Shown: positions 1 through 64,000 of the stretch, piece after piece | Layout of the letters: each line of letters begins with the position of its first letter | How positions within the stretch are numbered: the stretch's first letter is position 1 | Source: an uncultured Spirochaetia bacterium | Lineage (GTDB): Bacteria > Spirochaetota > Spirochaetia > SZUA-6 > Bin103 | Assembly (NCBI GenBank): GCA_958296075.1 | Contig: CATQHW010000001.1 | Span: 783,859 to 847,858, forward strand | DNA length: 64,000 nt | Direction of reading: 5' to 3' | Program-made: the position numbers and the translations under genes | Notes under the pieces: generated by a model | The model's input: the letters and a program-made list of their open reading frames with translations, nothing else | What the model was told of the DNA's origin: nothing | Databases searched by the model: none

Positions 1-1737
1 GTCGAACTGCACGTCGAGCTGAAACTCCGGGTCGGTGGCGCGTGCGCTGTGGTAGGCGAGCCGCACGTACTCCTCCAGCAGGCCGTTGATCTCGACCTTC
101 TGCACGTCGGCGGAATGGCGGCCCATCATGAGCATGTCGCGCACGATGCGGTTGGCGCGGTCGCCGTGGGAGCGGATGCGTTCGAGATTCGCGACCAGAT
201 CGCCGGTGATCTCCGCCAGCAGTGAGCGCTGCTCGTCGTCGAGCTTCTCGCCGACCTCTCCGAGCACCTCCTGCAGCTCTTCGATCATCTCTTCGGAGGC
301 CTCTGAGAAGTTCTTCACGAAGTTCAACGGGTTGCGTATCTCGTGCGCGACGCCGGCGGTCAGCTCGCCGAGGGCGGCCAGCTTCTCGCGCATCACGATC
401 TGGTCCTGCGCGCGGCTCAGATCTTCGAGCGCGGCCTCGAGCTGGTCGTTCTTGCCCTTCAGCTCCTCGGCCAGGAGTTCCACCAGGTTCAAGCGCTGCA
501 CTTCCAGGGCATGACGGCGGAACACCTCCAGCGCGGCAGCCATGTCGGCCACCTCGTCGCGCCCGCCGATCTCCACGCGCGCCTCCAGGTCGCCGCCGGC
601 CATGCGCCGCATCCACCCCGACAGCAGCCCCAGCCGGCGCAGCAGGACCCGGCCCACGAAGAGCCAGGCGATCAGCCCGGCGCCGGCGAGGCTGACGCCG
701 CTGATCGCCAAGAGCAGGGTGCGCGCGGTCATGATCGCCTGCGTCGATGCCTGCGTCGCGTTCTGCGTGCGGCGGTTCGCGGCGGCGACCAGCTCGTCGA
801 TCACGGCCACCAGCTCCACCGCCAGGTCGCGGTTGCGCGCCAGCAGGTCCCGCTGGCTCCCGGCCAGCCGGAGCTCCTGCGCGCGCAGATCGAAGCCGCT
901 CTCCTTGCTCAGTCCCAGCGCCGTCAGGCGGGCAAAGATCGGCGCCACCGCGGCACGCAGCGCGGATTCCTCCAGCGTCGCCAGGCTCCGTTCGATACGC
1001 CCCGCGGCCGACTCGAATCGCTCCCGCAGCGGCTCGATCGCCAAGGCATCCTGGAGATTGAACGCGCTCGCCAGAAGCTCCGAGGCGATGCTGCCGTCCG
1101 CCTGCAGGTCGGCCAGCCGGCGGTAGCGGCCCAGCTCCCGCTCCGACAGGTGCTCCGCGCGCGGCGCCGGCGGTTCGCCGAGGGTCCGGTAGCCGGTGAT
1201 GGTATAGAAGAGCTGATCGTCGATCGCCGGGACCACCAGCTCCTCCAGGCCGCTGCGCAACGCCGCCAGCTCGGCGCGCAGCGCGGCGCTCCGCTCGTTC
1301 AGCGGGAACAGCTCCGTCATGCCGCTGCGGATCGCCTCGATGTTGGCGAGCAGCAGGTCGGTATGGGCGCGAACGCTGGCGATGCTCGCTTCGCCGGCGC
1401 CCGCCTGTTGCAGCGCGTCGAGCTCGCCCTGCAGCGCGTCGCGGGTTTCCGTGATGCGGGAGGCGACGCCGGCCAGTTCCGCAGGCGTCGACGCGGTGGT
1501 CAGCCGCGGCGCGACCGCCACCAGGTTGCCGGCGGTCCGAGCGACTCCGAACGCGGCCACCAGCTCGGGAACGCTTCCTTCGTTCACCCTCCGCTGCACG
1601 CTGGCGACGCGGTCGAAGAAGAACCAGCCGACCAGGCTGGCCGCCACGGTGAGGGCCACCGCGCCGCCGATTCCCAGCGAGAACTGACCCGACAGGCGAA
1701 AGCGGTAACGCAGCAGCCGCTGCAGGCGCTTTCTCAT
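1..1737 (-). CDS. Membrane sensor histidine kinase (sensor domain, HAMP, HisKA); 3' end runs off the window
   Basis: Manual reverse translation gives the H-box QIVMREKLAALGELTAGVAHEIRNPLNFVKNF, two hydrophobic segments and a HAMP-like stretch. ATG at 1737. Absent from the ORF track because the stop lies outside the window. Confidence 0.9.
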   Translation of the reverse strand, partial: MRKRLQRLLRYRFRLSGQFSLGIGGAVALTVAASLVGWFFFDRVASVQRRVNEGSVPELVAAFGVARTAGNLVAVAPRLTTASTPAELAGVASRITETRDALQGELDALQQAGAGEASIASVRAHTDLLLANIEAIRSGMTELFPLNERSAALRAELAALRSGLEELVVPAIDDQLFYTITGYRTLGEPPAPRAEHLSERELGRYRRLADLQADGSIASELLASAFNLQDALAIEPLRERFESAAGRIERSLATLEESALRAAVAPIFARLTALGLSKESGFDLRAQELRLAGSQRDLLARNRDLAVELVAVIDELVAAANRRTQNATQASTQAIMTARTLLLAISGVSLAGAGLIAWLFVGRVLLRRLGLLSGWMRRMAGGDLEARVEIGGRDEVADMAAALEVFRRHALEVQRLNLVELLAEELKGKNDQLEAALEDLSRAQDQIVMREKLAALGELTAGVAHEIRNPLNFVKNFSEASEEMIEELQEVLGEVGEKLDDEQRSLLAEITGDLVANLERIRSHGDRANRIVRDMLMMGRHSADVQKVEINGLLEEYVRLAYHSARATDPEFQLDVQFD

Positions 1738-1786
1738 GCCTGCGCGATCCGCGTACGCGCTTCCGGCGGCCCGGCGTCCAAAGCGA

Positions 1787-3091
1787 TTACCGTCGCGGCG
1801 CAACGCCGCCGCGCAGCGTGGCGGCGGGCCGGTATGCGCCGTCCGGCCCGATCCGGGTCAGGAATACGGCATCGGAGCCCTGGTTGTCGGCGTCGCCATA
1901 GCGCAACTCGAAGCCGTCGATGTCGATCACCTCGCGTCCGCGCAGGCTGCCCAGGAAGCAGTCCCGCGTCACTTCCGGCCCGCAGCCGGCGACCCCGGCT
2001 ACCGCCAGACGGCCCGCCAAGTAGCCCTCGAAGGAGACGAAGCCGGGCGCCGCCTCCGCGTCATAGGCTGCCAGGGCGCGCAGATAGGCGCCGGCCACCG
2101 GCAGGGAGTCGCCGTCCGACGGGAACGGCACCACCTGCGTGACGTACACGCCCTCGCCGGCCGCGCCGAGCTCTTCCGCCAGGGCGTTGCTGCCCACGAA
2201 CGAGACGGTCAGGAAGGTGGGGGTCAGACCCACGTGCCGCGCCCAGGTGATCAACGCCGCCACCGGCCGATAGGCGCCGATCATGATCACCGCCTGCGGA
2301 TCGCCCTGCCACAGGTCGAGGAGGGCGGTCTTCACGGCCGTCGTGTTGCGCGGGTAGAGCCCGATCGACACCGGCGCCATGCCGCGCCGGTCGAGCGCCA
2401 GACGGGCTCCCCGGTAACCGGCGCGGCCGAACGAGTCGTCCTGGTAGAGCACCGCGATGCGGGTGACGCCCAAATCCTCGGTCAACCGCGCGACCATCTT
2501 CTCGGTCTCCTGGTAGTAGGAGGCGCGCAGGTTGAGCACGTTGCGCCACTTCGGGTCGCGCAGGAATTCGGCGCCGGTGAACGGCGCGACGTAGGGAACG
2601 CCCGCCGCGGCGGCGACCGGCGCGGCGGAACGCGAGGTCGGCGTGCCGACCGCTCCGATCAACGCGAACACCCGATCCTCTTCGATCAGGCGGAAGGTGT
2701 TGGCGATCGCCGCCTCCGGCTCGTAGGCGTCATCGCGGGAGACCAGCGCCAGCCGCCGGCCGTGGACGCCGCCGCCGCTGTTGGCTTCGTGAAACGCCGC
2801 CTCGATGCCGAGCCGCATGTTGCGGCCCAGTGCGCGGGCCGGACCGCTGAAGGCGGCGGACTGGCCGAACAGGACGCGCTCGGCGGACACGCCCGGCGCC
2901 GGAGCGTCGGCCGGTGGGGCGTCGTCCGCCGTCGCCGGCGGGGCGGCGCTCCCCTCCGCCGCGGCGGCCGCGGGCGCGGCGCCGGCCGAACGATCCTGAA
3001 CGCCGGTGCACGACAGCAAGCCCGCCAGCAGCACGGTACCGGCGAGGGCGGCGCCGGGCTTCGCCACGGTCCGGTTGCGCCCGGCGCTCAC
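1787..3091 (-). CDS. ABC-type periplasmic substrate-binding lipoprotein (LivJ/leucine-binding family)
   Basis: Lipobox-like LLSC; motifs GQSAAFSGPA, DDAYEP, LIGAVGTPT, YQDDSFG. Confidence 0.88.
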   Translation of the reverse strand: MSAGRNRTVAKPGAALAGTVLLAGLLSCTGVQDRSAGAAPAAAAAEGSAAPPATADDAPPADAPAPGVSAERVLFGQSAAFSGPARALGRNMRLGIEAAFHEANSGGGVHGRRLALVSRDDAYEPEAAIANTFRLIEEDRVFALIGAVGTPTSRSAAPVAAAAGVPYVAPFTGAEFLRDPKWRNVLNLRASYYQETEKMVARLTEDLGVTRIAVLYQDDSFGRAGYRGARLALDRRGMAPVSIGLYPRNTTAVKTALLDLWQGDPQAVIMIGAYRPVAALITWARHVGLTPTFLTVSFVGSNALAEELGAAGEGVYVTQVVPFPSDGDSLPVAGAYLRALAAYDAEAAPGFVSFEGYLAGRLAVAGVAGCGPEVTRDCFLGSLRGREVIDIDGFELRYGDADNQGSDAVFLTRIGPDGAYRPAATLRGGVAPRR

Positions 3092-4263
3092 GTCCCGGAT
3101 CGGCCGCGGGAGAGCGCCAGGCAGGTGACGTCATCCGACCGCGGCGTGTCGCCGGCGAACGCGCGCACGGCGTCGAACACCGCCCGGCTGGCCGCGCGGC
3201 TGTCGACCGGCGGGGAGCCGGCGAAGATCGCGCGCAGGCGCTCCATTCCAAACTCCTCCTTGGCGCCGTTCATCGCCTCGGTCACCCCGTCGGTGTACAG
3301 GACCAGGGTGGAACCGGGATCGATGCTGACGCAGTGCTGGCCGTACTGAAACTCCGGCGCCACGCCGAGGGCGATCCCGTCGGTCAGCGGCAGCAACTCG
3401 GAGCTGCCGTCGACCTGCACCAGCAGTGGCGAGTTGTGACCGCCGTTGGCGTACGTGAGCTTGCCGTTCGCCGGGTCGTAGATCGCGTACAGGACCGTGA
3501 CGAACATCGACGCCTCGTTGTCCTCGTTGAGCAGATCGTTCACCTCGCGCAGCACCTCGCCCGGTTCGGAAAGGCCTACGGCCGCACCTTTCAACAGGGT
3601 GCGCGTCGACATCATGAACAGCGATGCCGGTACGCCCTTGTCCGAGACGTCGGCGATCGCCAAGCCGATGCGGCCGTTTTCCAGCGGCACGACGTCGAAG
3701 AAGTCGCCGCCCACGGCGCGCGCCGGCTCCATCTGGCCGAAGAGCCGGAAGTCCGGACCCTCCGGGAACCGGGTGGGAAGAATCGACTGCTGCATCTTGC
3801 TCGCCAGGTCGAGCTCGTTCTGCAGGGCGACCAGCTTGTCCCGCGACGCCAGCGCTTCCCGCCACTCGGCCAAGTGGCGCAGCGTGCGGTCGATGGTGAC
3901 GCGGAGATCCTCGAAGTCGAGCGGTTTGGTGACGAAGTCGAACGCCCCCCGATTCATCGCGGTGCGGATGTTCTCCATGTCGCCGTAGGCCGACACGATG
4001 ACGCAGCGCACGTTGGGGTCGACCTTGGGGATCTGCTGCAGCAGGGTCAGACCGTCCATCTGCGGCATGTTGATGTCGGACAGCACGATGTCGATGTCCG
4101 CTTCCTGGCGGAGCCGATCGAGCGCCTCGACGCCGTTCTGCGCGAACACCAACTCGTAACGGCCGGCCCGGACGTCGCGCCGCATGCGCTGCCGCATCAG
4201 CGGCTCGACGTCCGGCTCGTCGTCGACGACGAGTATCTTGTGAGGCTGTTGCACGGGACTCAT
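3088..4263 (-). CDS. Response regulator receiver fused to SpoIIE/PP2C phosphatase (RsbU-like)
   Basis: Receiver motifs ILVVDD, LSDINMP, KP; PP2C motifs GGDFFD, IADVSDKG, LYTDGVTEA, DDVT. Confidence 0.93.
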   Translation of the reverse strand: MSPVQQPHKILVVDDEPDVEPLMRQRMRRDVRAGRYELVFAQNGVEALDRLRQEADIDIVLSDINMPQMDGLTLLQQIPKVDPNVRCVIVSAYGDMENIRTAMNRGAFDFVTKPLDFEDLRVTIDRTLRHLAEWREALASRDKLVALQNELDLASKMQQSILPTRFPEGPDFRLFGQMEPARAVGGDFFDVVPLENGRIGLAIADVSDKGVPASLFMMSTRTLLKGAAVGLSEPGEVLREVNDLLNEDNEASMFVTVLYAIYDPANGKLTYANGGHNSPLLVQVDGSSELLPLTDGIALGVAPEFQYGQHCVSIDPGSTLVLYTDGVTEAMNGAKEEFGMERLRAIFAGSPPVDSRAASRAVFDAVRAFAGDTPRSDDVTCLALSRGRSGT

Positions 4264-4344
4264 CGACGACCGGAAGTCGGCGCCGTCGTCACGCGCCCGC
4301 GCCGCACGCCGCGGAGCCGGCGGAAGCGGTCAGGGACGCGCAAT

Positions 4345-4374
4345 GCTCGTCATGATCGGGCTCGTCATGATCGG
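4345..4374. repeat. Perfect 15-bp tandem duplication GCTCGTCATGATCGG x2
   Basis: Read directly; overlaps the stop codon of 4365..4862. Confidence 0.9.
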
Positions 4375-4862
4375 CTCCAGGAGCAATCGGAATGGACCAC
4401 CACCCGGTCGCCTTCCAGGTACTCCGCCTGGTAGGAGCAACTTCCCGTTATCCCTGCGTATCGGCCGGTGCCGCCCAGCAGCTCCCACGTCCCTTCGCCG
4501 CCGCCGACCGCCACGGTGCCCTGCTTCCGAACGGCGTACGTGTAGAGCATGCCGTCCGCCGCGTCGCCGAACAGGCACGGCGCATCAAGGTCCAGGCCGC
4601 CGGCGTGACTCCGGGAGAAGACCACGCAGTCCGAAACGATGTTCGCACCGGCGACGAACGGTCCGCCACTACTCTCGATGACCGTCATCGTCCCATTCAG
4701 CGGCCCGCCGACGAAGGTCTCTCCTTCATGCTCGATCGTGACGTACTCATGGTGATAGCTGCTGACCGAACGGTAGGTTCCGCTCTCCTGTGCAGTAGCC
4801 GTCCAGGCCGCCGCCAGCGCCGCGGCGGCCAACGCGACGATCACCGTCTTCCGTAGACTCAT
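4365..4862 (-). CDS. Hypothetical secreted protein
   Basis: Signal peptide MSLRKTVIVALAAAALAAAWTATA, GGAG RBS upstream; C-terminal part of track ORF 4365..5474. Confidence 0.75.
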   Translation of the reverse strand: MSLRKTVIVALAAAALAAAWTATAQESGTYRSVSSYHHEYVTIEHEGETFVGGPLNGTMTVIESSGGPFVAGANIVSDCVVFSRSHAGGLDLDAPCLFGDAADGMLYTYAVRKQGTVAVGGGEGTWELLGGTGRYAGITGSCSYQAEYLEGDRVVVHSDCSWSRS

Positions 4863-5057
4863 GTCGTTCCTCCATTCGATCGGGCCGTCCGCCCGATCTT
4901 TTCTCCGTGCGATTGTCGCCGATCCGGCGAGCGTTCGCAAACGGCGGCAGGCAATGGACCGCCGGCACCGGAGTGCGCCAGCCGGCTGGGAACTCCACCC
5001 GACCGGCCGCACTCCGGCGCTATTGACAGGAGGCGCGACAGGAAGCAGCGTGCGTCC

Positions 5058-5456
5058 ATGGACACGGACGAACTGGCCGGCGAGCTGCAGGAGTGCGTTC
5101 GGCTCATGGAGGCGGGCCGATTGTCGGTCGAGCGGCTGCGCGCGTGCGCGGACGCCGCCCGCGCGCAGGCCGGCAACCGGCAGCGCCAACGCCAGGACAT
5201 CCTCTACCTGTGGACCCTGTTCTCCTCGGTCACATCCAAGGTCAACGGCATGGCCTTGATCGAGGACGGCGTGGTGAAGCCGTGCCCGGAGGCCCCCGAC
5301 GACTGGCCCTACCGGAGCGTGTTGGAGGCCATGAACGACGGATGGCGGATCATCAGCTTCCCGAACATGGCGTTGTTGATGGATGACTCGAAGACCTACG
5401 GCCTGGGCAACGAGTTCATCCTGGAAAAGCTGCGCAACGCGTCGCCCGCCGAGTAG
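5058..5456 (+). CDS. Hypothetical protein
   Basis: GC3-biased codon usage; 4 bp upstream of the PhyH gene. Confidence 0.75.
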   Translation: MDTDELAGELQECVRLMEAGRLSVERLRACADAARAQAGNRQRQRQDILYLWTLFSSVTSKVNGMALIEDGVVKPCPEAPDDWPYRSVLEAMNDGWRIISFPNMALLMDDSKTYGLGNEFILEKLRNASPAE

Positions 5457-5460
5457 ATCG

Positions 5461-6246
5461 ATGGCCGCGCTCACCGGCGAGCAGCTCGACCGGTTCCACG
5501 CCGGCGGCTACCTGCTGCTCGGCGCGCTGTTGAGCGCCGCGGAGTTGGAGTCGCTCCGCCGCCGCGCCGACGACCTGACCGCCGGTCGCGTGCCTGCGGG
5601 TCGCGTCGGCTTCCAGCTCGACGAGCGGTGGCGCCGGACGGCCGGCGACGCCACCGGCTATGCGTACGCCGGCCCGTCCGACGGCTACCGCAAGATCGGC
5701 GGACTGGAGTGGGACCCGGTGTTCTACCCCGTGATCACCGGCGCAGCCATGCTGGACGTGATCGGGCAGCTCGTCCCGCGGCCGCTGGCGATCCATCGCG
5801 CCATGATCCTGATGAAGCCCGCGCACGGCGGCACCGCGCTGAGCTGGCATCAAGACACCGGAGCCGGCTTCCCGGTGCCCGGCACCCCCTACTTCACGAT
5901 CTGGACCGCGCTCGACGATGCCGGTCCCGATAACGGGGCGATGTACGTCCTGCCCGGCAGCCAGCACTTCGACGCCGACGGTCTGCCGTGGCAGGAGGTA
6001 ACGGCCCGCGCCCGCGCGGCCGCCCAGGAAGGCGACCGCGAGCGTGTGGTCCTGACCGCCGCGGCCGGCGAGTCCTATCTGCTCAATCCGCGCGTGCTGC
6101 ACGGTTCCGACCCCAACCCGACCGGCCGCCGGCGGCGGGCCCTGAACGTGATCTACATGCCGGCCGGCGCGCCGATCACCCCGCAGCCGGACGGCAGGCA
6201 GAACGACGAGCGCCGCCGCATCGAGGAGACGGCGGCCGCCGGGTAG
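5461..6246 (+). CDS. Phytanoyl-CoA dioxygenase (PhyH) family protein
   Basis: WHQD Fe-binding motif, IWTALDDA..NGAMYVLPGS, distal LHGS. Confidence 0.9.
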   Translation: MAALTGEQLDRFHAGGYLLLGALLSAAELESLRRRADDLTAGRVPAGRVGFQLDERWRRTAGDATGYAYAGPSDGYRKIGGLEWDPVFYPVITGAAMLDVIGQLVPRPLAIHRAMILMKPAHGGTALSWHQDTGAGFPVPGTPYFTIWTALDDAGPDNGAMYVLPGSQHFDADGLPWQEVTARARAAAQEGDRERVVLTAAAGESYLLNPRVLHGSDPNPTGRRRRALNVIYMPAGAPITPQPDGRQNDERRRIEETAAAG

Positions 6247-6262
6247 CCGTAGTCAACTGCGA

Positions 6263-6897
6263 TTATACCAAGCTGCCTTCATACAGCGCCTGCTCCTGCA
6301 GCGGGTCGATCGATGCCGTGGGCTCATCGAGCAGCATGGTGTCGTATGCGCGATATAGGCCGCGCGCGATCGCCACCCGCTGCCACTGGCCTCCCGACAG
6401 GTCGGTCGTTCCGAATTCGCGCGACAACACGCTTGTCATCGCCATGAATCTGCTGAGCGCGTAGACGACGACGCCGAATCCTCCGATGTCGATGCTACCG
6501 TTGGCGAGCAAAATTGCAGCCAGCGCGAAGCAGCCTCCATATCCGAGCAGGACAAGAACATTGAGCGCCATCTCGTATCCGCCCACACGAAGGCTCTCTC
6601 GCCAGCGCTCGGCGTTGAAACGGTGAATCACCGTGCGATACCGCTGCAGAAATCGAAAACGAAATGAGGATGACGACCGGATACAGAAAACCGAGCAGCA
6701 TCCCCACCGCTCCCTGCATTCCCGACCTTGCCAACTCCAAACCTTCGTGGGCATCGAGCGTCTCGAAGTCGACGAGTTCCAGGCGCGCCGCTTTCTCGTT
6801 CATCGTCTCGGTGATGGCTTCGAGCGCCTTGTCGGAGAAATAGCCGACGATGAGGTCGCCGATCATGTAGAGAAAATCTCGGAACAGAATCGCCGCT
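6263..6897 (-). pseudogene. Internally deleted ABC exporter remnant (TM plus ATPase fragments)
   Basis: TM fragments joined directly to LSGGQWQRVAIAR and LLDEPTASIDP; no Walker A; frameshifted. Confidence 0.8.
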
Positions 6898-7487
6898 CCG
6901 ACCAGCAGGCGCGCTCCACCCTCGCCGCCTACGGCAACGACCGCATCCGGGTGCCACGCATGAACGCGCTGGCCGAGCGCAGCACCGTCTTTCACCGCGC
7001 CTACTGCGCGCAACCGGTGTGCGGTCCGGCGCGCGCCGCGCTCTTCAGCGGCACCTACCCGCACCGCAACGGCCAGATCACGCTGGACCGGCATCCCATG
7101 CACGACCACGTCCCGTGCCTGACCGACCTGCTCGACGACCGCTGGGCCTGCGGGTTCTTCGGCCGCAGCGGCCACCATCGCTACGCGGGCGGACCGGCGC
7201 CGCGCGCCGGCGGCATCGAGACGAGCTCGACTTCGACGACGGCGCGCCGGCGGCGGTGCTGCGCGCGCACGGCCTGACGCCGCAGGACGGCGTCCGCTTC
7301 GGCAAGCAGGATCGCCCCTTCATCCCCGAGCATCTGGGCGGCCCGGCCAACATCGCCACCAAGGCGTGCGACTTCATTCGCCGGCACCGCCGCCGGCCGT
7401 TCGCCCTCACGCTCTGCTTCTACGAGCCGCACGACCCGCTGTCGGGACCGCTGAACGACTTGCACCCCTTCGAACAGGTGACCCTGC
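6898..7487 (+). pseudogene. Partial duplicate of the sulfatase gene (copy of 10352..10939), part 1
   Basis: Near-identical to 10352..10939 with a few transitions and a 2-bp GA insertion near 7218. Confidence 0.95.
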
Positions 7488-7515
7488 GGGCGATGCGAGT
7501 CCGTATCTCCACAGT

Positions 7516-7555
7516 GTAAGCCATGGCTGACATTCATATGTTAGCTATGGCTTAC
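7516..7555. promoter_or_regulatory. Imperfect inverted repeat, probable phage operator between divergent cro stub and cI
   Basis: GTAAGCCATGGCTGACAT-TCAT-ATGTTAGCTATGGCTTAC: 18-bp arms, 2 mismatches, AT-rich. Confidence 0.65.
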
Positions 7556-7588
7556 TTGTCAAGCACGTGTTGTTGATATTCTGCGCGA

Positions 7589-8074
7589 ATGGTTGGAGAA
7601 CGCATGGCTCGGGCGCGGAGAGGCGCCCGGCTGAAGCAGGTCGAACTCGCAGCGGCGATGGGAGAGGGCGTGGGTCGATCGATGATCTCGATGATCGAGA
7701 CCGGACGCCTCCTACCGTCCTTCTCACGCGCGATCGAGGCCGCCACGGCGCTCGACGTGTCCCTCGACTACTTGGCCGGCCTCACCGACGACCCCGAGCC
7801 GGCATCGCTGCGCAGGCGTCAAATCGGTCGCCAGCGACCGATTTGACGCCTGCCGGACGGCTGCTCGATCCTGCTCGACCGCCTGCGCCGCTCACCGCGC
7901 GCTGGCCGCATCTACGTGGTGCGCACCAGCGACGAGGGCGTCATCGTCAAGCGCTCACACCGCGCCGGCGGCCGCTGGACCCTGCGCAGCGACCACCCGG
8001 CATGGCCGCCGAGGCCCTGGCCGCCCGGCGCCGAGATCATCGGCGAGGTACGCTGGATGGCCCGCACACTCTGA
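7589..8074 (+). pseudogene. cI/LexA-like repressor (XRE HTH plus S24 peptidase) with internal deletion
   Basis: HTH ORF 7589..7846; after the stop, LPDGCSILLD..IVKR..LRSDHP..IIGEVRW to TGA 8074; the catalytic-Ser segment is missing. Confidence 0.85.
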
Positions 8075-8087
8075 ACGGAGGGATGAG

Positions 8088-8479
8088 ATGGCGTTGGTGA
8101 AGTGCCCCGATTGTCGCGCTGAGGTGAGCGACACTGCCGCGAGTTGCATCAGATGCGGACGCGCGTCCCGTGAGCCGAACATGCTTGGTCGGCTCACGAA
8201 GGGATCTTCCTCCTCTTCAACGGCGCGATGGCAGCGTGGGCTGTGGTGGAGATGGGGTTTGGCGGGGTGATGATGCCCTGGGCGGCCGGATCGGTCATCC
8301 TCGGCATGCTCGCGCTGGTGACCCAAGGGCCACAGCGCGAGCTGGGCGGAGCGAGGAAGAAGGCAAACGCCGAAGAGGACGTGATGTCGCGCGTGATAGC
8401 GCGACGGCATGCCCGTGGCGAGGGCTTGATCGGCAAACCTGAGAGGCGCGAGAGAGAACCGAAGGTCGATGAACCCTGA
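8088..8479 (+). pseudogene. Zinc-ribbon membrane protein, apparently frameshifted
   Basis: MALVKCPDC..CIRCG zinc ribbon (8088..8270); hydrophobic segments continue in another frame (8228..8479). Confidence 0.6.
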
Positions 8480-8543
8480 TCAGAGGCCGACGTTCACCGC
8501 GATGCCCAAGGCCATATCTCTTCCTTGTCCAAGACAGACCCTC

Positions 8544-8780
8544 TTATTCACCGTCAGCGGCTTCCACTACCTTGGGGTCGACCGGCCGGTTGAAGTCCGG
8601 CATCCCATCTGAGCCCATGCGGTAGTACTCGCCGCTGGCCCAGTACACCACCTTGGTGCCGTCCGTGAGTTTGGTGATGATCAGGTCGTACGTCGCGCCC
8701 GACGGATCCTTCCGCAGTTCGCTGAGGGGCCGAAGCTGCCGCCCGTCGTAATCGCTGCCTACTCGGTCCTCGTCAGCCAT
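8544..8780 (-). CDS. Small acidic hypothetical protein, possible immunity protein
   Basis: Overlaps the 3' end of the MuF-like gene. Confidence 0.55.
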   Translation of the reverse strand: MADEDRVGSDYDGRQLRPLSELRKDPSGATYDLIITKLTDGTKVVYWASGEYYRMGSDGMPDFNRPVDPKVVEAADGE

Positions 8781-9543
8781 CCCTGCGCCTCGAACAGATC
8801 GTCCATCGCCTCGGCGATGGGGGCGAACTCGTCATAGCCCCAGTGCCTGAGCCGTTCATCCAGGTGATCAGAGTGCAGGTAGTGGCGGAGCTGCGCAAGC
8901 ATCTGATGATCGCGACTGCGCCACGCGACCCACTGCGAGTATGCGCGGGCGAACACCTCGTGCGGTGACTGGAGGTGGCTCCGCTTTGCGCCGCTGAGGT
9001 CGTGCGCGATGGCCGTGAACGTGGGCGAGTCCCAGGTGGCGCGCAGCAGCCGCCGCATCTCCTCCGTCTCCTGGAGATTGGACTGCATGCCGCGTCCGGG
9101 GAGTCCGCTGATGTCGATGATGTGGCCGACCTCGTGCGCGACAGTCAGTTCGGGGTGCCGGGCATTGGCCGCCACGCCCATCTCGGTCGGCCTGCCATCC
9201 GGTGCGCGGTCGAGCCGTCCGTGCGTGCGCGCGTTCGCGCGATCGCGGACCACATCTATCGACGGCATGGCGCCGGCGCCGTGGAGCCGGTCGATGGCGT
9301 CGAGGCCGTCGCGGACGCGGCGACCGAGGTCGCCGCGAATGCGCACGTGCAGCGCGTCCGTCACCCGCGCCGTGTCAGGAGCGGGGCTGACGGTGCGCGC
9401 CAACCGCTCGTCCTTGAGCGCAAACTGCTGCGCGAGCTGCTCAGCGCGCCCGACGCCGGGGTTGCGTTCAAAGCCGGGGTCGATGCCCGCCACGCCGCGG
9501 TAGGTCCGCCTGGTGTGCTCGTTGCGATAGGTCATCTCGCGCA
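8759..9543 (-). pseudogene. 5'-truncated phage MuF-like head morphogenesis protein with C-terminal zincin metallopeptidase domain
   Basis: GIDPGFERNPG resembles the end of MuF domains; HEVGH and downstream EVFARAYSQW; 5' end cut at the insertion junction. Confidence 0.7.
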
Positions 9544-9624
9544 GCCGGACAACTGGACGCATCCTCCGGCCCCCGATCAGCCGCGCAAGGCGCTGCTGGA
9601 GCACCGGTGCGTGCTGCATCGCGG
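9544..9624 (+). repeat. Sulfatase duplicate, part 2 (copy of 10938..11018)
   Basis: 81 bp with one substitution. Confidence 0.95.
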
Positions 9625-9860
9625 ACGGTGGCGTGGAGGTGGTCGAGGTAGTCGGCTACGTCGGCGGCGGTAGTCGGCAGCACGGCGCGCCCGTGCTGGA
9701 TCGCCCAAGCGTTCTAGGAGCGGTACTGCCGGCGAGTGTTGGGCGCCAGCGTTTCGAGCGCGGCGACTGCGCGGCGCTGCTGGTCGGCCGTGGTGGCGAG
9801 GTCGCCCGTCGTCCCGGCCGGAGCCGGAGCGGTGGTCGTGGTGGCGAGCGCGGCCGTCAT
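9625..9860 (-). pseudogene. N-terminal remnant of a Cre-like tyrosine recombinase
   Basis: LAPNTRRQYRS*NAWAIQHGRAVLPTTAADVADYLDHL; in-frame stop; no catalytic domain. Confidence 0.65.
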
Positions 9861-10069
9861 GCTGCGCCCCGGTCGGCATCGCGCCGGTCGGCGAGCAAGA
9901 CCGATTGCAGGGTGTCGATCATGCCTTCGACGCGGGCGATGCGCTGTTCGACGCCCGCGAACCGGTCGGCGAGCCTGTCCATGCTGGCGCGAACGCCGGC
10001 GATCTGGACGGTGACAAGCCCGCCCAAGCTGACGGCGGCGGCGATGATGGCGATGAGCTCGGCTGACAT
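9857..10069 (-). CDS. Small TM plus coiled-coil hypothetical protein
   Basis: AGGAGG RBS; N-terminal TM then heptad pattern; stop overlaps the recombinase start. Confidence 0.7.
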   Translation of the reverse strand: MSAELIAIIAAAVSLGGLVTVQIAGVRASMDRLADRFAGVEQRIARVEGMIDTLQSVLLADRRDADRGAA

Positions 10070-10175
10070 GGCGTCCTCCTGAGCGGCCGGAGTGGTCTGG
10101 TCGGTGCCGGCCGCTTGCATCATAGCTACGTATAATATCGTATATCGGACAGCACCACGTTCTCGCGCAACATCA

Positions 10176-10218
10176 GTCGATGCTACCGTTGGCGAGCAAG
10201 TATTGCAGCCAGCGCGAA
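10176..10218. repeat. About 43-bp copy of 6488..6529 (ABC exporter fragment)
   Basis: GTCGATGCTACCGTTGGCGAGCAA..ATTGCAGCCAGCGCGAA present at both sites. Confidence 0.9.
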
Positions 10219-10317
10219 CGGCATTCAGTTGTAGTACGTCCGAGCGCTCACTTCAAGTCTGGCGTCCCCGGCCGGCCACCCTCGACGGATACCGCTTTCC
10301 CAACCGAAGATCGGGCT

Positions 10318-11745
10318 ATGACCTTGACGCCGAATTTGCTGCTGGTCGTCACCGACCAGCAGGCGCGCTCCACCCTCGCCGCCTACGGCAACGACCGCAT
10401 CCGGGTGCCGCGCATGAACGCGCTGGCCGAGCGCAGCACCGTCTTTCACCGCGCCTACTGCGCGCAACCGGTGTGCGGTCCGGCGCGCGCCGCGCTCTTC
10501 AGCGGCACCTACCCGCACCGCAACGGCCAGATCACGCTGGACCGGCATCCCATGCACGACCACGTCCCGTGCCTGACCGACCTGCTCGACGACCGCTGGG
10601 CCTGCGGGTTCTTCGGCCGCAGCGGCCACCATCGCTACGCGGGCGGACCGGCGCCGCGCGCCGGCGGCATCGACGAGCTCGACTTCGACGACGGCGCGCC
10701 GGCGGCGGTGCTGCGCGCGCACGGCCTGACGCCGCAGGACGGCGTCCGCTTCGGCAAGCGGGACCGCCCCTTCATCCCCGAGCATCTGGGCGGCCCGGCC
10801 AACATCGCCACCAAGGCGTGCGACTTCATTCGCCGGCACCGCCACCGGCCGTTCGCCCTCACGCTCTGCTTCTACGAGCCGCACGACCCGCTGTCGGGAC
10901 CGTTGAACGACTTGCACCCCTTCGAACAGGTGACCCTGCCGGACAACTGGGCGCATCCTCCGGCCCCCGATCAGCCGCGCAAGGCGCTGCTGGAGCACCG
11001 GTGCGTGCTGCATCGCGGCAAGGACGGCATCGCGCTGCGATCCGAGCAGGCGTGGCGGCTGCTGATCCAGCGCTACTGGGGGCTCTGCGCGCAGGTCGAC
11101 CGCGCCCTGGGACGGGTGTTCGATCAGCTCGACGCCGCCGGCGTGAACGGCGACACGCTGGTCATCTTCACCGCCGATCACGGCGAGCTGGCCGGCAGCC
11201 ACCGGCTGTTCGGCAAGAACCTGATGTTCGAGGAGTCGATCGGCGTGCCGCTGCTGATCAGCCGGCCCGGGCAGCGCGGCGCGCGGCGCGTGCGCACGCC
11301 GGTGAACCACGTGGATATCGTGCCGACCGTGCTGGAGGAGTTGGGCATCGCCGCGCCCGACCACCTGCAGGGTACCTCGCTCACGCCGTGGCTGGACGGC
11401 GCCGAGCCGCCGGCGCGGCCCGCGTTCGTCGAGTGGACGGGCATCAACTACCTGGTCCACGACGAGCTGCGACGCGACCCGCTGCCCGGCTACCTCGCCC
11501 AGGTCACCACGCGCGAAGCCGGGCTCGCCGATCTGGCGGACACCGTGCGCTGCGTCATCGCCCCGGATGGGTGGAAGTTCTGCCTGAGCGCCGCCGGCCA
11601 ACACGAGCTGTACGATCTGAACGCCGACCCGGGCGAGACCGTCAACCTCGCCTTCCGCCCGGAACACGCCGCGCGTCGCCGCATCCTGACCGCGCGCATC
11701 CGCGACTGGCAGCGCGCCACCGGTGACACTATGCTGCCGGCATGA
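10318..11745 (+). CDS. Cys-type sulfatase
   Basis: PNLLLVVTDQ, CGPARAALFSG (CxPxR), FTADHG, ELYDLNADPGE. Confidence 0.93.
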   Translation: MTLTPNLLLVVTDQQARSTLAAYGNDRIRVPRMNALAERSTVFHRAYCAQPVCGPARAALFSGTYPHRNGQITLDRHPMHDHVPCLTDLLDDRWACGFFGRSGHHRYAGGPAPRAGGIDELDFDDGAPAAVLRAHGLTPQDGVRFGKRDRPFIPEHLGGPANIATKACDFIRRHRHRPFALTLCFYEPHDPLSGPLNDLHPFEQVTLPDNWAHPPAPDQPRKALLEHRCVLHRGKDGIALRSEQAWRLLIQRYWGLCAQVDRALGRVFDQLDAAGVNGDTLVIFTADHGELAGSHRLFGKNLMFEESIGVPLLISRPGQRGARRVRTPVNHVDIVPTVLEELGIAAPDHLQGTSLTPWLDGAEPPARPAFVEWTGINYLVHDELRRDPLPGYLAQVTTREAGLADLADTVRCVIAPDGWKFCLSAAGQHELYDLNADPGETVNLAFRPEHAARRRILTARIRDWQRATGDTMLPA

Positions 11746-12734
11746 GCAGTCCTCCGGTTCGCTTCGCACAGTTCGGCGTCGGCCACTCGCACGCGGCCGG
11801 CAAGGCGCAAGTGATGGCCGACAGCCCCGACGTGGAGTTGATCGGCGTATGGGAGCCGGACGCCGAGCGGCGCGCGGCGGCCGGCGAGCAGGCCGCGTAC
11901 GCGGGCGTGCGCTGGCTGGACGATGCCGATGAGGCGCTGTCCGACCCGGCGGTGGCGGCGGTTGCGGTGGAAGGGGACGTATTCCAGAGCGTCGCGTGGG
12001 CGCAGCGCGCGGTCGGCGCCGGCAAGCACGTGTGGCTGGACAAGCCGGCCGGCATCGACATGGAAGCGTTCCGGCAGGTGGTAGAGACCGCCCGCGAGCG
12101 CAACCTGCTGGTCCAGCTCGGCTACATGTTCCGCTACAACCCGGGCGCGCGGTTCCTGCTCGACTGGGCGCTCTCCGGACGGTTGGGAGATATCCACGCC
12201 GTGCAGGGGCACATCTCGCTGACCGGAACCCAGTCCGCGCGGGCCAAGCTGGCGCCGCTTCCCGGCGGGCCGGCGTACGAGATCCTGTGCCACGTGATCG
12301 ATCTGGTGGTGGCGCTGCTCGGGCGGCCGCGGCACGTCACCGGCATCCTGCGCGATCACGCCACATCGCTCGCCGGCGCCGTGAACAACACGGCCGTGAT
12401 CCTGGAGTACCCGCGGGCGCTGGCGTTGCTGCAGTCGACCGCCTTCGAGGTCGACCACGGCGCCCGGCGGCTGGAGGTGCACGGCACGCGCGGCTCGGTT
12501 GCGCTCGGACCCATCGAGCCGCCGTCGGTGCGGCTGACCCTGGACGCGGACCGCGACGGGTTCCGCAAGGGGCCGCAGGAGGTCGAGGTGGCGGACGAGC
12601 CGCGCTACGTGGGCAGCCTGCGGGCGATCGTCGGGGTGATCCGCGGCGAGCGCGCTCCCGACCGCTCGCACGACCATGAGTTGGCGGTGCAGGAGACGAT
12701 CCTGCGCGCCGTGCACGTGCTGCCCGAGAAATAG
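11742..12734 (+). CDS. Gfo/Idh/MocA oxidoreductase
   Basis: GVGHSH Rossmann start, GKHVWLDKP, GYMFRY. Confidence 0.9.
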   Translation: MSSPPVRFAQFGVGHSHAAGKAQVMADSPDVELIGVWEPDAERRAAAGEQAAYAGVRWLDDADEALSDPAVAAVAVEGDVFQSVAWAQRAVGAGKHVWLDKPAGIDMEAFRQVVETARERNLLVQLGYMFRYNPGARFLLDWALSGRLGDIHAVQGHISLTGTQSARAKLAPLPGGPAYEILCHVIDLVVALLGRPRHVTGILRDHATSLAGAVNNTAVILEYPRALALLQSTAFEVDHGARRLEVHGTRGSVALGPIEPPSVRLTLDADRDGFRKGPQEVEVADEPRYVGSLRAIVGVIRGERAPDRSHDHELAVQETILRAVHVLPEK

Positions 12735-12769
12735 TTCGGGGAGCAGGCCGGCTGCGCCGGTGTGCGACG

Positions 12770-13636
12770 ATGGACTTGATGTCGGCGGCCGATGAGATCG
12801 CCGCGGCGGTCGGCTCGGCGTTGGAGCGCTTTCCGAAGCTGACGTTCGCCGTTCTGTTCGGATCGGCGGCCGCCGGCCGGCTGCGGCCGGATTCGGACGT
12901 CGACGTGGCGGTCTACGGGGCATCGAGCGGAAGGCTCGAAATCGAGCAGGAACGGGAGATCGACCGGGAGACCGAAATCCAGATCGCCCTTGAGCGAGCG
13001 ACGCAGCGCAACGTGGAACTGCTGGTACTGAACCGGGCGCCGGCGACGGTGTGCGCCGCGGCGCTCACGACCGGGCGGACGGTCCTGATGAGGGACCGGG
13101 CGTTCTACACGCGCTATCTGCTCGCAGTCACCTCGGTAGCGACCGACTTCCTGCAGACCGAACGCGAGTACCGCGCGATACGCGGCCGCAGCCGGTCGCT
13201 TTCGCCGGTCGACCGAAGCCGGCTCGAACGGATCGTGGACTTCATCGACACCGAGATGGAGGACCGCGAGCGCTTCCGCGGGATCACGCAGCAGCGCTAT
13301 CGATCCGACCGCGACCTCCGGCGCAATCTCGAGCGGTGGGTAGAGACGCTGATCAGCGCCGCGCTCGACATCGGCAAGGTGGTGCTGTCCGCCGGCGGCC
13401 GGCCGGTTCCGTACACCTACGGTCAGATCCTCGCGGAGTTGGAAACGGTGCCCGGCTTCACCGGACTGGCCGGACGCCTGCAGCCGCTGGCAGCGCTGCG
13501 CAATCTATTGGCGCACGAGTACCTTGACCTGCGCTTCGGCCGCGTGGCGCGATTCGTGGCAGAAGGAGCGCCAGCCGTCGGCGAGCTTGCGCGGCTCGCT
13601 CGCGCATGGACCCGCCAGGACGAGTCCGGACCGTAG
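12770..13636 (+). CDS. Fused MNT nucleotidyltransferase and HEPN (DUF86/HepT-like) protein
   Basis: GS-x10-DVD and RNLLAHEY (Rx4HxY) in one ORF. Confidence 0.88.
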   Translation: MDLMSAADEIAAAVGSALERFPKLTFAVLFGSAAAGRLRPDSDVDVAVYGASSGRLEIEQEREIDRETEIQIALERATQRNVELLVLNRAPATVCAAALTTGRTVLMRDRAFYTRYLLAVTSVATDFLQTEREYRAIRGRSRSLSPVDRSRLERIVDFIDTEMEDRERFRGITQQRYRSDRDLRRNLERWVETLISAALDIGKVVLSAGGRPVPYTYGQILAELETVPGFTGLAGRLQPLAALRNLLAHEYLDLRFGRVARFVAEGAPAVGELARLARAWTRQDESGP

Positions 13637-13642
13637 ACCGGC

Positions 13643-13839
13643 GGCGGCCACGTCCACGCACCCGGTCGTGAAGTCGAAATCGTCGACGGACGTGGCGGAG
13701 GGCGCGAATGAGGCCGGCGTCGTCACATGCGGTCTATCGTACCGTGTAGGTGCCCTGCGCGTTCGCCAGCGCTTGGGGGAATTCGGCTTCGTCGAAGATC
13801 AGCCGGAAGGTGCCCTTCACGGGGCCGTCACGGACCTGC
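13643..13839. repeat. About 197-bp imperfect direct repeat of 20079..20275 (Res 3' end plus phyH 5' end)
   Basis: Aligned by eye; scattered substitutions. Confidence 0.92.
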
Positions 13840-15431
13840 ATCCGGCCCACGTTGAAGGCCTGCTCAAGCGTTTTCAGCACCTTGCGCTTGTAGACGGTGT
13901 CCGGGTTGTCACGCAGGTGTTCGCCCTTGGTCTCGAACACCAGCAGGTGCGGCTTGCCGGCGCTCGCACCCGCCATGGCGATGAAATCGGGATAGATGCG
14001 CTCCCGCCGCCAGCCGCGCAGGTGGTACTCGCCCTGCTGGCGTACGGCCACCCGGTGCCACCAGCGCAGCGCCTTCTGTTCGTCCAGGTAGTACGCGAAG
14101 CGCCGCTCCAGCTCGCTGTCGAACTGGCGTTCGAATACCGGCTCGAACAGATTGAGCTGCACCGGTTGGCCGAGCCGCTGCAGGCTCCGGTCGGACTCCG
14201 CCACCGGCAGCTCGTAGCTCTCGCGCATCCGGTAGCGGGGTACGCCGGCGTCCAGATCGAAGCGGATCTCCGATTGCAACAGTTTGTCGTTGAACACCCG
14301 TTCCGCCATCCGTTCCACGCCGTCGATCACCGCTTCCCGCAGCGCATAGGCGAGATGGGACCGGCGGTCGTAGATGCCGGCTCCCTCCGCGCCCGTGTCC
14401 CGTAGTCGTTCCAGCAGGCGGCCGGCGATGCCGGCGGCGTGCCACGGGTTGGGCACCACATCGGCCAACCGGCGCACGAAGTAGGACAGTCGCACGCTCT
14501 TGTCGACCGGGAGGTCCCAGGATGCTCCCGGCGCGGCAACCGCCGCGCCCGCGCCTGCGCCGACGTCCACGGTCGCCGTCTCCCGCCGGGCGGCGACCGG
14601 CAGCGAGTCGGCCGGGTCCGGCGGTTCGATCCGCTCCCAGGCGATGGCCGGCAGGATGTCGCGATGGTAGTCGAGGTGGCGCCAGCCGGCGCCGTCCCGG
14701 TGCAGCACCTTGGGCAGGAAGATGTCGGTGCCGCGGAACCGGTCCCGTCGCCGCACCTCCACGAGTTGCAACTCGCCGCCGCTCGCCGTCACCTCGTCGC
14801 CGAGGCCGGTCAGCCCCTCCTGTTCCAGCCCCTGCTTGATCTGCTGCACTGCGGCGGCCACGTCCATGTTCAGGCAATGGACCGCGCACCGATCCAGCCG
14901 CTCCCGCCCGGTGCGGCGCGCGTGCGGCTGGCGCATGACCCGCCCCACCAACTGGGTGAGCGCGCGCTGCGCCCGCGTCGTGTCCAGCATCACCAGCAGG
15001 TAGGCGAACGAACAGTCCCATCCCTCCATCAGCGCCGCGCGGGTGATGATCCAGCGCACCGGCGAGTACTCGGAGAGCAGGTCCTCCTTCCCCAGCTCGT
15101 CGTTCTCGGCGGATTTCACCCGCACCGCGTCGCCGGGAACGCCGAGGTTGCGGGTCAGGTACTCGCGCACGTCTTCGGCGTGGATGCGTTCGCCGTCGCG
15201 CTGATCCTTGCCGGTGCGCTCCACCCGCACCACGGCGATCGGCCGGATGTAGCGCCCCTCGCTCATCTGCAGCGACTCCGCTTCGACGCGCAGCCGGTCC
15301 AGTTCCTCGGCCGCCTCGCCGAGCACGTGCTGCCATTCGGCGTTGGTGAACGACTCCACCCGCACCGGCAGCTTGATCATCTCCTCCTGCTTCAGATCGA
15401 CGCCGGAGATGTCGACCAGCAGGTTGCTGAT

Positions 15432-16273
15432 CTCCGACCTCCTCCAAGCCGCTCAGCGAAGGATCAAGGAACAGAACGCTCTGATCGAGAAGCTCCAGCA
15501 AGAGCTCGAAGAGTTTGGGGTTGGGCACAAAAAAGGAGCCATGCCAGAAGCATGGCCCCTCTCAGACGTGCTCGATCGACTATTGGAAGCCCACGAGACT
15601 TCCACCTACGCCAACCTGACGCAGTACCTACACCGTCATCGCTTCGGCTCCCACACAGGCGGACAGGGAACCGCTCCCAAGAAGAAGATGTCGGCCAACG
15701 AAGTCGGCCACTACCTCATGCGCCGCCGGAGCGGTCCTCGGAAGCACGTCAACCAAGGTTGAGGAAGTCCGGAATCATCTCGATGAGCTTCTCAGCTCCC
15801 TTCCCGGCAAGCCTCGGAAGCACATCGAACGAAAGCTTCTTTCCCCCCTTCTCCGAGAAGTTTTTCCGAACCACTGACACGATGCGGATTCCGTAACTGG
15901 GGAACTCGATCCCCTGGTCCGTAATCGCTGTTGACACGATCTCGTAACCGTCACTCGTCGCTTCGCTCAGGATTCTCGCATGATGGTCACTTGCCCGCAC
16001 CATCTTGGCCTTCTTCTTCTTCAGATACTCGTAGTCGATGAAAGTCTTCGTGCCTTCCTCAGAGATTGTGAACTGCTGATTCACAGTATCTATGATGATA
16101 GGCTTACCGTCTTCTCCGACCAAGTGATCGAAGCTGTCTATGACTCTGACATCTGACGACACTACCGTCTCGCTCATCGTATTCCCCTTCATTTGCAAGC
16201 ACCCCGCTTGCTCATCCAGAATTGACGTCACACCTCTCTGATGTGACCGCGCACCACGCGGAGATTCTACTAC
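15432..16273. mobile_element. 842-bp lower-GC foreign fragment inside the Res gene, flanked by duplicated AT
   Basis: Removing 15432..16275 gives in-frame SATPNRSISNLLVDISG. Confidence 0.85.
15749..16177 (-). CDS. Hypothetical protein within the insert
   Basis: 142 aa; purine-rich RBS GAAGGGG; codon usage unlike the host. Confidence 0.7.
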   Translation of the reverse strand: MSETVVSSDVRVIDSFDHLVGEDGKPIIIDTVNQQFTISEEGTKTFIDYEYLKKKKAKMVRASDHHARILSEATSDGYEIVSTAITDQGIEFPSYGIRIVSVVRKNFSEKGGKKLSFDVLPRLAGKGAEKLIEMIPDFLNLG

Positions 16274-17140
16274 ATGCTGCGGTTCGGGGTGGCCGACAAC
16301 TCGATCACCAGACTCGGGTCCAGGCGGTTGATCGAGCGCACGAACTCCTGCGCCGCGGCCGCCTTGCCGTACGCCTTGTGAGCTTCGTCCAGCACCACCA
16401 CCGGACGCAGCAGCTTGAACACGTTGAACAGACTGTGCTTGACCGGACCGCCCTCCGAGGTGCATTCCAGGTCCGGGTAGTCGTGCAGCAGACGGCCGTC
16501 GCCAAGCACGTCGTCGCTGTCGGGAAACAGCGTCGGGTAGCGCCCCGAGTCGCGGAACATGCGCAGGAACTCCTTGCCCTTCTGACGGTTGGCGGCCGGC
16601 AGCATGAGCAGCATCACGCACAGGTAGTGGGCGACGTCGGCGGCGGTAAACGGGTCGTCCTTCTCCAACATCTTGACGCGCCCGCCGCTGGCCCGCTCCA
16701 GCATCTGGCGGTACGGATGTTCGCGGTTATAGAGCGCGATCCTGGTCTGCTGATAGATGGCGCGGGTGGGGGTGATCCACAGGGTGAGGCCGGCGGGCCG
16801 GTTCAGCCGTTCCAGCGCCGCCGCGGCGAGCAGCGTCTTGCCGTCGCCGGTGGGCACCTTGAAGCAGGCGTGCGGGATGGGAAAGCCGGCATCCGCGGTG
16901 CGCTCGGCGTAGTTCCCGCTGCCGCCGGCGACGCCGCCGGCCTGCGCCAGCTTCCCCCACGCCGACTTGGGGTAGTTGCGCAGGTCTGCGGGAACGTCCA
17001 CCCCCGCCTGCCGCAGCGCTTCGGTCCCGGCGGCGGACTCCCGGCGCGCCTCGCCGAGAGCGGCCAACCAGCGGCTGAACGCTTCCAGCGCGCGCGTCTG
17101 ATATTCCTTCAGTTCCATCTTCTTGCGCCGCGTTTCCCGG

Positions 17141-17255
17141 TCATTCCACCCGGCTGGACAACTCGTAGGGGAGCTGGCAGAAGGTGATGCCCCAGGCCGA
17201 CAGTTCGCGCTGGCCGATGTACTTGGCGGCGGCGAACACCACCGCCTTGCGGTAA
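17141..17255 (-). pseudogene. C-terminal remnant of the cognate DNA methyltransferase (Mod)
   Basis: RKAVVFAAAKYIGQRELSAWGITFCQLPYEL directly upstream of res; resembles Mod C-termini. Confidence 0.65.
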
Positions 17256-17266
17256 CAAAGCGGTGC

Positions 17267-17327
17267 GAGCGGCCGGCCGGTCAACCGCATGACCGACACG
17301 GTGATGGTGATCCGCCTCGACTTCGCC
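17267..17327 (+). repeat. 61-bp copy of the fucosidase 3' end (22517..22577)
   Basis: 3 mismatches. Confidence 0.92.
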
Positions 17328-17400
17328 AGCGCCGACCACAGGCCGGCGTCAGCTTGCACGCAGAAGCGTGTATCGTCATACTACTCGCGGATGTTCCCGA

Positions 17401-17943
17401 ATGATTGAGCATAACAGCGAAACCCTGATTACCTCGCCAGTCCGGTCTCTTGAGCCAAGCAGAGGGCAGCCCTCGCTCCGCGTTTATCAACCTCCGCCAA
17501 GAATCGAGGCTAATTTCAACGCTCGCGATCCCAATTCATCCGAAGGATATTCTCAGACTGAGATTGAAGTGGGCCGTCCGTATGTTCAGCAGGATATTCC
17601 GCTTCCGCAGCCGCGCAGCAGCTTTCGCACGCTCCAAGCCTGGGAAGGAGTCGTTACCGCCGTGGGAGGACAATCCTTCTCGGTCAAGCTCATGGATTTG
17701 TCTGGTGATGGACCGGACGAAGAAGCCGAAATCGACTCTGAAGACGTAAGCGCTGATGAACGAGCGCTCATAACGGTCGGAGCGGTCTTTCTATTACACG
17801 TCGGCTACGCGACCAGCGAGGGCGGGCAACGTAGCCGGACTTCGATTCTGCGGTTTCGACGCCTCTCCGTATGGACCGACGCGGAGCTGTCAAGCGCCAG
17901 GAAAACTGCTCAGGAGCAGGCAGACACGATACGTTGGAAGTAG
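17401..17943 (+). CDS. Hypothetical protein (lower GC, defence-island context)
   Basis: Open frame 17368/17401..17943. Confidence 0.7.
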   Translation: MIEHNSETLITSPVRSLEPSRGQPSLRVYQPPPRIEANFNARDPNSSEGYSQTEIEVGRPYVQQDIPLPQPRSSFRTLQAWEGVVTAVGGQSFSVKLMDLSGDGPDEEAEIDSEDVSADERALITVGAVFLLHVGYATSEGGQRSRTSILRFRRLSVWTDAELSSARKTAQEQADTIRWK

Positions 17944-18017
17944 CACCACCTGATCCGAACGAGTTCGAGTTTACGCATCCCGGCTTCGCATGACTCCGGA
18001 GAGAACGCACGCGCGAT

Positions 18018-19169
18018 CTACCGAATCGACTTCGCCAGATGCGGTATCATCGCCGCCGGCAGTACGGTGATCCGGTCGTCCAGCGGGTAGGTCTCGTCAC
18101 CCGGATACAGAACCCAGAGGTGGTCCAGCCCCAGGTCGGCCAGCGCGACATGCATCGAACGCGTTACGCCGGGTGCGTCGGCGAGCTTGCACTCGAACCC
18201 GTGGCGCTTGCCGCGGCGTTCGATCAACAGGTCGAGTTCGGCGCCGCCGTGCGTGGCCCAGTAGTGGGCGTGGCCGGCGTCCAGCGCGGCGAGCACCTGT
18301 TCGATCGCGAATCCTTCGAATGACGCGCCGACCTTGGGATGGCCGGCAAGCTCATCCTCCTCGGTCACGCCCAGCAGCGTGTGCAACAATCCAGTGTCGC
18401 GCAGATAGACCTTCGGCGCCTTCACCTGCCGTTTCTTGAGGTTCGCGAACCACGGCGGCAGCACCCGCACCATGAACACGCCGGCGAGAATGTCCAGGTA
18501 GCGACGCGCCGTCGCTTGCGTAGCGCCGATCGACCGGGCGAACTCCGCGCCGTTCCAGACTTGGCCGTGATAGTGGGCGATCATGGTCCAGAAGCGGCGC
18601 AGCGTCTCCGCCGGGACCGAGATGCCGAGCTGCGGGATGTCCCGCTCCAGGAAGGTGCGCACGAAGTTGTCGCGCCACAGCGCCGACGCCGCCCGGTCGG
18701 GAGCCAGATAGGCGCGCGGAAAGCCCCCGCGCAGCCAGAGCTCGCGCCATGCCGCGCTCCCCACCTCGCCCAACTCGAATCCGCCAAGATCGACCAGCCC
18801 CACGCGCCCGGCAAGCGATTCGGAGACGCCCTTCACCAGCGCCGGCGAGGCGCTGCCGAGCAGCAGGAAGCGCGCCTGGTTGTGCGGCCGGTCCACCAGC
18901 ACGCGCAACGTCTCGAAGAGCGCCGGGATGCGTTGGACTTCGTCGATCACGACCAGGTCCGTGAGGCGTCCGAGGGTCTGCTCGGGCGCCGTCAGACGCC
19001 GGCGGTCGACGACGGCCTCCAGATCGAAGTACGTGCTGCGCGGCGCTTGCGCCGCCAAGTGGCGGGCGAGCGTGGTCTTCCCGCACTGCCGCGGGCCGGT
19101 CAGAGCGACGATCGGATGAACCGAGAACGCGGCGCGGACGCGGGCGACCGGGCCGGGCCGGGAGATCAT
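18018..19169 (-). CDS. AAA+ ATPase with DUF4143 domain
   Basis: GPRQCGKT, IDEVQ, GSAS, GGFP, KAPKVYLRDTG, ELDLL..FECK. Confidence 0.92.
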   Translation of the reverse strand: MISRPGPVARVRAAFSVHPIVALTGPRQCGKTTLARHLAAQAPRSTYFDLEAVVDRRRLTAPEQTLGRLTDLVVIDEVQRIPALFETLRVLVDRPHNQARFLLLGSASPALVKGVSESLAGRVGLVDLGGFELGEVGSAAWRELWLRGGFPRAYLAPDRAASALWRDNFVRTFLERDIPQLGISVPAETLRRFWTMIAHYHGQVWNGAEFARSIGATQATARRYLDILAGVFMVRVLPPWFANLKKRQVKAPKVYLRDTGLLHTLLGVTEEDELAGHPKVGASFEGFAIEQVLAALDAGHAHYWATHGGAELDLLIERRGKRHGFECKLADAPGVTRSMHVALADLGLDHLWVLYPGDETYPLDDRITVLPAAMIPHLAKSIR

Positions 19170-19183
19170 CAGCCCAAGGATGT

Positions 19184-19222
19184 TCCTTGAAAATCGATAG
19201 GTCAACTACCGATTTTCAAGGA
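19184..19222. promoter_or_regulatory. Perfect 13-bp inverted repeat over the likely promoter of the AAA-DUF4143 gene
   Basis: TCCTTGAAAATCG-N13-CGATTTTCAAGGA; minus strand reads TTGACC-N17-CATCCT-N7-ATG. Confidence 0.75.
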
Positions 19223-19250
19223 TGTCTGGCCGAGCTCCTCTCCCTTGGGT

Positions 19251-20162
19251 TCACGGCCGGCTGTGGTAGCGGCGGATGCCGCGCACCATCAAGCCCCAGT
19301 CCTCCTCGGTCTTTTCGGTGATCGGCGCCCGTTCGGCGCGCTGCCGGTCGGCGACGTTGGCCACGTCGATCACGCAGAAGTCATCCGCGCGGCGATAGCG
19401 CTGGATGAACACCGGCCGCGGCCGATCCGAGCGGTTGTCCGGCGAGCCGTGGATCGTGCAGGTGTGAAAGATCACCGCATCGCCGGCCCGGCCCTCCACC
19501 GGCACGGCCCGCTCCCACCAGACCGGATCGTCGAGCGCGAAGCCGGCCCAGCGGTCATCCTGATGCCGGATCAGCCCCAGCCTGTGCGAACCCGGCACCA
19601 CGAACAGCGGCGCGTTGCCCCTGTCGACGTCGACCGCGTAGCTGAGCACCGCCGTCGGGCTCTGCAGTCGGTGCTCGAAGTAGTAGCCGTCCTGATGCAG
19701 CGACTTGGGCACCCCGGTCCGGGGCTGCTTGTAGACGCACTGGCCCCACTTCCACAGCTCGATGTCGTGTCCGATCAGCGCCGCCAGCAGCTCCAACAGC
19801 TCCGGGTTGACCAGCGAACGCAGGAAGGCTCCCGAGATCATGGCGTTGAGGCGCAACGTGTTGACCACCATGCGGCCCGGATCGCCGGGGTCGGGATTGA
19901 ACAGCGTGCCGTCCGGCGTCATCACCGCGTTGGCGTGATGCTTCGCAGCGGCCGCCTCCGGGAGCAACGCCTGGCTCTGTTCCAGGATCGCCTCCATGTC
20001 CTGCAGCAGGTCGGGCACGTACGCGCTCGACAACCCGCGGACCACCACGGCGCCGTGCCGGCGATACGCCGCCGCCATGGCGGCCACGTCCACGCGCCCG
20101 GCCGTGAAGTCGAAGCCGTCGACGGACGTGGCGGAGGGCGCGAATGAGGCCGGCGTCATCAT
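19251..20162 (-). CDS. PhyH family dioxygenase
   Basis: LHQDGYY, VVPGSH, HTCTIHGS. Confidence 0.9.
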   Translation of the reverse strand: MMTPASFAPSATSVDGFDFTAGRVDVAAMAAAYRRHGAVVVRGLSSAYVPDLLQDMEAILEQSQALLPEAAAAKHHANAVMTPDGTLFNPDPGDPGRMVVNTLRLNAMISGAFLRSLVNPELLELLAALIGHDIELWKWGQCVYKQPRTGVPKSLHQDGYYFEHRLQSPTAVLSYAVDVDRGNAPLFVVPGSHRLGLIRHQDDRWAGFALDDPVWWERAVPVEGRAGDAVIFHTCTIHGSPDNRSDRPRPVFIQRYRRADDFCVIDVANVADRQRAERAPITEKTEEDWGLMVRGIRRYHSRP

Positions 20163-20514
20163 ATGCGGTCTATCGTACCGTATAGGTGTCCCGCGCGTTC
20201 GCGAGCGCATGGGAAACTCGGCTTCGTTGAAGATCAGCCGGAAGGTGCCCTTCGCGGAGCCGTCACGGATCCTGCTACCTGCGGCCACGCCGGGATCGCG
20301 TACAGCAGGCGACAGCGAGGCGCCTTGAGCCGTTCGTGGTTCTGCGGCATCCTGGGGCGCGGACGGCTCGACAGCATGCCGCATCACCGACGATCCCTCA
20401 AAGGCCGTAGGACCCACCCAACCCAGTACGGACTCGGCCCGCGCGGCGACCATGTGATCGGCCGCGTCGCTTGGTCCGGCCCGCCGCGAGCTTCAGCACG
20501 ATCGGAGGAGGAGG

Positions 20515-20997
20515 ATGACCACAAGCAAGGAGCGCGTGAGCGCGGCGACCGAGAGTAGCCCCGCCACACAGGTCGCCGAGCAGATTCTGTGGCTGCGCCG
20601 CGACATCGAAACGACGCCGATGCATCTGCTCAAGCTGACCTTCCTGTCCCATGGCTGGACGTTGGGTCTGACCGGCCGGGCGCTCGTCTACGATGCCGTA
20701 GAGGCATGGCGGTACGGCCCGGTGATTCCGAACATCTACCATCGTTACAAGTCGTTCGGTGGGGACGCCGTTACCGCTGAGCCGATCGATCGAACCGACC
20801 GATTCAGCGACACTCAGCAGAGCCTGATCGAGGAAGTCGTCGAGGCGTACCGTAGCTATACCGCTCTCGACCTGTCCGAAATCACGCATCGATCAGGAAC
20901 GCCGTGGGAAATCGTATATCGAACCTATGGTGAGGGAGCGATTATCCCCAACGAGCTGATACGCGACTACTACCGTGAGCTCGCGAAGTCCGCTTAG
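20515..20997 (+). CDS. Panacea/SocA (DUF4065) family antitoxin
   Basis: LLKLTFLSHGW, EAWRYGPV, LSEITH..TPW. Confidence 0.88.
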   Translation: MTTSKERVSAATESSPATQVAEQILWLRRDIETTPMHLLKLTFLSHGWTLGLTGRALVYDAVEAWRYGPVIPNIYHRYKSFGGDAVTAEPIDRTDRFSDTQQSLIEEVVEAYRSYTALDLSEITHRSGTPWEIVYRTYGEGAIIPNELIRDYYRELAKSA

Positions 20998-21247
20998 GGG
21001 GAAAGTCCAGCCGGAGCAGCCCGGCAGGACCGACGCCTCGAATGCCGAGTTAAGTGCCCTGATAAATCGGCAGCTCGATTCTCACCATGCGATCGACAAG
21101 CGGGTGGCGGTGTTGGAAGCCGAATTGAAGCACCTCGCGACCAAGAACGAGGTCTCCAAGGCAAAGCTTTGGGCGGCAACCGGCGGACTCACGGCGCTGG
21201 TGTCACTGGCGCTCGTCGTCCTGGGGTATCTGCGGCTATTACGGTGA
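20975..21247 (+). CDS. Small coiled-coil plus C-terminal TM protein
   Basis: Overlaps the Panacea gene; LKHLATKNEV then hydrophobic tail. Confidence 0.65.
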   Translation: MSSRSPLRGKVQPEQPGRTDASNAELSALINRQLDSHHAIDKRVAVLEAELKHLATKNEVSKAKLWAATGGLTALVSLALVVLGYLRLLR

Positions 21248-21266
21248 GCACGGCAGGGAATGGGTC

Positions 21267-22595
21267 ATGCCCGGTGTGCGCAGATCAGAACCGGTCGATC
21301 ATAGTAGGATGCCCGCGAGGGAGGACGCCGTGATCAGACCATTCGGCGACGGACGCGATCGCTACTTCACGGAACGGCTGGGGTTGTTCGTCCACTGGGG
21401 GCTGTACGCGATCCCGGCGTGGCACGAACAGATCCTTTGGCGGTCGGACATGCGGCGGCGCGACTACGAACGGCTCGTGCATCGCTTCAACCCGGAGCGG
21501 TTCGATCCGGACGAGTGGCTGGCCGCGGCGGAGAACGCCGGCATGAGCTTCGTCGTGATCACCACCAAGCACCACGACGGCTTCTGCCTGTGGGACACCA
21601 GGCTGACCGACTACTCGGTGATGAGCACCCCGTACGGCCGGGACATCCTGGCCGAGCTGGCCGCCGCGTGCGCGCGGCGCGGCATCGCCCTCGGCTTCTA
21701 CTACTCCTGCCCCGACTGGCACCATCCGCACTATCCCAACCTGGGGCGCCATCACGAGATGTTCGGGCCGCGCCGCGGCGACCGACCGGACTTGGCCGCC
21801 TATTGGGAGTTCGTCCGCGGTCAGGTGCGGGAGCTCTGCACCAACTACGGGCCGCTGCGCGACTTCTTCTGGGACGTGAACGTGGCCGAGCACCACGATC
21901 CGAGCCTGAACGAGATGGTGCGCGAGCTGCAGCCCGGCATCCTGATCAACGACCGCGGTCCGGGACCGGGCGACTACGGCACCCCGGAGCGGCACGTGCC
22001 GGACGCGCGCGAGTTCGACGCGCCGACGCAGGCCGTGCAGGCGCTCGGCCGCGAGAGCTGGGGCTATCGAGCCGATGAGGACTACTACAGCGACCGCTAC
22101 GTCATCGAGAGCATCGACCGCGTGCTGGCGATGGGCGGCGACTACATCCTCAACGTCGGCCCCAAGGCCGACGGCAGCCTGCCGGAAGAGAACGTGCGCA
22201 CGCTCGCTGCGGTCGGCGACTGGTACCGCCGCGTCCGGGAGGCGTTCGACGGCGCCGTTCCGGCCTCGACCATGATCGACGACGACGCGATCGGCATGGA
22301 CGGCGGCCCGCGCGTGCACCGCGACAGCATGCTGGTCACGCGCACGGGCAACACGTTGTACGTCCACCTGCCGGCGGCGCCGCAGAGCACCGGCCTGATT
22401 CTCAAGCCGCTGCGGGTCGCCCCCGAACGGGCGACGCTGCTCAACGACGGCAGCGAGCTGCGCGCCGCCGTGGAGACGACGCCGTGGCACTGGCAGGAGC
22501 CGCCCTACCTGCGCCTGAGCGGCCTGCCGGTCAACCGCATGACCGACACCGTGATGGTGATCCGCCTGGACTTCGCCGACGAAGTGGTCGAGTAG
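21267..22595 (+). CDS. Alpha-L-fucosidase (GH29)
   Basis: GLFVHWG, TTKHHDGFCLW, FFWD nucleophile, LNVGP; true start possibly near 21329. Confidence 0.93.
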   Translation: MPGVRRSEPVDHSRMPAREDAVIRPFGDGRDRYFTERLGLFVHWGLYAIPAWHEQILWRSDMRRRDYERLVHRFNPERFDPDEWLAAAENAGMSFVVITTKHHDGFCLWDTRLTDYSVMSTPYGRDILAELAAACARRGIALGFYYSCPDWHHPHYPNLGRHHEMFGPRRGDRPDLAAYWEFVRGQVRELCTNYGPLRDFFWDVNVAEHHDPSLNEMVRELQPGILINDRGPGPGDYGTPERHVPDAREFDAPTQAVQALGRESWGYRADEDYYSDRYVIESIDRVLAMGGDYILNVGPKADGSLPEENVRTLAAVGDWYRRVREAFDGAVPASTMIDDDAIGMDGGPRVHRDSMLVTRTGNTLYVHLPAAPQSTGLILKPLRVAPERATLLNDGSELRAAVETTPWHWQEPPYLRLSGLPVNRMTDTVMVIRLDFADEVVE

Positions 22596-22602
22596 GAGGC
22601 GG

Positions 22603-23499
22603 TTATCCGAGCCGGCTCACGTCGAGCGCGCACGGGCCGCGGTCGTTGCGGCCGAGCGTGAACTCGACCATCTCTCCTGTCTGCAGTTCGTTGAAATCGC
22701 CGTTACCCATCGAGGTGTAATGAAAGAACAGGTTGTCGCCGCCGGAGTCGGGAGTGATGAAGCCGTAGCCTTCCTTGATGGTCTGTATCACCCCTTCCTG
22801 CCGCTCGTCCGATACCACCGTCGGCCGTGCGGGACGCGCCACGGCCGGCGGCGTGGAAGCGACGAAGAGGTTGTTCACTATCTGGTGGTTGGCGCGCGAT
22901 CGATCGTCGATGATGCGGTCCATCATCACCGCGTAGGTCACCTCATTGAGCAGTAACTGAGACGTTCGGGTCTCCCGTTCCAGACCGTTGTCGTCGCTGA
23001 CCTTGAAATCCCATGCCGTCACCATGGTCCGCGCGCCGAGCGCGTTCAACTTGCGGACCAACGGCACGTAGTCGCCGTCTCCGGCGACCAGGACGACCAC
23101 GTTGAACTGCTTGTAGACGGCGAGCTCGAACGCTTCGAGAGCCAGCCATACGTCGATCCCCTTCTCGCCGCGCGCCGAGGTCGGCAGGAAGTGAGTCGTC
23201 ACTCCCTCGCTGATCAGGACATCCTCGAAGACCCGTTCACCGTACAGGGCGTCCCGCTCCTGCGCGTCGGCGGCGGAAGCCCTGCCCCGGAAGTAGTGGG
23301 CATCCACGATCCGGCAGTAGCGGGCGTCGGCCTGCTCGTTCTTGGCGACTTCGTCGCGTATGAAGTCGTGCAGGCCGGAGATGCTGATGCGCGCCTTGCG
23401 CCGGTGATCGTAGCAGTAGTAATTGCTCACGTGCGAAAAGAAACTTCCGTCGTAGAACACGCCGATTCGCGTAAGTTTGGCTTCCGGTATATGTTGCAC
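22603..23499 (-). CDS. NYN (LabA/DUF88) ribonuclease domain plus cold-shock domain
   Basis: FYDGS, EKGIDV, GDGDY; C-terminal GYGFI and LFFHY RNP motifs. Confidence 0.9.
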   Translation of the reverse strand: MQHIPEAKLTRIGVFYDGSFFSHVSNYYCYDHRRKARISISGLHDFIRDEVAKNEQADARYCRIVDAHYFRGRASAADAQERDALYGERVFEDVLISEGVTTHFLPTSARGEKGIDVWLALEAFELAVYKQFNVVVLVAGDGDYVPLVRKLNALGARTMVTAWDFKVSDDNGLERETRTSQLLLNEVTYAVMMDRIIDDRSRANHQIVNNLFVASTPPAVARPARPTVVSDERQEGVIQTIKEGYGFITPDSGGDNLFFHYTSMGNGDFNELQTGEMVEFTLGRNDRGPCALDVSRLG

Positions 23500-23648
23500 G
23501 GTATCTACCTCCTATCGGTGGAATGACATGGCGACGGTCGGTGATGACGAATGGCTGTCGCGCTGATCCGGCGCCGGCAAATGCCGCCGGCACCGCAAGG
23601 TAAACTTGCCTCCTCTCCGCCCGATCGTCAAGCACCGGCGCCGAGCGG

Positions 23649-25163
23649 TCAGCGGGCGTAGATCGCGTACAGTTGCGCGTCCTCCGGGCGGATGCCGGCG
23701 AAGGTCACCTGCAGCCGCAACGGGCCGGCGCCGGTAGGGACGGGGCTCCTCCACCGGATCGGCTCGCGCAGCCCGGCGACCGGCGCGGCCTCCTGCCGAC
23801 TTCTCTGACCGGGCACCAGGTCCTCCTCGCCTTCCGCCGCTCCTTCCAGCGCGGTCAGCACGGCGGCGCCGGCGCCGCTGAAGCCCGGCAGCGGATGGAA
23901 GCCATCGTCCAGCAGCTCGAAGCGCAGCTCGGCGTGCGGACCGAGCCCGCCGACGTTGGCGCTGAACTCGGTGGCGCCGGCCAGCGGGCAGGTCACCAGA
24001 TGGCCGCCGTCGCCGCGCATCGCCTCGAAATAGCCGATCCGGTCGCGATTCCAGGAGGCCAGCCGCACCTGCACCGGCAGGCTGCCCCAGTTCTCGTACC
24101 ACAGCAGGGTCTTGTCGCCCCAGTTGACCATGCCCTGGCCGTGGCTGACCGACGGCGGCTTGCCGGCCACCGCGCCGGTCTCCTCGTAGGCCGGCAGGAT
24201 CGGGAAGTCCTTGATCGGTTCCTCGAAGTGGAGCGCGTCGTGGCTGACCAGCAGTCCCAGGTCCATGGAGATGAGCTGCCGGTCGCTCGACGGCGTGCCG
24301 TGCCAGATGTCGTAGACGCCCAGGATCACGTTGCCGCGATCCCAGAGGCCGGCCCCCAGGTGGACCTCCTCGCTCTGGTTCCACTTCGCCTTGGGCGCCG
24401 AGGACAGCGGGTCGTACAGCAACGGGTTGGGCGGCACCATGTCGCGCCGGAAGCCCAGGCACGACGCCTGCGTCCAGGTCTCGAAGTCATAGGAGGCGAA
24501 GGTGGCGAGCACCCGCCCGGTCGTGTAGTGCGCTCCGCCCTGGCCGTTGACGTAGTAGCAGCCGTTGTGGCGGATCAGCCCGGTCTGCTCCAGGCCGGGG
24601 CCGACCGGGTTGTTCGGCGACTCGGTCCAGGTGAGACCGTCGGCGCTACAGGCGACGGCGAACTGGTTGCCGTACGCCTCGCTCTCGAAGACGCACTTGA
24701 AGCGCCGCGACGGGTCCGGATCGTCGGGCTCGTACATCACCGGCAGGGCGGCGAAGTCGCACCGGCCGCCGCGCAGGTCGACGATGTTGTTGCGCGTGGA
24801 CCCGTCGAACTCGATCAGCCCCAGGTCGGGTTTGTCCCAATGCACGCCGTCGGTGCTGGTGGCGTAGCAGCAGCGGAGCTGACCGCCGTTGCGCCCATCC
24901 GCGTCCAGGGTGCCCTTGGCCAGATACCACATGCGCAGCTCGCCGCCGACCGGGATCACCGTGCCGTAGAAGCGGGTGCAGAAGTCGTCGGGCGCCCCCG
25001 GCTCACCGGCGGCCACGACGATCGGGTTGGCCCGACCGGGTATCTTGCCCGGGATGAGGTGCAACCGGAGCCCGGCGCTGAACGGGCAACTGTAGCTGTC
25101 GAACGGGAACAGGACCGCCTCTTCGACGACGGGGTTGGGGACGCTGTTCTGCACGGTGATCAT
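23649..25163 (-). CDS. Hypothetical protein, glycosidase-like beta-propeller
   Basis: Asp-box-like motifs STDGVHW, SADGLTW, SYDFETW. Confidence 0.75.
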   Translation of the reverse strand: MITVQNSVPNPVVEEAVLFPFDSYSCPFSAGLRLHLIPGKIPGRANPIVVAAGEPGAPDDFCTRFYGTVIPVGGELRMWYLAKGTLDADGRNGGQLRCCYATSTDGVHWDKPDLGLIEFDGSTRNNIVDLRGGRCDFAALPVMYEPDDPDPSRRFKCVFESEAYGNQFAVACSADGLTWTESPNNPVGPGLEQTGLIRHNGCYYVNGQGGAHYTTGRVLATFASYDFETWTQASCLGFRRDMVPPNPLLYDPLSSAPKAKWNQSEEVHLGAGLWDRGNVILGVYDIWHGTPSSDRQLISMDLGLLVSHDALHFEEPIKDFPILPAYEETGAVAGKPPSVSHGQGMVNWGDKTLLWYENWGSLPVQVRLASWNRDRIGYFEAMRGDGGHLVTCPLAGATEFSANVGGLGPHAELRFELLDDGFHPLPGFSGAGAAVLTALEGAAEGEEDLVPGQRSRQEAAPVAGLREPIRWRSPVPTGAGPLRLQVTFAGIRPEDAQLYAIYAR

Positions 25164-25209
25164 GGTGCGCTCCTTGGTCGGGTTCCGAACCGTCGGGCGG
25201 CGATGGGCG

Positions 25210-26628
25210 TCACTGCAGCCAAAAGCTGTACAGACGCGCGTTCGCCATGTGGAAGCGGATGCGCGCCGGCGCGGCGATGGCCGACAGCGGCCGGCCGGCC
25301 GCCTCCCCGCGCCAGCGGATGACCTGATCGGTCGAGTCTGCGCCGGCGGCGACGCAATCGCCGGCCGAATAGCCGGGGATCGGCCGGTAGCCTTCGTCGA
25401 GCAGTTCCGCGGCGATGCGGCCGAAGTCGCACTTGGCGTTGACGTGCAACTCCGCGCCGGCCAACTCGAACGGCACCGTGGTGATGGCGCCGCCGTCGTA
25501 GCTGGCGTCGATGGAAGCGAAGCCGTCGAGCCGCAACGTGGCCAGACCGATCGACATCGAGCCGCGCTCCTGGTCCGGGTCGATCCTGGGCTCGAACTCG
25601 CCGGCCACCTTGTTGTGGCGGCGCGAGGTGCCGCGGTAGTAGATGTGCAGCCGGTCGCCGACCGGGATCGGCGGCGCGCCGGTGAGCATGATCTGAAACC
25701 GGTCCCAGTCGCCCACCTCGCCCAGTCCCACCAGCGGATCGGTCGCCGGCGCCCGCATCCACACGTCGCCGTCGCGACTGGTGAGCAGCCTGAGGGTCTG
25801 CGACTGGTGCGTCGCGCGGCGGTCGAAGTGCGTCAGGATGCCCAGGTACTGCGCGCCGTAGACGAAGCCGTTGTTGTTGTACAGCCCGTCCTCGTGATTG
25901 AGCTGGAACAGGAAGCGCTCCGGCCTGGTCCAGGTGATGAAGTCCCGGCTCACCGACATGACCCGCCAGCCGGGATGATCGCCGGCGCCACGCAGCATCG
26001 CCACGTAGCGGCGGCGCCGGGTGTCGATCATCATCGCCTGCGCGTCGCCGATCGGCCCCAGGTCGGCGGTTCCCGCCCGCGGGTGGTGATGGATGATCGG
26101 CTCCGGCGTGAAGCTCCAGCGCAAGCCGTCGGGCGAAGTGCCGGTGTAGATGCCGCTCATCGGCCCGTCCCAGTCGTAGCTCGACCAGCCGATCGCCTTG
26201 TAGCGGCGTTCGGGGTCGGGGTCCATGGGATCCTTCACCATCGTCTCGAAGTGGTCCTTGCCGTCGTGGTACTCGGCCGGCACGACGATGTTGTTGTCCC
26301 GGTTGCCCAGCGCTTCATGCAGCCCGAGCACGGGACGTGACCAGGAGATGCCGTCGTCAGACAGCGCCAGGCACTGCACGTGCTCTTTGCCAGGCGCATG
26401 GAAGCCGGCCATGTACCACGCCTTGAAGACGCCCTCCTCGCGATCGTAGATGACCGAGGCGGTCATGCCGCCCATCCGTTCCCACGGCGCTTCCTGGACG
26501 ATGACCGGCAGGCCGTGCTTGCGCGCCTGGTGGAAGGCGCGGCTCACGTTGTCGCGGCGATCGACGTCGAGCAGGTCGACGAACAGGCGCCGCTCGACGT
26601 CGAGGCGTTCGGGTGCGGTTGCGCTCAC
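25210..26628 (-). CDS. Hypothetical protein, glycosidase-like beta-propeller (paralog of neighbour)
   Basis: SDDGISW, SPDGLRW, SRDFITW, SRDGDVW, LRLDGF. Confidence 0.78.
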   Translation of the reverse strand: MSATAPERLDVERRLFVDLLDVDRRDNVSRAFHQARKHGLPVIVQEAPWERMGGMTASVIYDREEGVFKAWYMAGFHAPGKEHVQCLALSDDGISWSRPVLGLHEALGNRDNNIVVPAEYHDGKDHFETMVKDPMDPDPERRYKAIGWSSYDWDGPMSGIYTGTSPDGLRWSFTPEPIIHHHPRAGTADLGPIGDAQAMMIDTRRRRYVAMLRGAGDHPGWRVMSVSRDFITWTRPERFLFQLNHEDGLYNNNGFVYGAQYLGILTHFDRRATHQSQTLRLLTSRDGDVWMRAPATDPLVGLGEVGDWDRFQIMLTGAPPIPVGDRLHIYYRGTSRRHNKVAGEFEPRIDPDQERGSMSIGLATLRLDGFASIDASYDGGAITTVPFELAGAELHVNAKCDFGRIAAELLDEGYRPIPGYSAGDCVAAGADSTDQVIRWRGEAAGRPLSAIAAPARIRFHMANARLYSFWLQ

Positions 26629-26703
26629 GGACCGGAGGGTAGCACGCCGGACGCCTCCGCACCGAGGTGTACAGCCACCGGACCCGTGCTATCCTGCATC
26701 GTC

Positions 26704-27708
26704 ATGGCTGAGGCGGATATGGACGTTCGCGACGCGAAGGGCGAGTGGCAGCCGGCGGCGCTTCCGCAGCCGTCGCCCATGTGGGACCGGCCGGTGCGGC
26801 TGCGGGTGATTCTCAAGGCGATCTTCGGCCACGACGGCATCCTGTGGCCCAAGAACCTGATCTACATCGGCATTGCGGTGGTGGCGTGGTTCTTCCTCAC
26901 CCCCTCGCTGGAGCGTACCGCCACCTTCCGGATCGGCTGGATCGCGGAGATCTACCTGCGCAACGTCGCGCTGCTCGTGCTGATCGCCGGCAGCCTGCAC
27001 CTGCGACTGTACGTCAAGCGCGCCCAAGGCAGGAAGTACAAGTTCAACGCGCGCTGGCTGGCGACCCGGAACCGGGCGTTCCTGTTCGGCAGACAGACCT
27101 GGGACAACATGTTCTGGTCACTGGTGTCGGGCGCCGGCATCTGGACGGCGTATGAGGCGGTCACCCTGTGGATGTACGGTAACGGATGGCTGCCGCGCGT
27201 CGAGTGGCGCACGCCGGCCGGCATCGCCTACTGCTCGCTGATGATGGTCGCCGTCCTGTTCATGCGGCAGATGCATTTCTACTGGACCCACCGGTGGACG
27301 CATTGGAAGCCGCTGTACAAGGCCGCCCACTACCTGCACCACCGCAACGTCAACATCGGCCCGTGGTCGGGCTTGTCGATGCATCCGATCGAGCACCTGA
27401 TCTACTTTTCGGGCGTGCTTCTGCATTGGGTGATTCCGTCCCACCCGATCCACGCGATCTTCCACCTGATGCACACCGGGCTGAGCCCGGCGGCCGGCCA
27501 TTCCGGCTTTTCGGAGTTCGTGGTCAAGGACGACAAGACCTTCGGCAACGGCGGCTACTTCCATTACCTGCATCACCGCTACTTCGAGTGCAACTACGGC
27601 AATGAGGGCGTGCCGCTCGACAAGTGGTTCGGCAGCTTCCACGACGGATCGCCGGAGGCGCACGCCGCCATGCGGGCACGCCGCAATGGATTCGTCGATG
27701 ACGCGTAG
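26704..27708 (+). CDS. Sterol desaturase / fatty acid hydroxylase family protein
   Basis: His boxes HRWTH, HYLHH, HYLHH; several TM segments. Confidence 0.9.
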   Translation: MAEADMDVRDAKGEWQPAALPQPSPMWDRPVRLRVILKAIFGHDGILWPKNLIYIGIAVVAWFFLTPSLERTATFRIGWIAEIYLRNVALLVLIAGSLHLRLYVKRAQGRKYKFNARWLATRNRAFLFGRQTWDNMFWSLVSGAGIWTAYEAVTLWMYGNGWLPRVEWRTPAGIAYCSLMMVAVLFMRQMHFYWTHRWTHWKPLYKAAHYLHHRNVNIGPWSGLSMHPIEHLIYFSGVLLHWVIPSHPIHAIFHLMHTGLSPAAGHSGFSEFVVKDDKTFGNGGYFHYLHHRYFECNYGNEGVPLDKWFGSFHDGSPEAHAAMRARRNGFVDDA

Positions 27709-27745
27709 CCGCCGCCGGGAAGAGCCGGAACCGGAGTAGCGCCAC

Positions 27746-28678
27746 GTGGAGACGGCAGCCGATCCCGATGTCCGCGCACGGATAGTCCGCGCCCTGACCC
27801 CCTCCCCGGAGGCCGACGGGACGGTCCACGCGGGCGCGCACGGCGCGATGGCGATCGGCCTGCAACAGGGTCCGCGCCCCGATCAGCAGGACTGCGGCGC
27901 GACGCTGGCCTGGGTCCCGCGCGGCGGCGCCCTGTCTCCGTGGTGCGCGGCCGTGATCGCGGACGGCATGGGAGGCATGGAGGACGGCGGCCGGGCGAGC
28001 CGCGAAGCGGTGCGGATCGTCGTCGAGACCTGCCTCTTCGGCGACCACGACACGCCCCGCGACGTGCTGGCGGAAGCCCTGCTCCGCGCGCAGCGGGAGG
28101 TGCTGGAAGCGCTCGAGGGCCGGGGCGGGACGACCTTGACCGCCGCCGTGTGGAGACGCCGGAGCGGGATGCTCATCCATGCCGGAGACACGCGGGCGCA
28201 TCTGATCGAACCGGGTCGTCCGCTGCGGTGCCTTACCACCGATCACACCGAAGCCGGACTCTCCGAAGCGCTCGAACGCTTGAGCGCCGGAGGAGCGCCG
28301 GCCGAGCCGTACCGGCCGACCGCGCCGGATAACCGCCTGCTCGACGCGATCGGCATCCGGGAAGGCGTGCTCGCCGAACGCCACATCCTGCACGCGCCAC
28401 GCGACGGCCGATACGTCATGACGACCGACGGCGCGCACGATCCGATCCGCGGGGCAGGAGCAGCCGCCTTCGAAGCGGCCGGAGACGAGCGATGGACGGC
28501 GCAGCGGAACGTCGAGTCGATCTGGGAACGGATCGCCGGCGAGCAACTTACCGACAATGCGTCGGTCGTGGCGATCGAGCCCGCACGGGCGTTGCGGTGG
28601 ACGGAGCGCGAGTTCCGGTTCGGCGACGTTCTGCTGGTCGCGCCGAACGGGACGCTGCGCGAGAAGCTGGAACGATGA
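27746..28678 (+). CDS. PP2C-family Ser/Thr phosphatase
   Basis: QQD, IADGMGG, GTTL, GDTR, TTDG, DNAS. Confidence 0.87.
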   Translation: METAADPDVRARIVRALTPSPEADGTVHAGAHGAMAIGLQQGPRPDQQDCGATLAWVPRGGALSPWCAAVIADGMGGMEDGGRASREAVRIVVETCLFGDHDTPRDVLAEALLRAQREVLEALEGRGGTTLTAAVWRRRSGMLIHAGDTRAHLIEPGRPLRCLTTDHTEAGLSEALERLSAGGAPAEPYRPTAPDNRLLDAIGIREGVLAERHILHAPRDGRYVMTTDGAHDPIRGAGAAAFEAAGDERWTAQRNVESIWERIAGEQLTDNASVVAIEPARALRWTEREFRFGDVLLVAPNGTLREKLER

Positions 28679-28709
28679 GCGCGCGCCGGGCGACGTTCAA
28701 TCGGCTGCG

Positions 28710-30917
28710 ATGGAACACGGCGCCGGTCTGACCGAAGCGCAGCGCGCGGAGCTCCACGATCAGGGCTTCCTGATCCTTCCCGCGCTGCTGCCGCAGGCGG
28801 CGCTCCGGCCGCTCACCGGCGATCTGGCCGCCGCCGTCGAGCAGGCGGTCGAGCAACTCGTCATCTGGGAGCGTCTGGAGCCCGCCGCCACCTTCCCGGA
28901 CGAACCCTTCGACCGCCGCTTGGCCGCCGTCGCCGCCGAGGTGGACGAGGAGTCGCTCACCTGGCTCTGGCAGCGGCTGCACGGCAAGCAGCACAAGACC
29001 GCCGGCATGTACGCGCTGCGCACCCATCCGGCCCTGCTCGACGCGGTGGAAACGGTGATCGGTCCGGAGATCCTCGCCCATCCGCAGACGGTGCTGCGCG
29101 TGAAGCTCCCTGAGCACGACCCCGGCGTCGTGCCGTGGCATCAGGACGATGCCTACTTGAGCGAGAAGATCGGCGACACCGTGATCGTCAACCTGTGGAT
29201 CCCGCTGGCCACCGCCGGACGGGAGAACGGCTGCCTGGAGGTGATCGCCGGCTCCCACCGGCGCAGCATCCCGCACCGGCTGAAGACGAGCCTCTACCAC
29301 GGCATCGACGACGAGGACCTGCCGGACGGCGAGCGGGTCACCTGCGAGATGCAACCCGGCGACGCGCTCATGACCATGGAGCGGGTCGCGCACCGCTCGC
29401 TGCCGAACACCTCCTCGACCGTACGGTGGAGCCTGGACACCCGCTACTGCCGCATCGGCGTGCCGACCGGGCGCAGCTACGTCCCGGGCTTCGTGGCCCG
29501 CAGCCGCGACAATCCGCAATCGGTGACGCGCAATCACCGGCAGTGGGTGAGTCTGTTGCGCGCGGCCGGCCTCAATCCGTTCGAGCGGGCGGCGGCGCCA
29601 CCGCTGCCGAACGCCAACCGGCTGCACGGCGAGTGGCGGACCGACGCCCCGCGCCCGGAGTTGGCGCCGCGCGCCCGGATCGAAGCGAGCGCGAGCGGTG
29701 AGCAGGAGCTGGTCCTGGACGGGACCGGCGACCTGCACGCCTTCGGCTGCTGGCACCGCGCGGCGCGCCTGATCCCCGGCTGCTGGTACCGCGCGACCGT
29801 GCAGGCCCGCACGGAGCACATCGAGCGGCCCGGCCTGTCCGTGTTCGCCCAGGTCTCCGGGCATTTTCTGACGCCGGGGCCGCCTCTGCTCGAGCGCCGG
29901 GACCGGGCGCCGGCGCCGGCGGACACCCTGTACCTGCAGTGCACCTTCCGGCACGACCCTCACCCGTCCGAGCAGGACCGGATGGAGCTCTATCTGCGCG
30001 CCGCCCCAACCGGCCGGATCGCGTGGTCGCAAGCGATGGTCACGCAGATCCCGCGTCCGCCGGCGCGGATCGCGCGCATCGCGACGATTCGCTTCGGCGA
30101 GCCGCCCGCGCCGCTGACCATGGCGGAGCAGCGGGAGCGCATCGCCGCCAAGCTCGACCAGGCCGGAGCCATGGGCGTCGACATCGCCGCCCTCACCGAA
30201 TTCACTCCCGTGCAGGGCGTTCCGGAGCGCGCTTACGGGTCATGGGCCGCCGCCGCGGAGGCGGTTCCCGGCGGCCCCGTGTGCCGGGTGCTGGCGGAGG
30301 CCGCGCGCCGCCACGGCATGTACGTGATCGCCGGCGTCCTCCGCCGGAGCGGCCGGCACGTGTTCAACACCGCGGTGCTGTTCGACCGTTCGGGCGAACT
30401 CCTCGGCTGCTACGACAAGACCCACCTCACCTTTGGCGAGCTGCGGGCCGGCATCTCCTGCGGCGCCGACTATCCGGTGTTCGACCTGGACGTCGGCCGG
30501 GTCGCGATCCACATCTGCTACGACGAGTGGTTCCCGGAGGTGGCCCGCTACTACGCGCACCGCGGAGCGGAGCTCCTGTTCCTGCCGGTCGCCGGCGGCA
30601 AACCGATCACGTGGCGCACGCGCGCGCTCGACAACCGCCTCTACTTCGTCGCCGCCGCGACCGGACCGCCGAGCATGATCATCGACTCCTCCGGGGCGAT
30701 CATCGCCGAGATACACGGCGACGGCGTGGCGTGCGCGGACATCGATCTGGGCGACCGGCAGACCAACTGGTACCGCGACCCGACGCTGGCGCGCGGCATG
30801 CCCGGCATCGCGCCGCAGATGCGCATGACGACCGACGATCGGCTGCTCGCGGACCTGCACCGGCTGATGTACGACGGCTCTGCCGGCGACGCCGGCGGCG
30901 CGCCCCGGCAGCGATGA
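28710..30917 (+). CDS. Fusion of PhyH dioxygenase and carbon-nitrogen hydrolase (nitrilase superfamily)
   Basis: WHQD..AHRS in the N-half; E-K-C triad contexts LTEF, YDKTHL, ICYD in the C-half. Confidence 0.85.
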   Translation: MEHGAGLTEAQRAELHDQGFLILPALLPQAALRPLTGDLAAAVEQAVEQLVIWERLEPAATFPDEPFDRRLAAVAAEVDEESLTWLWQRLHGKQHKTAGMYALRTHPALLDAVETVIGPEILAHPQTVLRVKLPEHDPGVVPWHQDDAYLSEKIGDTVIVNLWIPLATAGRENGCLEVIAGSHRRSIPHRLKTSLYHGIDDEDLPDGERVTCEMQPGDALMTMERVAHRSLPNTSSTVRWSLDTRYCRIGVPTGRSYVPGFVARSRDNPQSVTRNHRQWVSLLRAAGLNPFERAAAPPLPNANRLHGEWRTDAPRPELAPRARIEASASGEQELVLDGTGDLHAFGCWHRAARLIPGCWYRATVQARTEHIERPGLSVFAQVSGHFLTPGPPLLERRDRAPAPADTLYLQCTFRHDPHPSEQDRMELYLRAAPTGRIAWSQAMVTQIPRPPARIARIATIRFGEPPAPLTMAEQRERIAAKLDQAGAMGVDIAALTEFTPVQGVPERAYGSWAAAAEAVPGGPVCRVLAEAARRHGMYVIAGVLRRSGRHVFNTAVLFDRSGELLGCYDKTHLTFGELRAGISCGADYPVFDLDVGRVAIHICYDEWFPEVARYYAHRGAELLFLPVAGGKPITWRTRALDNRLYFVAAATGPPSMIIDSSGAIIAEIHGDGVACADIDLGDRQTNWYRDPTLARGMPGIAPQMRMTTDDRLLADLHRLMYDGSAGDAGGAPRQR

Positions 30918-31888
30918 GCGCCCGCGACCTGCGCTTCGGCCTGATCGGCTGCGGCAACCTGGGCGCCGTGCACGCCCGCTGCGTGAGCCGGGTCGGCGGC
31001 GCGCGCTTCACCGCCTTCGCCGACGCCGTGCCGGCCGCCGCCGAGCGGTTGCTGGCCGAGCACGGCGGCGGCTACGCGACCGCCGACGTTGCCCGGCTCC
31101 TGAACGACCCCGACCTGGACGCCGTCTACATCTGCACCCATCACGACTCGCACGCGCCGCTGGCGATCGCGGCGGCGCAGGCCGGCAAGCACGTCCTGAT
31201 CGAGAAGCCGCTGTCGCTGTCGGTGGAGGAGTGCGAGGCGGTCGCCGCCGCGGTCGAGGAGGCCGGCGTGCGGCTGATGCCGGCGTTCAAGATGCGCTAC
31301 TACCCGCTGCTGCGGCAGGCGCGGGACTTCATCCCGGAGCCACAGGTGATCGTCGGCCAGATGATGGACGACCGCTGGCGCGACGACGCCTGGGCGCAGG
31401 ACCCGGTGCGCGGCGGCGCCAACGTCTACAGCCAGGGCTGCCACACCACCGACGTGATCCGCTGGATGGCGCGCAGCGAGCCGGAGCTGCTATGGGCGGC
31501 CGGCGGCGCCATGACCCATCCGGGGCATCCGCGCATCGACCAGTGCGTGGCGTCGATCCGGTTCGCCTCGGGCGCCGTGGCGAGCTGGATTCAAGGCGAT
31601 GCGGCCCTGGGCCGCATGACCGGCAAGTTCTTCCTGGAGCTGTTCGGCGGCGGCCGCAGCGTGCAGCTCTACGACCGCTTCAAGGCGGCCACCTTCTATG
31701 ACGGCGCGCGCGAGTGGTCGGAGCGGGTCGACGAGGAGGAGGGTTTCCTGTTGGAGAACCGCGAGTTCATCGCCGCGCTGCGCGCCGGGCGGGCGCCGGA
31801 GCTCGACGCCGCCGACGGCATCCAGGCAACGCGCATGGTGCTGGCCGCCGACCGGGCGATCCGCACCGGACAGGTGCAGCGGCTGTGA
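30914..31888 (+). CDS. Gfo/Idh/MocA oxidoreductase
   Basis: GLIGCG, GKHVLIEKP. Confidence 0.9.
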   Translation: MSARDLRFGLIGCGNLGAVHARCVSRVGGARFTAFADAVPAAAERLLAEHGGGYATADVARLLNDPDLDAVYICTHHDSHAPLAIAAAQAGKHVLIEKPLSLSVEECEAVAAAVEEAGVRLMPAFKMRYYPLLRQARDFIPEPQVIVGQMMDDRWRDDAWAQDPVRGGANVYSQGCHTTDVIRWMARSEPELLWAAGGAMTHPGHPRIDQCVASIRFASGAVASWIQGDAALGRMTGKFFLELFGGGRSVQLYDRFKAATFYDGAREWSERVDEEEGFLLENREFIAALRAGRAPELDAADGIQATRMVLAADRAIRTGQVQRL

Positions 31889-32898
31889 ACGCCGCGCGGC
31901 TCGTCCAGTACCGGGCCGCCTCCGGTGAGCGGCGTGTCGGCGTCGCAGCCGACTGCGACCGGATCGAGGAGCTTGCCGGCGTCGGATCGATCTACGATCT
32001 GGCGGTCGCCGCGGACGCGAACGGCCGGCCGTTGCCGGCCGTGGTGGCCGGCTGCGAACGCGGCGCCGTGGTCGACTACCAGGCGCTGGTCGACGAGCGG
32101 CGCCTGCTGCCACCGATCGACCACCCCGATCCCGCCCATCTGGTCGTGTCGGGAACCGGCCTCAACCACACCGGCAGCGCCATGGCGCGCGACGCCATGC
32201 ACGGCGGGTCCGGCGCCGGCGATGATTCCGGCGCGGGAGTGACCGACTCGATCCGTATGTTCCGCTTGGGGGCCGCGGGCGGCAAGCCGCCGGCCGGCCG
32301 CATCGGCGCGGCGCCGGAGTGGTTCTACAAGGGCGACGGCGGTTGCATCGTACCGCCCGAACACGAGCTGCCGCTGCCCGGGTTCGCCGGCGACGGCGGC
32401 GAGGAGGCCGAGGCGGCGGCGATCTACCTGATCGGACGCGACGGCCGCCCGCGCCGCGTCGGCTACGCGCTCGGCAACGAGTTCGCAGACCACGTCATCG
32501 AGCGGCAGAACTACCTCTACCTCGCCCACTCGAAGCTGCGCGCCTGCTCAATCGGTCCGGAGCTGCTGCTCGGCCCGCTGCCGGATCACGTCGAAGGCAA
32601 GGTGCGGGTGCGCCGCGGTGAAACGGTCCTCTGGCAGGCCGCGTTTCGGACCGGCGAGGCGAACATGACCCACAGCCTGGCCAACCTGGAGCATCACCTG
32701 TTCAAGTACGACCTGTTCCGTCGAGCTGGCGACGTCCACTGCCACTTTCTGGGCGCGCCGGTCCTGAGCTGCGCCCACGGGATCGAGCCGCGGGCCGGCG
32801 ACCGGTTCGAGATCGAGTCCCCGCACTTCGGCCGCCCGCTGCGCAACCCGCTCGCCGCGCGGGACGAAGACCGCCTGATTACCGTCGAGCCGCTCTGA
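31885..32898 (+). CDS. FAH-family protein (AraD1/GguC-like)
   Basis: PEWFYKGDG, DGGEEAE, GNEFADH, NYLYLAHSKLR. Confidence 0.85.
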   Translation: MNAARLVQYRAASGERRVGVAADCDRIEELAGVGSIYDLAVAADANGRPLPAVVAGCERGAVVDYQALVDERRLLPPIDHPDPAHLVVSGTGLNHTGSAMARDAMHGGSGAGDDSGAGVTDSIRMFRLGAAGGKPPAGRIGAAPEWFYKGDGGCIVPPEHELPLPGFAGDGGEEAEAAAIYLIGRDGRPRRVGYALGNEFADHVIERQNYLYLAHSKLRACSIGPELLLGPLPDHVEGKVRVRRGETVLWQAAFRTGEANMTHSLANLEHHLFKYDLFRRAGDVHCHFLGAPVLSCAHGIEPRAGDRFEIESPHFGRPLRNPLAARDEDRLITVEPL

Positions 32899-32954
32899 GA
32901 TGACGATCGCCGGCGTTCAGCGTCAGACGTTTCATCGTTTGACATCGCTGTTGC

Positions 32955-33461
32955 TCACCGAGCGCTCTGCGGCGGTTGCAGCAGCTCCAGCGGGATGCCG
33001 TCGAAGTCGTTGAAGTAGACGGCGAAACCGCCCTTGTTGCGGCCCGCCTCGATCGGCACCGGCGCGCTCTTGAAGCGCACGCCTCCGGCGACCAGCCGAT
33101 CGTACATCGCGTGGATGTCGCCGACCGCGAACGCCAGGTGGGCGACGCCCGGCCGGTTGGTGGTGGTGTCGATCGGAGCGCCAGCCGGATGGAGATACTG
33201 CACCAGCTCCAGGTGGTGGCCGCTTACGTCGACGGGGCAGTTGGGGATGCGCAGCATGGCCACGTCCAGCGCCGCGTTCCGGTATGCCACCAGCCGCTCC
33301 GTATACGGATTGGCCTGCCTTTGCCGGTGAACCAGCTCCATGCCGATCAACCGACAATAGAAGTCGATGCTGCGGTCCAGGTCGCGGACCGTATAGCTGA
33401 AGTGCCAGAGGCCGCTTGCGACCGCGCTACCGGCCGGTGGGCCGGCCAACCCGTCGGTCAT
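32955..33461 (-). CDS. VOC/glyoxalase family protein
   Basis: HFSYTVRDLDRSIDFY, LELVQY, HLAF, LELLQ. Confidence 0.88.
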   Translation of the reverse strand: MTDGLAGPPAGSAVASGLWHFSYTVRDLDRSIDFYCRLIGMELVHRQRQANPYTERLVAYRNAALDVAMLRIPNCPVDVSGHHLELVQYLHPAGAPIDTTTNRPGVAHLAFAVGDIHAMYDRLVAGGVRFKSAPVPIEAGRNKGGFAVYFNDFDGIPLELLQPPQSAR

Positions 33462-33578
33462 GCGGCCGACGATACCTGACCTCTCCTCGCTTGCCAACGA
33501 ACTCATGTTTGGTGATTCCGCCCGGCGGGACATCCGTTCGGTTTCTGTTGACGTGGCCCGTGGTATGCTGTCGATCCG

Positions 33579-34163
33579 ATGAGCAGCGCTACTTGGGGAC
33601 GGTCGGCGTTCCGATCCCGCGCCACGGGACGCAGCCGGACGCGGCGCATACTGAACACGATCGGTCTGGCGGCGCTCACCGCCGGTCTGGTGCTGCTGGT
33701 GACGTTCACCTCCGGCGTCCAGGACCTGGACGAGGTGATCCTGGCGATCGGCGCCGCGGTCGCTTCGCTGGCGGCGGTGGTGGCCGTCCGCGCGGTGCAG
33801 AGCGAGATGGCCTTTCACGAGGCCCCGCGGCTGGAACGGATCCTGCACGACCAGGACGCCCGCCGGGGGCAGCCGGCGGTGCCGTCGCCGCTGGCCAAGA
33901 TCGCCTCCGAGATCGAACTGGCGCAGACCAGCAAGCGCTACTACCGGCGGGTCCTGGGTCCCCGTCTGGCGGCGGTCTCGTCCGGGCTGGTCGACCGCGC
34001 CGCCCGCGAGCGGCTTCTGGACCGCATCGAAACGATCGGCCGGCCCGGCGACGCGCCGGCTGATCGGCTGCCGGAGCGGATCACGCGCCGCGGCGTGCCG
34101 CTGGCGCAGCTCGCCGGCGTGGTGCGCGAGCTGGATCGAGCCGACGCCGGCGACATCGCCTGA
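33579..34163 (+). CDS. Hypothetical membrane protein (MoxR operon)
   Basis: Two TM segments; directly upstream of moxR. Confidence 0.7.
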   Translation: MSSATWGRSAFRSRATGRSRTRRILNTIGLAALTAGLVLLVTFTSGVQDLDEVILAIGAAVASLAAVVAVRAVQSEMAFHEAPRLERILHDQDARRGQPAVPSPLAKIASEIELAQTSKRYYRRVLGPRLAAVSSGLVDRAARERLLDRIETIGRPGDAPADRLPERITRRGVPLAQLAGVVRELDRADAGDIA

Positions 34164-34191
34164 AACACGACAAAACGAACGGGGAGCGATC

Positions 34192-35145
34192 ATGGAACTG
34201 TCACGAGTCAGTGAGACCACACGCCGGGCGGTCGATGAGGTCGGCCGCTTCATCGTCGGCAAGGACGACGTCCTGCAGCGGATCCTGATGGGGCTGATGG
34301 CCGAAGGACACATCCTGCTGCAGGACTTTCCGGGCCTTGCCAAGACGATGATCGCGCAGTCGTTCGCGCAGGTGCTCGACATCCGCTTCACCCGCATCCA
34401 GTTCACCCCCGACCTCCTGCCCGGCGAGATCACGGGCGGTTACGTCTACAACCAGCGCGACGCCACGTTCGATTTCCGCAAGGGACCGGTCTTCGCCAAC
34501 CTGCTGCTCGGCGACGAGATCAACCGCGCGACGCCCAAGACCCAGTCGGCGCTGCTGGAGGCGATGCAGGAGCGGCAGGTGACGGTAGAGGGCGAGCGCT
34601 TCGCGATCGAGAAGCCGTTCGTGGTCATCGCCACGCAGAACCCCGTCGAGTTCGAGGGCACCTACCCGCTGCCGGAGGCGCAGCTCGACCGTTTCATCAT
34701 GCGCACCAGCATCGGCTACCCGAGCGCCGAGGACGAATACGAGATCCTGCGGCGCCGCCAGGAGCGCAAGGAGGACACGGTCGCGCTCAAGCCGATCGTC
34801 TCCAAGGCGGAGCTGCTGGCCATGCAGACGGCGCTGGAGGAGGTGCACGTCTCCGAGCCGATCGGCAAGTACATCGTCGACCTGACGCGGGCGACGCGCG
34901 AGGACTCCAAGGTGCAGGTCGGCGCTTCGCCGCGCGGCGTCTACGCGCTGTTCAAGCTGGCGCGCGCGCACGCGGTCCTCGACGGCCGCGACTTCGTGAC
35001 CCCGGAGGACGTCAAGGAAGTGGCGGTGATCGCCTTGGCCCACCGCATCGTGATGAAGCCGGAGTACTGGGTGCGCGGCATCTCCGACGAGTCGATCGTC
35101 CAGGACGCGATGAACGAGGTACCCACGCCGCAAGCCGACGCGTGA
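34192..35145 (+). CDS. moxR: MoxR family AAA ATPase
   Basis: PGLAKT, RIQFTPDLLP, DEINRA, ATQNP.E.EGTYPLPEAQLDRF, GASPR. Confidence 0.95.
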   Translation: MELSRVSETTRRAVDEVGRFIVGKDDVLQRILMGLMAEGHILLQDFPGLAKTMIAQSFAQVLDIRFTRIQFTPDLLPGEITGGYVYNQRDATFDFRKGPVFANLLLGDEINRATPKTQSALLEAMQERQVTVEGERFAIEKPFVVIATQNPVEFEGTYPLPEAQLDRFIMRTSIGYPSAEDEYEILRRRQERKEDTVALKPIVSKAELLAMQTALEEVHVSEPIGKYIVDLTRATREDSKVQVGASPRGVYALFKLARAHAVLDGRDFVTPEDVKEVAVIALAHRIVMKPEYWVRGISDESIVQDAMNEVPTPQADA

Positions 35146-36419
35146 CCAAGCACTTCGGAGCGCGCTTCGTCTCCTACCTGGCGCTGACCCTGGTCAGCCT
35201 GGTGTTCGCGGCGCTGTTGCGGCGCATCGAGTTGGTGATGATCGGCACCACCTTCGCGGTCGCGATCGTCGCCGCGCTGCTCGGCGACCGCATGCCGCGC
35301 CTGCGGTTCAGCCACAGCATCTCGCGGCTGACCATGTTCGAGGGGGACGAGGTCGACGTCGAGTTCACCGTCCACGCCGGCACCGCGGTGCCGATCGCGG
35401 AAGTGGTGGATCCGCTGCCGGCCGGCGCGTCGCTGATCTCGGGGCGCAACGACGTCGTCGTCTCGCTCGGCCCCGGACAGACCGAAACGTGTCGATACCG
35501 GCTGCGCATCGACCGGCGCGCCCGCTTCACGCAGGGCCGGCTGTTCCACCGTGCCTATGCCGGCTCCGGCATGATCCTGTGGGAGGCGGAGTGGAGCGAT
35601 CCCAAGATCTGCACCGCCTACCCGCGCGTCGATTCGGTCAGCCGCCCGATCCGGCCGTTCCACACGCAGGTGAACGTCGGCAACTACCCCTCGCGCGAAG
35701 CGTCCGAGGGGTTGGAGTTCGCCAGCCTGCGCGAATACGTACCGGGCGACCGGTTGCGCACCGTCAACTGGCGCGCGACGCAGCGCACCGGCCGCATGTA
35801 CGTCAACGAGTACACGCGCGAGCGCAACGCCGACGTCGTGCTGCTGCTCGATGCATTCGAGGATGCCGGCGCGTTCGGCTCGACCGTGCTCGACCAGGCG
35901 ACCCGCATCATCGCGTCGCTGGCGCGCTACTTCCTGGCCGGCAACAACCGCGTGGGCTGCATCGAGCTGTCCGGACTGCTGCGCTGGGTGAGCCCCAACC
36001 TCGGCACCCGCCAGCAGTACCGGATATTGGAGTTCCTCACCGACGTACGCGCGCGGGAGAGCGACGTAGACCGCGACATCACCAAGGTGCCCCGGCAGAT
36101 CCTGCCAGCGCAAGCGCTGATCGCCGCGTTCACGCCGCTGATCGACGTGCGGTTCACCGACACGCTGCTCAACCTGGCCAGCCGCCGGTACGACGTCGCG
36201 GCCGTCGTGATCAATCCGGCGCTGGCGCTGGCCCCGGTCTACGGCGCTACGCCGAGCGAGGCGGCGGCGGTGCCGCTGTGGCGCCTGGAGACCGACAGCG
36301 CGTCGCGCCAGCTCGCCGCGGCCGGCGTTCCGATCATCCGGCTGGAGCCGGACGAGCCGGTCGAGTTGCTGGCGTCCCGGATCGACGCCCTGCGACGCCG
36401 CCGGCTGTTGCTGCAGTGA
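35142..36419 (+). CDS. DUF58 domain protein
   Basis: EFASLREYVPGD..VNWRAT. Confidence 0.9.
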   Translation: MTKHFGARFVSYLALTLVSLVFAALLRRIELVMIGTTFAVAIVAALLGDRMPRLRFSHSISRLTMFEGDEVDVEFTVHAGTAVPIAEVVDPLPAGASLISGRNDVVVSLGPGQTETCRYRLRIDRRARFTQGRLFHRAYAGSGMILWEAEWSDPKICTAYPRVDSVSRPIRPFHTQVNVGNYPSREASEGLEFASLREYVPGDRLRTVNWRATQRTGRMYVNEYTRERNADVVLLLDAFEDAGAFGSTVLDQATRIIASLARYFLAGNNRVGCIELSGLLRWVSPNLGTRQQYRILEFLTDVRARESDVDRDITKVPRQILPAQALIAAFTPLIDVRFTDTLLNLASRRYDVAAVVINPALALAPVYGATPSEAAAVPLWRLETDSASRQLAAAGVPIIRLEPDEPVELLASRIDALRRRRLLLQ

Positions 36420-36970
36420 CCCGGCTGGTCCTGATCGGCCTGCCGCTGGCGCTAGGGGCGTGGAACCTGGCGCTGGCCGGCATTACCCTGGGCACGGTGC
36501 TGGCGTCCCTGGCCGGGGTGGCGGCGGTCGTCTACGGCGCTCAGCAGCATCGATCGGGCTACGTCACCGCCGGCGTGTTCGCGTTGCTGGTGGCGCACGC
36601 GGGCGCGCTGGTGACCGCCGGCGCACCGGTGCAGGTGTGGCCCGGCCTGGCCTACGGTCTGGGGCTGCTCGTCATCATGGAGGCGTCCTTCGATCACCTG
36701 ACCATCCTGCGCGGCCGCGCCGCCGGCAGCCGCTACGCCGTGCGGCGCAGTTATCTGATCCGGGTCGGCGCGGCAACGGTTGCCGCCGGCTTCGCGGTCG
36801 CCGTGCTGGGCGTGGGATACGCGCCGCGGTTGGCGGACCAATCGGCGCCGGCGATCTTCTGGATCGGCGGTCTGAGCGTGGTCGTCCTGTCGGCGGCGGC
36901 GCTCACGCTGCTGCGCTTCTGGCTGAAGGAGCGCTCCTCCCCGGATGCCGACAGCGGCGGCAAAACGTAG
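36416..36970 (+). CDS. Hypothetical polytopic membrane protein
   Basis: GTGA overlap with the DUF58 gene; multiple TM segments. Confidence 0.7.
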   Translation: MTRLVLIGLPLALGAWNLALAGITLGTVLASLAGVAAVVYGAQQHRSGYVTAGVFALLVAHAGALVTAGAPVQVWPGLAYGLGLLVIMEASFDHLTILRGRAAGSRYAVRRSYLIRVGAATVAAGFAVAVLGVGYAPRLADQSAPAIFWIGGLSVVVLSAAALTLLRFWLKERSSPDADSGGKT

Positions 36971-37027
36971 TAGACTCTCCGCGTTCGGCGGGTCTGGCGA
37001 CCCGCGGGGACGTGGAGGGGAACGATC

Positions 37028-37804
37028 ATGCGGAGGACGATGCACAGGCGTTCGGCTTGGTTGGCAGCGGCGTCTCTGTCGCTGGCGTTGTCGGGAGCTG
37101 CCATGGCGCAGGAGAGCCCACAGCAGGAGCTGCTCGCGGCGTTCTACGGGCCGCCCGACTTGACCATGCTCACCTACTACAGCGCCGGCTGGACCCATCT
37201 GGCGTTCGACCAGGAGTACCCCAACCTCCTGCGTAGACTGGACCAGAGCGCGGACCCGCCCCGGAACAGCTTCTCGCATGGCTGGGGAGCCCTGATCACC
37301 TACGGACAGTTCGTCGCGGTGCTGGAGACCAGCCATGCGGGCTCCTCCAGCACCGCGAACATGCGGTCCGTAGAGCTGTCCACCGACGATCTTTCGTTGC
37401 AACTCGGCTACGCGCCGATCAAGCTGCCGGCGGCGATCGGCTTCGTCACGGCCGGCGCCGGCATGAAGACGGTGGGGTTGCGCGGCTATCCGAAGGCTCC
37501 GGGCGACTTCGACACCGTGGTCGTCCAGCGCGACTCCGAATCATTCTCGATCAGCTCGAACACGCTGGTGCTCAAGGCGTCGGCCGGGTTCGAACTCGCC
37601 GTCCTGCCGCCCGGTGATCCGTGGGGCCTGCACGCCGGCATCATCGCCGGGGTCGCCTACGTGCCCCTGAAGACGCAGTATCGGCTGTTCGGCGGCGCCG
37701 GTCTGCTCGACGGCGCGCCGATGATCACCGGCCAGGACCACCCCAAGCTCACCCCCTGGTCGTTCAGCGTCAGCCTGCTCCTGGGGGTCGGTGGCGGGCT
37801 GTAG
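37028..37804 (+). CDS. Hypothetical exported protein, possible beta-barrel
   Basis: Signal peptide ending AMA; alternating hydrophobic strands. Confidence 0.7.
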   Translation: MRRTMHRRSAWLAAASLSLALSGAAMAQESPQQELLAAFYGPPDLTMLTYYSAGWTHLAFDQEYPNLLRRLDQSADPPRNSFSHGWGALITYGQFVAVLETSHAGSSSTANMRSVELSTDDLSLQLGYAPIKLPAAIGFVTAGAGMKTVGLRGYPKAPGDFDTVVVQRDSESFSISSNTLVLKASAGFELAVLPPGDPWGLHAGIIAGVAYVPLKTQYRLFGGAGLLDGAPMITGQDHPKLTPWSFSVSLLLGVGGGL

Positions 37805-37831
37805 CGTCCGCCGGCGGCAGGCGGCGCCCCG

Positions 37832-38182
37832 GTGATCGACGCGATCATTGGCTGGATCGACGGTTTGGCGACGTCGATCCGCGAACGCCACGCGGTCAAT
37901 CCCTACTTGTTCCTGGCGCTGTCGGTGGTCTGCGGTCCGCTGTTCTACTACTCGCTGTACCGCATGGCGCGCGCGTTCAAGGACGACCGCCGGTCGGTCG
38001 CCCGCTGGAGCCTGCTCTTTCTGGCGGCCACGGTGATCCCCTACCTGTACGTGCTGATCTTCGGGCGCAACCTCCCGTGGTGGGTGTACGGCGTACTGGC
38101 GGCGGCGATCGGATGGGGCGTCTATCAGCTCGCCGGCAAGCTGCGGGCCGGCCGAAGCGGATCGACGTCGGTCAGACCCTGA
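37832..38182 (+). CDS. Hypothetical membrane protein
   Basis: Three hydrophobic segments. Confidence 0.7.
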   Translation: MIDAIIGWIDGLATSIRERHAVNPYLFLALSVVCGPLFYYSLYRMARAFKDDRRSVARWSLLFLAATVIPYLYVLIFGRNLPWWVYGVLAAAIGWGVYQLAGKLRAGRSGSTSVRP

Positions 38183-38891
38183 GCAGCCGGGCCGCGTTCT
38201 CGCCGAGCACCTTGCGCTTGGCGGCCTCGCCAATGTCGGCGGTGAGCACCTTGGCGATCTGGCTGCGCGGGTCCATGAGGGGAATGTCGGAGCCGAACAG
38301 CACCCGGTCCTCGCCTCCCTCGGCGACCAGCTCTTCGATCACCCCAGGGGTGCGGAAGGTGGAGCAGGTCTCGAGGTAGACGTTCGGATACGCCCGCGCG
38401 GCGGCGAGCGCCTGGCCGCGGTACGGCTGCACGTTGCCGGTATGACCGGCGACGAAGCGCGCGCCGGGGAACAGCGGGGCGACGGCTGCCAGATACTTGG
38501 GCTCAGCCTGCCATTCCCGGCCGGTATGGCTGATCACCGCCAGCCCCCGTTCGTCCGCGAAGCGGTAGATGGGCCAGTAGCGCTCGTCGTCCAGCGGCCA
38601 CGGCGCGTAGGGCGGGTAGATCTTGATCGCGACCATGCCCAGATCGTCGAACGCGCGGCGCAGTTCGGCGGTGATCTCCGCTTCCGGCACGTGCGGCGAC
38701 ACGAACGCGAAGCCCAGGAAGCGGTCCGGATGGGCCGCGCAGAAGGCGGCGGTCTGGTCGTTGGCCCGAGTGCCGGTGGGATGGAAGATGTTGAACAGAC
38801 ACGACCGGTCGACGCCCGCGCCGTCCATGGCCCGCAGCATCGCCTCCGCCGTGGCATCCATGCCGGTGTGGCCGTGGAAGTCGATTATCAT
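38172..38891 (-). CDS. Amidohydrolase family protein (Amidohydro_2)
   Basis: IDFHGH, SHTG, GHTG, RVLFGSD, GENAARL. Confidence 0.88.
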   Translation of the reverse strand: MIIDFHGHTGMDATAEAMLRAMDGAGVDRSCLFNIFHPTGTRANDQTAAFCAAHPDRFLGFAFVSPHVPEAEITAELRRAFDDLGMVAIKIYPPYAPWPLDDERYWPIYRFADERGLAVISHTGREWQAEPKYLAAVAPLFPGARFVAGHTGNVQPYRGQALAAARAYPNVYLETCSTFRTPGVIEELVAEGGEDRVLFGSDIPLMDPRSQIAKVLTADIGEAAKRKVLGENAARLLRV

Positions 38892-39634
38892 GGGGCGATT
38901 CCCAGCAGTCCTTGCAGGCTCCCGCCGAGCACCGCCGCGCGGTCGGCGTCCGACAGGTCGATGGTGCGCAGGTAGTGGACCATCGTGCCCATCGCGTAGC
39001 GCGGGTACCACGATCCGTAGAGCAACCGCGCGGCGCCGAATTCGCCGCACAGCATCTCCACGCCGCCCAGCGGCTCGTAACGGCTGAGTTCCAGGTGCAT
39101 GCCGTCGACCGCGCGCAGCATGGCCGGCACGAAGATCGCGTGGGTGGGATGGGCGCCGACCAGGATACTGCGCAGGCGTGGAAACGCCTGCAGCGTACGC
39201 ACGATGGCGTCCGGGTCCAACTCCGGCAGCTCGATCACCGCCGGCGCGCCGATCTCCGCCAGCCACGTAAGCAGCTCGCCGTACAGCCACGGATGAAACG
39301 GCGACATCACCCGTTCGCCTGCGCAAATCCGCACGCAGGTCAGATCGCCGGCTGCGTGACGCCGCTCCAGGCGCTCGATCGACGTGCGCACCGGCAATCC
39401 CGTCCACTGCGGCAGCAGACGCTCATTACGCCACTCGTCCAACTCGTCATCGGTCACGGTGCCGTCCACCAGCGGCTGGTGGCTGTTGGCGTGGTAGATC
39501 AGCGCTCGGCCGACGCCGTGCCGGTCCATCTCGGCCAGGAGCTGCTCGCGGTCGCGGAGCGGCGACAGACCGTCCCTGGTGTCGCCCACGGCGACGTTGG
39601 CGTCGAAGACCGCGGGGCGCGTGGTGTGCTGCAC
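38888..39634 (-). CDS. Amidohydrolase-fold protein with degenerate metal ligands
   Basis: FDANVAVG instead of DxHxH; RLLYGSWYP. Confidence 0.78.
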   Translation of the reverse strand: MQHTTRPAVFDANVAVGDTRDGLSPLRDREQLLAEMDRHGVGRALIYHANSHQPLVDGTVTDDELDEWRNERLLPQWTGLPVRTSIERLERRHAAGDLTCVRICAGERVMSPFHPWLYGELLTWLAEIGAPAVIELPELDPDAIVRTLQAFPRLRSILVGAHPTHAIFVPAMLRAVDGMHLELSRYEPLGGVEMLCGEFGAARLLYGSWYPRYAMGTMVHYLRTIDLSDADRAAVLGGSLQGLLGIAP

Positions 39635-39707
39635 GTTCGACGTTCATGTTAGCAGATCGGCGCGCGGCGGTCTGCGCCGTGCTACGCTCGCCCCGAGGAA
39701 CTTGTTG

Positions 39708-41243
39708 ATGAAGTGCGTGATGCTGATGTTCGACTCCCTGAACCGCCACCTGCTGCCCCCCTACGGCGGCGCCGGAGCGCCGCCGGTGCACGCCCCCAAC
39801 TTCGCGCGGCTGGCCGAGCGCACGGCGGTATTCGACCGCTCTTACATCTGTTCCATGCCATGCATGCCGGCGCGTCGCGACCTGCACACCGGCCGGCCGA
39901 ACTTCCTGCACCGGAGCTGGGGTCCGATCGAGCCGTTCGACGATTCGGTGCCGGACTTCCTGCGGCAGAACGGCGTCTACACGCACCTGTCGTCCGACCA
40001 CTACCACTACTGGGAAGAGGGCGGCGCCAACTATCACGCCCGCTACCGGAGTTGGGAGTTCTTTCGCGGTCAGGAGGGCGACCCCTGGATCGGCATGGTC
40101 ACCCCGCCGCCGGCCGGCAACGCCACGGACGACCCGTCGCGGGCTCAGGACCGCGCCAACCGCCTGTTCATGCGGACCACCGCCGACCTGCCGCAGTCGC
40201 AGACGGTGGCGGCCGGCATCGATTTCATGCGCCGCAACCGCGGCGACGACAACTGGTTCCTGCACATGGAGACCTTCGATCCGCACGAGCCGTTCTTCAG
40301 CAACCGCGAGTTCAAGGACCGGTACGCCGATCACTACGCGGCGTGGCGCGCGAAGAACGGGCCGCTGTTCGACTGGCCGTCCTACGACTACGTGCGCGAA
40401 GACGCGGAACTGGTCGACCACATGCGCCACGAGTATGCGGCCCTGGTGTCGATGTGCGACGCCCGGCTTGGCGACGTGCTCGACGCCATGGACGAGCTGT
40501 CGCTGTGGGACGACACGCTGTTCATCGTCTGGACCGACCACGGATTCCTGCTCGGCGAGCACGAGTGCTGGGCCAAGGTGTGGGCGCCCTACTACGAGGA
40601 GGTGTCGCACACGCCGTTCTTCGTGTGGGACCCGCGGGCCGGCGTGCGCGGCGAGCGGCGCGAGGCGCTGGTGCAGCCGTCGATCGACCTGGGGCCCACA
40701 CTGCTGTCGTGGTTCGGGTTCGAGCGGTTCGACGACATGCTCGGTTGCGACTTGGCGCCGGTGCTGGAACGGGACCGGCCGGTGCGGGATGCGGCGATCT
40801 TCGGGCAGCACGGCGCGCACGTGAACGTCACCGACGGCCGCTACGTGTACTGGCGCGGCCCAGTGGACATCGACAACCAGGACCTCTACGACTACACGCT
40901 GATGCCGGCGCGCATGCGCACCCGCTTCGGCGCCGGCGAGCTGCGCGACGCGACGCTGGCCGAGCCGTTCTCCTTCACCAAGGAGATGAGCACCCTGCGC
41001 ATCCCGACCCGCGTGCGGTTCGGGGCGGAACGGGGCCGGCACGCCGACCGGAACTGTTCGCGGCTGTTCGACCTGCAGAACGACCCCGGCCAGACCTCGC
41101 CACTGCAGGACGGAGCGCTCGAAGCGCGAATGACCGACCACCTGGTGCGGCTGATGGCGGAGGCGGATGCGCCGCCGGAGCAGTACCGCAGGCTCGGGCT
41201 GTCTCAGCCGTCCTCACCTCAACCGTCCGGACAGCCATCCTGA
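39708..41243 (+). CDS. Cys-type sulfatase
   Basis: MFDSL, CMPARRDLHTG, DPHEP, TDHG, LFDLQNDP. Confidence 0.93.
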   Translation: MKCVMLMFDSLNRHLLPPYGGAGAPPVHAPNFARLAERTAVFDRSYICSMPCMPARRDLHTGRPNFLHRSWGPIEPFDDSVPDFLRQNGVYTHLSSDHYHYWEEGGANYHARYRSWEFFRGQEGDPWIGMVTPPPAGNATDDPSRAQDRANRLFMRTTADLPQSQTVAAGIDFMRRNRGDDNWFLHMETFDPHEPFFSNREFKDRYADHYAAWRAKNGPLFDWPSYDYVREDAELVDHMRHEYAALVSMCDARLGDVLDAMDELSLWDDTLFIVWTDHGFLLGEHECWAKVWAPYYEEVSHTPFFVWDPRAGVRGERREALVQPSIDLGPTLLSWFGFERFDDMLGCDLAPVLERDRPVRDAAIFGQHGAHVNVTDGRYVYWRGPVDIDNQDLYDYTLMPARMRTRFGAGELRDATLAEPFSFTKEMSTLRIPTRVRFGAERGRHADRNCSRLFDLQNDPGQTSPLQDGALEARMTDHLVRLMAEADAPPEQYRRLGLSQPSSPQPSGQPS

Positions 41244-41262
41244 CCCGGTTTCCGGGGCGGAC

Positions 41263-42903
41263 TTACCCCGGCCGGGGCGAATCGAGCCAGACGCCATCCG
41301 GATACTCGTAGCGGACCTCCAACTCGATGTCCTCCACGGTGATGGCGAACTCGTCGGCCAGCCGTTCGTTGCGTGCCGCCATGCGCAGCGTCACCTCGTT
41401 GCCGCCGCGCCGCGGCAGGTGATCCGCCAAGTCGTATTCGAACCAGTCGAGCCCGGTCCAGCGCATGCAGTAGGCGCCCGGCCGCATCGGCGTGGCGCAA
41501 TCCAACAACTCGCCGTTCAGCCGCACCTCGACCTGGTCGTAGACCGTCATGTTGCGGAGGTGGACGCGCAGGCGGCACCCGCTCAGGCGATCCGTCTTGC
41601 CGCGCGCGTCGTCCGCCACCTCGATGGTGACCGCCAGCGGCTCGGCGCCGAGCACCGCCGGGATCTGCCGCTCGGTCTCCAGGCAGTTGGGGAACGAGTC
41701 GTGCGATCGCATGACCACGTAGGTCTTGTCCTTGAACTCCAGCCGCAACGGATCGCCGATGTCGTCCAGGGCGTCGCGGTTGTCGTAGTTGTAGGTCGGG
41801 GCGGTGCCGAAGTAGTTGAACACGTACAGGCCGGGAACCCCCTTCGCCACGTGGCGCGCGGCGATCGCGCGCGTCATCTCGTTGGTCATCCGCGTCATGA
41901 GCGGCGTACGGACGAACCAGCGCTTGTCATCGGAGTCGCCGGCCAAGTAGCCCTCCTCGATCGCGGGGTAGACCTGCGCGTCGGTCCGCGCGGTCAGCTC
42001 GACCCATTCGCCGGCGTCCTCTTCGGTGTCCTGACCGAAGAAGCAGGACGGGACCAGTATGTCGACCAGACCGTCGCGCACCCAGGCGCGCACGTCCAGG
42101 CCAAGGCGCTCGCTGCCGGCGATGGTGTTGGGCACGCGCGCGGCAAAGCCGATCGGCCGGCCGCGCGCGTCGCCGATACGGTCGAGCCCGGCGCGCATCT
42201 GCCGGATCAGGTCGGTCATCAGCGGCATGCCCGCCTGCTCTGCGCCGCGCTTGAAGTATCCGGGGCAACGCATGAAGTCGCACAGGAAGCCGTCGACGTC
42301 GTAGCGCTCGCACGCCTCGAAGGCCAAGTCGCGCCGCAGGTCGCGGACCGCCTGGTGGCCGTAGTCCTGGAAGAAGCGGAGCACGTCCCACAGTTTTTCC
42401 GGCCAGCCGGCGGCGCCGTCCTCGCCGATCCAGTACTCGGGGTGCTCCGCGAAGAACTCGCCCGACCAGAGGTTGGAGTCGTCGGCGTCGGCGCCAAGGT
42501 GGTGCCAATCGTTCATGGCCAGCCGGAACCAGAAGTCGACGCCGATGCGTTTGGCCTCCCGCACCTTGACCTCTTCCGGGTCGATGCCGGCTGCGAAGGC
42601 CAGGCGCAGGTGCTCCGCGTGGCGCCACAGTTTGACGCTGCCGACGCGGGCGTTCCGCTGCATCCGCTCTACGATGAACTCCGCGCCCTTGACCTCCGTC
42701 GGCCACCCCACGGTGAAGCCGGCGTTGGAGCCCATGGCGCCGACGTAGGCGTCGACCGGACGGCCCTGGAAGAAGCCGAAGTGCGCCTGCGCAATCCGTT
42801 CCGCCGAGATCGGCGGGTGATAGTACATCTCCTGCCCGGCGTTCTGGTCCCACATGACCCGGTAGCGCCGTACGCGCCGGTCCTTCCTCCGATCGTCAGC
42901 CAT
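41263..42903 (-). CDS. Hypothetical protein, glycoside-hydrolase-like TIM barrel (GHL10-like)
   Basis: MNDWH, YDVDGFLCDFMR, GLDVRAWVRDGLVD, YVFN. Confidence 0.72.
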   Translation of the reverse strand: MADDRRKDRRVRRYRVMWDQNAGQEMYYHPPISAERIAQAHFGFFQGRPVDAYVGAMGSNAGFTVGWPTEVKGAEFIVERMQRNARVGSVKLWRHAEHLRLAFAAGIDPEEVKVREAKRIGVDFWFRLAMNDWHHLGADADDSNLWSGEFFAEHPEYWIGEDGAAGWPEKLWDVLRFFQDYGHQAVRDLRRDLAFEACERYDVDGFLCDFMRCPGYFKRGAEQAGMPLMTDLIRQMRAGLDRIGDARGRPIGFAARVPNTIAGSERLGLDVRAWVRDGLVDILVPSCFFGQDTEEDAGEWVELTARTDAQVYPAIEEGYLAGDSDDKRWFVRTPLMTRMTNEMTRAIAARHVAKGVPGLYVFNYFGTAPTYNYDNRDALDDIGDPLRLEFKDKTYVVMRSHDSFPNCLETERQIPAVLGAEPLAVTIEVADDARGKTDRLSGCRLRVHLRNMTVYDQVEVRLNGELLDCATPMRPGAYCMRWTGLDWFEYDLADHLPRRGGNEVTLRMAARNERLADEFAITVEDIELEVRYEYPDGVWLDSPRPG

Positions 42904-42989
42904 CGTTCCTCCCGCGCCGCCGGTTTCCAGTGTGGCATGATAGCCGGACCGTGACTACGCAGCGCGCGGCGCACCAAGAGGGAGGGACG

Positions 42990-43784
42990 ATGACCGCCAC
43001 ACAGAAGTACCTGTTCGACCTGCAGGGTTTCCTGATCGTCGAGGACGTGCTCTCGGACGAGGAATGCGAGCTGGCCAAGCGCAAGATCCGCGAGCGCATG
43101 GAGCCGCTCGACAAGACGCCGGACGGCTACGACGCGCGCGGCACCTGGCACAGCGCGTGGGGGCTGGTGAACGCCGGGGAGCCGTTCACCACGCTGATCG
43201 ATCACCCCAAGCTGATCTCGGTCCTGACCGAGATCATCGGCCCCAAGCTGCGGCTGGAGGGCAACTACAGCTTCGTGCGCTCGCAGGGCTGCCCGCACTT
43301 CGAGATGCACGGCGGCCACCGCGGCGGCCGCGTGAACTTCCGCTACTACGTGCATGGCGATCAGATCTTCACCGGGCTCACCGTCGTGTCGTTCACCCTG
43401 CAGGACATAGCGGAGGAGGACGGCGGCTTCGCCTGCATCCCCGGATCGCACAAGTCGGACTTCCACGTCCCGCGCGAGGACCACAAGCGCCTGTTCGCGA
43501 TCGACGGCCCACTGGTGCGCAACATCGCGGCGCCCAAGGGCTCGGCGATCATCTTCACGGAGACGCTTGCCCACGGCGCCGCATCATGGCAGGGGGATGA
43601 GCCCCGCTACGGCGTGTTCTACAAGTACAACGACCGCGCGGCGACCTACGGCTACCGGCCCTATCGGACCCCCAGCAAGGAGACCCTGGCCAGGCTCACG
43701 CCGGCGCAGCGCGTCTTCTTCAACGGTACCTGGGAGGCGTTTGGCCCGGAGGACAACCCGCACAACGAGTACGCCGAGACCTGA
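42990..43784 (+). CDS. PhyH family dioxygenase
   Basis: YLFDLQGF, CIPGSHK, ETLAHG. Confidence 0.85.
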   Translation: MTATQKYLFDLQGFLIVEDVLSDEECELAKRKIRERMEPLDKTPDGYDARGTWHSAWGLVNAGEPFTTLIDHPKLISVLTEIIGPKLRLEGNYSFVRSQGCPHFEMHGGHRGGRVNFRYYVHGDQIFTGLTVVSFTLQDIAEEDGGFACIPGSHKSDFHVPREDHKRLFAIDGPLVRNIAAPKGSAIIFTETLAHGAASWQGDEPRYGVFYKYNDRAATYGYRPYRTPSKETLARLTPAQRVFFNGTWEAFGPEDNPHNEYAET

Positions 43785-43822
43785 GCGGTTCCGCGGCGCG
43801 GGTGGTCGTCGCGGGCGCCGGC

Positions 43823-46957
<3,135 letters not shown>

Positions 46958-46960
46958 CGC

Positions 46961-47037
46961 CTACTCCACCGCCGCCAGGGTCTCGCTACGAATGCCTGCT
47001 CGGTCCGACCCTCGCATACGACAATGACGAACCTCAC
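46961..47037 (-). pseudogene. Scar of a DUF4276-like (TOPRIM-like) partner of the ATPase
   Basis: Coupled GTG start VRFVIVVCEGRTEQAFV, joined out of frame to LAAVE*. Confidence 0.7.
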
Positions 47038-48155
47038 CGTGCCGGACCTCCGCTGATCACGTTCGCCCTCCACAGATCGCCCAGCGAGTACTCTTTCAGC
47101 CAATCTCGCAGAAGTTCCGAGTCCAGCCTCTCGAAGACTGACTCTCCATCAACGCGGCTGACGACCACGACGTCTTCCGGCCGGAACTCGCTGACCAAGT
47201 CGGCGGATTGCGTGGAGACGATCACCTGCCGCGCTTCGCTCGCAGACTGGAGCATCTCCGCCAGCAAGGTAAGCGCGAACGGATGCAGCCCCAGTTCGGG
47301 TTCATCGAGCAGGATCAACCGCGGCTGCATCGCGGCGGGCTGCAGAAGCAGGGCGGCGAGGCACATGAAACGGAGCGTGCCATCCGAAAGCTGAAGCGGC
47401 CCCAGCGGCGTATCGGCATCGTCGACGTGGTACCATTCGAGCTCCATGCGCTCATCGACATCCTTGCGATATACGAAGCCGCCGAAGAACGGGGCGGCCA
47501 GCCGCACGGTGTCAACGATCTCGCGCAGTTCATGCGGATGGCGCTCATGGAGAAATCGCAGAAACGGCCCCAGGTTGGCTCCGTCCGGCTTCAACCGCAG
47601 ATTGTCGCGCACCGCCTGCGGGCGACGCACGCCCGCCACCTCGCTGGTGTCGTGGAAGTGATACCCCTGCCAGTCTCGCATTACCGGAAGCACGTAGGTC
47701 GCAAAATCACCGACCCCGGTACTCGCCGCATGCGCTTCCAGGTGGCCGCCCGACCATGCCGCTCCGTCTCCGATCGGGAAAATCGTACCGGGAGCTATCG
47801 AGTCATACTCCTGTGGCACACCCGGCGCCACGCGCTCTCGCGCGAACGCCAGTCCGTCCGCCACCGGCTCGAGCGAAAACCCGTACCGATGGCTGCCGTT
47901 GAAGGATACCTCTACCTCCAGGATCGAAGTCCGCCGGCGACCGCCGAACAGCAAGGCGTCCGCTCTACCCTCCTGCTTGACGAAGAGCTGAAGCCTGTTC
48001 CGGACAAGCTGCGACAGGAGCCGGAACACGCTCATCAAGTTGCTCTTGCCCGCCCCATTCGCTCCGATGAGGACGTTCAGTCCGCGCAACTCGAAGTCTT
48101 CCAGCGCCCGAATCGACTTGAAGCCGCGGACCGTCACTCGATCTATCGCTGCCAC
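47034..48155 (-). CDS. ABC/SMC-like ATPase (AAA_21-type)
   Basis: GANGAGKSN, LSDGT, LLDEPE, STQS. Confidence 0.9.
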   Translation of the reverse strand: MAAIDRVTVRGFKSIRALEDFELRGLNVLIGANGAGKSNLMSVFRLLSQLVRNRLQLFVKQEGRADALLFGGRRRTSILEVEVSFNGSHRYGFSLEPVADGLAFARERVAPGVPQEYDSIAPGTIFPIGDGAAWSGGHLEAHAASTGVGDFATYVLPVMRDWQGYHFHDTSEVAGVRRPQAVRDNLRLKPDGANLGPFLRFLHERHPHELREIVDTVRLAAPFFGGFVYRKDVDERMELEWYHVDDADTPLGPLQLSDGTLRFMCLAALLLQPAAMQPRLILLDEPELGLHPFALTLLAEMLQSASEARQVIVSTQSADLVSEFRPEDVVVVSRVDGESVFERLDSELLRDWLKEYSLGDLWRANVISGGPAR

Positions 48156-48167
48156 TGCATGCCTTTC

Positions 48168-49195
48168 TCAGCCGTCAATCGAAGACACGTCGTTCGTTTC
48201 GACTATCGTCGTCTCGCTGTCCTCGTCCTCATTGGTGTCGATAGACACGATGCGCGCGTTACGCAAGGACAGTCGCTGACCGTACTGCTCCAGATCGCCT
48301 CTCATAGCGACCCCCGACTTCTGCCTATGAGCCTCGGTTCACTCAGAATCCTGTCGGGTTGTGGCTCGTGGTCGCGAAACGATCGCGCTGCTTCCCGTAG
48401 AATCGCGGCATCGGCCTTGGCGAACTCAACGCTCTGCCGCGCCGACTCCATCGGCCGTGTCCGGGACCAAGTGACGCTGACATCGAGCGTCCGAAAGGGG
48501 CTGATCATCCGGTCGAGCGCTTCGCACAGGTTGGCGCTGACCCCCTTATCGACCGCCTTCACAAAGGCTCCTCTGTCGCCTGCAACCGTGCTTTCCGTTG
48601 CACTCCGCGCAGCGCCGAGAGCCTCGATCAGGCGTTTTGTCATCCGTCGTTCGATCGGGGCGTCATCTTCGGGCGAAGTCGGAGGCGGAATCAAAACCAC
48701 CAGCGCGACAACGAAACTTCCCTGTTCTGTCTGTCCCAAGCGAACTCGGCTCAGAAGGTCAGTCGCGCCCTTGTCCGCCCTCTCGTGATACAGCTCCTGC
48801 GGCTTACGCAGCGAGCACGCCGCCGCAAGGAGCATGTCGCGGGAGCCGCCGACGAGGGCGACGCCGTCATCTACCGTCGGGCTCCCGTCATCATCTCCAC
48901 CGGCTCGCACTCGAACGACATCGCGGTTGGCATTAACCAGATCGCGATAGAGGGCAAGCTCGTCGCGCTCGGCGACCTTCGTGAAAATCTCGATTAGTTG
49001 GGCTACGACGCTTGCGTAGTCCCCCAAAAGTGATGTACGCGGCAGGATGATCTCAGGCAACCCCTCGGCGGCATACACGTCGGAGTACTCGCCGTAGCTC
49101 TCGACCTTGGCCCAACCCGCTGCCTTGGCGTAGGCCGCCAACGCATCGGGAGAAATGGCTTGCAACGCGTCGTTATCCCGGATGTCCACTCTCAT
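48168..49195 (-). pseudogene. Hypothetical partner of DUF4365, probable internal deletion or frameshift
   Basis: 297-aa ORF to 48302; a plausible C-terminus MRGDLEQYGQRLSLRNARI continues in another frame. Confidence 0.6.
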
Positions 49196-49701
49196 AGGAT
49201 TCCCCTCCTCGACTGGTTCATCAGCGAACGCAGACTGTCGACGTCGAACACGTTATTCCTCGGAATCGCGACCATAACCGACGCTCGGTTGTCTGTCTCC
49301 TTGGCGTCTTTCAAGTTCAACCAATAGGCACCCCGCCGCATAATCAGCTCGTCAGCCGCGATGGTGAGCCACTGTTCTTCGTCCCTGGGCAAGTCAAGCA
49401 CGACGAGCAGGCGAGGCGTTTGCGTCTCTTCACGAAGCAGATCGTAGTTTCGGAGCTTCAACGAGAATCGACGATAGCCGTCCGCAGATACACGGAGATT
49501 CACGGTTGCTTTCAACTGAAGGTCGATCGCTGGGCGCATCTTTCCACCGGCACATACTCGCAGATCGACGCCATCTCTGTCGAAATAGCACTCCGATGTG
49601 GCATACCCAGCGGCCGCCGCTACAGCTTGCACATATGCTCGGGACAGCGCCTCTTTTCGATCTCCCATTGTAAGCAGAGCATCGGTCATACGATTGTCCA
49701 T
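49192..49701 (-). CDS. DUF4365 family PD-(D/E)xK-like protein
   Basis: DRDGVD..IDLQLKAT, NYDLLR..PRLLVVL. Confidence 0.82.
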   Translation of the reverse strand: MDNRMTDALLTMGDRKEALSRAYVQAVAAAAGYATSECYFDRDGVDLRVCAGGKMRPAIDLQLKATVNLRVSADGYRRFSLKLRNYDLLREETQTPRLLVVLDLPRDEEQWLTIAADELIMRRGAYWLNLKDAKETDNRASVMVAIPRNNVFDVDSLRSLMNQSRRGIL

Positions 49702-49990
49702 AGGACGAAGCTCCAGTGCTTGCGACGATCCGCTCGCCCAAGCGGAGTAATCAACAGGTTACTCGCCGGCGGCCAACGTGTCAACGACGTAGTGCGTCAC
49801 GGCCCCAGTTCTTCGTTTCGCTCGTGTCTTACGTCGACCAGGAGTGACGCCACCGTAACTTCAAGGTCCGTCTCAGGCTGCCGCGCAAAGCGTTCCGCCC
49901 ACCCCTGCTGAAGTTCGTGCCCGACGGCCACTACTACGACCGTGCGGCTGCGGACACCCGCGAGACTGGACGCTGGTGTGGACACGTTGC

Positions 49991-50761
49991 TCATGCGGCG
50001 AGTTCCTCACGCGATCTCTCCCGATCAGACCATGGGACCGGCTGAACGTCGTAGCTGCGCATCGCGTCCAGTACACTTTGCGAGATCGGACGATCCGAAT
50101 CGTTGAGGATGGCGTACGCGTGGGCCGCAGGCGAGCGCACTTCCCGGGTGTCCAGCCAAGCGAACGTCATCGTCTGCGCGGTCTCGCGGTTCGGGCGATT
50201 GATCGCGCGCAGCACGCGCTCCGGTCGGTTCTTCGACTTCGGTATGACGAAATCGAACCTATGATCGTAACCGCTCCTGCCGGAGAATCTCACGTTGGGC
50301 GTATATCGGATTTCGCAGGTGTCGAGCCACGCCACCACGTCTTCGTAGAACAGGCCGGCGACCATAGGCGATGCCACATAGAAAAGGTCGTTGACCGCGA
50401 GCATCGCCTGCACGAGGTTGTGCTTCCGTAATGCGAAGTTGCTCGCCGACGCCCGCACTTCCAGCTCCTTCGACGTTTCGCTGATCTGCACTCCGAATCC
50501 GTTGAGGGCCGTCCTGAGCAGGTCTTGCCGCCTCGGGCTATCGATCGTACATCCCGACTGCTCCAGATCTGCAACGGTATAGCCGTCATCCGTCAATATG
50601 AACTCACCGTCTTGACGCTTGGCGTAAATTTGAAGAAAGTCGTTGTGTCGATCCAGATAGGGAGTGGTGATTTCGACCCAATCGCGTACTTCCCGCAGAC
50701 TCGTCTGATCCCGCAACCAATTCCAGTACCGATCCAGCAGCGACTGCACGTCGTCGATCAT
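49991..50761 (-). CDS. DUF1828/DUF1829 domain protein
   Basis: [33 protein letters not shown]. Confidence 0.85.
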
Positions 50762-50990
50762 GTGAACAAACCCCGACGGGTAACAGGTCGTGCCACGATG
50801 GCGCAATAAGCCATACCATACTTCCCATGCGACGTGTACAGCGTACAGCAGCCAGTCCCACCGCTGCTCCACCCGCGGGGCCGGCGCTCCACGCCATGTC
50901 GCGGGTTCGCTTGCGGTAATGCATATTCTCACGCATTTACGCAATTTCGTCGCATCGATCGTTGAATTAACACTAATTCTCCCGTTCTCG

Positions 50991-52060
50991 CTATTTCCGC
51001 CGCGCTTTGTGTGCCGCCCAAATCCTATCTATCGACTCCATTTCCAGCGCCTCTCTCATCTTTTTGATCGCTTTGGGAGAATAGCGATGATATATTGTTT
51101 TTCCAATCCTTATCTCCTTATAGAATTCATCGTTGTCTCGAATTCGCAAATGGTCGATAAGCGCCAGTGACTTTGGAAGCGTCAGACCGACCTTACCCGC
51201 CAGCTGTTTCGCTCCAAGACTATAGAAATCCAACTCATTTACCCGTCGCATTGCGACGACGGCCTCTGCTTCCTCTTCCTCAGACTCTCGTTGAAGTCGG
51301 ACAGGTATTCCGTTATTCTTCGTAAGCCTTAGGCTGATCTTCGGGCCATCAAGATCTGAAGATATATTGATAGAAAATACCCCCGGAAAAACTGCCGGCC
51401 ACGGCTCACCGTCGGACAGACGTTTGCATATCTTGGCGAGATCATGATCGCTCGGCTGTTCGTAATCCCCACTTACCGCACCCTCCAGCACAGCCCAACT
51501 TCGTGCTTTGGCAATCGCATCCATCTTCCTTCTGGTCCCCGGTACTAAAAGCCGCCGTATTTCTTCGACATCCTTGTCGAACAGAGCTGACAAATCTCTA
51601 GGTGCCGTTGTCGACACCGGCAGGACTGTCTCGGGTAGATCGAGCACCATGCTCTGGTCAAAAACACTGTCGTGAATGTCGCGAAAAAGCGTAACGCCAG
51701 CTTGAGCGTAAAAGTACAACTCATGTTCTGACAAATCAAGCAGATAGTGCTGAGCTGCGTCGCGAAGCCCATTGATCGCCCGCAGAACAAGTGCGTACTC
51801 GGAAGTCAGAAATCTCAAGTTGCCATCGGTAAGCCCAATTCTTACGCACGCAGCGAATCCGATAGTTTGCTTTTCCCGCGGCTTTCGTATCTTACCTTGT
51901 CTATGCCGAATTGCCGCTTTCAGGAGCATCTCAAAGGAGTGATCCAGAAAGATTAGCACGGCCTCCGTTCTACCGAGGCGCCAGGGACGGTTGAAGTGTT
52001 CGATTGAAGCACCAAAGAGTTGATCGCTTTCTCGCGAAGTCGGCGAGCTTCCTTCCTCAC
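50991..52060 (-). pseudogene. DUF3644-like (HEPN-related) protein with a 1-nt frameshift near 52007
   Basis: VRKEARRLREKAINSLVL shifts into SIEHFNRPW..EMLLKA; RDAAQH is an Rx4H motif. Confidence 0.72.
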
Positions 52061-52062
52061 AC

Positions 52063-53742
52063 TTACAGCTCCGCTGTCTTTTCGACGTCACATAGTAGGA
52101 TCTCACCCGACAGCAGCTTGCGGAGGAGTAGATCGTGGACTTCTGACAGCAGCACGCATTCCCTTGTGTTCGCGACGATTTGATCGTAGAGCGGGCGAAC
52201 AGTCTCCTCATAGGCGGCAATTACCGCTCGCGACGGGACGACGACGGGAATTGTCCGGTACACGGCCTTGCTGATTTCGGCGAATGTGGAGCCACCCGCT
52301 ATGCTTCTAATGTAATCAAGGTTTTCGTAACACCAGAACAGGACGTATAGATCAGGTAGGCGGCCATTGCAGATCATGGCGATGAAGCCCTGGTTTATGG
52401 CGGCTGGCACTTCCGTGATCGCTAGATATCCGATAGGAGCACGCGACGACAAGAGAACCGTACCAATCGGAAGGACTCCCGAGCCGATCTTTTTCACTCC
52501 GGCATCGGTGATCTTCCTATTCGTCTGCACTAACACCGGTGAATGGAGCGCTGATAGATCTTTTGGCGTAGCCCAGTGATGCTTGCCGTTGTTCCAGTAC
52601 GCGGATTCCTTCGTACTGGGAGTACCGCCTCCCACAGTGTTCACTTCCTTGCCGATCTCGGATACCTCCCACCCTACCGGCCTGGCAACTAAATTCGAGT
52701 CGAGAAATCGGTCAGGGAACCGTTCGGTGAAATCTTCCGGCAGGCCAGTGTCGCGGCCTTCCATCTTGGCGCGCACGGGATCGAAGTCGACAAACCAGGA
52801 TTTGAACAACGCCCTCGCCATTTCCTCCAGAGTTTCGTTCATGCGGTGGTTCACCTCGATCTTGTCGTCGATCTTCTCAAGAACGTGGACGATGGCGCGT
52901 TGTTCTTCGAGAGGCGGAAGTGGGATGGAAATCGATCGAAGAAATGAGACCGGCTGCGCGATCGATGGTACGCCGACTTGAGACGTGTTCGCTAGTAACC
53001 GGTGCCGGCCTTCGTGCGTCTTGAAGTAGTACGCTATGAACTGCGGAATCACCTGTCGTCGATCACAGCGCAGATAGAACTGGCTTTGAGAGACGACGTA
53101 ACGGTCGTAGGTCGAATCGTCGGGAACATAGGCGACTTGGCCAATGGTTCCCCGGTGAGAGAATACTATGTCTCCTCGTTGTACGTTCGCGTTCTTCAGG
53201 CGCGCTGCATGTTCCTCCGTGATGAATTTGAATCCTGGGCTATCATCGACTCGTACTCCATGGAGATGCTGACCGCTGATGATCGGTATACCCTCCGGTA
53301 CGAACGTGTTCACTCGAATGGATGACCCGAACGGACCCATCGCTATCTTCTCGGCGATTTCCTCGATCCGCTTCTCCGGCCATACCACCTGTCGAGCGCG
53401 GTCCTTTTCTACGAACACCACGTGGTTCCGTCCGATCTGACGGTGGAATCCTTCCGGCAAGGACGCCCAGTCGCGCGCTTCCACCAGGAAGGGAACGGTG
53501 GACTCACCCACTGCCTCCATGAAGTCAGCAAGCCGCGAGTCGTCGATCCTGGCGAGACCGGGGCCGCGCAGCACGAGGTCGAGGTCGCTGCCGTCGTGGC
53601 TCTGGCCGTTCACGCGGCTGCCGTAGGCCCAGACTTCCACGTCGGACAGGTGCTTTCGCAGTAGCGCTTCGATGGTGGCGCGATGGCGGGCCGACAGGCG
53701 CAGCTTGCCGGCCGGCTGCCCCGCGGCCGGCAAGTCACGCAT
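52063..53742 (-). CDS. hsdS: Type I R-M specificity subunit with N-terminal MNT nucleotidyltransferase domain
   Basis: N-terminal YGSRVNGQSHDGSDLDLV; two TRDs, LPPLEEQRAI, ALFKSWFVDF, LLRKLLSGEI. Confidence 0.92.
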   Translation of the reverse strand: MRDLPAAGQPAGKLRLSARHRATIEALLRKHLSDVEVWAYGSRVNGQSHDGSDLDLVLRGPGLARIDDSRLADFMEAVGESTVPFLVEARDWASLPEGFHRQIGRNHVVFVEKDRARQVVWPEKRIEEIAEKIAMGPFGSSIRVNTFVPEGIPIISGQHLHGVRVDDSPGFKFITEEHAARLKNANVQRGDIVFSHRGTIGQVAYVPDDSTYDRYVVSQSQFYLRCDRRQVIPQFIAYYFKTHEGRHRLLANTSQVGVPSIAQPVSFLRSISIPLPPLEEQRAIVHVLEKIDDKIEVNHRMNETLEEMARALFKSWFVDFDPVRAKMEGRDTGLPEDFTERFPDRFLDSNLVARPVGWEVSEIGKEVNTVGGGTPSTKESAYWNNGKHHWATPKDLSALHSPVLVQTNRKITDAGVKKIGSGVLPIGTVLLSSRAPIGYLAITEVPAAINQGFIAMICNGRLPDLYVLFWCYENLDYIRSIAGGSTFAEISKAVYRTIPVVVPSRAVIAAYEETVRPLYDQIVANTRECVLLSEVHDLLLRKLLSGEILLCDVEKTAEL

Positions 53743-54166
53743 CGTCCGCTCCGTCGATGACGGCAGCCAACGTCTTGGCGTCAGCGATGAAGCCCGGCAG
53801 CAGCTTCAAGGTCGCCTCGGCGAAGCCTTCGCCATAGTCGTGGGCGATGTCGTTGCGGTTGTCGCGGTACTCCAGCCAGCGCTCGCAGACGTCCGCCGGC
53901 AGCAGGCCGTGCTTGGCGGCGTGCCGGAACACGTCCTTGAAGGTGAGCCGGTCGGCCTGCCGGTTGCTGGCGAACCAGGGTCGCAGGCGCTTCTTCAGCA
54001 GCTTGCCGCCTTGCTCCAGCACCAACTCGAACGCCTTGACGCAGGCGGCGTGGTAGATGTCGTAGAGAATGTCCTCGGCATCGTGGCCGCCAAGCTTGTC
54101 GAGCGCCAGCTCCAGGGTCCTGATGCAGCGCTTCAGATAAGTGGTGTCTATCGCCAAGTGGTCCAT
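53735..54166 (-). CDS. HEPN protein (HI0074-like nucleotidyltransferase substrate-binding family)
   Basis: ACVKAFELVLE, FKDVFR, RNDIAHDY (Rx4HxY); 8-bp overlap with MNT-hsdS. Confidence 0.88.
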   Translation of the reverse strand: MDHLAIDTTYLKRCIRTLELALDKLGGHDAEDILYDIYHAACVKAFELVLEQGGKLLKKRLRPWFASNRQADRLTFKDVFRHAAKHGLLPADVCERWLEYRDNRNDIAHDYGEGFAEATLKLLPGFIADAKTLAAVIDGADDA

Positions 54167-54337
54167 GGGTCCGGGTTCCAAACGTGAGTCGGCCAACGGT
54201 CCCGGTGAGTCCGCACGACCGAGCGCTACACCATACCACGGCGGACGCCCCGATTCGCGTCCTGCGGCGGCGCTTGACGTCGTACCGACCTCTTTACGTA
54301 CCGTACCATGCACGAAAGTCCGATAGGAGGCGCCCGC

Positions 54338-54621
54338 ATGGCGAGTGAACGGATCACGAGCTACACCGAGGCCCGTCAGAATCTCAAATCGTTGATGGAC
54401 AGCGTGATCGAGGATCGCGTGCCGGTGATCATCACGCGGACTATACGGGCGACCCGGTGAGCATGCTGTCCAAGGCCGAGTACGACGCGACGATGGAGAC
54501 CTTTCACCTGCTGCGGTCACCGCGAAACGCGGAACGCCTGCGCGACGCGATTGCCGGCATCGAAGCGGGTAACGTCGTGCACGTCGACCTCGCCGCCGGG
54601 GAGATCGCAGAGCGGCCGTGA
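54338..54621 (+). pseudogene. yefM: Phd/YefM antitoxin, frameshifted
   Basis: SYTEARQNLKSLMD..PVIITR, then in another frame METFHLLRSPRNAERL; GTAC repeats in the upstream promoter region. Confidence 0.85.
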
Positions 54622-54634
54622 GCCGGGACCGCTC

Positions 54635-54718
54635 GTGGCCATCGCATTCTCCCGGCAGGCTCGGGCAGACTACCGTAACGGTCGGTGCATCGTCGTTCAG
54701 TGTCGCTACCACTATTGA
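54635..54718 (+). pseudogene. yoeB: Txe/YoeB toxin scar (both termini fused, core deleted)
   Basis: VAIAFSRQARADYRNGRCIVVQCRYHY*; CRYHY is the typical YoeB C-terminus. Confidence 0.8.
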
Positions 54719-54731
54719 AACCGAGGTACCA

Positions 54732-56341
54732 TGGAGTTTGTCCCGCTTTCGTGGACACATCAAGAGTGAAAACGAAAAGGAGGGACTACGATGCCGAGAA
54801 CGCATCAAGCGTATCCGCAGGAGCTTCGTCAGCGGCTGGTCGAACTGGTGCACGCCGGACGCACGCCGGAGGAACTGGCTCAGGAGTACGAGCCTTCGGC
54901 CGGGTCGATCCGCAACTGGGTCGCTCAAGGTGAACACGACACCGGACAGCGCAGCGACGGGCTCAACAGCGAGGAACGTCAGGAACTGCGCCGCCTGCGG
55001 CGCGAGAACAAGCAACTGCGCATTGAACGCGACATCCTAAAAAAGCAGCGGCTTGGTTCGCTCGGGAGAGCGACTCGATCCCGGCGCGGGATTCCAGTTC
55101 GTGAAGGCGAATCAGGCCGTCTGGCCGGTGCGCACCGTCTGCCGGGTGCTGGGTCTCTCCCCCAGCGGCTACTACGCATGGGTGGGTCGCGCACCGTCGG
55201 CGCGGGCACGCCGGGATCAGCAACTGCAGGAGCAGATCAAAGAGCTCTGGGACGCCAACCGGCAGGGGTATGGACGCCCGCGCATCCATGCCGAGTTGCA
55301 GGAGTCAGGCCAGCGAGTGAGCGCGAAGCGGGTCGGGCGCCTGATGCAGCGCGCCGGCATCGCCGGGGCCAGCCGCAGGCGGCAGGTGCAGACCACCACG
55401 CGCGTGGAGCGTGCCGCGCATGGCGCCGGACTTGGTGCAGCGGGACTTCACGGCCGCCCGGGCCGACCGCCTGTGGGTAGCCGACATTACCTACGTGCCG
55501 ACGTGGTCGGGGTTTCTGTATCTGGCGGTGGTGCTCGATGTCTGGAGCCGCCGGGTGGTGGGCTGGTCGATGGCCACGCACCTGCGCACGCAGTTGGTGC
55601 TGGGGGCGTTGGACATGGCGATCTGGCAGCGCCGCCCGCGTGGCGTGGTGCATCACAGCGACCAAGGCTCGCAGTACCCCTCGATCGCGTTCGGGGTGCG
55701 GTGCCAGGAGGCTGACGTGACCGTCGACCGGCACGGTGGGCGATGCCTGCGACAACGCGCTGTGCGAGAGCTTCTTCGCGACCCTGGAGTGCGAGTTGCT
55801 GGATCGTCACCGCTTTCGCGGCCACGCTGAGGCGCGCTTGGCGGTGTTCGAGTTCATCGAGGGCTTCTCCAACCGACGCAGGAGACATTCGGCGCTGGGC
55901 TACCGGTCGCCGGTCGCCTTCGAGGCCGCTCAGAGCGGCGTGAGGGCGAGCGCATGAGCACTGCCGTGGTGGGGATCCGGGCCGTGGCAACCGGTCGCAC
56001 TGAGCCGCAGAGCGGCCCGTTGCGGCCCGTGCGAATGGCGGCTCATGACGGCGTGGCGGCTGGCCGTAGGACTCCTGCGATCTGCCCGGCGGTCGGGTCC
56101 GGGCCGGTGCGGGTGCGCCGACGCGGCTCGGACGATCGGGCGACGAGCGCCCGCGAGCGCGGTTGCCGTTGCCGTACCGTCGCGTTCGGCAGCCGCATCC
56201 TGTTGGCACGACAGAGGTCCCCAGGCCGCCGCAAGCACGAGGAGGGAGCTTGACCTGCCGGCTACGCCGGGAGGAAGGTTCCCTCTCACCGGAGTATCAA
56301 AACCTCAGCGATTACCTGTCCGCCAAACCGGGACAATTCCA
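54732..56341 (+). mobile_element. IS3-family insertion sequence with degenerate orfB
   Basis: IRL TGGAGTTTGTCCCGCTTTCGTGGACA and IRR TGTCCGCCAAACCGGGACAATTCCA; orfA at 54791; A6G slippery site 55039..55045; WVADITY, HSDQGSQY, DNALCESFF with extra frameshifts; no target duplication seen. Confidence 0.92.
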
Positions 56342-56343
56342 TA

Positions 56344-56373
56344 TTGACAAGATAAAGAATTAGGATATAGATT
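56344..56373 (+). promoter_or_regulatory. Sigma70-type promoter for the binding-protein gene
   Basis: TTGACA-N18-TAGATT (or N16-TATAGA) in an AT-rich patch right after the IS. Confidence 0.6.
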
Positions 56374-57283
56374 GTAGACGACGTCGGGGGGAGTTCCGCG
56401 ACGCTTTCCGACGAGGAGGAAACATGAAGCGACTCATCATCGGATCGATCGCGAGCCTCATGGTCATCGGCGCGAGCGCGTATGCTCAGTATGTCGAAGG
56501 ACCGTGGTTTGCGGAGCAGGTTGCGCGCGGCGACCTGCCGCCGATCGAGGAACGGCTCCCGGTGGAGCCGCTGGTGCTGGTGCCCGGCGCCGGGTACGCG
56601 TTCTCGGCCGGGGGCATGCACACCGAAGGCTCGTACGACCGCGGTTCCGTCGACATCCCCAATATCCAGGGCCTGACCTCTACGCCATTCAGCGTGCACC
56701 GGTTCGAGACCACGCTGCTGCCGTGGGCCTGGAAGGGATGGGAAAGCTCGGCCGACAACATGATCTGGACGTTCTACATGCGGGAAGGCATGAAGTGGTC
56801 CGACGGCGACGATTACACCGCCGACGACATCCTGTTCTGGTTCGAGAACGTGCACGGCGAAACCGAAGCCGCGGCTCAGTACCGGGAAGCGGGGGCACGG
56901 ACCAAGAACGCCGTGGCGGACGCTACCGAACGTATCGAGAAGGTGGACGACTACACGCTGCGCTTCCATCTCAAGGCGCCGGATCCGCGTTTCGAGTGGC
57001 TGGTCGGTCAGCGCTCCGAGCGTGAGCTGCTGAACGTCGACTCCCACTACCTGCCGCAGTTCCATCCGGCGAGCGGCGACGCCGAGGCGTTGGCCGCCAA
57101 GGTTTCCGCGGGCGAGTTCGACACCTGGATGCAGCTCTTCGACGATCGGCGCGACCAGATGGGCAACACCAATCCCGACAAGCCGCACCTGATGCCGTGG
57201 GGGCCGTCCGACCCGCCGCCGGCCAACCCGGCGGTGTTCAGCGCCAACCCGTACAACTGGATGGTGGTGGATGACCGCGTCCT

Positions 57284-57725
57284 GCCGACGCCGTGCCCGC
57301 CGACGCCGACGCCGACGCCGTTCCCGCCGACGCCGACGCCGTTCCCGATGCCGACGCAGGAGATCAATGACAACTGGGATCGGATGATCCAGGAGGCGGG
57401 CACGGACACGCTGACCGAGTTGACGCACGAGTGGTACCGCCGCCAGGCCGATCAGGTCTGGACGCTCCCGCACCTGACGTTCCCGCCGACGCCGACGCCG
57501 ACGCCGTTCCCGACGCCGACGCCGTTCCCGACGCCGACGCCGTTCCCGACGCCGACGCCGTTCCCGATGCCGACGCCGTGCCCGATGCCGACGCAGGAGA
57601 TCAATGACAACTGGGATCGGATGATCCAGGAGGCGGGCACGGACACGCTGACCGAGTTGACGCACGAGTGGTACCGCCGCCAAGCCGATCAGGTCTGGAC
57701 GCTCCCGCACCTGACGTTCCCGCCG
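57284..57725 (+). repeat. Pro-Thr coding tandem repeats plus a 145-bp direct duplication (57344..57488 / 57581..57725)
   Basis: CCGACG hexamers, 18-bp unit CCGACGCCGACGCCGTTC x4; the 145-bp copies differ at one base. Confidence 0.95.
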
Positions 57726-57736
57726 GAGCTCGACGT

Positions 57737-58222
57737 ATGAGCGTCGAGCGCGACTGGCTGACCCGGCACCCGCTGCAGGGCTGGCGGGGCGTGGCCGTGC
57801 GCGACTCACGGGACGGCGTGACCGAGCTGCGGCACGTGGGGTGCGTCGGCGACGACGTGAGCGAGACGGGGGAGGCTATGCCGGTCCCGCGCGGTACCGA
57901 CATCCCACCGCGCTGCACCGTCTGCGAGGCGCCGATCGAGCAGGCCGCCCCCGTGACCGCCGGCGATCTCGTCCCCGTCCCCGACCCGCAGACGATCGGC
58001 CAGCGCCTAGTCGGGGCCATCCGGGCCGCGATCGAGGAGGCGCAGGCCGAGGTGCAGGTAGTCCTCGACGACACCGACGATGGCAACGACCGCCGTGCGG
58101 CGACGCTGGGTCACGACCTGCAGGCCGCCGGGCTCTGGGACATGCAGGGACGGCTCGCCGACCTGATATCGGGAGCGGATATCGCAGTAGAGGCCGGATG
58201 GGACCTGGAGGAGGAGGAGTGA
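57737..58222 (+). CDS. Hypothetical acidic protein (phage-like) within the insert
   Basis: 161 aa; HxxC and CxxC motifs; stop overlaps a following GTG. Confidence 0.6.
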   Translation: MSVERDWLTRHPLQGWRGVAVRDSRDGVTELRHVGCVGDDVSETGEAMPVPRGTDIPPRCTVCEAPIEQAAPVTAGDLVPVPDPQTIGQRLVGAIRAAIEEAQAEVQVVLDDTDDGNDRRAATLGHDLQAAGLWDMQGRLADLISGADIAVEAGWDLEEEE

Positions 58223-58230
58223 GCGACAGC
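57740..58230. mobile_element. 491-bp foreign fragment flanked by duplicated ATG, carrying ORF 57737..58222
   Basis: Removing 57740..58233 gives GAC GTA TGG CAG CCC AAC in the SBP frame. Confidence 0.78.
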
Positions 58231-58332
58231 ATGGCAGCCCAACTTCAAGGGCGTCCATCCGCGGACCGGCCAGCCGTTCGAGTTCGGAGGCATGTGGTAC
58301 GAGTAGCGCGTGATCTGACCGTTCGAAACGAC

Positions 58333-58891
58333 TGAGGTGGTCCTGGAAAACTAGACAGGAGGTTAAGGTGTATTTCCAGGCCTTGAGGGGCCGACGAGAT
58401 GGCGACGAAACGGCGTCGATTCACAGCGGAGTTCAAAACCCGGGTGGCGCTGGAAACGCTGCGTGGTGACCGTACGATCCAGGTCTGCAGGAACTGTTCG
58501 CGGGCGGCGCCAGCCGCCCGCAAGCCGATCACGCAGCGACCATTCATGACCTGCACGCCAAGATCGGCGAGTTGACCGTGGAGCGCGATTTTAGCACGCG
58601 GGCTCGCGCGCTGAGCCGTGCGGAGCGACGGATGATGATCGACCGCGACCACGAAGGCTTGAGCTTGAGCCGTCAGTGCGTGCTGCTCGGGCTGAGTCGT
58701 TCGGCGCTGTACTACACGCCGGTCGGCCAGAGCGCCGAGACCTTGGCACTGATGCGACGCATCGACGAACGGTACTTGCGCTTCCCGTTCTACGGGAGCC
58801 GCAGATGGCGCGCCATCTGGCGCGTGAGGGGGTGTCGGTCGGCCGCCACCGGAGTGCGCCGGCTGATGCGCTTGCTGGGCTTGGAGGCGAT

Positions 58892-58898
<7 letters not shown>
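58333..58898 (+). mobile_element. Truncated IS3-family element
   Basis: Left end TGAGGTGGTCCTGGAAAACTAGACA; MATKRRRFTAEFKTRVALE; RQCVLLGLSRSALYY, PFYGSR, GLEAIY; DDE domain missing. Confidence 0.88.
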
Positions 58899-60532
<1,634 letters not shown>

Positions 60533-60616
60533 TTTCGCGTCAGCCTCGCCTCGGGCAGTATACGCGCTCTCGGGCGATATCGAGAGTCCAACGGCGGTAC
60601 CCGGCCGCGGCGACCG

Positions 60617-61588
60617 ATGATCCAGGCTGCTCGTAGTATGATGCGAGTGACAATGGTAACTCTCAGAACACGAAAACCGATCGTCGGTCTGCCCATCATC
60701 GCGCTGCTGTGGGCCGCGTCTCCTTCGCTGGCGATGGCGCACGAGCTCCAGGACGGCGTGCCGCGCATCGCCGTGGTGTCCGCCTTCGCGCCGGAGCTGG
60801 CGGTCCTCAAGGAAGACCTGGAAGGCGCTACGGCGTACTCGCTGAATGGCGTCGAGTTCTCCGTCGGGACGCTGCAGGGGCGGGACGTCGCGCTGTTCCT
60901 GAGCGGCATCAGCGTCGTCAACGCGGCGATGACGACCCAGCTCGCGCTCGATCACTTCGGAATCGAACGGATCGTCTTCTCCGGCATCGCCGGCGGCGTC
61001 GATCCCGCGCTCGGCATCGGCGACATCGTGATCGCCGACCGGTGGGGCCAGTATCTCGAACTGGTCTTCGCCCGCGAGGTCGAAGGCGGATGGAGCACGC
61101 TGCCGTTCTTCGACTATCCGTACCCGAACTTCGGCATGATGTTTCCGCGCTCGGTCACCGTGCAGCGGACCGGCGCCGGCGCTCCGGAGACCCGTTTCTG
61201 GTTCCCGGTCGACGCTACGCTGCTGGCCGCCGCCCGGGTGGCAGCCGCGGAGGTGGCGCTCGCTCGCTGTACGGCGGACGACACCTGTCTGCGGCTCAAA
61301 CCCCGGATCGTGGTCGGCGGCGCCGGCGTCTCCGGGAGCGCCTTCATCGACAACGCGGCGTTCCGGGAATATGCGTTCGAGACCTTCGGCGCGCGCGTGC
61401 TGGATATGGAGAGCGCCGCCGTGGCGCACGTGGCCTACGCGAACGACGTCCCGTTCATCGCCATCCGCAGCCTGTCCGACCTGGCGGGTGGCGGCGACGG
61501 CGAAAACCAGCTCGAGGTCTTTCTCGATCTTGCCGCCGGCAACGCCGCGGCAGTCGTCAAGGCGTTCTTGCGCGCGCTGCCCGAATAG
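60617..61588 (+). CDS. Exported 5'-methylthioadenosine/SAH nucleosidase family protein
   Basis: [36 protein letters not shown]; N-terminal signal peptide. Confidence 0.88.
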
Positions 61589-61711
61589 CCCGGCCTACAC
61601 GGGCGGCGGGGAGGACGTCGAGGCACGAAAAAGGCGCCAGAGCCGGCTCGTCCGAGCCAACTCCGGCGCCGTCGTCAGGCGTGTTGAGCGGGTGCGATCC
61701 CGCGGGATCGC

Positions 61712-63715
61712 CTATTGGTCGCGGAACCAGACCTCCAGCCGGCCGAGATCGCCGCAGTGCCAGCAGTTCTCCGGATCGTCCCCGGGCACGTTGGCCATGT
61801 TGTAGGAAGTGATGATCGTGTTCACCCCACCGACGATGCCGATCGCCCACAGATTGTCGGCATGCAGGTCCGTGATCTGCTTCATCGTGGCGATCCGATC
61901 GTTCACGTCGGCCTGGGTCGCCAGCAACTGGCGAAGCGCCACGCCTTCCTTGATCACGTCCGGCGGCTCCTCGCCTTCGGCTCCGTCGGTCGCAACCCAC
62001 TGCGTCCACCTCGGCGCGAAGTAGGCGTGGTTGCTGTACGGCGCTCCGAAGCTGGCGGTCTCCAGCACGGCGGTCGAGTAGGTGGACCACGCCGGGCCGA
62101 TGTAGGCCTGCATTTCGCCGCTGTTGCGCACCGACTGCAGTCCCCCCCACCCGTCGGTCGAGCGGATGTTCATGTTGATGCCGACGTCGCCCAGGTTGAG
62201 CTTGACCAGGTCGGCCACCTCGGCGCTGTTGTACTGAATGCGGATCGTCGCGGTGAAATCCAGCGGCTTACCCTTCCACAGGCGGTTGCCGTCCTCGTCA
62301 CGCCCGGCCAAGCCGGCGCTGTCGAGCAGGCTGTTGGCCGTCTCCAGGTCGTAGTCGCCGCACACCGTGGCGGCGCGCTCGTTGTAGTACGGGCTGCGCT
62401 CGGAGTACGCCAGCGGCCCGAACGGCACCGCGCCGAAGTAGATCAGCGTGGCGATCGCCTCACGGTTGATGGCGTGCGAGACGCCGCAGCGGAAGTCGCG
62501 GTTGGAGATCAGCTCGCGCATGTCGGGATCGTTGGTGGTCTGGTTGAACTCCAGAAGTTGCGCGCCGCCGACCAGGTGCGTACCGCCCCAACTCACGGCG
62601 CGGATGGTCTGCTCGTTCGCCTCGGCCGTCTTGGCGGCCGGGAAGATGTCCAGCCCCAGGAAGATCGCCCAGTCGTACTCGCCGTTCAGCGCCCGCAGCT
62701 TGAGGACGGTCGGATCGGTGGTCGAATCCTGGCGCACCTCGTCGAAGTACGGGAGCTGCTGGCCGATCGCGTCGACCGCCAGGTAGTAGGGGTTGCGCTC
62801 GAACACGTACGTCGTGGCCGGAGCCCCAACCTTCAGCACCCACGGCGCCATGGTCGGCAGATCGGGGTTGGCGCGCGGGAAGCCCTCTCCCTCGTCGATC
62901 CGGTCCTTGAAGAACTCGGCGGCAGTCGCGAAGCCGGCCTCCTTGGCCATCGCGTCGACCTTTTCCTGCCCCGCGTACTTCGGATGGAACTGACTCAGGT
63001 AGCCCTTGTGGAACCAGACCAGGTAGTGCTCGGCCAAGCGCCCCACCTCGGCGATGTTGGTCTGCGGGTAGGTGAAGCTGAAGGTGTAGTCGTCGATGAC
63101 CTCGAACTCCGCGTCCGCGACGTGGCGCGAACCGCCGGTGACTCCCGTTCCGAACGGCTCGTAGTGGGCTACGTCTTCTACGAAGAAGGCGACGTCTTCG
63201 GTGGTGACCGGGGTGCCGTCGGAGTACTTGGCGCCCTTGCGCAGCGTCATGGTCCAGGTGCGTCCGTCATTGGACGACTCCATCGCTTGGCAGGTGCGCA
63301 GGAACTGGTTGACCTGGCCTCCGTATTCGTTGGAGCGGCACATGACCCGCGAATGGTTGCTGGCGATCGCCTCCGGCCCGTTCCCCTGGATCCTGGCGAC
63401 GTCCTGATAGGTGCCGATCTTCTTCACCTCGCTGGTGGGCAGCAGGACCAGCGGTTCGTCCGGCAGCCGCTGTTCCACCGGCGGCAGGTCCATGGCGTCC
63501 AGCATCGGCGCCTGCGTCAGCGTCAGCATCTGCCCGGTGGCCTGCTGCCACTCCGAGAGGTCCCAGGCGTTCTGGCCGTGGTTGTCGGCGATCACGGCCG
63601 CCGATCCGCCGCCAGCCATCATCGCTCCCTCGCCTTCGCCGGCAGCGAAAGCCGCGGCTGCCCCGGTGATCGTGAGCACCGCCAGCAAGCCGTAACGAAC
63701 GATCTTCTGCGTCAT
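61712..63715 (-). CDS. Family-5 (peptide/nickel-type) ABC substrate-binding protein
   Basis: Signal peptide, LPPVEQRLP, LRKGAKYSDG, ERNPYY, QQLPYFD. Confidence 0.92.
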   Translation of the reverse strand: MTQKIVRYGLLAVLTITGAAAAFAAGEGEGAMMAGGGSAAVIADNHGQNAWDLSEWQQATGQMLTLTQAPMLDAMDLPPVEQRLPDEPLVLLPTSEVKKIGTYQDVARIQGNGPEAIASNHSRVMCRSNEYGGQVNQFLRTCQAMESSNDGRTWTMTLRKGAKYSDGTPVTTEDVAFFVEDVAHYEPFGTGVTGGSRHVADAEFEVIDDYTFSFTYPQTNIAEVGRLAEHYLVWFHKGYLSQFHPKYAGQEKVDAMAKEAGFATAAEFFKDRIDEGEGFPRANPDLPTMAPWVLKVGAPATTYVFERNPYYLAVDAIGQQLPYFDEVRQDSTTDPTVLKLRALNGEYDWAIFLGLDIFPAAKTAEANEQTIRAVSWGGTHLVGGAQLLEFNQTTNDPDMRELISNRDFRCGVSHAINREAIATLIYFGAVPFGPLAYSERSPYYNERAATVCGDYDLETANSLLDSAGLAGRDEDGNRLWKGKPLDFTATIRIQYNSAEVADLVKLNLGDVGINMNIRSTDGWGGLQSVRNSGEMQAYIGPAWSTYSTAVLETASFGAPYSNHAYFAPRWTQWVATDGAEGEEPPDVIKEGVALRQLLATQADVNDRIATMKQITDLHADNLWAIGIVGGVNTIITSYNMANVPGDDPENCWHCGDLGRLEVWFRDQ

Positions 63716-63800
63716 TCGGTCCTTCCTTCGTCTTTGGTATGGATTCGTCATGGTACCGCCGCGCGACCCGCCGCGCAAGCTCCGGCCGCGATGATCGGTT

Positions 63801-64000
63801 TTACGACTTGTACGGGTCGGCGGCGTCGCGCAGGCCGTCGCCGACGAAGTTGAACGCCAGGATGAAGATCACCACTGGCGCCACGGGCCACAGCAGCCAC
63901 GGAGCGAACAGGATGGTGCGGAGCTGCTGCGCGTCCTGCAGCATCACGCCCCAGCTCACCACCGGCTCGTGCAGGCCCAGCCCCAGGAAGCTCAGGGCGG
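63801..64000 (-). CDS. OppC/DppC-type ABC permease, C-terminal part
   Basis: LSFLGLG..SWGVML..FNFVGDGLRDAADP*. Confidence 0.9.
   Translation of the reverse strand, partial: ALSFLGLGLHEPVVSWGVMLQDAQQLRTILFAPWLLWPVAPVVIFILAFNFVGDGLRDAADPYKS

Follow-up and report, generated by a model that had tools for sequence, protein, structure and literature searches.

Three pieces of unrelated DNA, inserts A, B and C, sit as precise single-copy insertions within genes of the 64,000-nucleotide stretch of DNA analyzed here (the window; Table 1). At each of the three sites the number of host bases lost is 0, and the insert is flanked by a short repeat, GC at A, AT at B and ATG or TG at C. Each insert matches itself alone in the 4.05-Mb genome. 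A sequence-only reading of the window had proposed three true, precise insertions; this observation is confirmed by empty sites in relatives, in a sister strain and in paralogs, and the insert boundaries stand. The interpretation attached to it was partly supported. The inserts are most likely products of ordinary error-prone break repair rather than a new kind of mobile element, and the explanation that we prefer, with moderate confidence, is that DNA fragments were captured at chromosomal breaks by Ku/LigD end joining, independently of homology.

Table 1. Features at the three insertion sites (positions in the window; a dot marks features given without a strand).
Feature	Position	Strand	Evidence
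Sulfatase fragment copy, 5' piece, host of A	6898..7487	+	98.7% identity to 10352-10942; Pfam Sulfatase, E 1.2e-09
Insert A, 2056 bp, internal prophage slice	7488..9543	.	gene order as in G004 loci L026 and L032
cro-like gene stub, 15 codons, cut by left junction of A	7488..7533	-	comparison with L026
Operator-like inverted repeat between cro stub and repressor gene	7516..7555	.	18-nt arms, 89% complementary
cI-like repressor gene	7589..8074	+	HTH N-terminus, LexA/S24-like C-terminus; NCBIfam RstR-family repressor, E 2.2e-08
Small zinc-ribbon and membrane ORFs, frameshift-interrupted	8088..8479	+	translation, GC3 frame plot
78-aa ORF	8544..8780	-	tblastn to L032, L029, L030; comes after Mu-F-like gene in related prophages
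Mu-F-like minor head protein, C-terminal ~260 codons, HEVGH motif	8759..9543	-	1777 homologs at E <= 0.001
Second GC (9544-9545) and sulfatase copy, 3' piece	9544..9624	+	98.8% identity to 10938-11018
Intact sulfatase paralog, empty site for A (GC at 10938-10939)	10325..11745	+	Pfam Sulfatase, E 2.9e-38
res gene, 3' part, ending in AT at 15430-15431	13734..15431	-	88-91% identity to G001, G014, G004, G019
Insert B, 842 bp, 55% G+C	15432..16273	.	empty sites in relatives; sister-strain contig without B
Second AT (16274-16275) and res gene, 5' part	16274..17118	-	Pfam ResIII, DEAD
Family-5 solute-binding protein (SBP) gene, degraded copy, host of C	56376..57739	+	Pfam SBP_bac_5
Insert C, 491 bp, 73% G+C	57740..58230	+	paralog contiguous at site
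Second ATG and last 89 bp of SBP gene	58231..58322	+	95.6% identity to G000:C1:634391-634301

Insert A interrupts a fragment copy of a sulfatase gene, in which positions 6898-7487 and 9546-9624 together match 10352-11018 of the intact sulfatase gene at 98.7% identity. The copy is ectopic and carries a frameshift relative to its paralog; sulfatase orthologs in relatives start 31-43 bp after the upstream PhyH gene, and the region 6250-10324 is a patchwork 4-kb block absent from relatives. At the insertion site the intact paralog reads ...CCCTGC followed directly by CGGACAAC, whereas in the A-bearing copy ...CCCTGC (the 5' piece ends in GC at 7486-7487) is followed by GGGCGATG...TCGCGCA, a second GC and only then CGGACAAC. 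Compared with the paralog, the copy has thus gained 2056 bp plus the second GC, with no host base missing.

The contents of A are collinear with the interior of prophage-like loci in the relative G004, where the order is terminase, portal, Mu-F, small gene, repressor and cro. At the left junction the cro stub, reading MSAMAYTVEIRTRIA up to the cut, compares with MSNVLASNIRARIAAIG... in L026 and is likewise positioned divergently from the repressor gene. The latter was matched by tblastn to 235-aa homologs in L026, L027, L028 and L032, and is broken mid-way by a 42-bp perfect palindrome (7812-7853) which stands in for about 75 codons. No family match was obtained for the zinc-ribbon and membrane ORFs. 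The right junction removes the N-terminal half of the Mu-F-like gene, the cut falling at about codon 222-263 in the homologs from G004; in all seven of the best-scoring long matches scanned, an N-terminal Phage_Mu_F domain lies ahead of the region matching the query. The two ends of A therefore fall within a cro-like gene and a Mu-F-like head gene, 2 kb apart on the collinear prophage map, which shows the fragment to be arbitrary. By its gene order, A is a 2.06-kb piece from the interior of a prophage of a type that resides in the genus, in agreement with the earlier proposal of a random foreign or phage piece cut through its own genes.

Insert B lies within a gene for a Type III restriction enzyme. 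In G001 and G014 the site is empty and reads ...GTTGCTGAT followed directly by GCTGCGG..., whereas in the window ...GCTGAT is followed by CTCCGACC...CTACTAC, a second AT and GCTGCGG, a gain of 842 bp and the second AT. All of the five relatives' loci examined (L010-L014) align straight through the joined flanks, and a contig of a co-occurring sister strain skips B. As this strain, with its empty allele, is about 1.3% divergent and stems from the same sample, the insertion is a recent one, and there is no ambiguity about its polarity. Removal of 844 bp in a script resulted in one open frame of 900 codons, bearing out the claim that excision restores the frame, and in G001 the ortholog, 900 aa long, is a Type III restriction enzyme (PADLOC REase_III, E 1.4e-186). 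No mod gene was found adjoining the res gene. B itself contains two convergent ORFs, 16192-15749 (minus strand, 147 aa) and 15433-15762 (plus strand), the left one being open at the junction, where B may, as proposed, cut through a gene of its own; neither had relatives in the collections searched, scans of Pfam, PHROGs, NCBIfam and PADLOC included.

The host of insert C is a shredded copy of a solute-binding protein gene located inside a Type I restriction island. Over 910 bp this copy is 97.7% identical to G000:C1:635345-636246; beyond, 793 bp of the paralog have given way to tandem repeats of 18 bp and a 150-bp piece that is duplicated. The C site is uninterrupted in the intact paralog (G000:C1:634301-636272), and removal of C brought back the native C-terminus ...DVWQPNFKGVHPRTGQPFEFGGMWYE*, as had been predicted. 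The 5' part of the copy ends in ATG at 57737-57739. As the ATG of the window corresponds to GTG in the paralog, the certain junction repeat is TG and the three-base ATG first proposed is possible, while the GC at A and the AT at B hold as they were read. One frame of C runs uninterrupted from the junction as far as a stop at 58220-58222 (161 aa from the junction ATG) and displays a coding signature with GC1/2/3 of 0.80/0.49/0.89; the ORF had no relatives in the collections searched. A multi-copy IS-like repeat begins at 58329, after the end of the SBP gene.

Chimeric joins or other assembly artefacts in this mixed-community genome would be an extremely improbable source of the inserts. The runs containing the window are indeed mixed, comprising millions of contigs with the sister strain at about 10-fold higher depth, and the genome has a contamination score of 5.2%. 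However, in the read-based junction check, which covered A and B, both junctions of A were spanned by 2130-bp Logan contigs of runs X11 and X12 and both junctions of B by 902-bp contigs of runs X11 and X13, in each case with 0 differences. These contigs were built separately from three runs, although the runs probably come from the genome's own assembly sample and are therefore not independent of the assembly. In addition, three exact returns to the host base, each with a short repeat, would not be expected from an artefact.

Several known element types were considered. The Rfam search of the whole window at gathering scores yielded 0 matches, group I and group II introns included, and at E <= 1 RNA families gave 0 matches to B and C and two sub-threshold, unrelated ones to A; a group I or II intron or a structured RNA element was rejected, as no covariance model matched. 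Insertion sequences of the IS30, IS3 and IS630 families generate target duplications of 2-3 bp; they occur in multiple copies, and their ends are conserved and carry terminal inverted repeats. Like such elements and MITEs, the inserts interrupt genes and are bordered by short direct repeats, but inverted repeats at the ends, conserved termini and additional copies are all lacking. In none of A, B and C are the two termini linked by an inverted-repeat pair, and between any two insert ends only 2-8 of the 20 terminal bases match, so that the claimed lack of a shared terminal motif or inverted repeat was upheld. No copies of C occurred in 91 other genomes of the order, and none of B or C among the matches listed for 40 relatives. 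In the insert ORFs, scans with Pfam, PHROGs, NCBIfam and PADLOC revealed neither a transposase nor an integrase, again as proposed. An insertion sequence or MITE was rejected accordingly: terminal repeats, conserved ends, extra copies and a transposase were all missing. Integration by Cas1, as for spacers or casposons, duplicates about 14-36 bp of target at a repeat-like site and was rejected, since the duplications here are 2-3 bp. The genome has five full-length Cas1 matches and one split across two frames.

It is very unlikely that the inserts are decayed or non-autonomous remnants of site-specific elements with 2-bp cores, having lost their recombinase by internal deletion. Serine-integrase prophages, IS607 and IS110 insert inside genes at 2-bp cores and have no terminal inverted repeats, which fits the inserts, and A contains prophage genes as well as internal damage. 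However, A ends within its cro-like and Mu-F-like genes and not at attachment sites, no ends are common to any two inserts, no insert is repeated in the genome, and no further copies with identical termini at different sites turned up in the collections searched. Furthermore, domains of IS110 transposases, resolvases and large serine recombinases (DEDD_Tnp_IS110, Resolvase, Recombinase) gave 0 matches in the genome, which is scored 97.7% complete.

To judge the junction repeats, the insertion of random fragments at random sites of this genome was simulated. A repeat of at least 2 bp arose with a probability of 0.20 and one of at least 3 bp with a probability of 0.076; for all three repeats to reach at least 2 bp, p = 0.008. 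The repeats are thus modestly above chance, which is suggestive rather than strong, and they may be the reason why these cases were picked by the earlier reader. The frequent, unnamed process that had been postulated from three events is not supported: in an alignment of 1.28 Mb with the nearest relative, no unique insert other than B lay within an open frame that was long and conserved, and the self-comparison of the genome identified only A and C with such junction repeats. Such insertions are not frequent in this genome, and no new mechanism is revealed by them.

The preferred explanation assumes three separate events, in each of which linear, unrelated DNA would have been joined into a double-strand break and the host resealed without loss. 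A break with a 5' overhang of 2-3 nt would be filled in at both ends by the LigD polymerase, and ligation of a stray fragment between the filled ends would leave the overhang sequence on both sides; the junction repeats probably represent such fill-in. The fragments could be whatever DNA was at hand, a phage or prophage slice for A, lower-G+C DNA for B and high-G+C DNA for C. As had been suggested, the host genes were already damaged or redundant (a frameshifted sulfatase fragment, a res gene without adjacent mod and a shredded SBP copy); captured inserts would survive only in dead genes, the events persisting because their targets were already non-functional. The genome encodes Ku (141 bits) with an adjoining ATP ligase. 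It also encodes a LigD that combines a phosphoesterase domain (LigD_N), a ligase domain and a primase-polymerase domain (LigD_Prim-Pol, E 4.9e-83), as the check proposed for ku and ligD anticipated. The presence of these genes is permissive only, with no direct tie to the events. Scars of sloppy repair occur nearby, namely the palindrome in the repressor gene, the tandem expansions and replaced segment of the SBP copy and the patchwork block around A, and these are counted in favor of end joining. Against it counts that end joining often trims or adds bases, yet none were lost at any of the three sites. The idea that Type III enzymes made the cuts was not borne out, as no 4-6-base k-mer occurred at a common offset within 60 bp around the three targets. 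The hosts of A and C are ectopic fragments about 98% identical to resident genes; insertion possibly took place in a sister strain, and both may have been imported along with the host fragment.

That end joining, rather than another illegitimate route, joined the fragments is what we infer. A circularized fragment, e.g., from the loop-out of a microhomology deletion, might instead have been integrated by one illegitimate crossover at a match of 2-3 bp, perhaps mediated by a topoisomerase or by a recombinase acting off target. This would automatically leave the core on both sides without host loss, and exact host-base retention with a repeat at every site is more natural here than for two independent end-joinings. 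Potential sources of circles, microhomology-flanked deletions, are common between G000 and G001; for example, G001 has lost an SDR gene through a precise deletion of 820 bp at a TC repeat. However, two rare events would be needed per insertion, neither dyad symmetry nor a common motif was found around the three targets, and the absence of the recombinase domains noted above speaks against the recombinase acting on circles that had also been proposed; we consider the route unlikely. Slightly less probable still is a replicative template switch to a foreign template at a 2-3-nt match and back to the same host position, or the annealing of incoming single strands at microhomologies during transformation (double illegitimate recombination). 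Template switching would produce the same junction pattern, and the 42-bp palindrome and the SBP tandem expansions are classical switch or slippage scars, but an exact return to the same nucleotide in three of three cases is not expected. Transformation would be in line with a ComEC-family match in the genome, but this match is spread over two frames and the gene may be broken. In Acinetobacter, short-patch double illegitimate recombination has been described, but its products are called microindels (bioRxiv 10.1101/2023.11.22.568220).

The window resembles a graveyard of defence genes, with its Type III res gene and Type I hsd island, its candidate defence ATPases and its HepT/MNT pair. In a highly speculative extension, fragment capture at such loci would be more than an accident: restriction breaks in and around them, self-inflicted or phage-provoked, would routinely be patched with invader DNA. 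The islands would then be sinks that archive fragments, such as the phage slice (A) and the orphan genes (B and C), and would gain new content without any recombinase. The inserts provide worked examples of the form that gene gain without a recombinase can take in a genome, and as A can be mapped onto its donor type, the arbitrary nature of the fragment becomes apparent. For annotators, they are a warning not to infer a transposon from a short 'target duplication'.

The general pattern resembles eukaryotic filler DNA, in which organelle or retroelement pieces are found at repaired breaks with 0-4 bp of junction microhomology: short microhomology and tolerance only in dispensable sequence are common to both, as is, for A, the arbitrary fragment, although kingdom and enzymes differ. 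For natural transformation of Acinetobacter, de Vries and Wackernagel in 2002 and Huelter and Wackernagel in 2008 reportedly described homology-facilitated and double illegitimate recombination, in which, likewise with no transposase involved, foreign DNA is joined where only a few bases of microhomology exist. However, these events usually replace host sequence or need a one-sided homologous anchor, whereas here nothing was replaced, and the short-patch form is said to comprise microindels far shorter than the 0.5-2 kb of the present inserts. To our knowledge, few clean natural footprints of capture by end joining are known in bacteria. The closest parallel comes from Sinorhizobium meliloti, where a heterologous cassette was captured at an I-SceI break in a ku- and ligD-dependent manner, fill-in of 5' protruding ends was a typical outcome and a role of NHEJ in gene acquisition was proposed (Dupuy, Sauviac and Bruand, 2018; PMC6379672). 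Capture at engineered breaks is thus already known, and the claim that no standard feature class covers such insertions does not hold. As in S. meliloti, unrelated DNA entered a single site without homology, and Ku and LigD are encoded here too. Unlike that assay, with its engineered cut and electroporated cassette, the window displays natural footprints, likened to the published outcome in general rather than base by base at the junctions.

The three foreign insertions with short junction repeats that had been described from the sequence alone (inserts A, B and C) were confirmed, with junctions placed at base level and no host bases lost. For insert A, a BLAST comparison of 6400-10200 with the genome showed 6898-7490 and 9544-9624 to be duplicates, at 98.7-98.8% identity, of two adjoining segments of the intact sulfatase (10352-11018). 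The empty site in this paralog reads ...CCCTGC/CGGACAAC, and the A-bearing copy reads ...CCCTGC, followed by 2056 unrelated bases, GC and then CGGACAAC, i.e., GC stands on either side of the insert. The host of A is a 669-bp sulfatase fragment with a frameshift and not a gene. In the nearest relative (G001) and in other relatives, the PhyH gene is followed by a gap of 31-43 bp and then by the sulfatase, so that all 4075 bp from 6250 to 10324 are additional sequence in the genome under study (G000). This patchwork block combines ABC-ATPase pseudogene pieces with the A-bearing sulfatase fragment and 700 bp of other sequence. A 43-bp piece at 6488-6529 is repeated at 10176-10218, with unrelated sequence on its flanks. 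The stretch 9916-10239, where the summed contig depth in public sequencing runs amounts to 50-130 compared with 5-15 nearby and loose contig ends pile up at 10035 and 10073, is a short element common to many community members.

Insert B (55% G+C) interrupts the Type III res gene. The joined res flanks align straight through the site in the loci of all five relatives (G001, G004, G014, G018 and G019); the two halves abut with a 2-bp alignment overlap in G001, G014 and G018, and the alignments of G004 and G019 end 12 bp short of joining. The empty site reads ...GCTGAT/GCTGCGG in G001 and G014, and the window carries ...GCTGAT, 842 bp, AT and GCTGCGG. As had been claimed, excision restores the frame: removal of 844 bp by script produced a res open frame of 900 codons, and the G001 ortholog matches a PADLOC Type III restriction enzyme model over nearly the full length (E 1.4e-186). 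Between the res start and 17141-17253, the relatives are longer by 0.5-5.8 kb, namely by 0.5 kb in G001, 1.9 kb in G014 and 5-6 kb in G004 and G019. No mod gene came to notice upstream of res; the Type III system is thus orphaned in appearance, and we infer that it was already inert at the time of B. A 197-bp direct repeat (13643-13839 and 20079-20275, 91%) includes the res 3' end. Compared with G001 and G004, the res block (13643-17253) and the block 17513-20275 have exchanged places, a pattern that a tandem duplication with later deletions would leave.

Contigs of four public runs (X11-X14) were compared with window positions 7000-16700, a span that covers A and B. Both junctions of A were bridged by 2130-bp contigs (runs X11 and X12) covering 7458-9587, and both junctions of B by 902-bp contigs at a depth of about 2.8, in each case with no differences, which contradicts misassembly as an explanation for these two inserts. 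In addition, a contig skipping exactly 15430-16273 (844 bp, 2 bases ambiguous) occurred in all four runs at a depth of 7.5-34. With some 1.3% other differences from the window, this contig represents a sister strain from the same samples in which res is intact, and the insertion of B is therefore recent. The runs are mixed communities, in which the depth of the sister strain contig is about ten times that of the B-carrying strain (13760-16700).

Insert C resides in a gene copy whose intact paralog is the binding-protein gene at G000:C1:634317-636272; over its first 910 bp the copy is 97.7% identical to this paralog. Beyond this point, 18-bp tandem repeats and a duplicated 150-bp piece stand in place of 793 bp of the paralog, and at 57284-57594 tandem repeats of 18 bp and 21-27 bp encode (PTPTPF)n. 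The replaced stretch is followed by insert C, the last 89 bp of the gene and an IS-like multi-copy repeat. The paralog is uninterrupted at the site of C and reads GTG TGG as opposed to GT ATG ... ATG G in the window; as read from this alignment, the junction repeat is certainly TG and possibly ATG. Taking out C brings back the native C-terminus. The single frame of the insert (491 bp) shows a coding signature that is strong and native-like (GC3 0.89). This frame extends from the junction to a stop 8 nt short of the right junction, is also open upstream into the host, and could represent the 3' portion of a longer gene. The multi-copy repeat at 58329-58898 (about 570 bp) has several copies in G000 and also occurs in many relatives; other copies contain about 66 additional bases in mid-element, and one copy (C1:741974) misses 62 bp at a 2-bp repeat.

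Features of the window and of the three inserts (window positions)
Feature	Position	Strand	Remark
Insert A	7488-9543		in sulfatase fragment copy
cro-like gene stub, 15 codons	left end of A	minus	cut by junction
Operator-like inverted repeat	A, after cro-like stub		
cI-like repressor gene	A		middle replaced by 42-bp perfect palindrome
Small zinc-ribbon and membrane ORFs	A, after repressor		frameshifted
78-aa ORF	A, before HEVGH-motif fragment		
C-terminal 260 codons of protein with HEVGH motif	right end of A		
Insert B	15432-16273		in Type III res gene
Insert C	57740-58230		in solute-binding-protein gene copy
Sulfatase operon	in window		
Type III res gene	in window		
Candidate defence ATPase	in window		AAA_14/DUF4143, PADLOC PDC-S01
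Fused nucleotidyltransferase/HepT gene	in window		
Tract of 50-60% G+C, 6 kb	in window		further defence-type genes
Probable hsdR	43823-46957		named by position and size alone
hsdS	52063-53742		Type I hsd system, fused to nucleotidyltransferase domain
hsdM	58892-61594		Type I hsd system

The gene content of A allowed its origin to be mapped. Its HEVGH-motif ORF has 1777 homologs at E <= 0.001 in an exhaustive HMMER search; the best full-length homologs are mostly 400-530 aa long with only the C-terminal part matching the query, and in all seven homologs scanned a Phage_Mu_F domain is positioned N-terminal to the matching region. Two prophage-like loci of the related genome G004 have the same gene series and order as A, consisting of large ORFs, which we take from position and size alone to be terminase and portal, a Mu-F-like gene, a small ORF, an opposite-strand repressor and a divergent cro-like gene. 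From this collinearity it follows that A corresponds to one continuous piece from the interior of such a phage genome. The piece starts within cro (46 bp in) and stops around codon 222-263 of the Mu-F homolog; neither of its boundaries coincides with a phage end or an attachment site. An ATG located 9 nt inside the right end of A was dismissed as a coincidence, since the homologs run 140-230 residues further. The perfect palindrome within the cI-like gene (7812-7853; 20-nt arms, 2-nt centre) stands where about 75 codons of the 235-aa repressor homologs are missing and resembles a scar of fold-back or template-switch repair. Two short remnants of Mu-F-like C-termini and a homolog of the 78-aa ORF lie immediately upstream of the intact binding-protein paralog (G000:C1:636509-637459); the same phage gene types occur in A.

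The map of its ends contradicts, for A, the rival explanation that the inserts are decayed site-specific elements, and for all three inserts this explanation is opposed by the lack of shared ends, copies or enzymes. Each insert is single-copy in the genome; neither common termini nor terminal inverted repeats were found in A, B and C, the insert ORFs gave no match to transposase or integrase families, in line with the sequence-only reading, nor to defence families, and Rfam returned no intron and no other RNA family. That reading had also proposed a recombinase acting on circularised fragments, for which no candidate emerged among the types searched: IS110-type transposase, resolvase and large serine recombinase domains were undetected in the genome. 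Five full-length Cas1 matches and one split over two frames are present; two of these may be fusions, as they lie within open frames of 657 and 589 aa. Cas1-type integration produces target duplications far longer than 2-3 bp. A ComEC-family match (C2:1160409-1161115) is spread over two different frames. Restriction cuts by a Type III enzyme, likewise proposed, found no support: within 60 bp of the targets and in any orientation, no 4-, 5- or 6-mer was shared by all three at a matching offset (tolerance 2). The lack of a motif at a fixed distance argues against one sequence-directed nuclease, for instance a Type III enzyme, having acted on all three.

Donors were sought in several collections. 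The DNA of inserts A and B had no donor among plasmids. Of the two convergent ORFs of B, the minus-strand one (147 aa) is complete, and the other (109 aa) is open at the left junction; neither has relatives in any library or collection searched, and no homolog of the 161-aa ORF of C was found in the searches made with it. These three ORFs yielded nothing against phage records (tblastn) and only self hits or none in a word search of 5.8 billion proteins. No donor was found in viral contigs for the 147-aa ORF, the ORF of C or the Mu-F fragment of A, in genome contigs for the 147-aa ORF or the Mu-F fragment, or in metagenome contigs for the 147-aa ORF or the ORF of C, which was also absent from 91 other genomes of the order. 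In a protein atlas all scores were below 0.9; the nearest cluster for C comprised viral hypothetical proteins (0.86), and nothing usable was obtained for B.

The idea that such insertions are frequent was not upheld by genome-wide comparisons. A self-comparison gave 124 split HSP pairs, 13 of which, picked by eye as not belonging to tandem arrays, were inspected; these were A, C and 11 others, none of the latter a comparable event. The 11 comprised a 1095-bp IS, repeats or paralog families, paralog differences of 117-279 bp and one 2733-bp single-copy difference without a junction repeat. The comparison with G001 covered 1.6 Mb of that genome in 80 stretches, with 1,278,643 bp in best alignments, and yielded, after refinement, 39 clean indels of 100 bp or more. 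In four of them, an open frame of 100 codons or more extended to both sides of the empty site; these were B, a 138-bp length difference that keeps the frame, a site inside a repeated element, and a whole AAA_14/DUF4143 gene whose flanks match poorly (38/52 bases). Within these 1.28 Mb, B is the only unique insert in a long conserved frame. Other large differences between both genomes are whole-gene or multi-gene presence/absence without transposases, e.g., the AAA_14/DUF4143 gene, a DUF1156/methylase/DUF499 set, a sulfatase and a TPR protein. At G000:C2:1073486-1074305, one short-chain dehydrogenase (SDR) gene of 820 bp with TC on either side is lost in G001, which puts the upstream stop codon beside the downstream start codon. 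This difference and insert C, extending from ATG to 8 nt beyond its stop, had been considered as ORF-bounded cassettes; the idea was rejected for the SDR gene, which is present at the locus in nine other genomes of the genus (G002, G003, G005, G006 and G008-G012; 24 relatives searched), indicating a deletion in G001. Short-microhomology indels are the ordinary mode of change in the genus, and true foreign insertions are rare.

The genome (4.05 Mb, five contigs, about 69% G+C) has in the window (G000:C1:783859-847858) an unusually scrambled stretch. Its Type I hsd system (43823-61594) is broken up by insertions; the gap between hsdS and hsdM contains IS3-family fragments (54791-55830) and a shredded solute-binding-protein pseudogene, and low-G+C genes within the system encode AAA_21/AbiEii-like, DUF4365, DUF1828/1829 and DUF3644 proteins. 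Foreign insertions are visible here because three dead targets share one decaying region.

When random fragments were placed at random genome sites, a repeat of at least 2 bp arose in 20% and of at least 3 bp in 7.6% of the trials; three of three repeats of at least 2 bp correspond to p = 0.008, without correction for the tendency of repeats to catch a reader's attention. The explanation towards which we lean, with some reserve, is recombinase-free capture of foreign fragments, and its placement during break repair draws on the arbitrary fragment, the lack of homology and of host loss, and the 2-3 bp repeat. A chromosomal break with a 2-3 nt 5' overhang would be filled in at both ends prior to ligation, and a stray fragment ligated into the break would then be flanked by exactly the 2-3 bp repeats found. 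Two less likely but plausible rival accounts are the integration of a circular fragment by one crossover at a microhomology, and replicative template switching. Capture was a reasonable proposal of the sequence-only reading, but it represents a known process and not an unnamed class. The value of the three cases is that of clean natural examples, with a recent empty allele of B in the same community and A mappable onto a donor type. The machinery suggested by that reading is encoded in the genome, which has Ku, an adjoining ATP ligase, and LigD with phosphoesterase, ligase and primase-polymerase domains. In Sinorhizobium meliloti, according to a published study, a heterologous cassette was inserted into an I-SceI break by Ku/LigD-type machinery, and filled-in 5' protruding ends were among the typical products (PMC6379672).

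Follow-up and report, generated by a model that had tools for sequence, protein, structure and literature searches.

In this study, the 64,000-nucleotide stretch of an uncultured Spirochaetia genome that was analysed (contig CATQHW010000001.1; hereafter the window) was found to encode an MNT nucleotidyltransferase domain fused in frame to HsdS, the specificity subunit of a type I restriction-modification (R-M) system, immediately behind a gene for an HEPN protein, and this arrangement recurs in other genomes. On balance we favour the reading that HEPN and MNT are a toxin-antitoxin (TA) pair of the HI0074/HI0073 class (type VII HepT/MntA kind, class I), carried as a cassette fixed within a type I R-M operon that is itself horizontally mobile and in which the antitoxin exists solely as the N-terminal domain of HsdS. 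The operon order of this cassette type is best read as hsdM, HEPN, MNT::hsdS, embedded defence genes and hsdR. Since many uncultured bacteria share the welded layout, it has the look of a genuine and undescribed tie of a suicide module to DNA restriction; no description of an MNT-HsdS fusion was found in the full-text literature, a search that lay outside subscription journals and REBASE, nor do the texts consulted from PMC3632139, PMC12839542, PMC4621449, PMC2701414 and PMC3506569 contain one. Such a tie would place an enzymatic antitoxin in the very subunit that is common to the methyltransferase and the restriction enzyme, and in one clade the putative toxin is fused to it as well.

Gene layout and domain assignment

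The earlier note, made from the letters alone, had described an HEPN gene with the motif RNDIAHDY that overlaps by 8 bp an ORF in which an intact GS-x10-DxD MNT domain continues in frame into a two-TRD HsdS. The ORF coordinates confirm the overlap, and Pfam, the motifs and PADLOC confirm the composition of the fused protein (Table 1). Judged from the sequence, the overlap is a translational-coupling arrangement, and of the 66 related loci with an upstream HEPN at least 36 show the same -8 overlap. The junction and the overlap are spanned, with no indel, by contigs from four DNA runs of one sample, which are not independent because this is possibly the source sample; among the spanning contigs is a co-occurring variant of 1114 nt with 47 substitutions and no gaps. 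G+C falls from 0.68 to 0.55 across the MNT/HsdS junction of the window. This break was considered as the mark of a recent accidental join and rejected, because the drop is a trait of the whole family, HsdS lying more than 0.03 below MNT in 36 of 42 fused loci and above it in none of the 42.

Table 1. Features of the HEPN and MNT-HsdS locus, by position in the window (~, approximate)
Feature	Position	Strand	Basis or remark
hsdR, 1044 aa	43823..46957	-	HSDR_N, SWI2_SNF2, T1RH-like_C; PADLOC REase_I E 0
Embedded genes between hsdS and hsdR	47034..52220	-	Pfam, PADLOC
AAA_21 ATPase (HEC-01A-like)	47034-48155	-	
DUF4365 and partner (PDC-M02A/B)	48302-49701	-	
DUF1828/DUF1829 (PDC-M24B)	49991-50944	-	
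DUF3644 HEPN (PDC-S19; HEC-08-type domain)	50991-52220, ORF as listed	-	
MNT-HsdS fused ORF, 559 aa	52063..53742	-	Single reading frame
HsdS proper, residues 121-559 and stop codon	52063..53382	-	Methylase_S, PADLOC
C-terminal conserved helix of HsdS	~52066-52230	-	
TRD2	~52231-52761	-	
Central conserved helices of HsdS	~52762-52911	-	
TRD1	~52912-53382	-	
Linker MNT/TRD1, ~residues 116-120	53383..53397	-	
MNT domain, residues 1-115 of the fused protein, predicted adenylyltransferase antitoxin	53398..53742	-	Pfam, 1NO5
MNT motif, DLD	53578-53586	-	
MNT motif, GS	53617-53622	-	
8-bp overlap of HEPN stop (TGA) and MNT-HsdS start (ATG)	53735..53742	-	Coding strand ATGCGTGA
HEPN gene, HI0074 / PF08780 family, 143 aa, predicted RNase toxin	53735..54166	-	Pfam
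R104-x4-H109-x-Y111 motif of HEPN	53834-53857	-	Within 53735..54166
Inserted or rearranged DNA between hsdM and HEPN	54174..58898	.	Pfam; missing from L001
Phd/YefM antitoxin gene, broken by an in-frame stop	54308-54621	+	Pfam
IS3-type transposase, in pieces	54791-55830	+	Pfam
SBP_bac_5 fragment with internal repeats	56424-57740	+	Pfam
Second transposase fragment	58399-59039	+	Pfam
hsdM, same type I system	58892..60496	-	N6_Mtase 3.7e-103, HsdM_N 5.6e-27

The HEPN protein matches PF08780 (NTase_sub_bind) in Pfam at 9.8e-15 (55.1 bits, cut-off 31.8) and the HI0074 structure 1JOG at 7.7e-9, and its RX4HXY motif reads R104-N-D-I-A-H109-D-Y111, in agreement with the HI0074-like identity claimed for it earlier; it scores 44.7 bits with the NCBIfam model TIGR01987 (HI0074), below the cut-off of 55.8, and 21.2 bits with the curated HepT_toxin equivalog model, far under the cut-off of 60. 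R104, H109 and Y111 are invariant across 24 aligned relatives, a set selected by intact motif and not a random one, and the acceptor Tyr is present in all 22 separate HEPNs with intact R..H that stand beside a fused MNT-HsdS. Residues 11-115 of the fused ORF match NTP_transf_2 (24.3 bits, cut-off 21), Polbeta and MTPAP-like in Pfam and contain the GSX10DXD motif as G41-S42-x10-D53-L-D55, which 119 of 120 relatives retain; invariant residues in the alignment of relatives include G41, R43, D55, S81, P84 and W92. The MNT profile matches HI0073 (1NO5) with an E of 1.2e-17 over chain residues 6-107 of 114, a full-length homology, and is distant from 5YEP (E 0.012); the curated MntA_antitoxin equivalog model gives 20.9 bits, far under its cut-off of 60. 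The genome of the window holds one copy each of MNT and HEPN, and thus no spare antitoxin.

Behind MNT, the fused ORF matches Methylase_S in two stretches (2.8e-35, Pfam) and PADLOC Specificity_I over residues 126-557 (1.8e-115). In an AF2 model of the full-length protein, residues 121-559 (pLDDT >90) have two TRDs and long helices at 278-327 and 505-545, that is, the two TRDs plus conserved helices of an HsdS, and the MNT domain is of low confidence (pLDDT 33-66). Both the DW motif of MNT and the MGPFGS motif of TRD1 could be located in 58 of 120 proteins examined, and in 55 of these they are 40-74 residues apart; linker length differs between relatives, and W121 is nearly invariant among them. 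Both partners, hsdM and hsdR, are at the locus, with IS DNA parting hsdM from the cassette at a distance of 4.7 kb from HEPN. In the closest relative locus, L001, hsdM directly adjoins HEPN-MNT-HsdS, and the DUF3644 and DUF1828/1829 genes are absent. AAA_13 is present as separate genes in L009 and L022.

Recurrence in other genomes

Among the 80 closest loci of other genomes, all of them MAGs and drawn from at least nine phyla, the MNT-HsdS fusion is found in 42, and a PF08780 HEPN lies directly upstream in 38 of these 42 (30 as a separate gene, 2 in frame and 6 before a double MNT). Most loci with HEPN and MNT-HsdS also have hsdM upstream, and the order in the window, HEPN before MNT, is that of every related locus. 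Residues 1-150 of the fused protein are related to 1227 of 2249 length-matched candidates, with Methylase_S in 117 of the best 120 among the 1227, and a scan of 1.84 billion cluster representatives returned 1906 matches at E<=1e-3, with HsdS-like sequence behind MNT in 99 of the best 150 among them. Confirmed matches to the window-type MNT, fused or not, numbered 297 in a collection of 185,579 species genomes, and tblastn of a plasmid collection gave a single weak match, to a stand-alone NTase on a Legionella adelaidensis plasmid. A second MNT subfamily, 37-40% identical to the first, shows the layout hsdM, HEPN, MNT-HsdS in L094 and L096.

The NTase plus Methylase_S architecture and its co-occurrence with an upstream HI0074-like gene, for both of which the earlier note had proposed a search, are thus recurrent. 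The fusion is neither a lost stop codon nor a sequencing error, an objection that the earlier note had itself raised and that its presence in more than half of the related loci removes, and the arrangement, which is represented by hundreds to thousands of proteins in databases, is widespread enough to count as a true type of system. The spread over MAGs of many phyla also shows that an R-M/TA cassette travels as a unit between distant bacteria.

Exchange of TRDs, short forms and decay

TRDs differ between proteins whose MNT domains are 88-93% identical, and short forms, in which MNT is kept and the HsdS part is gone, make up 34 of the 80 loci. Many short forms are visible decay products with fragments of hsdM, hsdS or hsdR alongside. 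In L034, L040 and L050 an intact HEPN and MNT lie between an hsdM fragment and an hsdR fragment, while L010 and L031 have the PhyH and PNP chromosomal flanks of the window, yet HEPN and MNT stand alone between them. Persistence of HEPN with MNT in these five loci speaks for addiction. It does not speak for addiction of the cell to this specificity allele, a proposal of the earlier note that was rejected, as the MNT stays conserved while the TRDs behind it vary, and HEPN with a bare MNT survives in decayed operons. Of the interpretation given there, the parts and, in a model, the binding of HEPN to MNT have stood; the tie to one allele has not.

Fused and short forms have interchanged at least 18 times on an MNT tree that is poorly resolved, thus the fusion is not strictly required. 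The same MNT also has other partners, namely an IS transposase read-through (L015), DUF4365 (P0075) and an unknown partner (L062). It is rather unlikely, but these facts could be read as the traces of a selfish hitch-hiker, a HEPN-MNT cassette that settled in the gap from hsdM to hsdS and is spread by the R-M island, and whose fusion is neutral because both domains fold independently and the loss of the MNT stop would be harmless. Frequent swapping, the variable linker, the seeming sufficiency of bare MNT in the relics, the fusions elsewhere and a toxin motif that is degenerate in 11 of 62 aligned window-like HEPNs from the loci all fit such neutrality, which would nevertheless have to account for a fused state that is the majority both among the loci and among the best 150 cluster representatives, that is common to MNT subfamilies of so low an identity and that outlasts TRD replacement; moreover, many short forms are decay products beside hsd fragments and not unfused ancestors.

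The HEPN of fused loci is itself degenerate at R or H in seven cases (L019, L021, L047, L054, L056, L074 and L076), and no window-like HEPN is present in four others (L022, L032, L063 and L067). In 10 of these 11 loci MNT has nevertheless retained its motif, thus MNT may have an HEPN-independent role, be maintained by a paralogue in trans or merely decay slowly. These intact motifs would also suit an accessory R-M enzyme in place of a TA pair, with HEPN as the substrate-binding subunit of an MNT that nucleotidylates HsdM, HsdR, DNA or a small molecule and so controls restriction; the family names (NTase_sub_bind; 'HI0074 family nucleotidyltransferase substrate-binding subunit') do make HEPN an NTase partner. 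We regard this as very improbable, given that the RNase residues and the acceptor Tyr of HEPN show the conservation seen in proven type VII toxins and that the HEPN and MNT pair outlives the total loss of R-M genes.

Binding of HEPN to MNT and putative control of the toxin

The earlier note had suggested modelling the complex, and the model supports binding of HEPN to MNT, with an ipSAE of 0.84 (0.84-0.85 over three runs) against 0.00 for the best control; among solved complexes 116 of 157 attain the mark applied, among mismatched pairs 2 of 215. The runs show 100% contact agreement and a partner pLDDT of at least 83, and the predicted HEPN interface on MNT comprises residues 49-53 and 79-86. 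Similar complexes have already been solved (HepT-MntA), so that the pass may partly mirror likeness to them.

MntA, with its GSX10DXD motif, transfers AMP to the Tyr of RX4HXY, and class I includes PF08780 with PF01909, according to PMC7641770. For the pair described here, we infer toxicity of HEPN, its AMPylation and any role in defence, and propose that HEPN would be translated before MNT-HsdS, that ribosomes would pass via the 8-bp overlap into MNT-HsdS, and that the MNT domain would then bind HEPN and adenylylate Tyr111 beside the R104-x4-H109 RNase site, keeping the RNase silent. The fusion would tie control of the toxin to ongoing expression of the 5' end of hsdS, and thus the cassette would stabilise the operon as an addiction module that ties the cell to no particular specificity. 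It may also act as a back-up at the RNA level when expression of the host operon collapses in infection.

Several points count against this TA reading. The HepT/MntA equivalog models and TIGR01987 all score below cut-off; the gene order, HEPN before MNT, is the reverse of published pairs; 11 fused loci have a degenerate or absent HEPN; fused and short forms interchange repeatedly; and the window operon is interrupted by IS DNA in the gap between hsdM and HEPN. In addition, AMPylation is covalent, thus a stop of antitoxin synthesis would not by itself release toxin that is already modified. A published TA test of the HI0073/HI0074 pair was not found in the literature searched.

In the clade with HEPN fused in frame, of the L001 and L004 type, all 19 proteins examined have E, D or G at the position of the acceptor Tyr, and R..H is retained in 16 of the 19. 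The loss of Tyr hints, at the level of sequence, at control through assembly state. It fits tethering better than AMPylation, and with it the possible, though unlikely, reading that HEPN is a PrrC-like guard. It would be a latent subunit, stoichiometric with the rest of the type I restriction complex (M2S1 or R2M2S1), docked on HsdS via MNT or in this one clade covalently fused, off with a single HsdS, and turned on by a disturbance of the complex or by its encounter with a second complex on unmodified DNA. HEPN RNases need dimerisation, thus a latent HEPN would stay off in a complex with one HsdS. Such a guard would be switched on by Ocr, ArdA or Stp-like inhibition, or by a change of assembly on foreign DNA, and abortive infection would be a second line after restriction. 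The fusion has been kept over at least nine phyla and in two MNT subfamilies despite TRD exchange, and the predicted interface would put HEPN on HsdS. There is also a mechanism and a precedent, since in published work on a fused MNT-HEPN the MNT keeps HEPN silent by preventing its dimerisation, also when no AMPylation takes place (PMC13000451), and PrrC-EcoprrI is described in PMC3710099 and PMC12707154. Against a guard, Pfam identifies no ATPase or other sensor domain in the 143-aa HEPN, which does not have the PrrC/RloC build of an N-terminal ABC ATPase and a C-terminal HEPN nuclease, and the relics tolerate HEPN without any R-M as long as a bare MNT is present, thus R-M integrity is unnecessary for silencing. 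If the latent-subunit reading were true, restriction and abortive infection would be one machine, and in the Tyr-less triple fusions AMPylation would be wholly replaced by assembly control. With two genes plus hsdM, the locus is compact and can be cloned to ask whether TA modules in immune operons are addiction devices, back-up effectors or guards.

Comparison with known systems

The closest solved relatives of MNT and HEPN are HI0073 and HI0074 of Haemophilus influenzae (1NO5 and 1JOG). HI0073 is a stand-alone protein of 114 residues, whereas here the same domain runs into an HsdS of 440 residues; in H. influenzae the HI0073 gene precedes that of HI0074. HepT/MntA of Shewanella oneidensis (SO_3166/SO_3165; 5YEP) likewise combines an RX4HXY HEPN and a GSX10DXD MNT in one operon, and in published pairs the MNT gene is upstream of HEPN (PMC7641770). 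Here, in contrast, the toxin gene comes first, the antitoxin is the N-terminal domain of HsdS and not free-standing, and the pair is distant from HepT/MntA in sequence, as the 5YEP and equivalog scores indicate. FhepTA of Shewanella (PMC13000451) resembles the triple-fusion clade in being a cis fusion with HEPN and MNT on one chain, but its order is MNT-HEPN and its acceptor Tyr is kept, whereas in the clade the order is HEPN-MNT-HsdS, Tyr is gone throughout and an R-M module is added.

A parallel in genomic setting is PrrC of the EcoprrI type IC R-M system, where an HEPN-fold RNase gene also lies inside a type I hsd operon and the R-M complex is proposed to keep the RNase latent; PrrC has its own ABC ATPase regulator and no enzymatic antitoxin, whereas here the regulator would be an NTase domain covalently within HsdS. 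The authors of PMC3710099 predict that R-M-adjacent HEPN toxins behave like PrrC and describe R-M-associated HEPN domains as fused to nuclease, helicase or ATPase subunits, not methylases; the Figure 5 legend of that paper defines 'RM_TRD', so the figure may depict a TRD gene within an operon. Finally, DarTG2 in the EPEC RRDM island (PMC12255303) and the HEC systems (10.1101/2024.01.29.577857) are defence or TA genes nested among hsd genes in type I R-M or Hma loci, and the window holds HEC-01A-like and DUF3644 (HEC-08-type domain) genes in such a position. In those loci the genes are separate ones between hsdS and hsdR, while here the putative antitoxin and an R-M subunit are translated as one chain.

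HEPN and MNT-HsdS genes in a type I R-M island

The predicted RNase toxin gene (HEPN) precedes a gene in which a minimal nucleotidyltransferase domain (MNT, the predicted antitoxin) runs into a type I specificity subunit (HsdS). Their reading frames have 8 bp in common (coding strand ATGCGTGA), an overlap that would couple translation of the two. The HEPN product matches Pfam PF08780 (NTase_sub_bind, HI0074 HEPN family; 9.8e-15) and carries the motif R104-NDIA-H109-D-Y111, and the longer product matches NTP_transf_2, Polbeta and MTPAP-like over residues 11-115, with the motif G41-S42-x10-D53-L-D55, ahead of two Methylase_S stretches (2.8e-35). Among solved structures, HI0073 (1NO5) was aligned along its whole length by the NTase profile (E 1.2e-17) and HI0074 (1JOG) by the HEPN (7.7e-9). 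The fused protein contains a complete HsdS half (PADLOC Specificity_I 1.8e-115, residues 126-557), whose AF2 model has pLDDT >90 from residue 121, with two TRDs and two long helices; PADLOC had no model for the HEPN or the MNT part. HEPN and MNT genes are present in one copy each in the window's own genome. Since ORFs, Pfam, motifs, structure matches and the complete HsdS all agree with it, the description in the earlier note, a HEPN gene coupled to an MNT-HsdS fusion, is right in every detail.

Features of the window in and around the R-M island
Feature	Position	Strand	Content	Source
SBP_bac_5 gene	61712-63778	-	full length	
hsdM	58892-60496	-		Pfam
Insertion region	54791-59039	+	IS3-type transposase pieces (HTH_Tnp_1, HTH_21, rve; three frames), second truncated copy, 438-aa SBP_bac_5 fragment (containing duplicated segments, Pro-Thr-rich repeats)	
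Phd/YefM antitoxin gene	54308-54621	+	in-frame stop giving 50-aa and 54-aa pieces	
HEPN	53735-54166	-	143 aa	ORF listing, raw sequence
MNT-HsdS	52063-53742	-	559 aa	ORF listing, raw sequence
Module 1	50991-52220	-	DUF3644 HEPN; PDC-S19 at 1.6e-140	Pfam, PADLOC
Module 2	between hsdS and hsdR		DUF1828/DUF1829; PDC-M24B	Pfam, PADLOC
Module 3	within 47034-49701	-	DUF4365 and 297-aa partner; PDC-M02A/B	Pfam, PADLOC
Module 4	within 47034-49701	-	AAA_21 ATPase, HEC-01A-like (7.6e-122)	Pfam, PADLOC
hsdR	43823-46957	-		Pfam

The pair lies within a type I R-M island, all on one strand, flanked by a PNP_UDP_1 phosphorylase gene on one side and a PhyH dioxygenase gene on the other, with four candidate defence modules between hsdS and hsdR. 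DUF3644, which according to excerpts of bioRxiv 10.1101/2024.01.29.577857 is the HEPN domain found in HEC-08, a tested defence gene, is encoded directly after hsdS, and because the listed ORF shares 158 nt with the hsdS 3' end, its start is probably further in. The DUF4365 gene, its partner and the AAA_21 ATPase gene are kept between hsdS and hsdR in the closest relative (L001) too; no HEC-01 TOPRIM partner ORF was seen adjoining the ATPase gene. The 4.7 kb between hsdM and HEPN hold the interrupted Phd/YefM gene, the IS3-type pieces and the SBP_bac_5 fragment. The Phd/YefM gene is divergent from HEPN, in a region conserved in L002-L004, and no toxin partner for it was identified. In L001, HEPN-MNT-HsdS is collinear with that of the window (79% identity over 2083 nt) and hsdM abuts the cassette, thus the window's operon has been split by insertions.

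Excerpts of PMC7641770 describe a HepT/MntA class that takes in PF08780 and PF01909, in which the GSX10DXD protein moves AMP onto the Tyr of RX4HXY, and a HepT Tyr mutant that keeps its toxicity and is harder to neutralise. The window pair carries both motifs. MNT (residues 1-115) and HEPN were modelled as a complex, with a 24-row alignment for each, giving an ipSAE of 0.84 (runs 0.84-0.85); the highest of three controls was 0.00, and 116 of 157 solved complexes attain the ipSAE mark, as do 2 of 215 mismatches. The runs agree in every contact, partner pLDDT is at least 83, and the predicted interface joins MNT residues 49-53 and 79-86 to HEPN residues 75-102, although the model amounts to likeness and not proof because HepT-MntA-like complexes have already been solved. 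Motifs and model together lead us to regard the pair as a type VII-like toxin-antitoxin (TA) system, whose antitoxin would be supplied as part of HsdS, and we infer its toxicity, AMPylation and any defence role.

Recurrence of the fusion

A word-indexed search with residues 1-150 among proteins of 307-979 aa yielded 1227 relatives from 2249 candidates. Methylase_S is present in 117 of the best 120 (precomputed Pfam), 17 of which have PF08780 as well, and GS..DxD is retained in 119; G41, R43, D55, S81, P84 and W92 are invariant among relatives. When residues 1-135 were scanned, without an index, against 1.84 billion cluster representatives, the matches numbered 1906 proteins at E<=1e-3, falling to 492 at 1e-10 and 69 at 1e-30, with HsdS-like sequence after the MNT in 99 of the best 150, 47 of these 99 being at least 450 aa and many others fragments.

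Scanning 185,579 species for the pattern, each represented by one genome, yielded 350 matches, 297 of them confirmed, and the best 80 loci, the closest MNT relatives and no random sample, were analysed. All 80 are MAGs, from Spirochaetota, Pseudomonadota, Acidobacteriota, Binatota, Rhodothermota, Gemmatimonadota, Nitrospirota, Latescibacterota and Bacteroidota. By tblastn and ORF logic, 42 loci were classed as fused (an MNT whose frame continues for 350 or more HsdS residues), 34 as short (MNT ORF <170 aa) and 4 as other (frameshifted, or MNT joined to another partner). Thirty fused loci have a separate window-like HEPN immediately upstream, two (L001, L004) have it in the same frame, six (L009, L030, L036, L039, L044, L052) encode MNT-MNT-HsdS after a more canonical PF08780 HEPN, and four (L022, L032, L063, L067) have no HEPN. 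The -8 overlap recurs in at least 36 of the 66 loci that have HEPN. Within the window's own taxonomic family this MNT occurs in 15 of 23 other genomes, in fused and short forms; across the order's seven other families it occurs in 0 of 37. Genomes of the window's family also carry more distant MNTs (37-40% identity), again joined to HsdS; L094 and L096 have theirs behind a PF08780 HEPN and hsdM, and L095 next to an IS.

Junction and overlap are spanned without indels by contigs from four runs of one sample, possibly the source sample. The G+C step at the window's MNT/HsdS junction is seen again in 36 of the 42 fused loci, is reversed in none, and is a mark of TRD DNA generally, not of a recent join. 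An accidental fusion is ruled out by the recurrence, the kept motif, the indel-free contigs and the family-wide G+C step: the MNT-HsdS fusion is real and recurrent. In the same sample, a commoner co-occurring variant of window 52862-53975 is ~4% different (47 substitutions in 1114 nt, 0 indels), and its contig has HEPN H86Y, at a position invariant in the 24-row alignment of intact-motif relatives.

Several loci carry further rearrangements. The MNT-HsdS frame of L015 (5989-8166) enters an IS4/IS5-type transposase (DUF4096 and DDE_Tnp_1) past the first TRD, an hsdS disrupted by an IS. A DUF559/MTES_1575 domain (Vsr-like endonuclease fold) lies within HsdS past the first TRD in L009, L022, L030, L038 and L060, in proteins of 724-896 aa. 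AAA_13 ATPase genes, of a family including PrrC/RloC-type proteins, directly follow MNT-HsdS in L022 (8358-10670) and L009 (8382-10676); in L022, which has no HEPN gene, the match spans the full length (3.7e-162). In L009, L030, L044, L036 and L024 a copy of the hsdM 3' end (~last 55 codons) directly precedes HEPN, with full hsdM further upstream (L009 and L030 have a Fic gene in between); because of this duplicated fragment ahead of HEPN, the hsdM 3' end is suggested to be a recombination arm for exchange of HEPN-MNT-hsdS cassettes.

What the fusion might do

Fused proteins that are 88-93% identical over residues 1-150 are 62-68% identical overall, and the MNT-HsdS linker has a length range of ~34 residues among relatives; the MNT is thus a conserved 5' module followed by exchangeable TRDs. 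Addiction to the specificity allele, which the earlier note had proposed, is not supported. In L034, HEPN and MNT sit between a 3' fragment of hsdM and the C-terminal 440 codons of hsdR; L040 and L050 are alike, and the gene fragments of these three loci show decay. Nine short loci retain no more than an hsdM 3' piece just upstream, and in L010 and L031 the window's chromosomal flanks enclose HEPN and MNT alone, parsimony suggesting the direction of change. Judged from these loci, the HEPN-MNT pair outlasts R-M, the behaviour expected of an addictive TA pair, and since it persists without R-M, the HsdS part is not required to tolerate the predicted toxin. Operon-level addiction is the best-supported role. 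On the MNT tree (a quick search of 100 columns with many unresolved forks), a minimum of 18 changes separates fused from short states, and phylum labels call for 21 where 8 is the least possible, which fits frequent decay and between-phyla transfer.

The toxin motifs are in flux: 62 window-like HEPNs from the loci were aligned, and R or H is gone in 11 of them; in L074 the MNT DxD has decayed too. Ten of the 11 fused loci with a dead or missing HEPN still have an intact MNT motif, which is outside what a simple TA reading predicts. Same-genome paralogues could be a partial explanation: L032 and L051 share one genome, L048 and L067 another.

A bolder reading, grouped here with the guard idea raised in the earlier note, makes HEPN a latent subunit held in the R-M complex. 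It draws support from excerpts of PMC13000451, where the MNT of a fused MNT-HEPN can silence HEPN through a block on dimerisation even without AMPylation, which also offers a rationale for triple fusions (HEPN-MNT-HsdS in one frame of ~650-720 aa) that have no Tyr. Nineteen in-frame HEPN-MNT fusions were examined (17 proteins among the best 120 relatives, plus the loci L001 and L004, with one locus and one protein probably representing a single gene): none has the acceptor Tyr, with E, D or G in its place, and 16 retain R..H. Separate HEPNs with intact R..H have the Tyr in 22/22 fused, 19/24 short and 3/3 other loci. Because the triple fusions seem to form a single clade, the loss of Tyr may be one evolutionary event. 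The triple-fusion proteins are P0005-P0009, P0032, P0049, P0059, P0063, P0064, P0071, P0072, P0088, P0089, P0097 and P0101; P0075, counted among the 19 as well, joins HEPN-MNT to DUF4365, not HsdS. MNT-MNT-HsdS is also found in P0016, P0052, P0060, P0090, P0095, P0104 and P0110, a second, different MNT standing ahead of the window-like one and a canonical PF08780 HEPN upstream with a 4-nt overlap; the first DxD Asp is missing from the inner MNT of L030, and the HEPNs of L009 and L039 lack H or R. The latent-subunit idea is testable.

Comparison with known systems

Neither an MNT-HsdS nor a HEPN-MNT-HsdS fusion turned up in a full-text literature search; the arrangement is undescribed as far as searched, with earlier cataloguing possible. 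The characterised HepT/MntA and Legionella pairs, among solved structures, match the window pair weakly. TA systems encoded separately within type I loci are known, as in DarTG2 (PMC12255303), and likewise HEC systems (bioRxiv 10.1101/2024.01.29.577857). Clustering of HEPN toxins with R-M systems, and a possible PrrC-like action, is in general terms an established idea (PMC3710099, PMC3506569, PMC3632139). The finding is a variant of two known kinds of system, a type VII-like TA and HEPN toxins linked to R-M.
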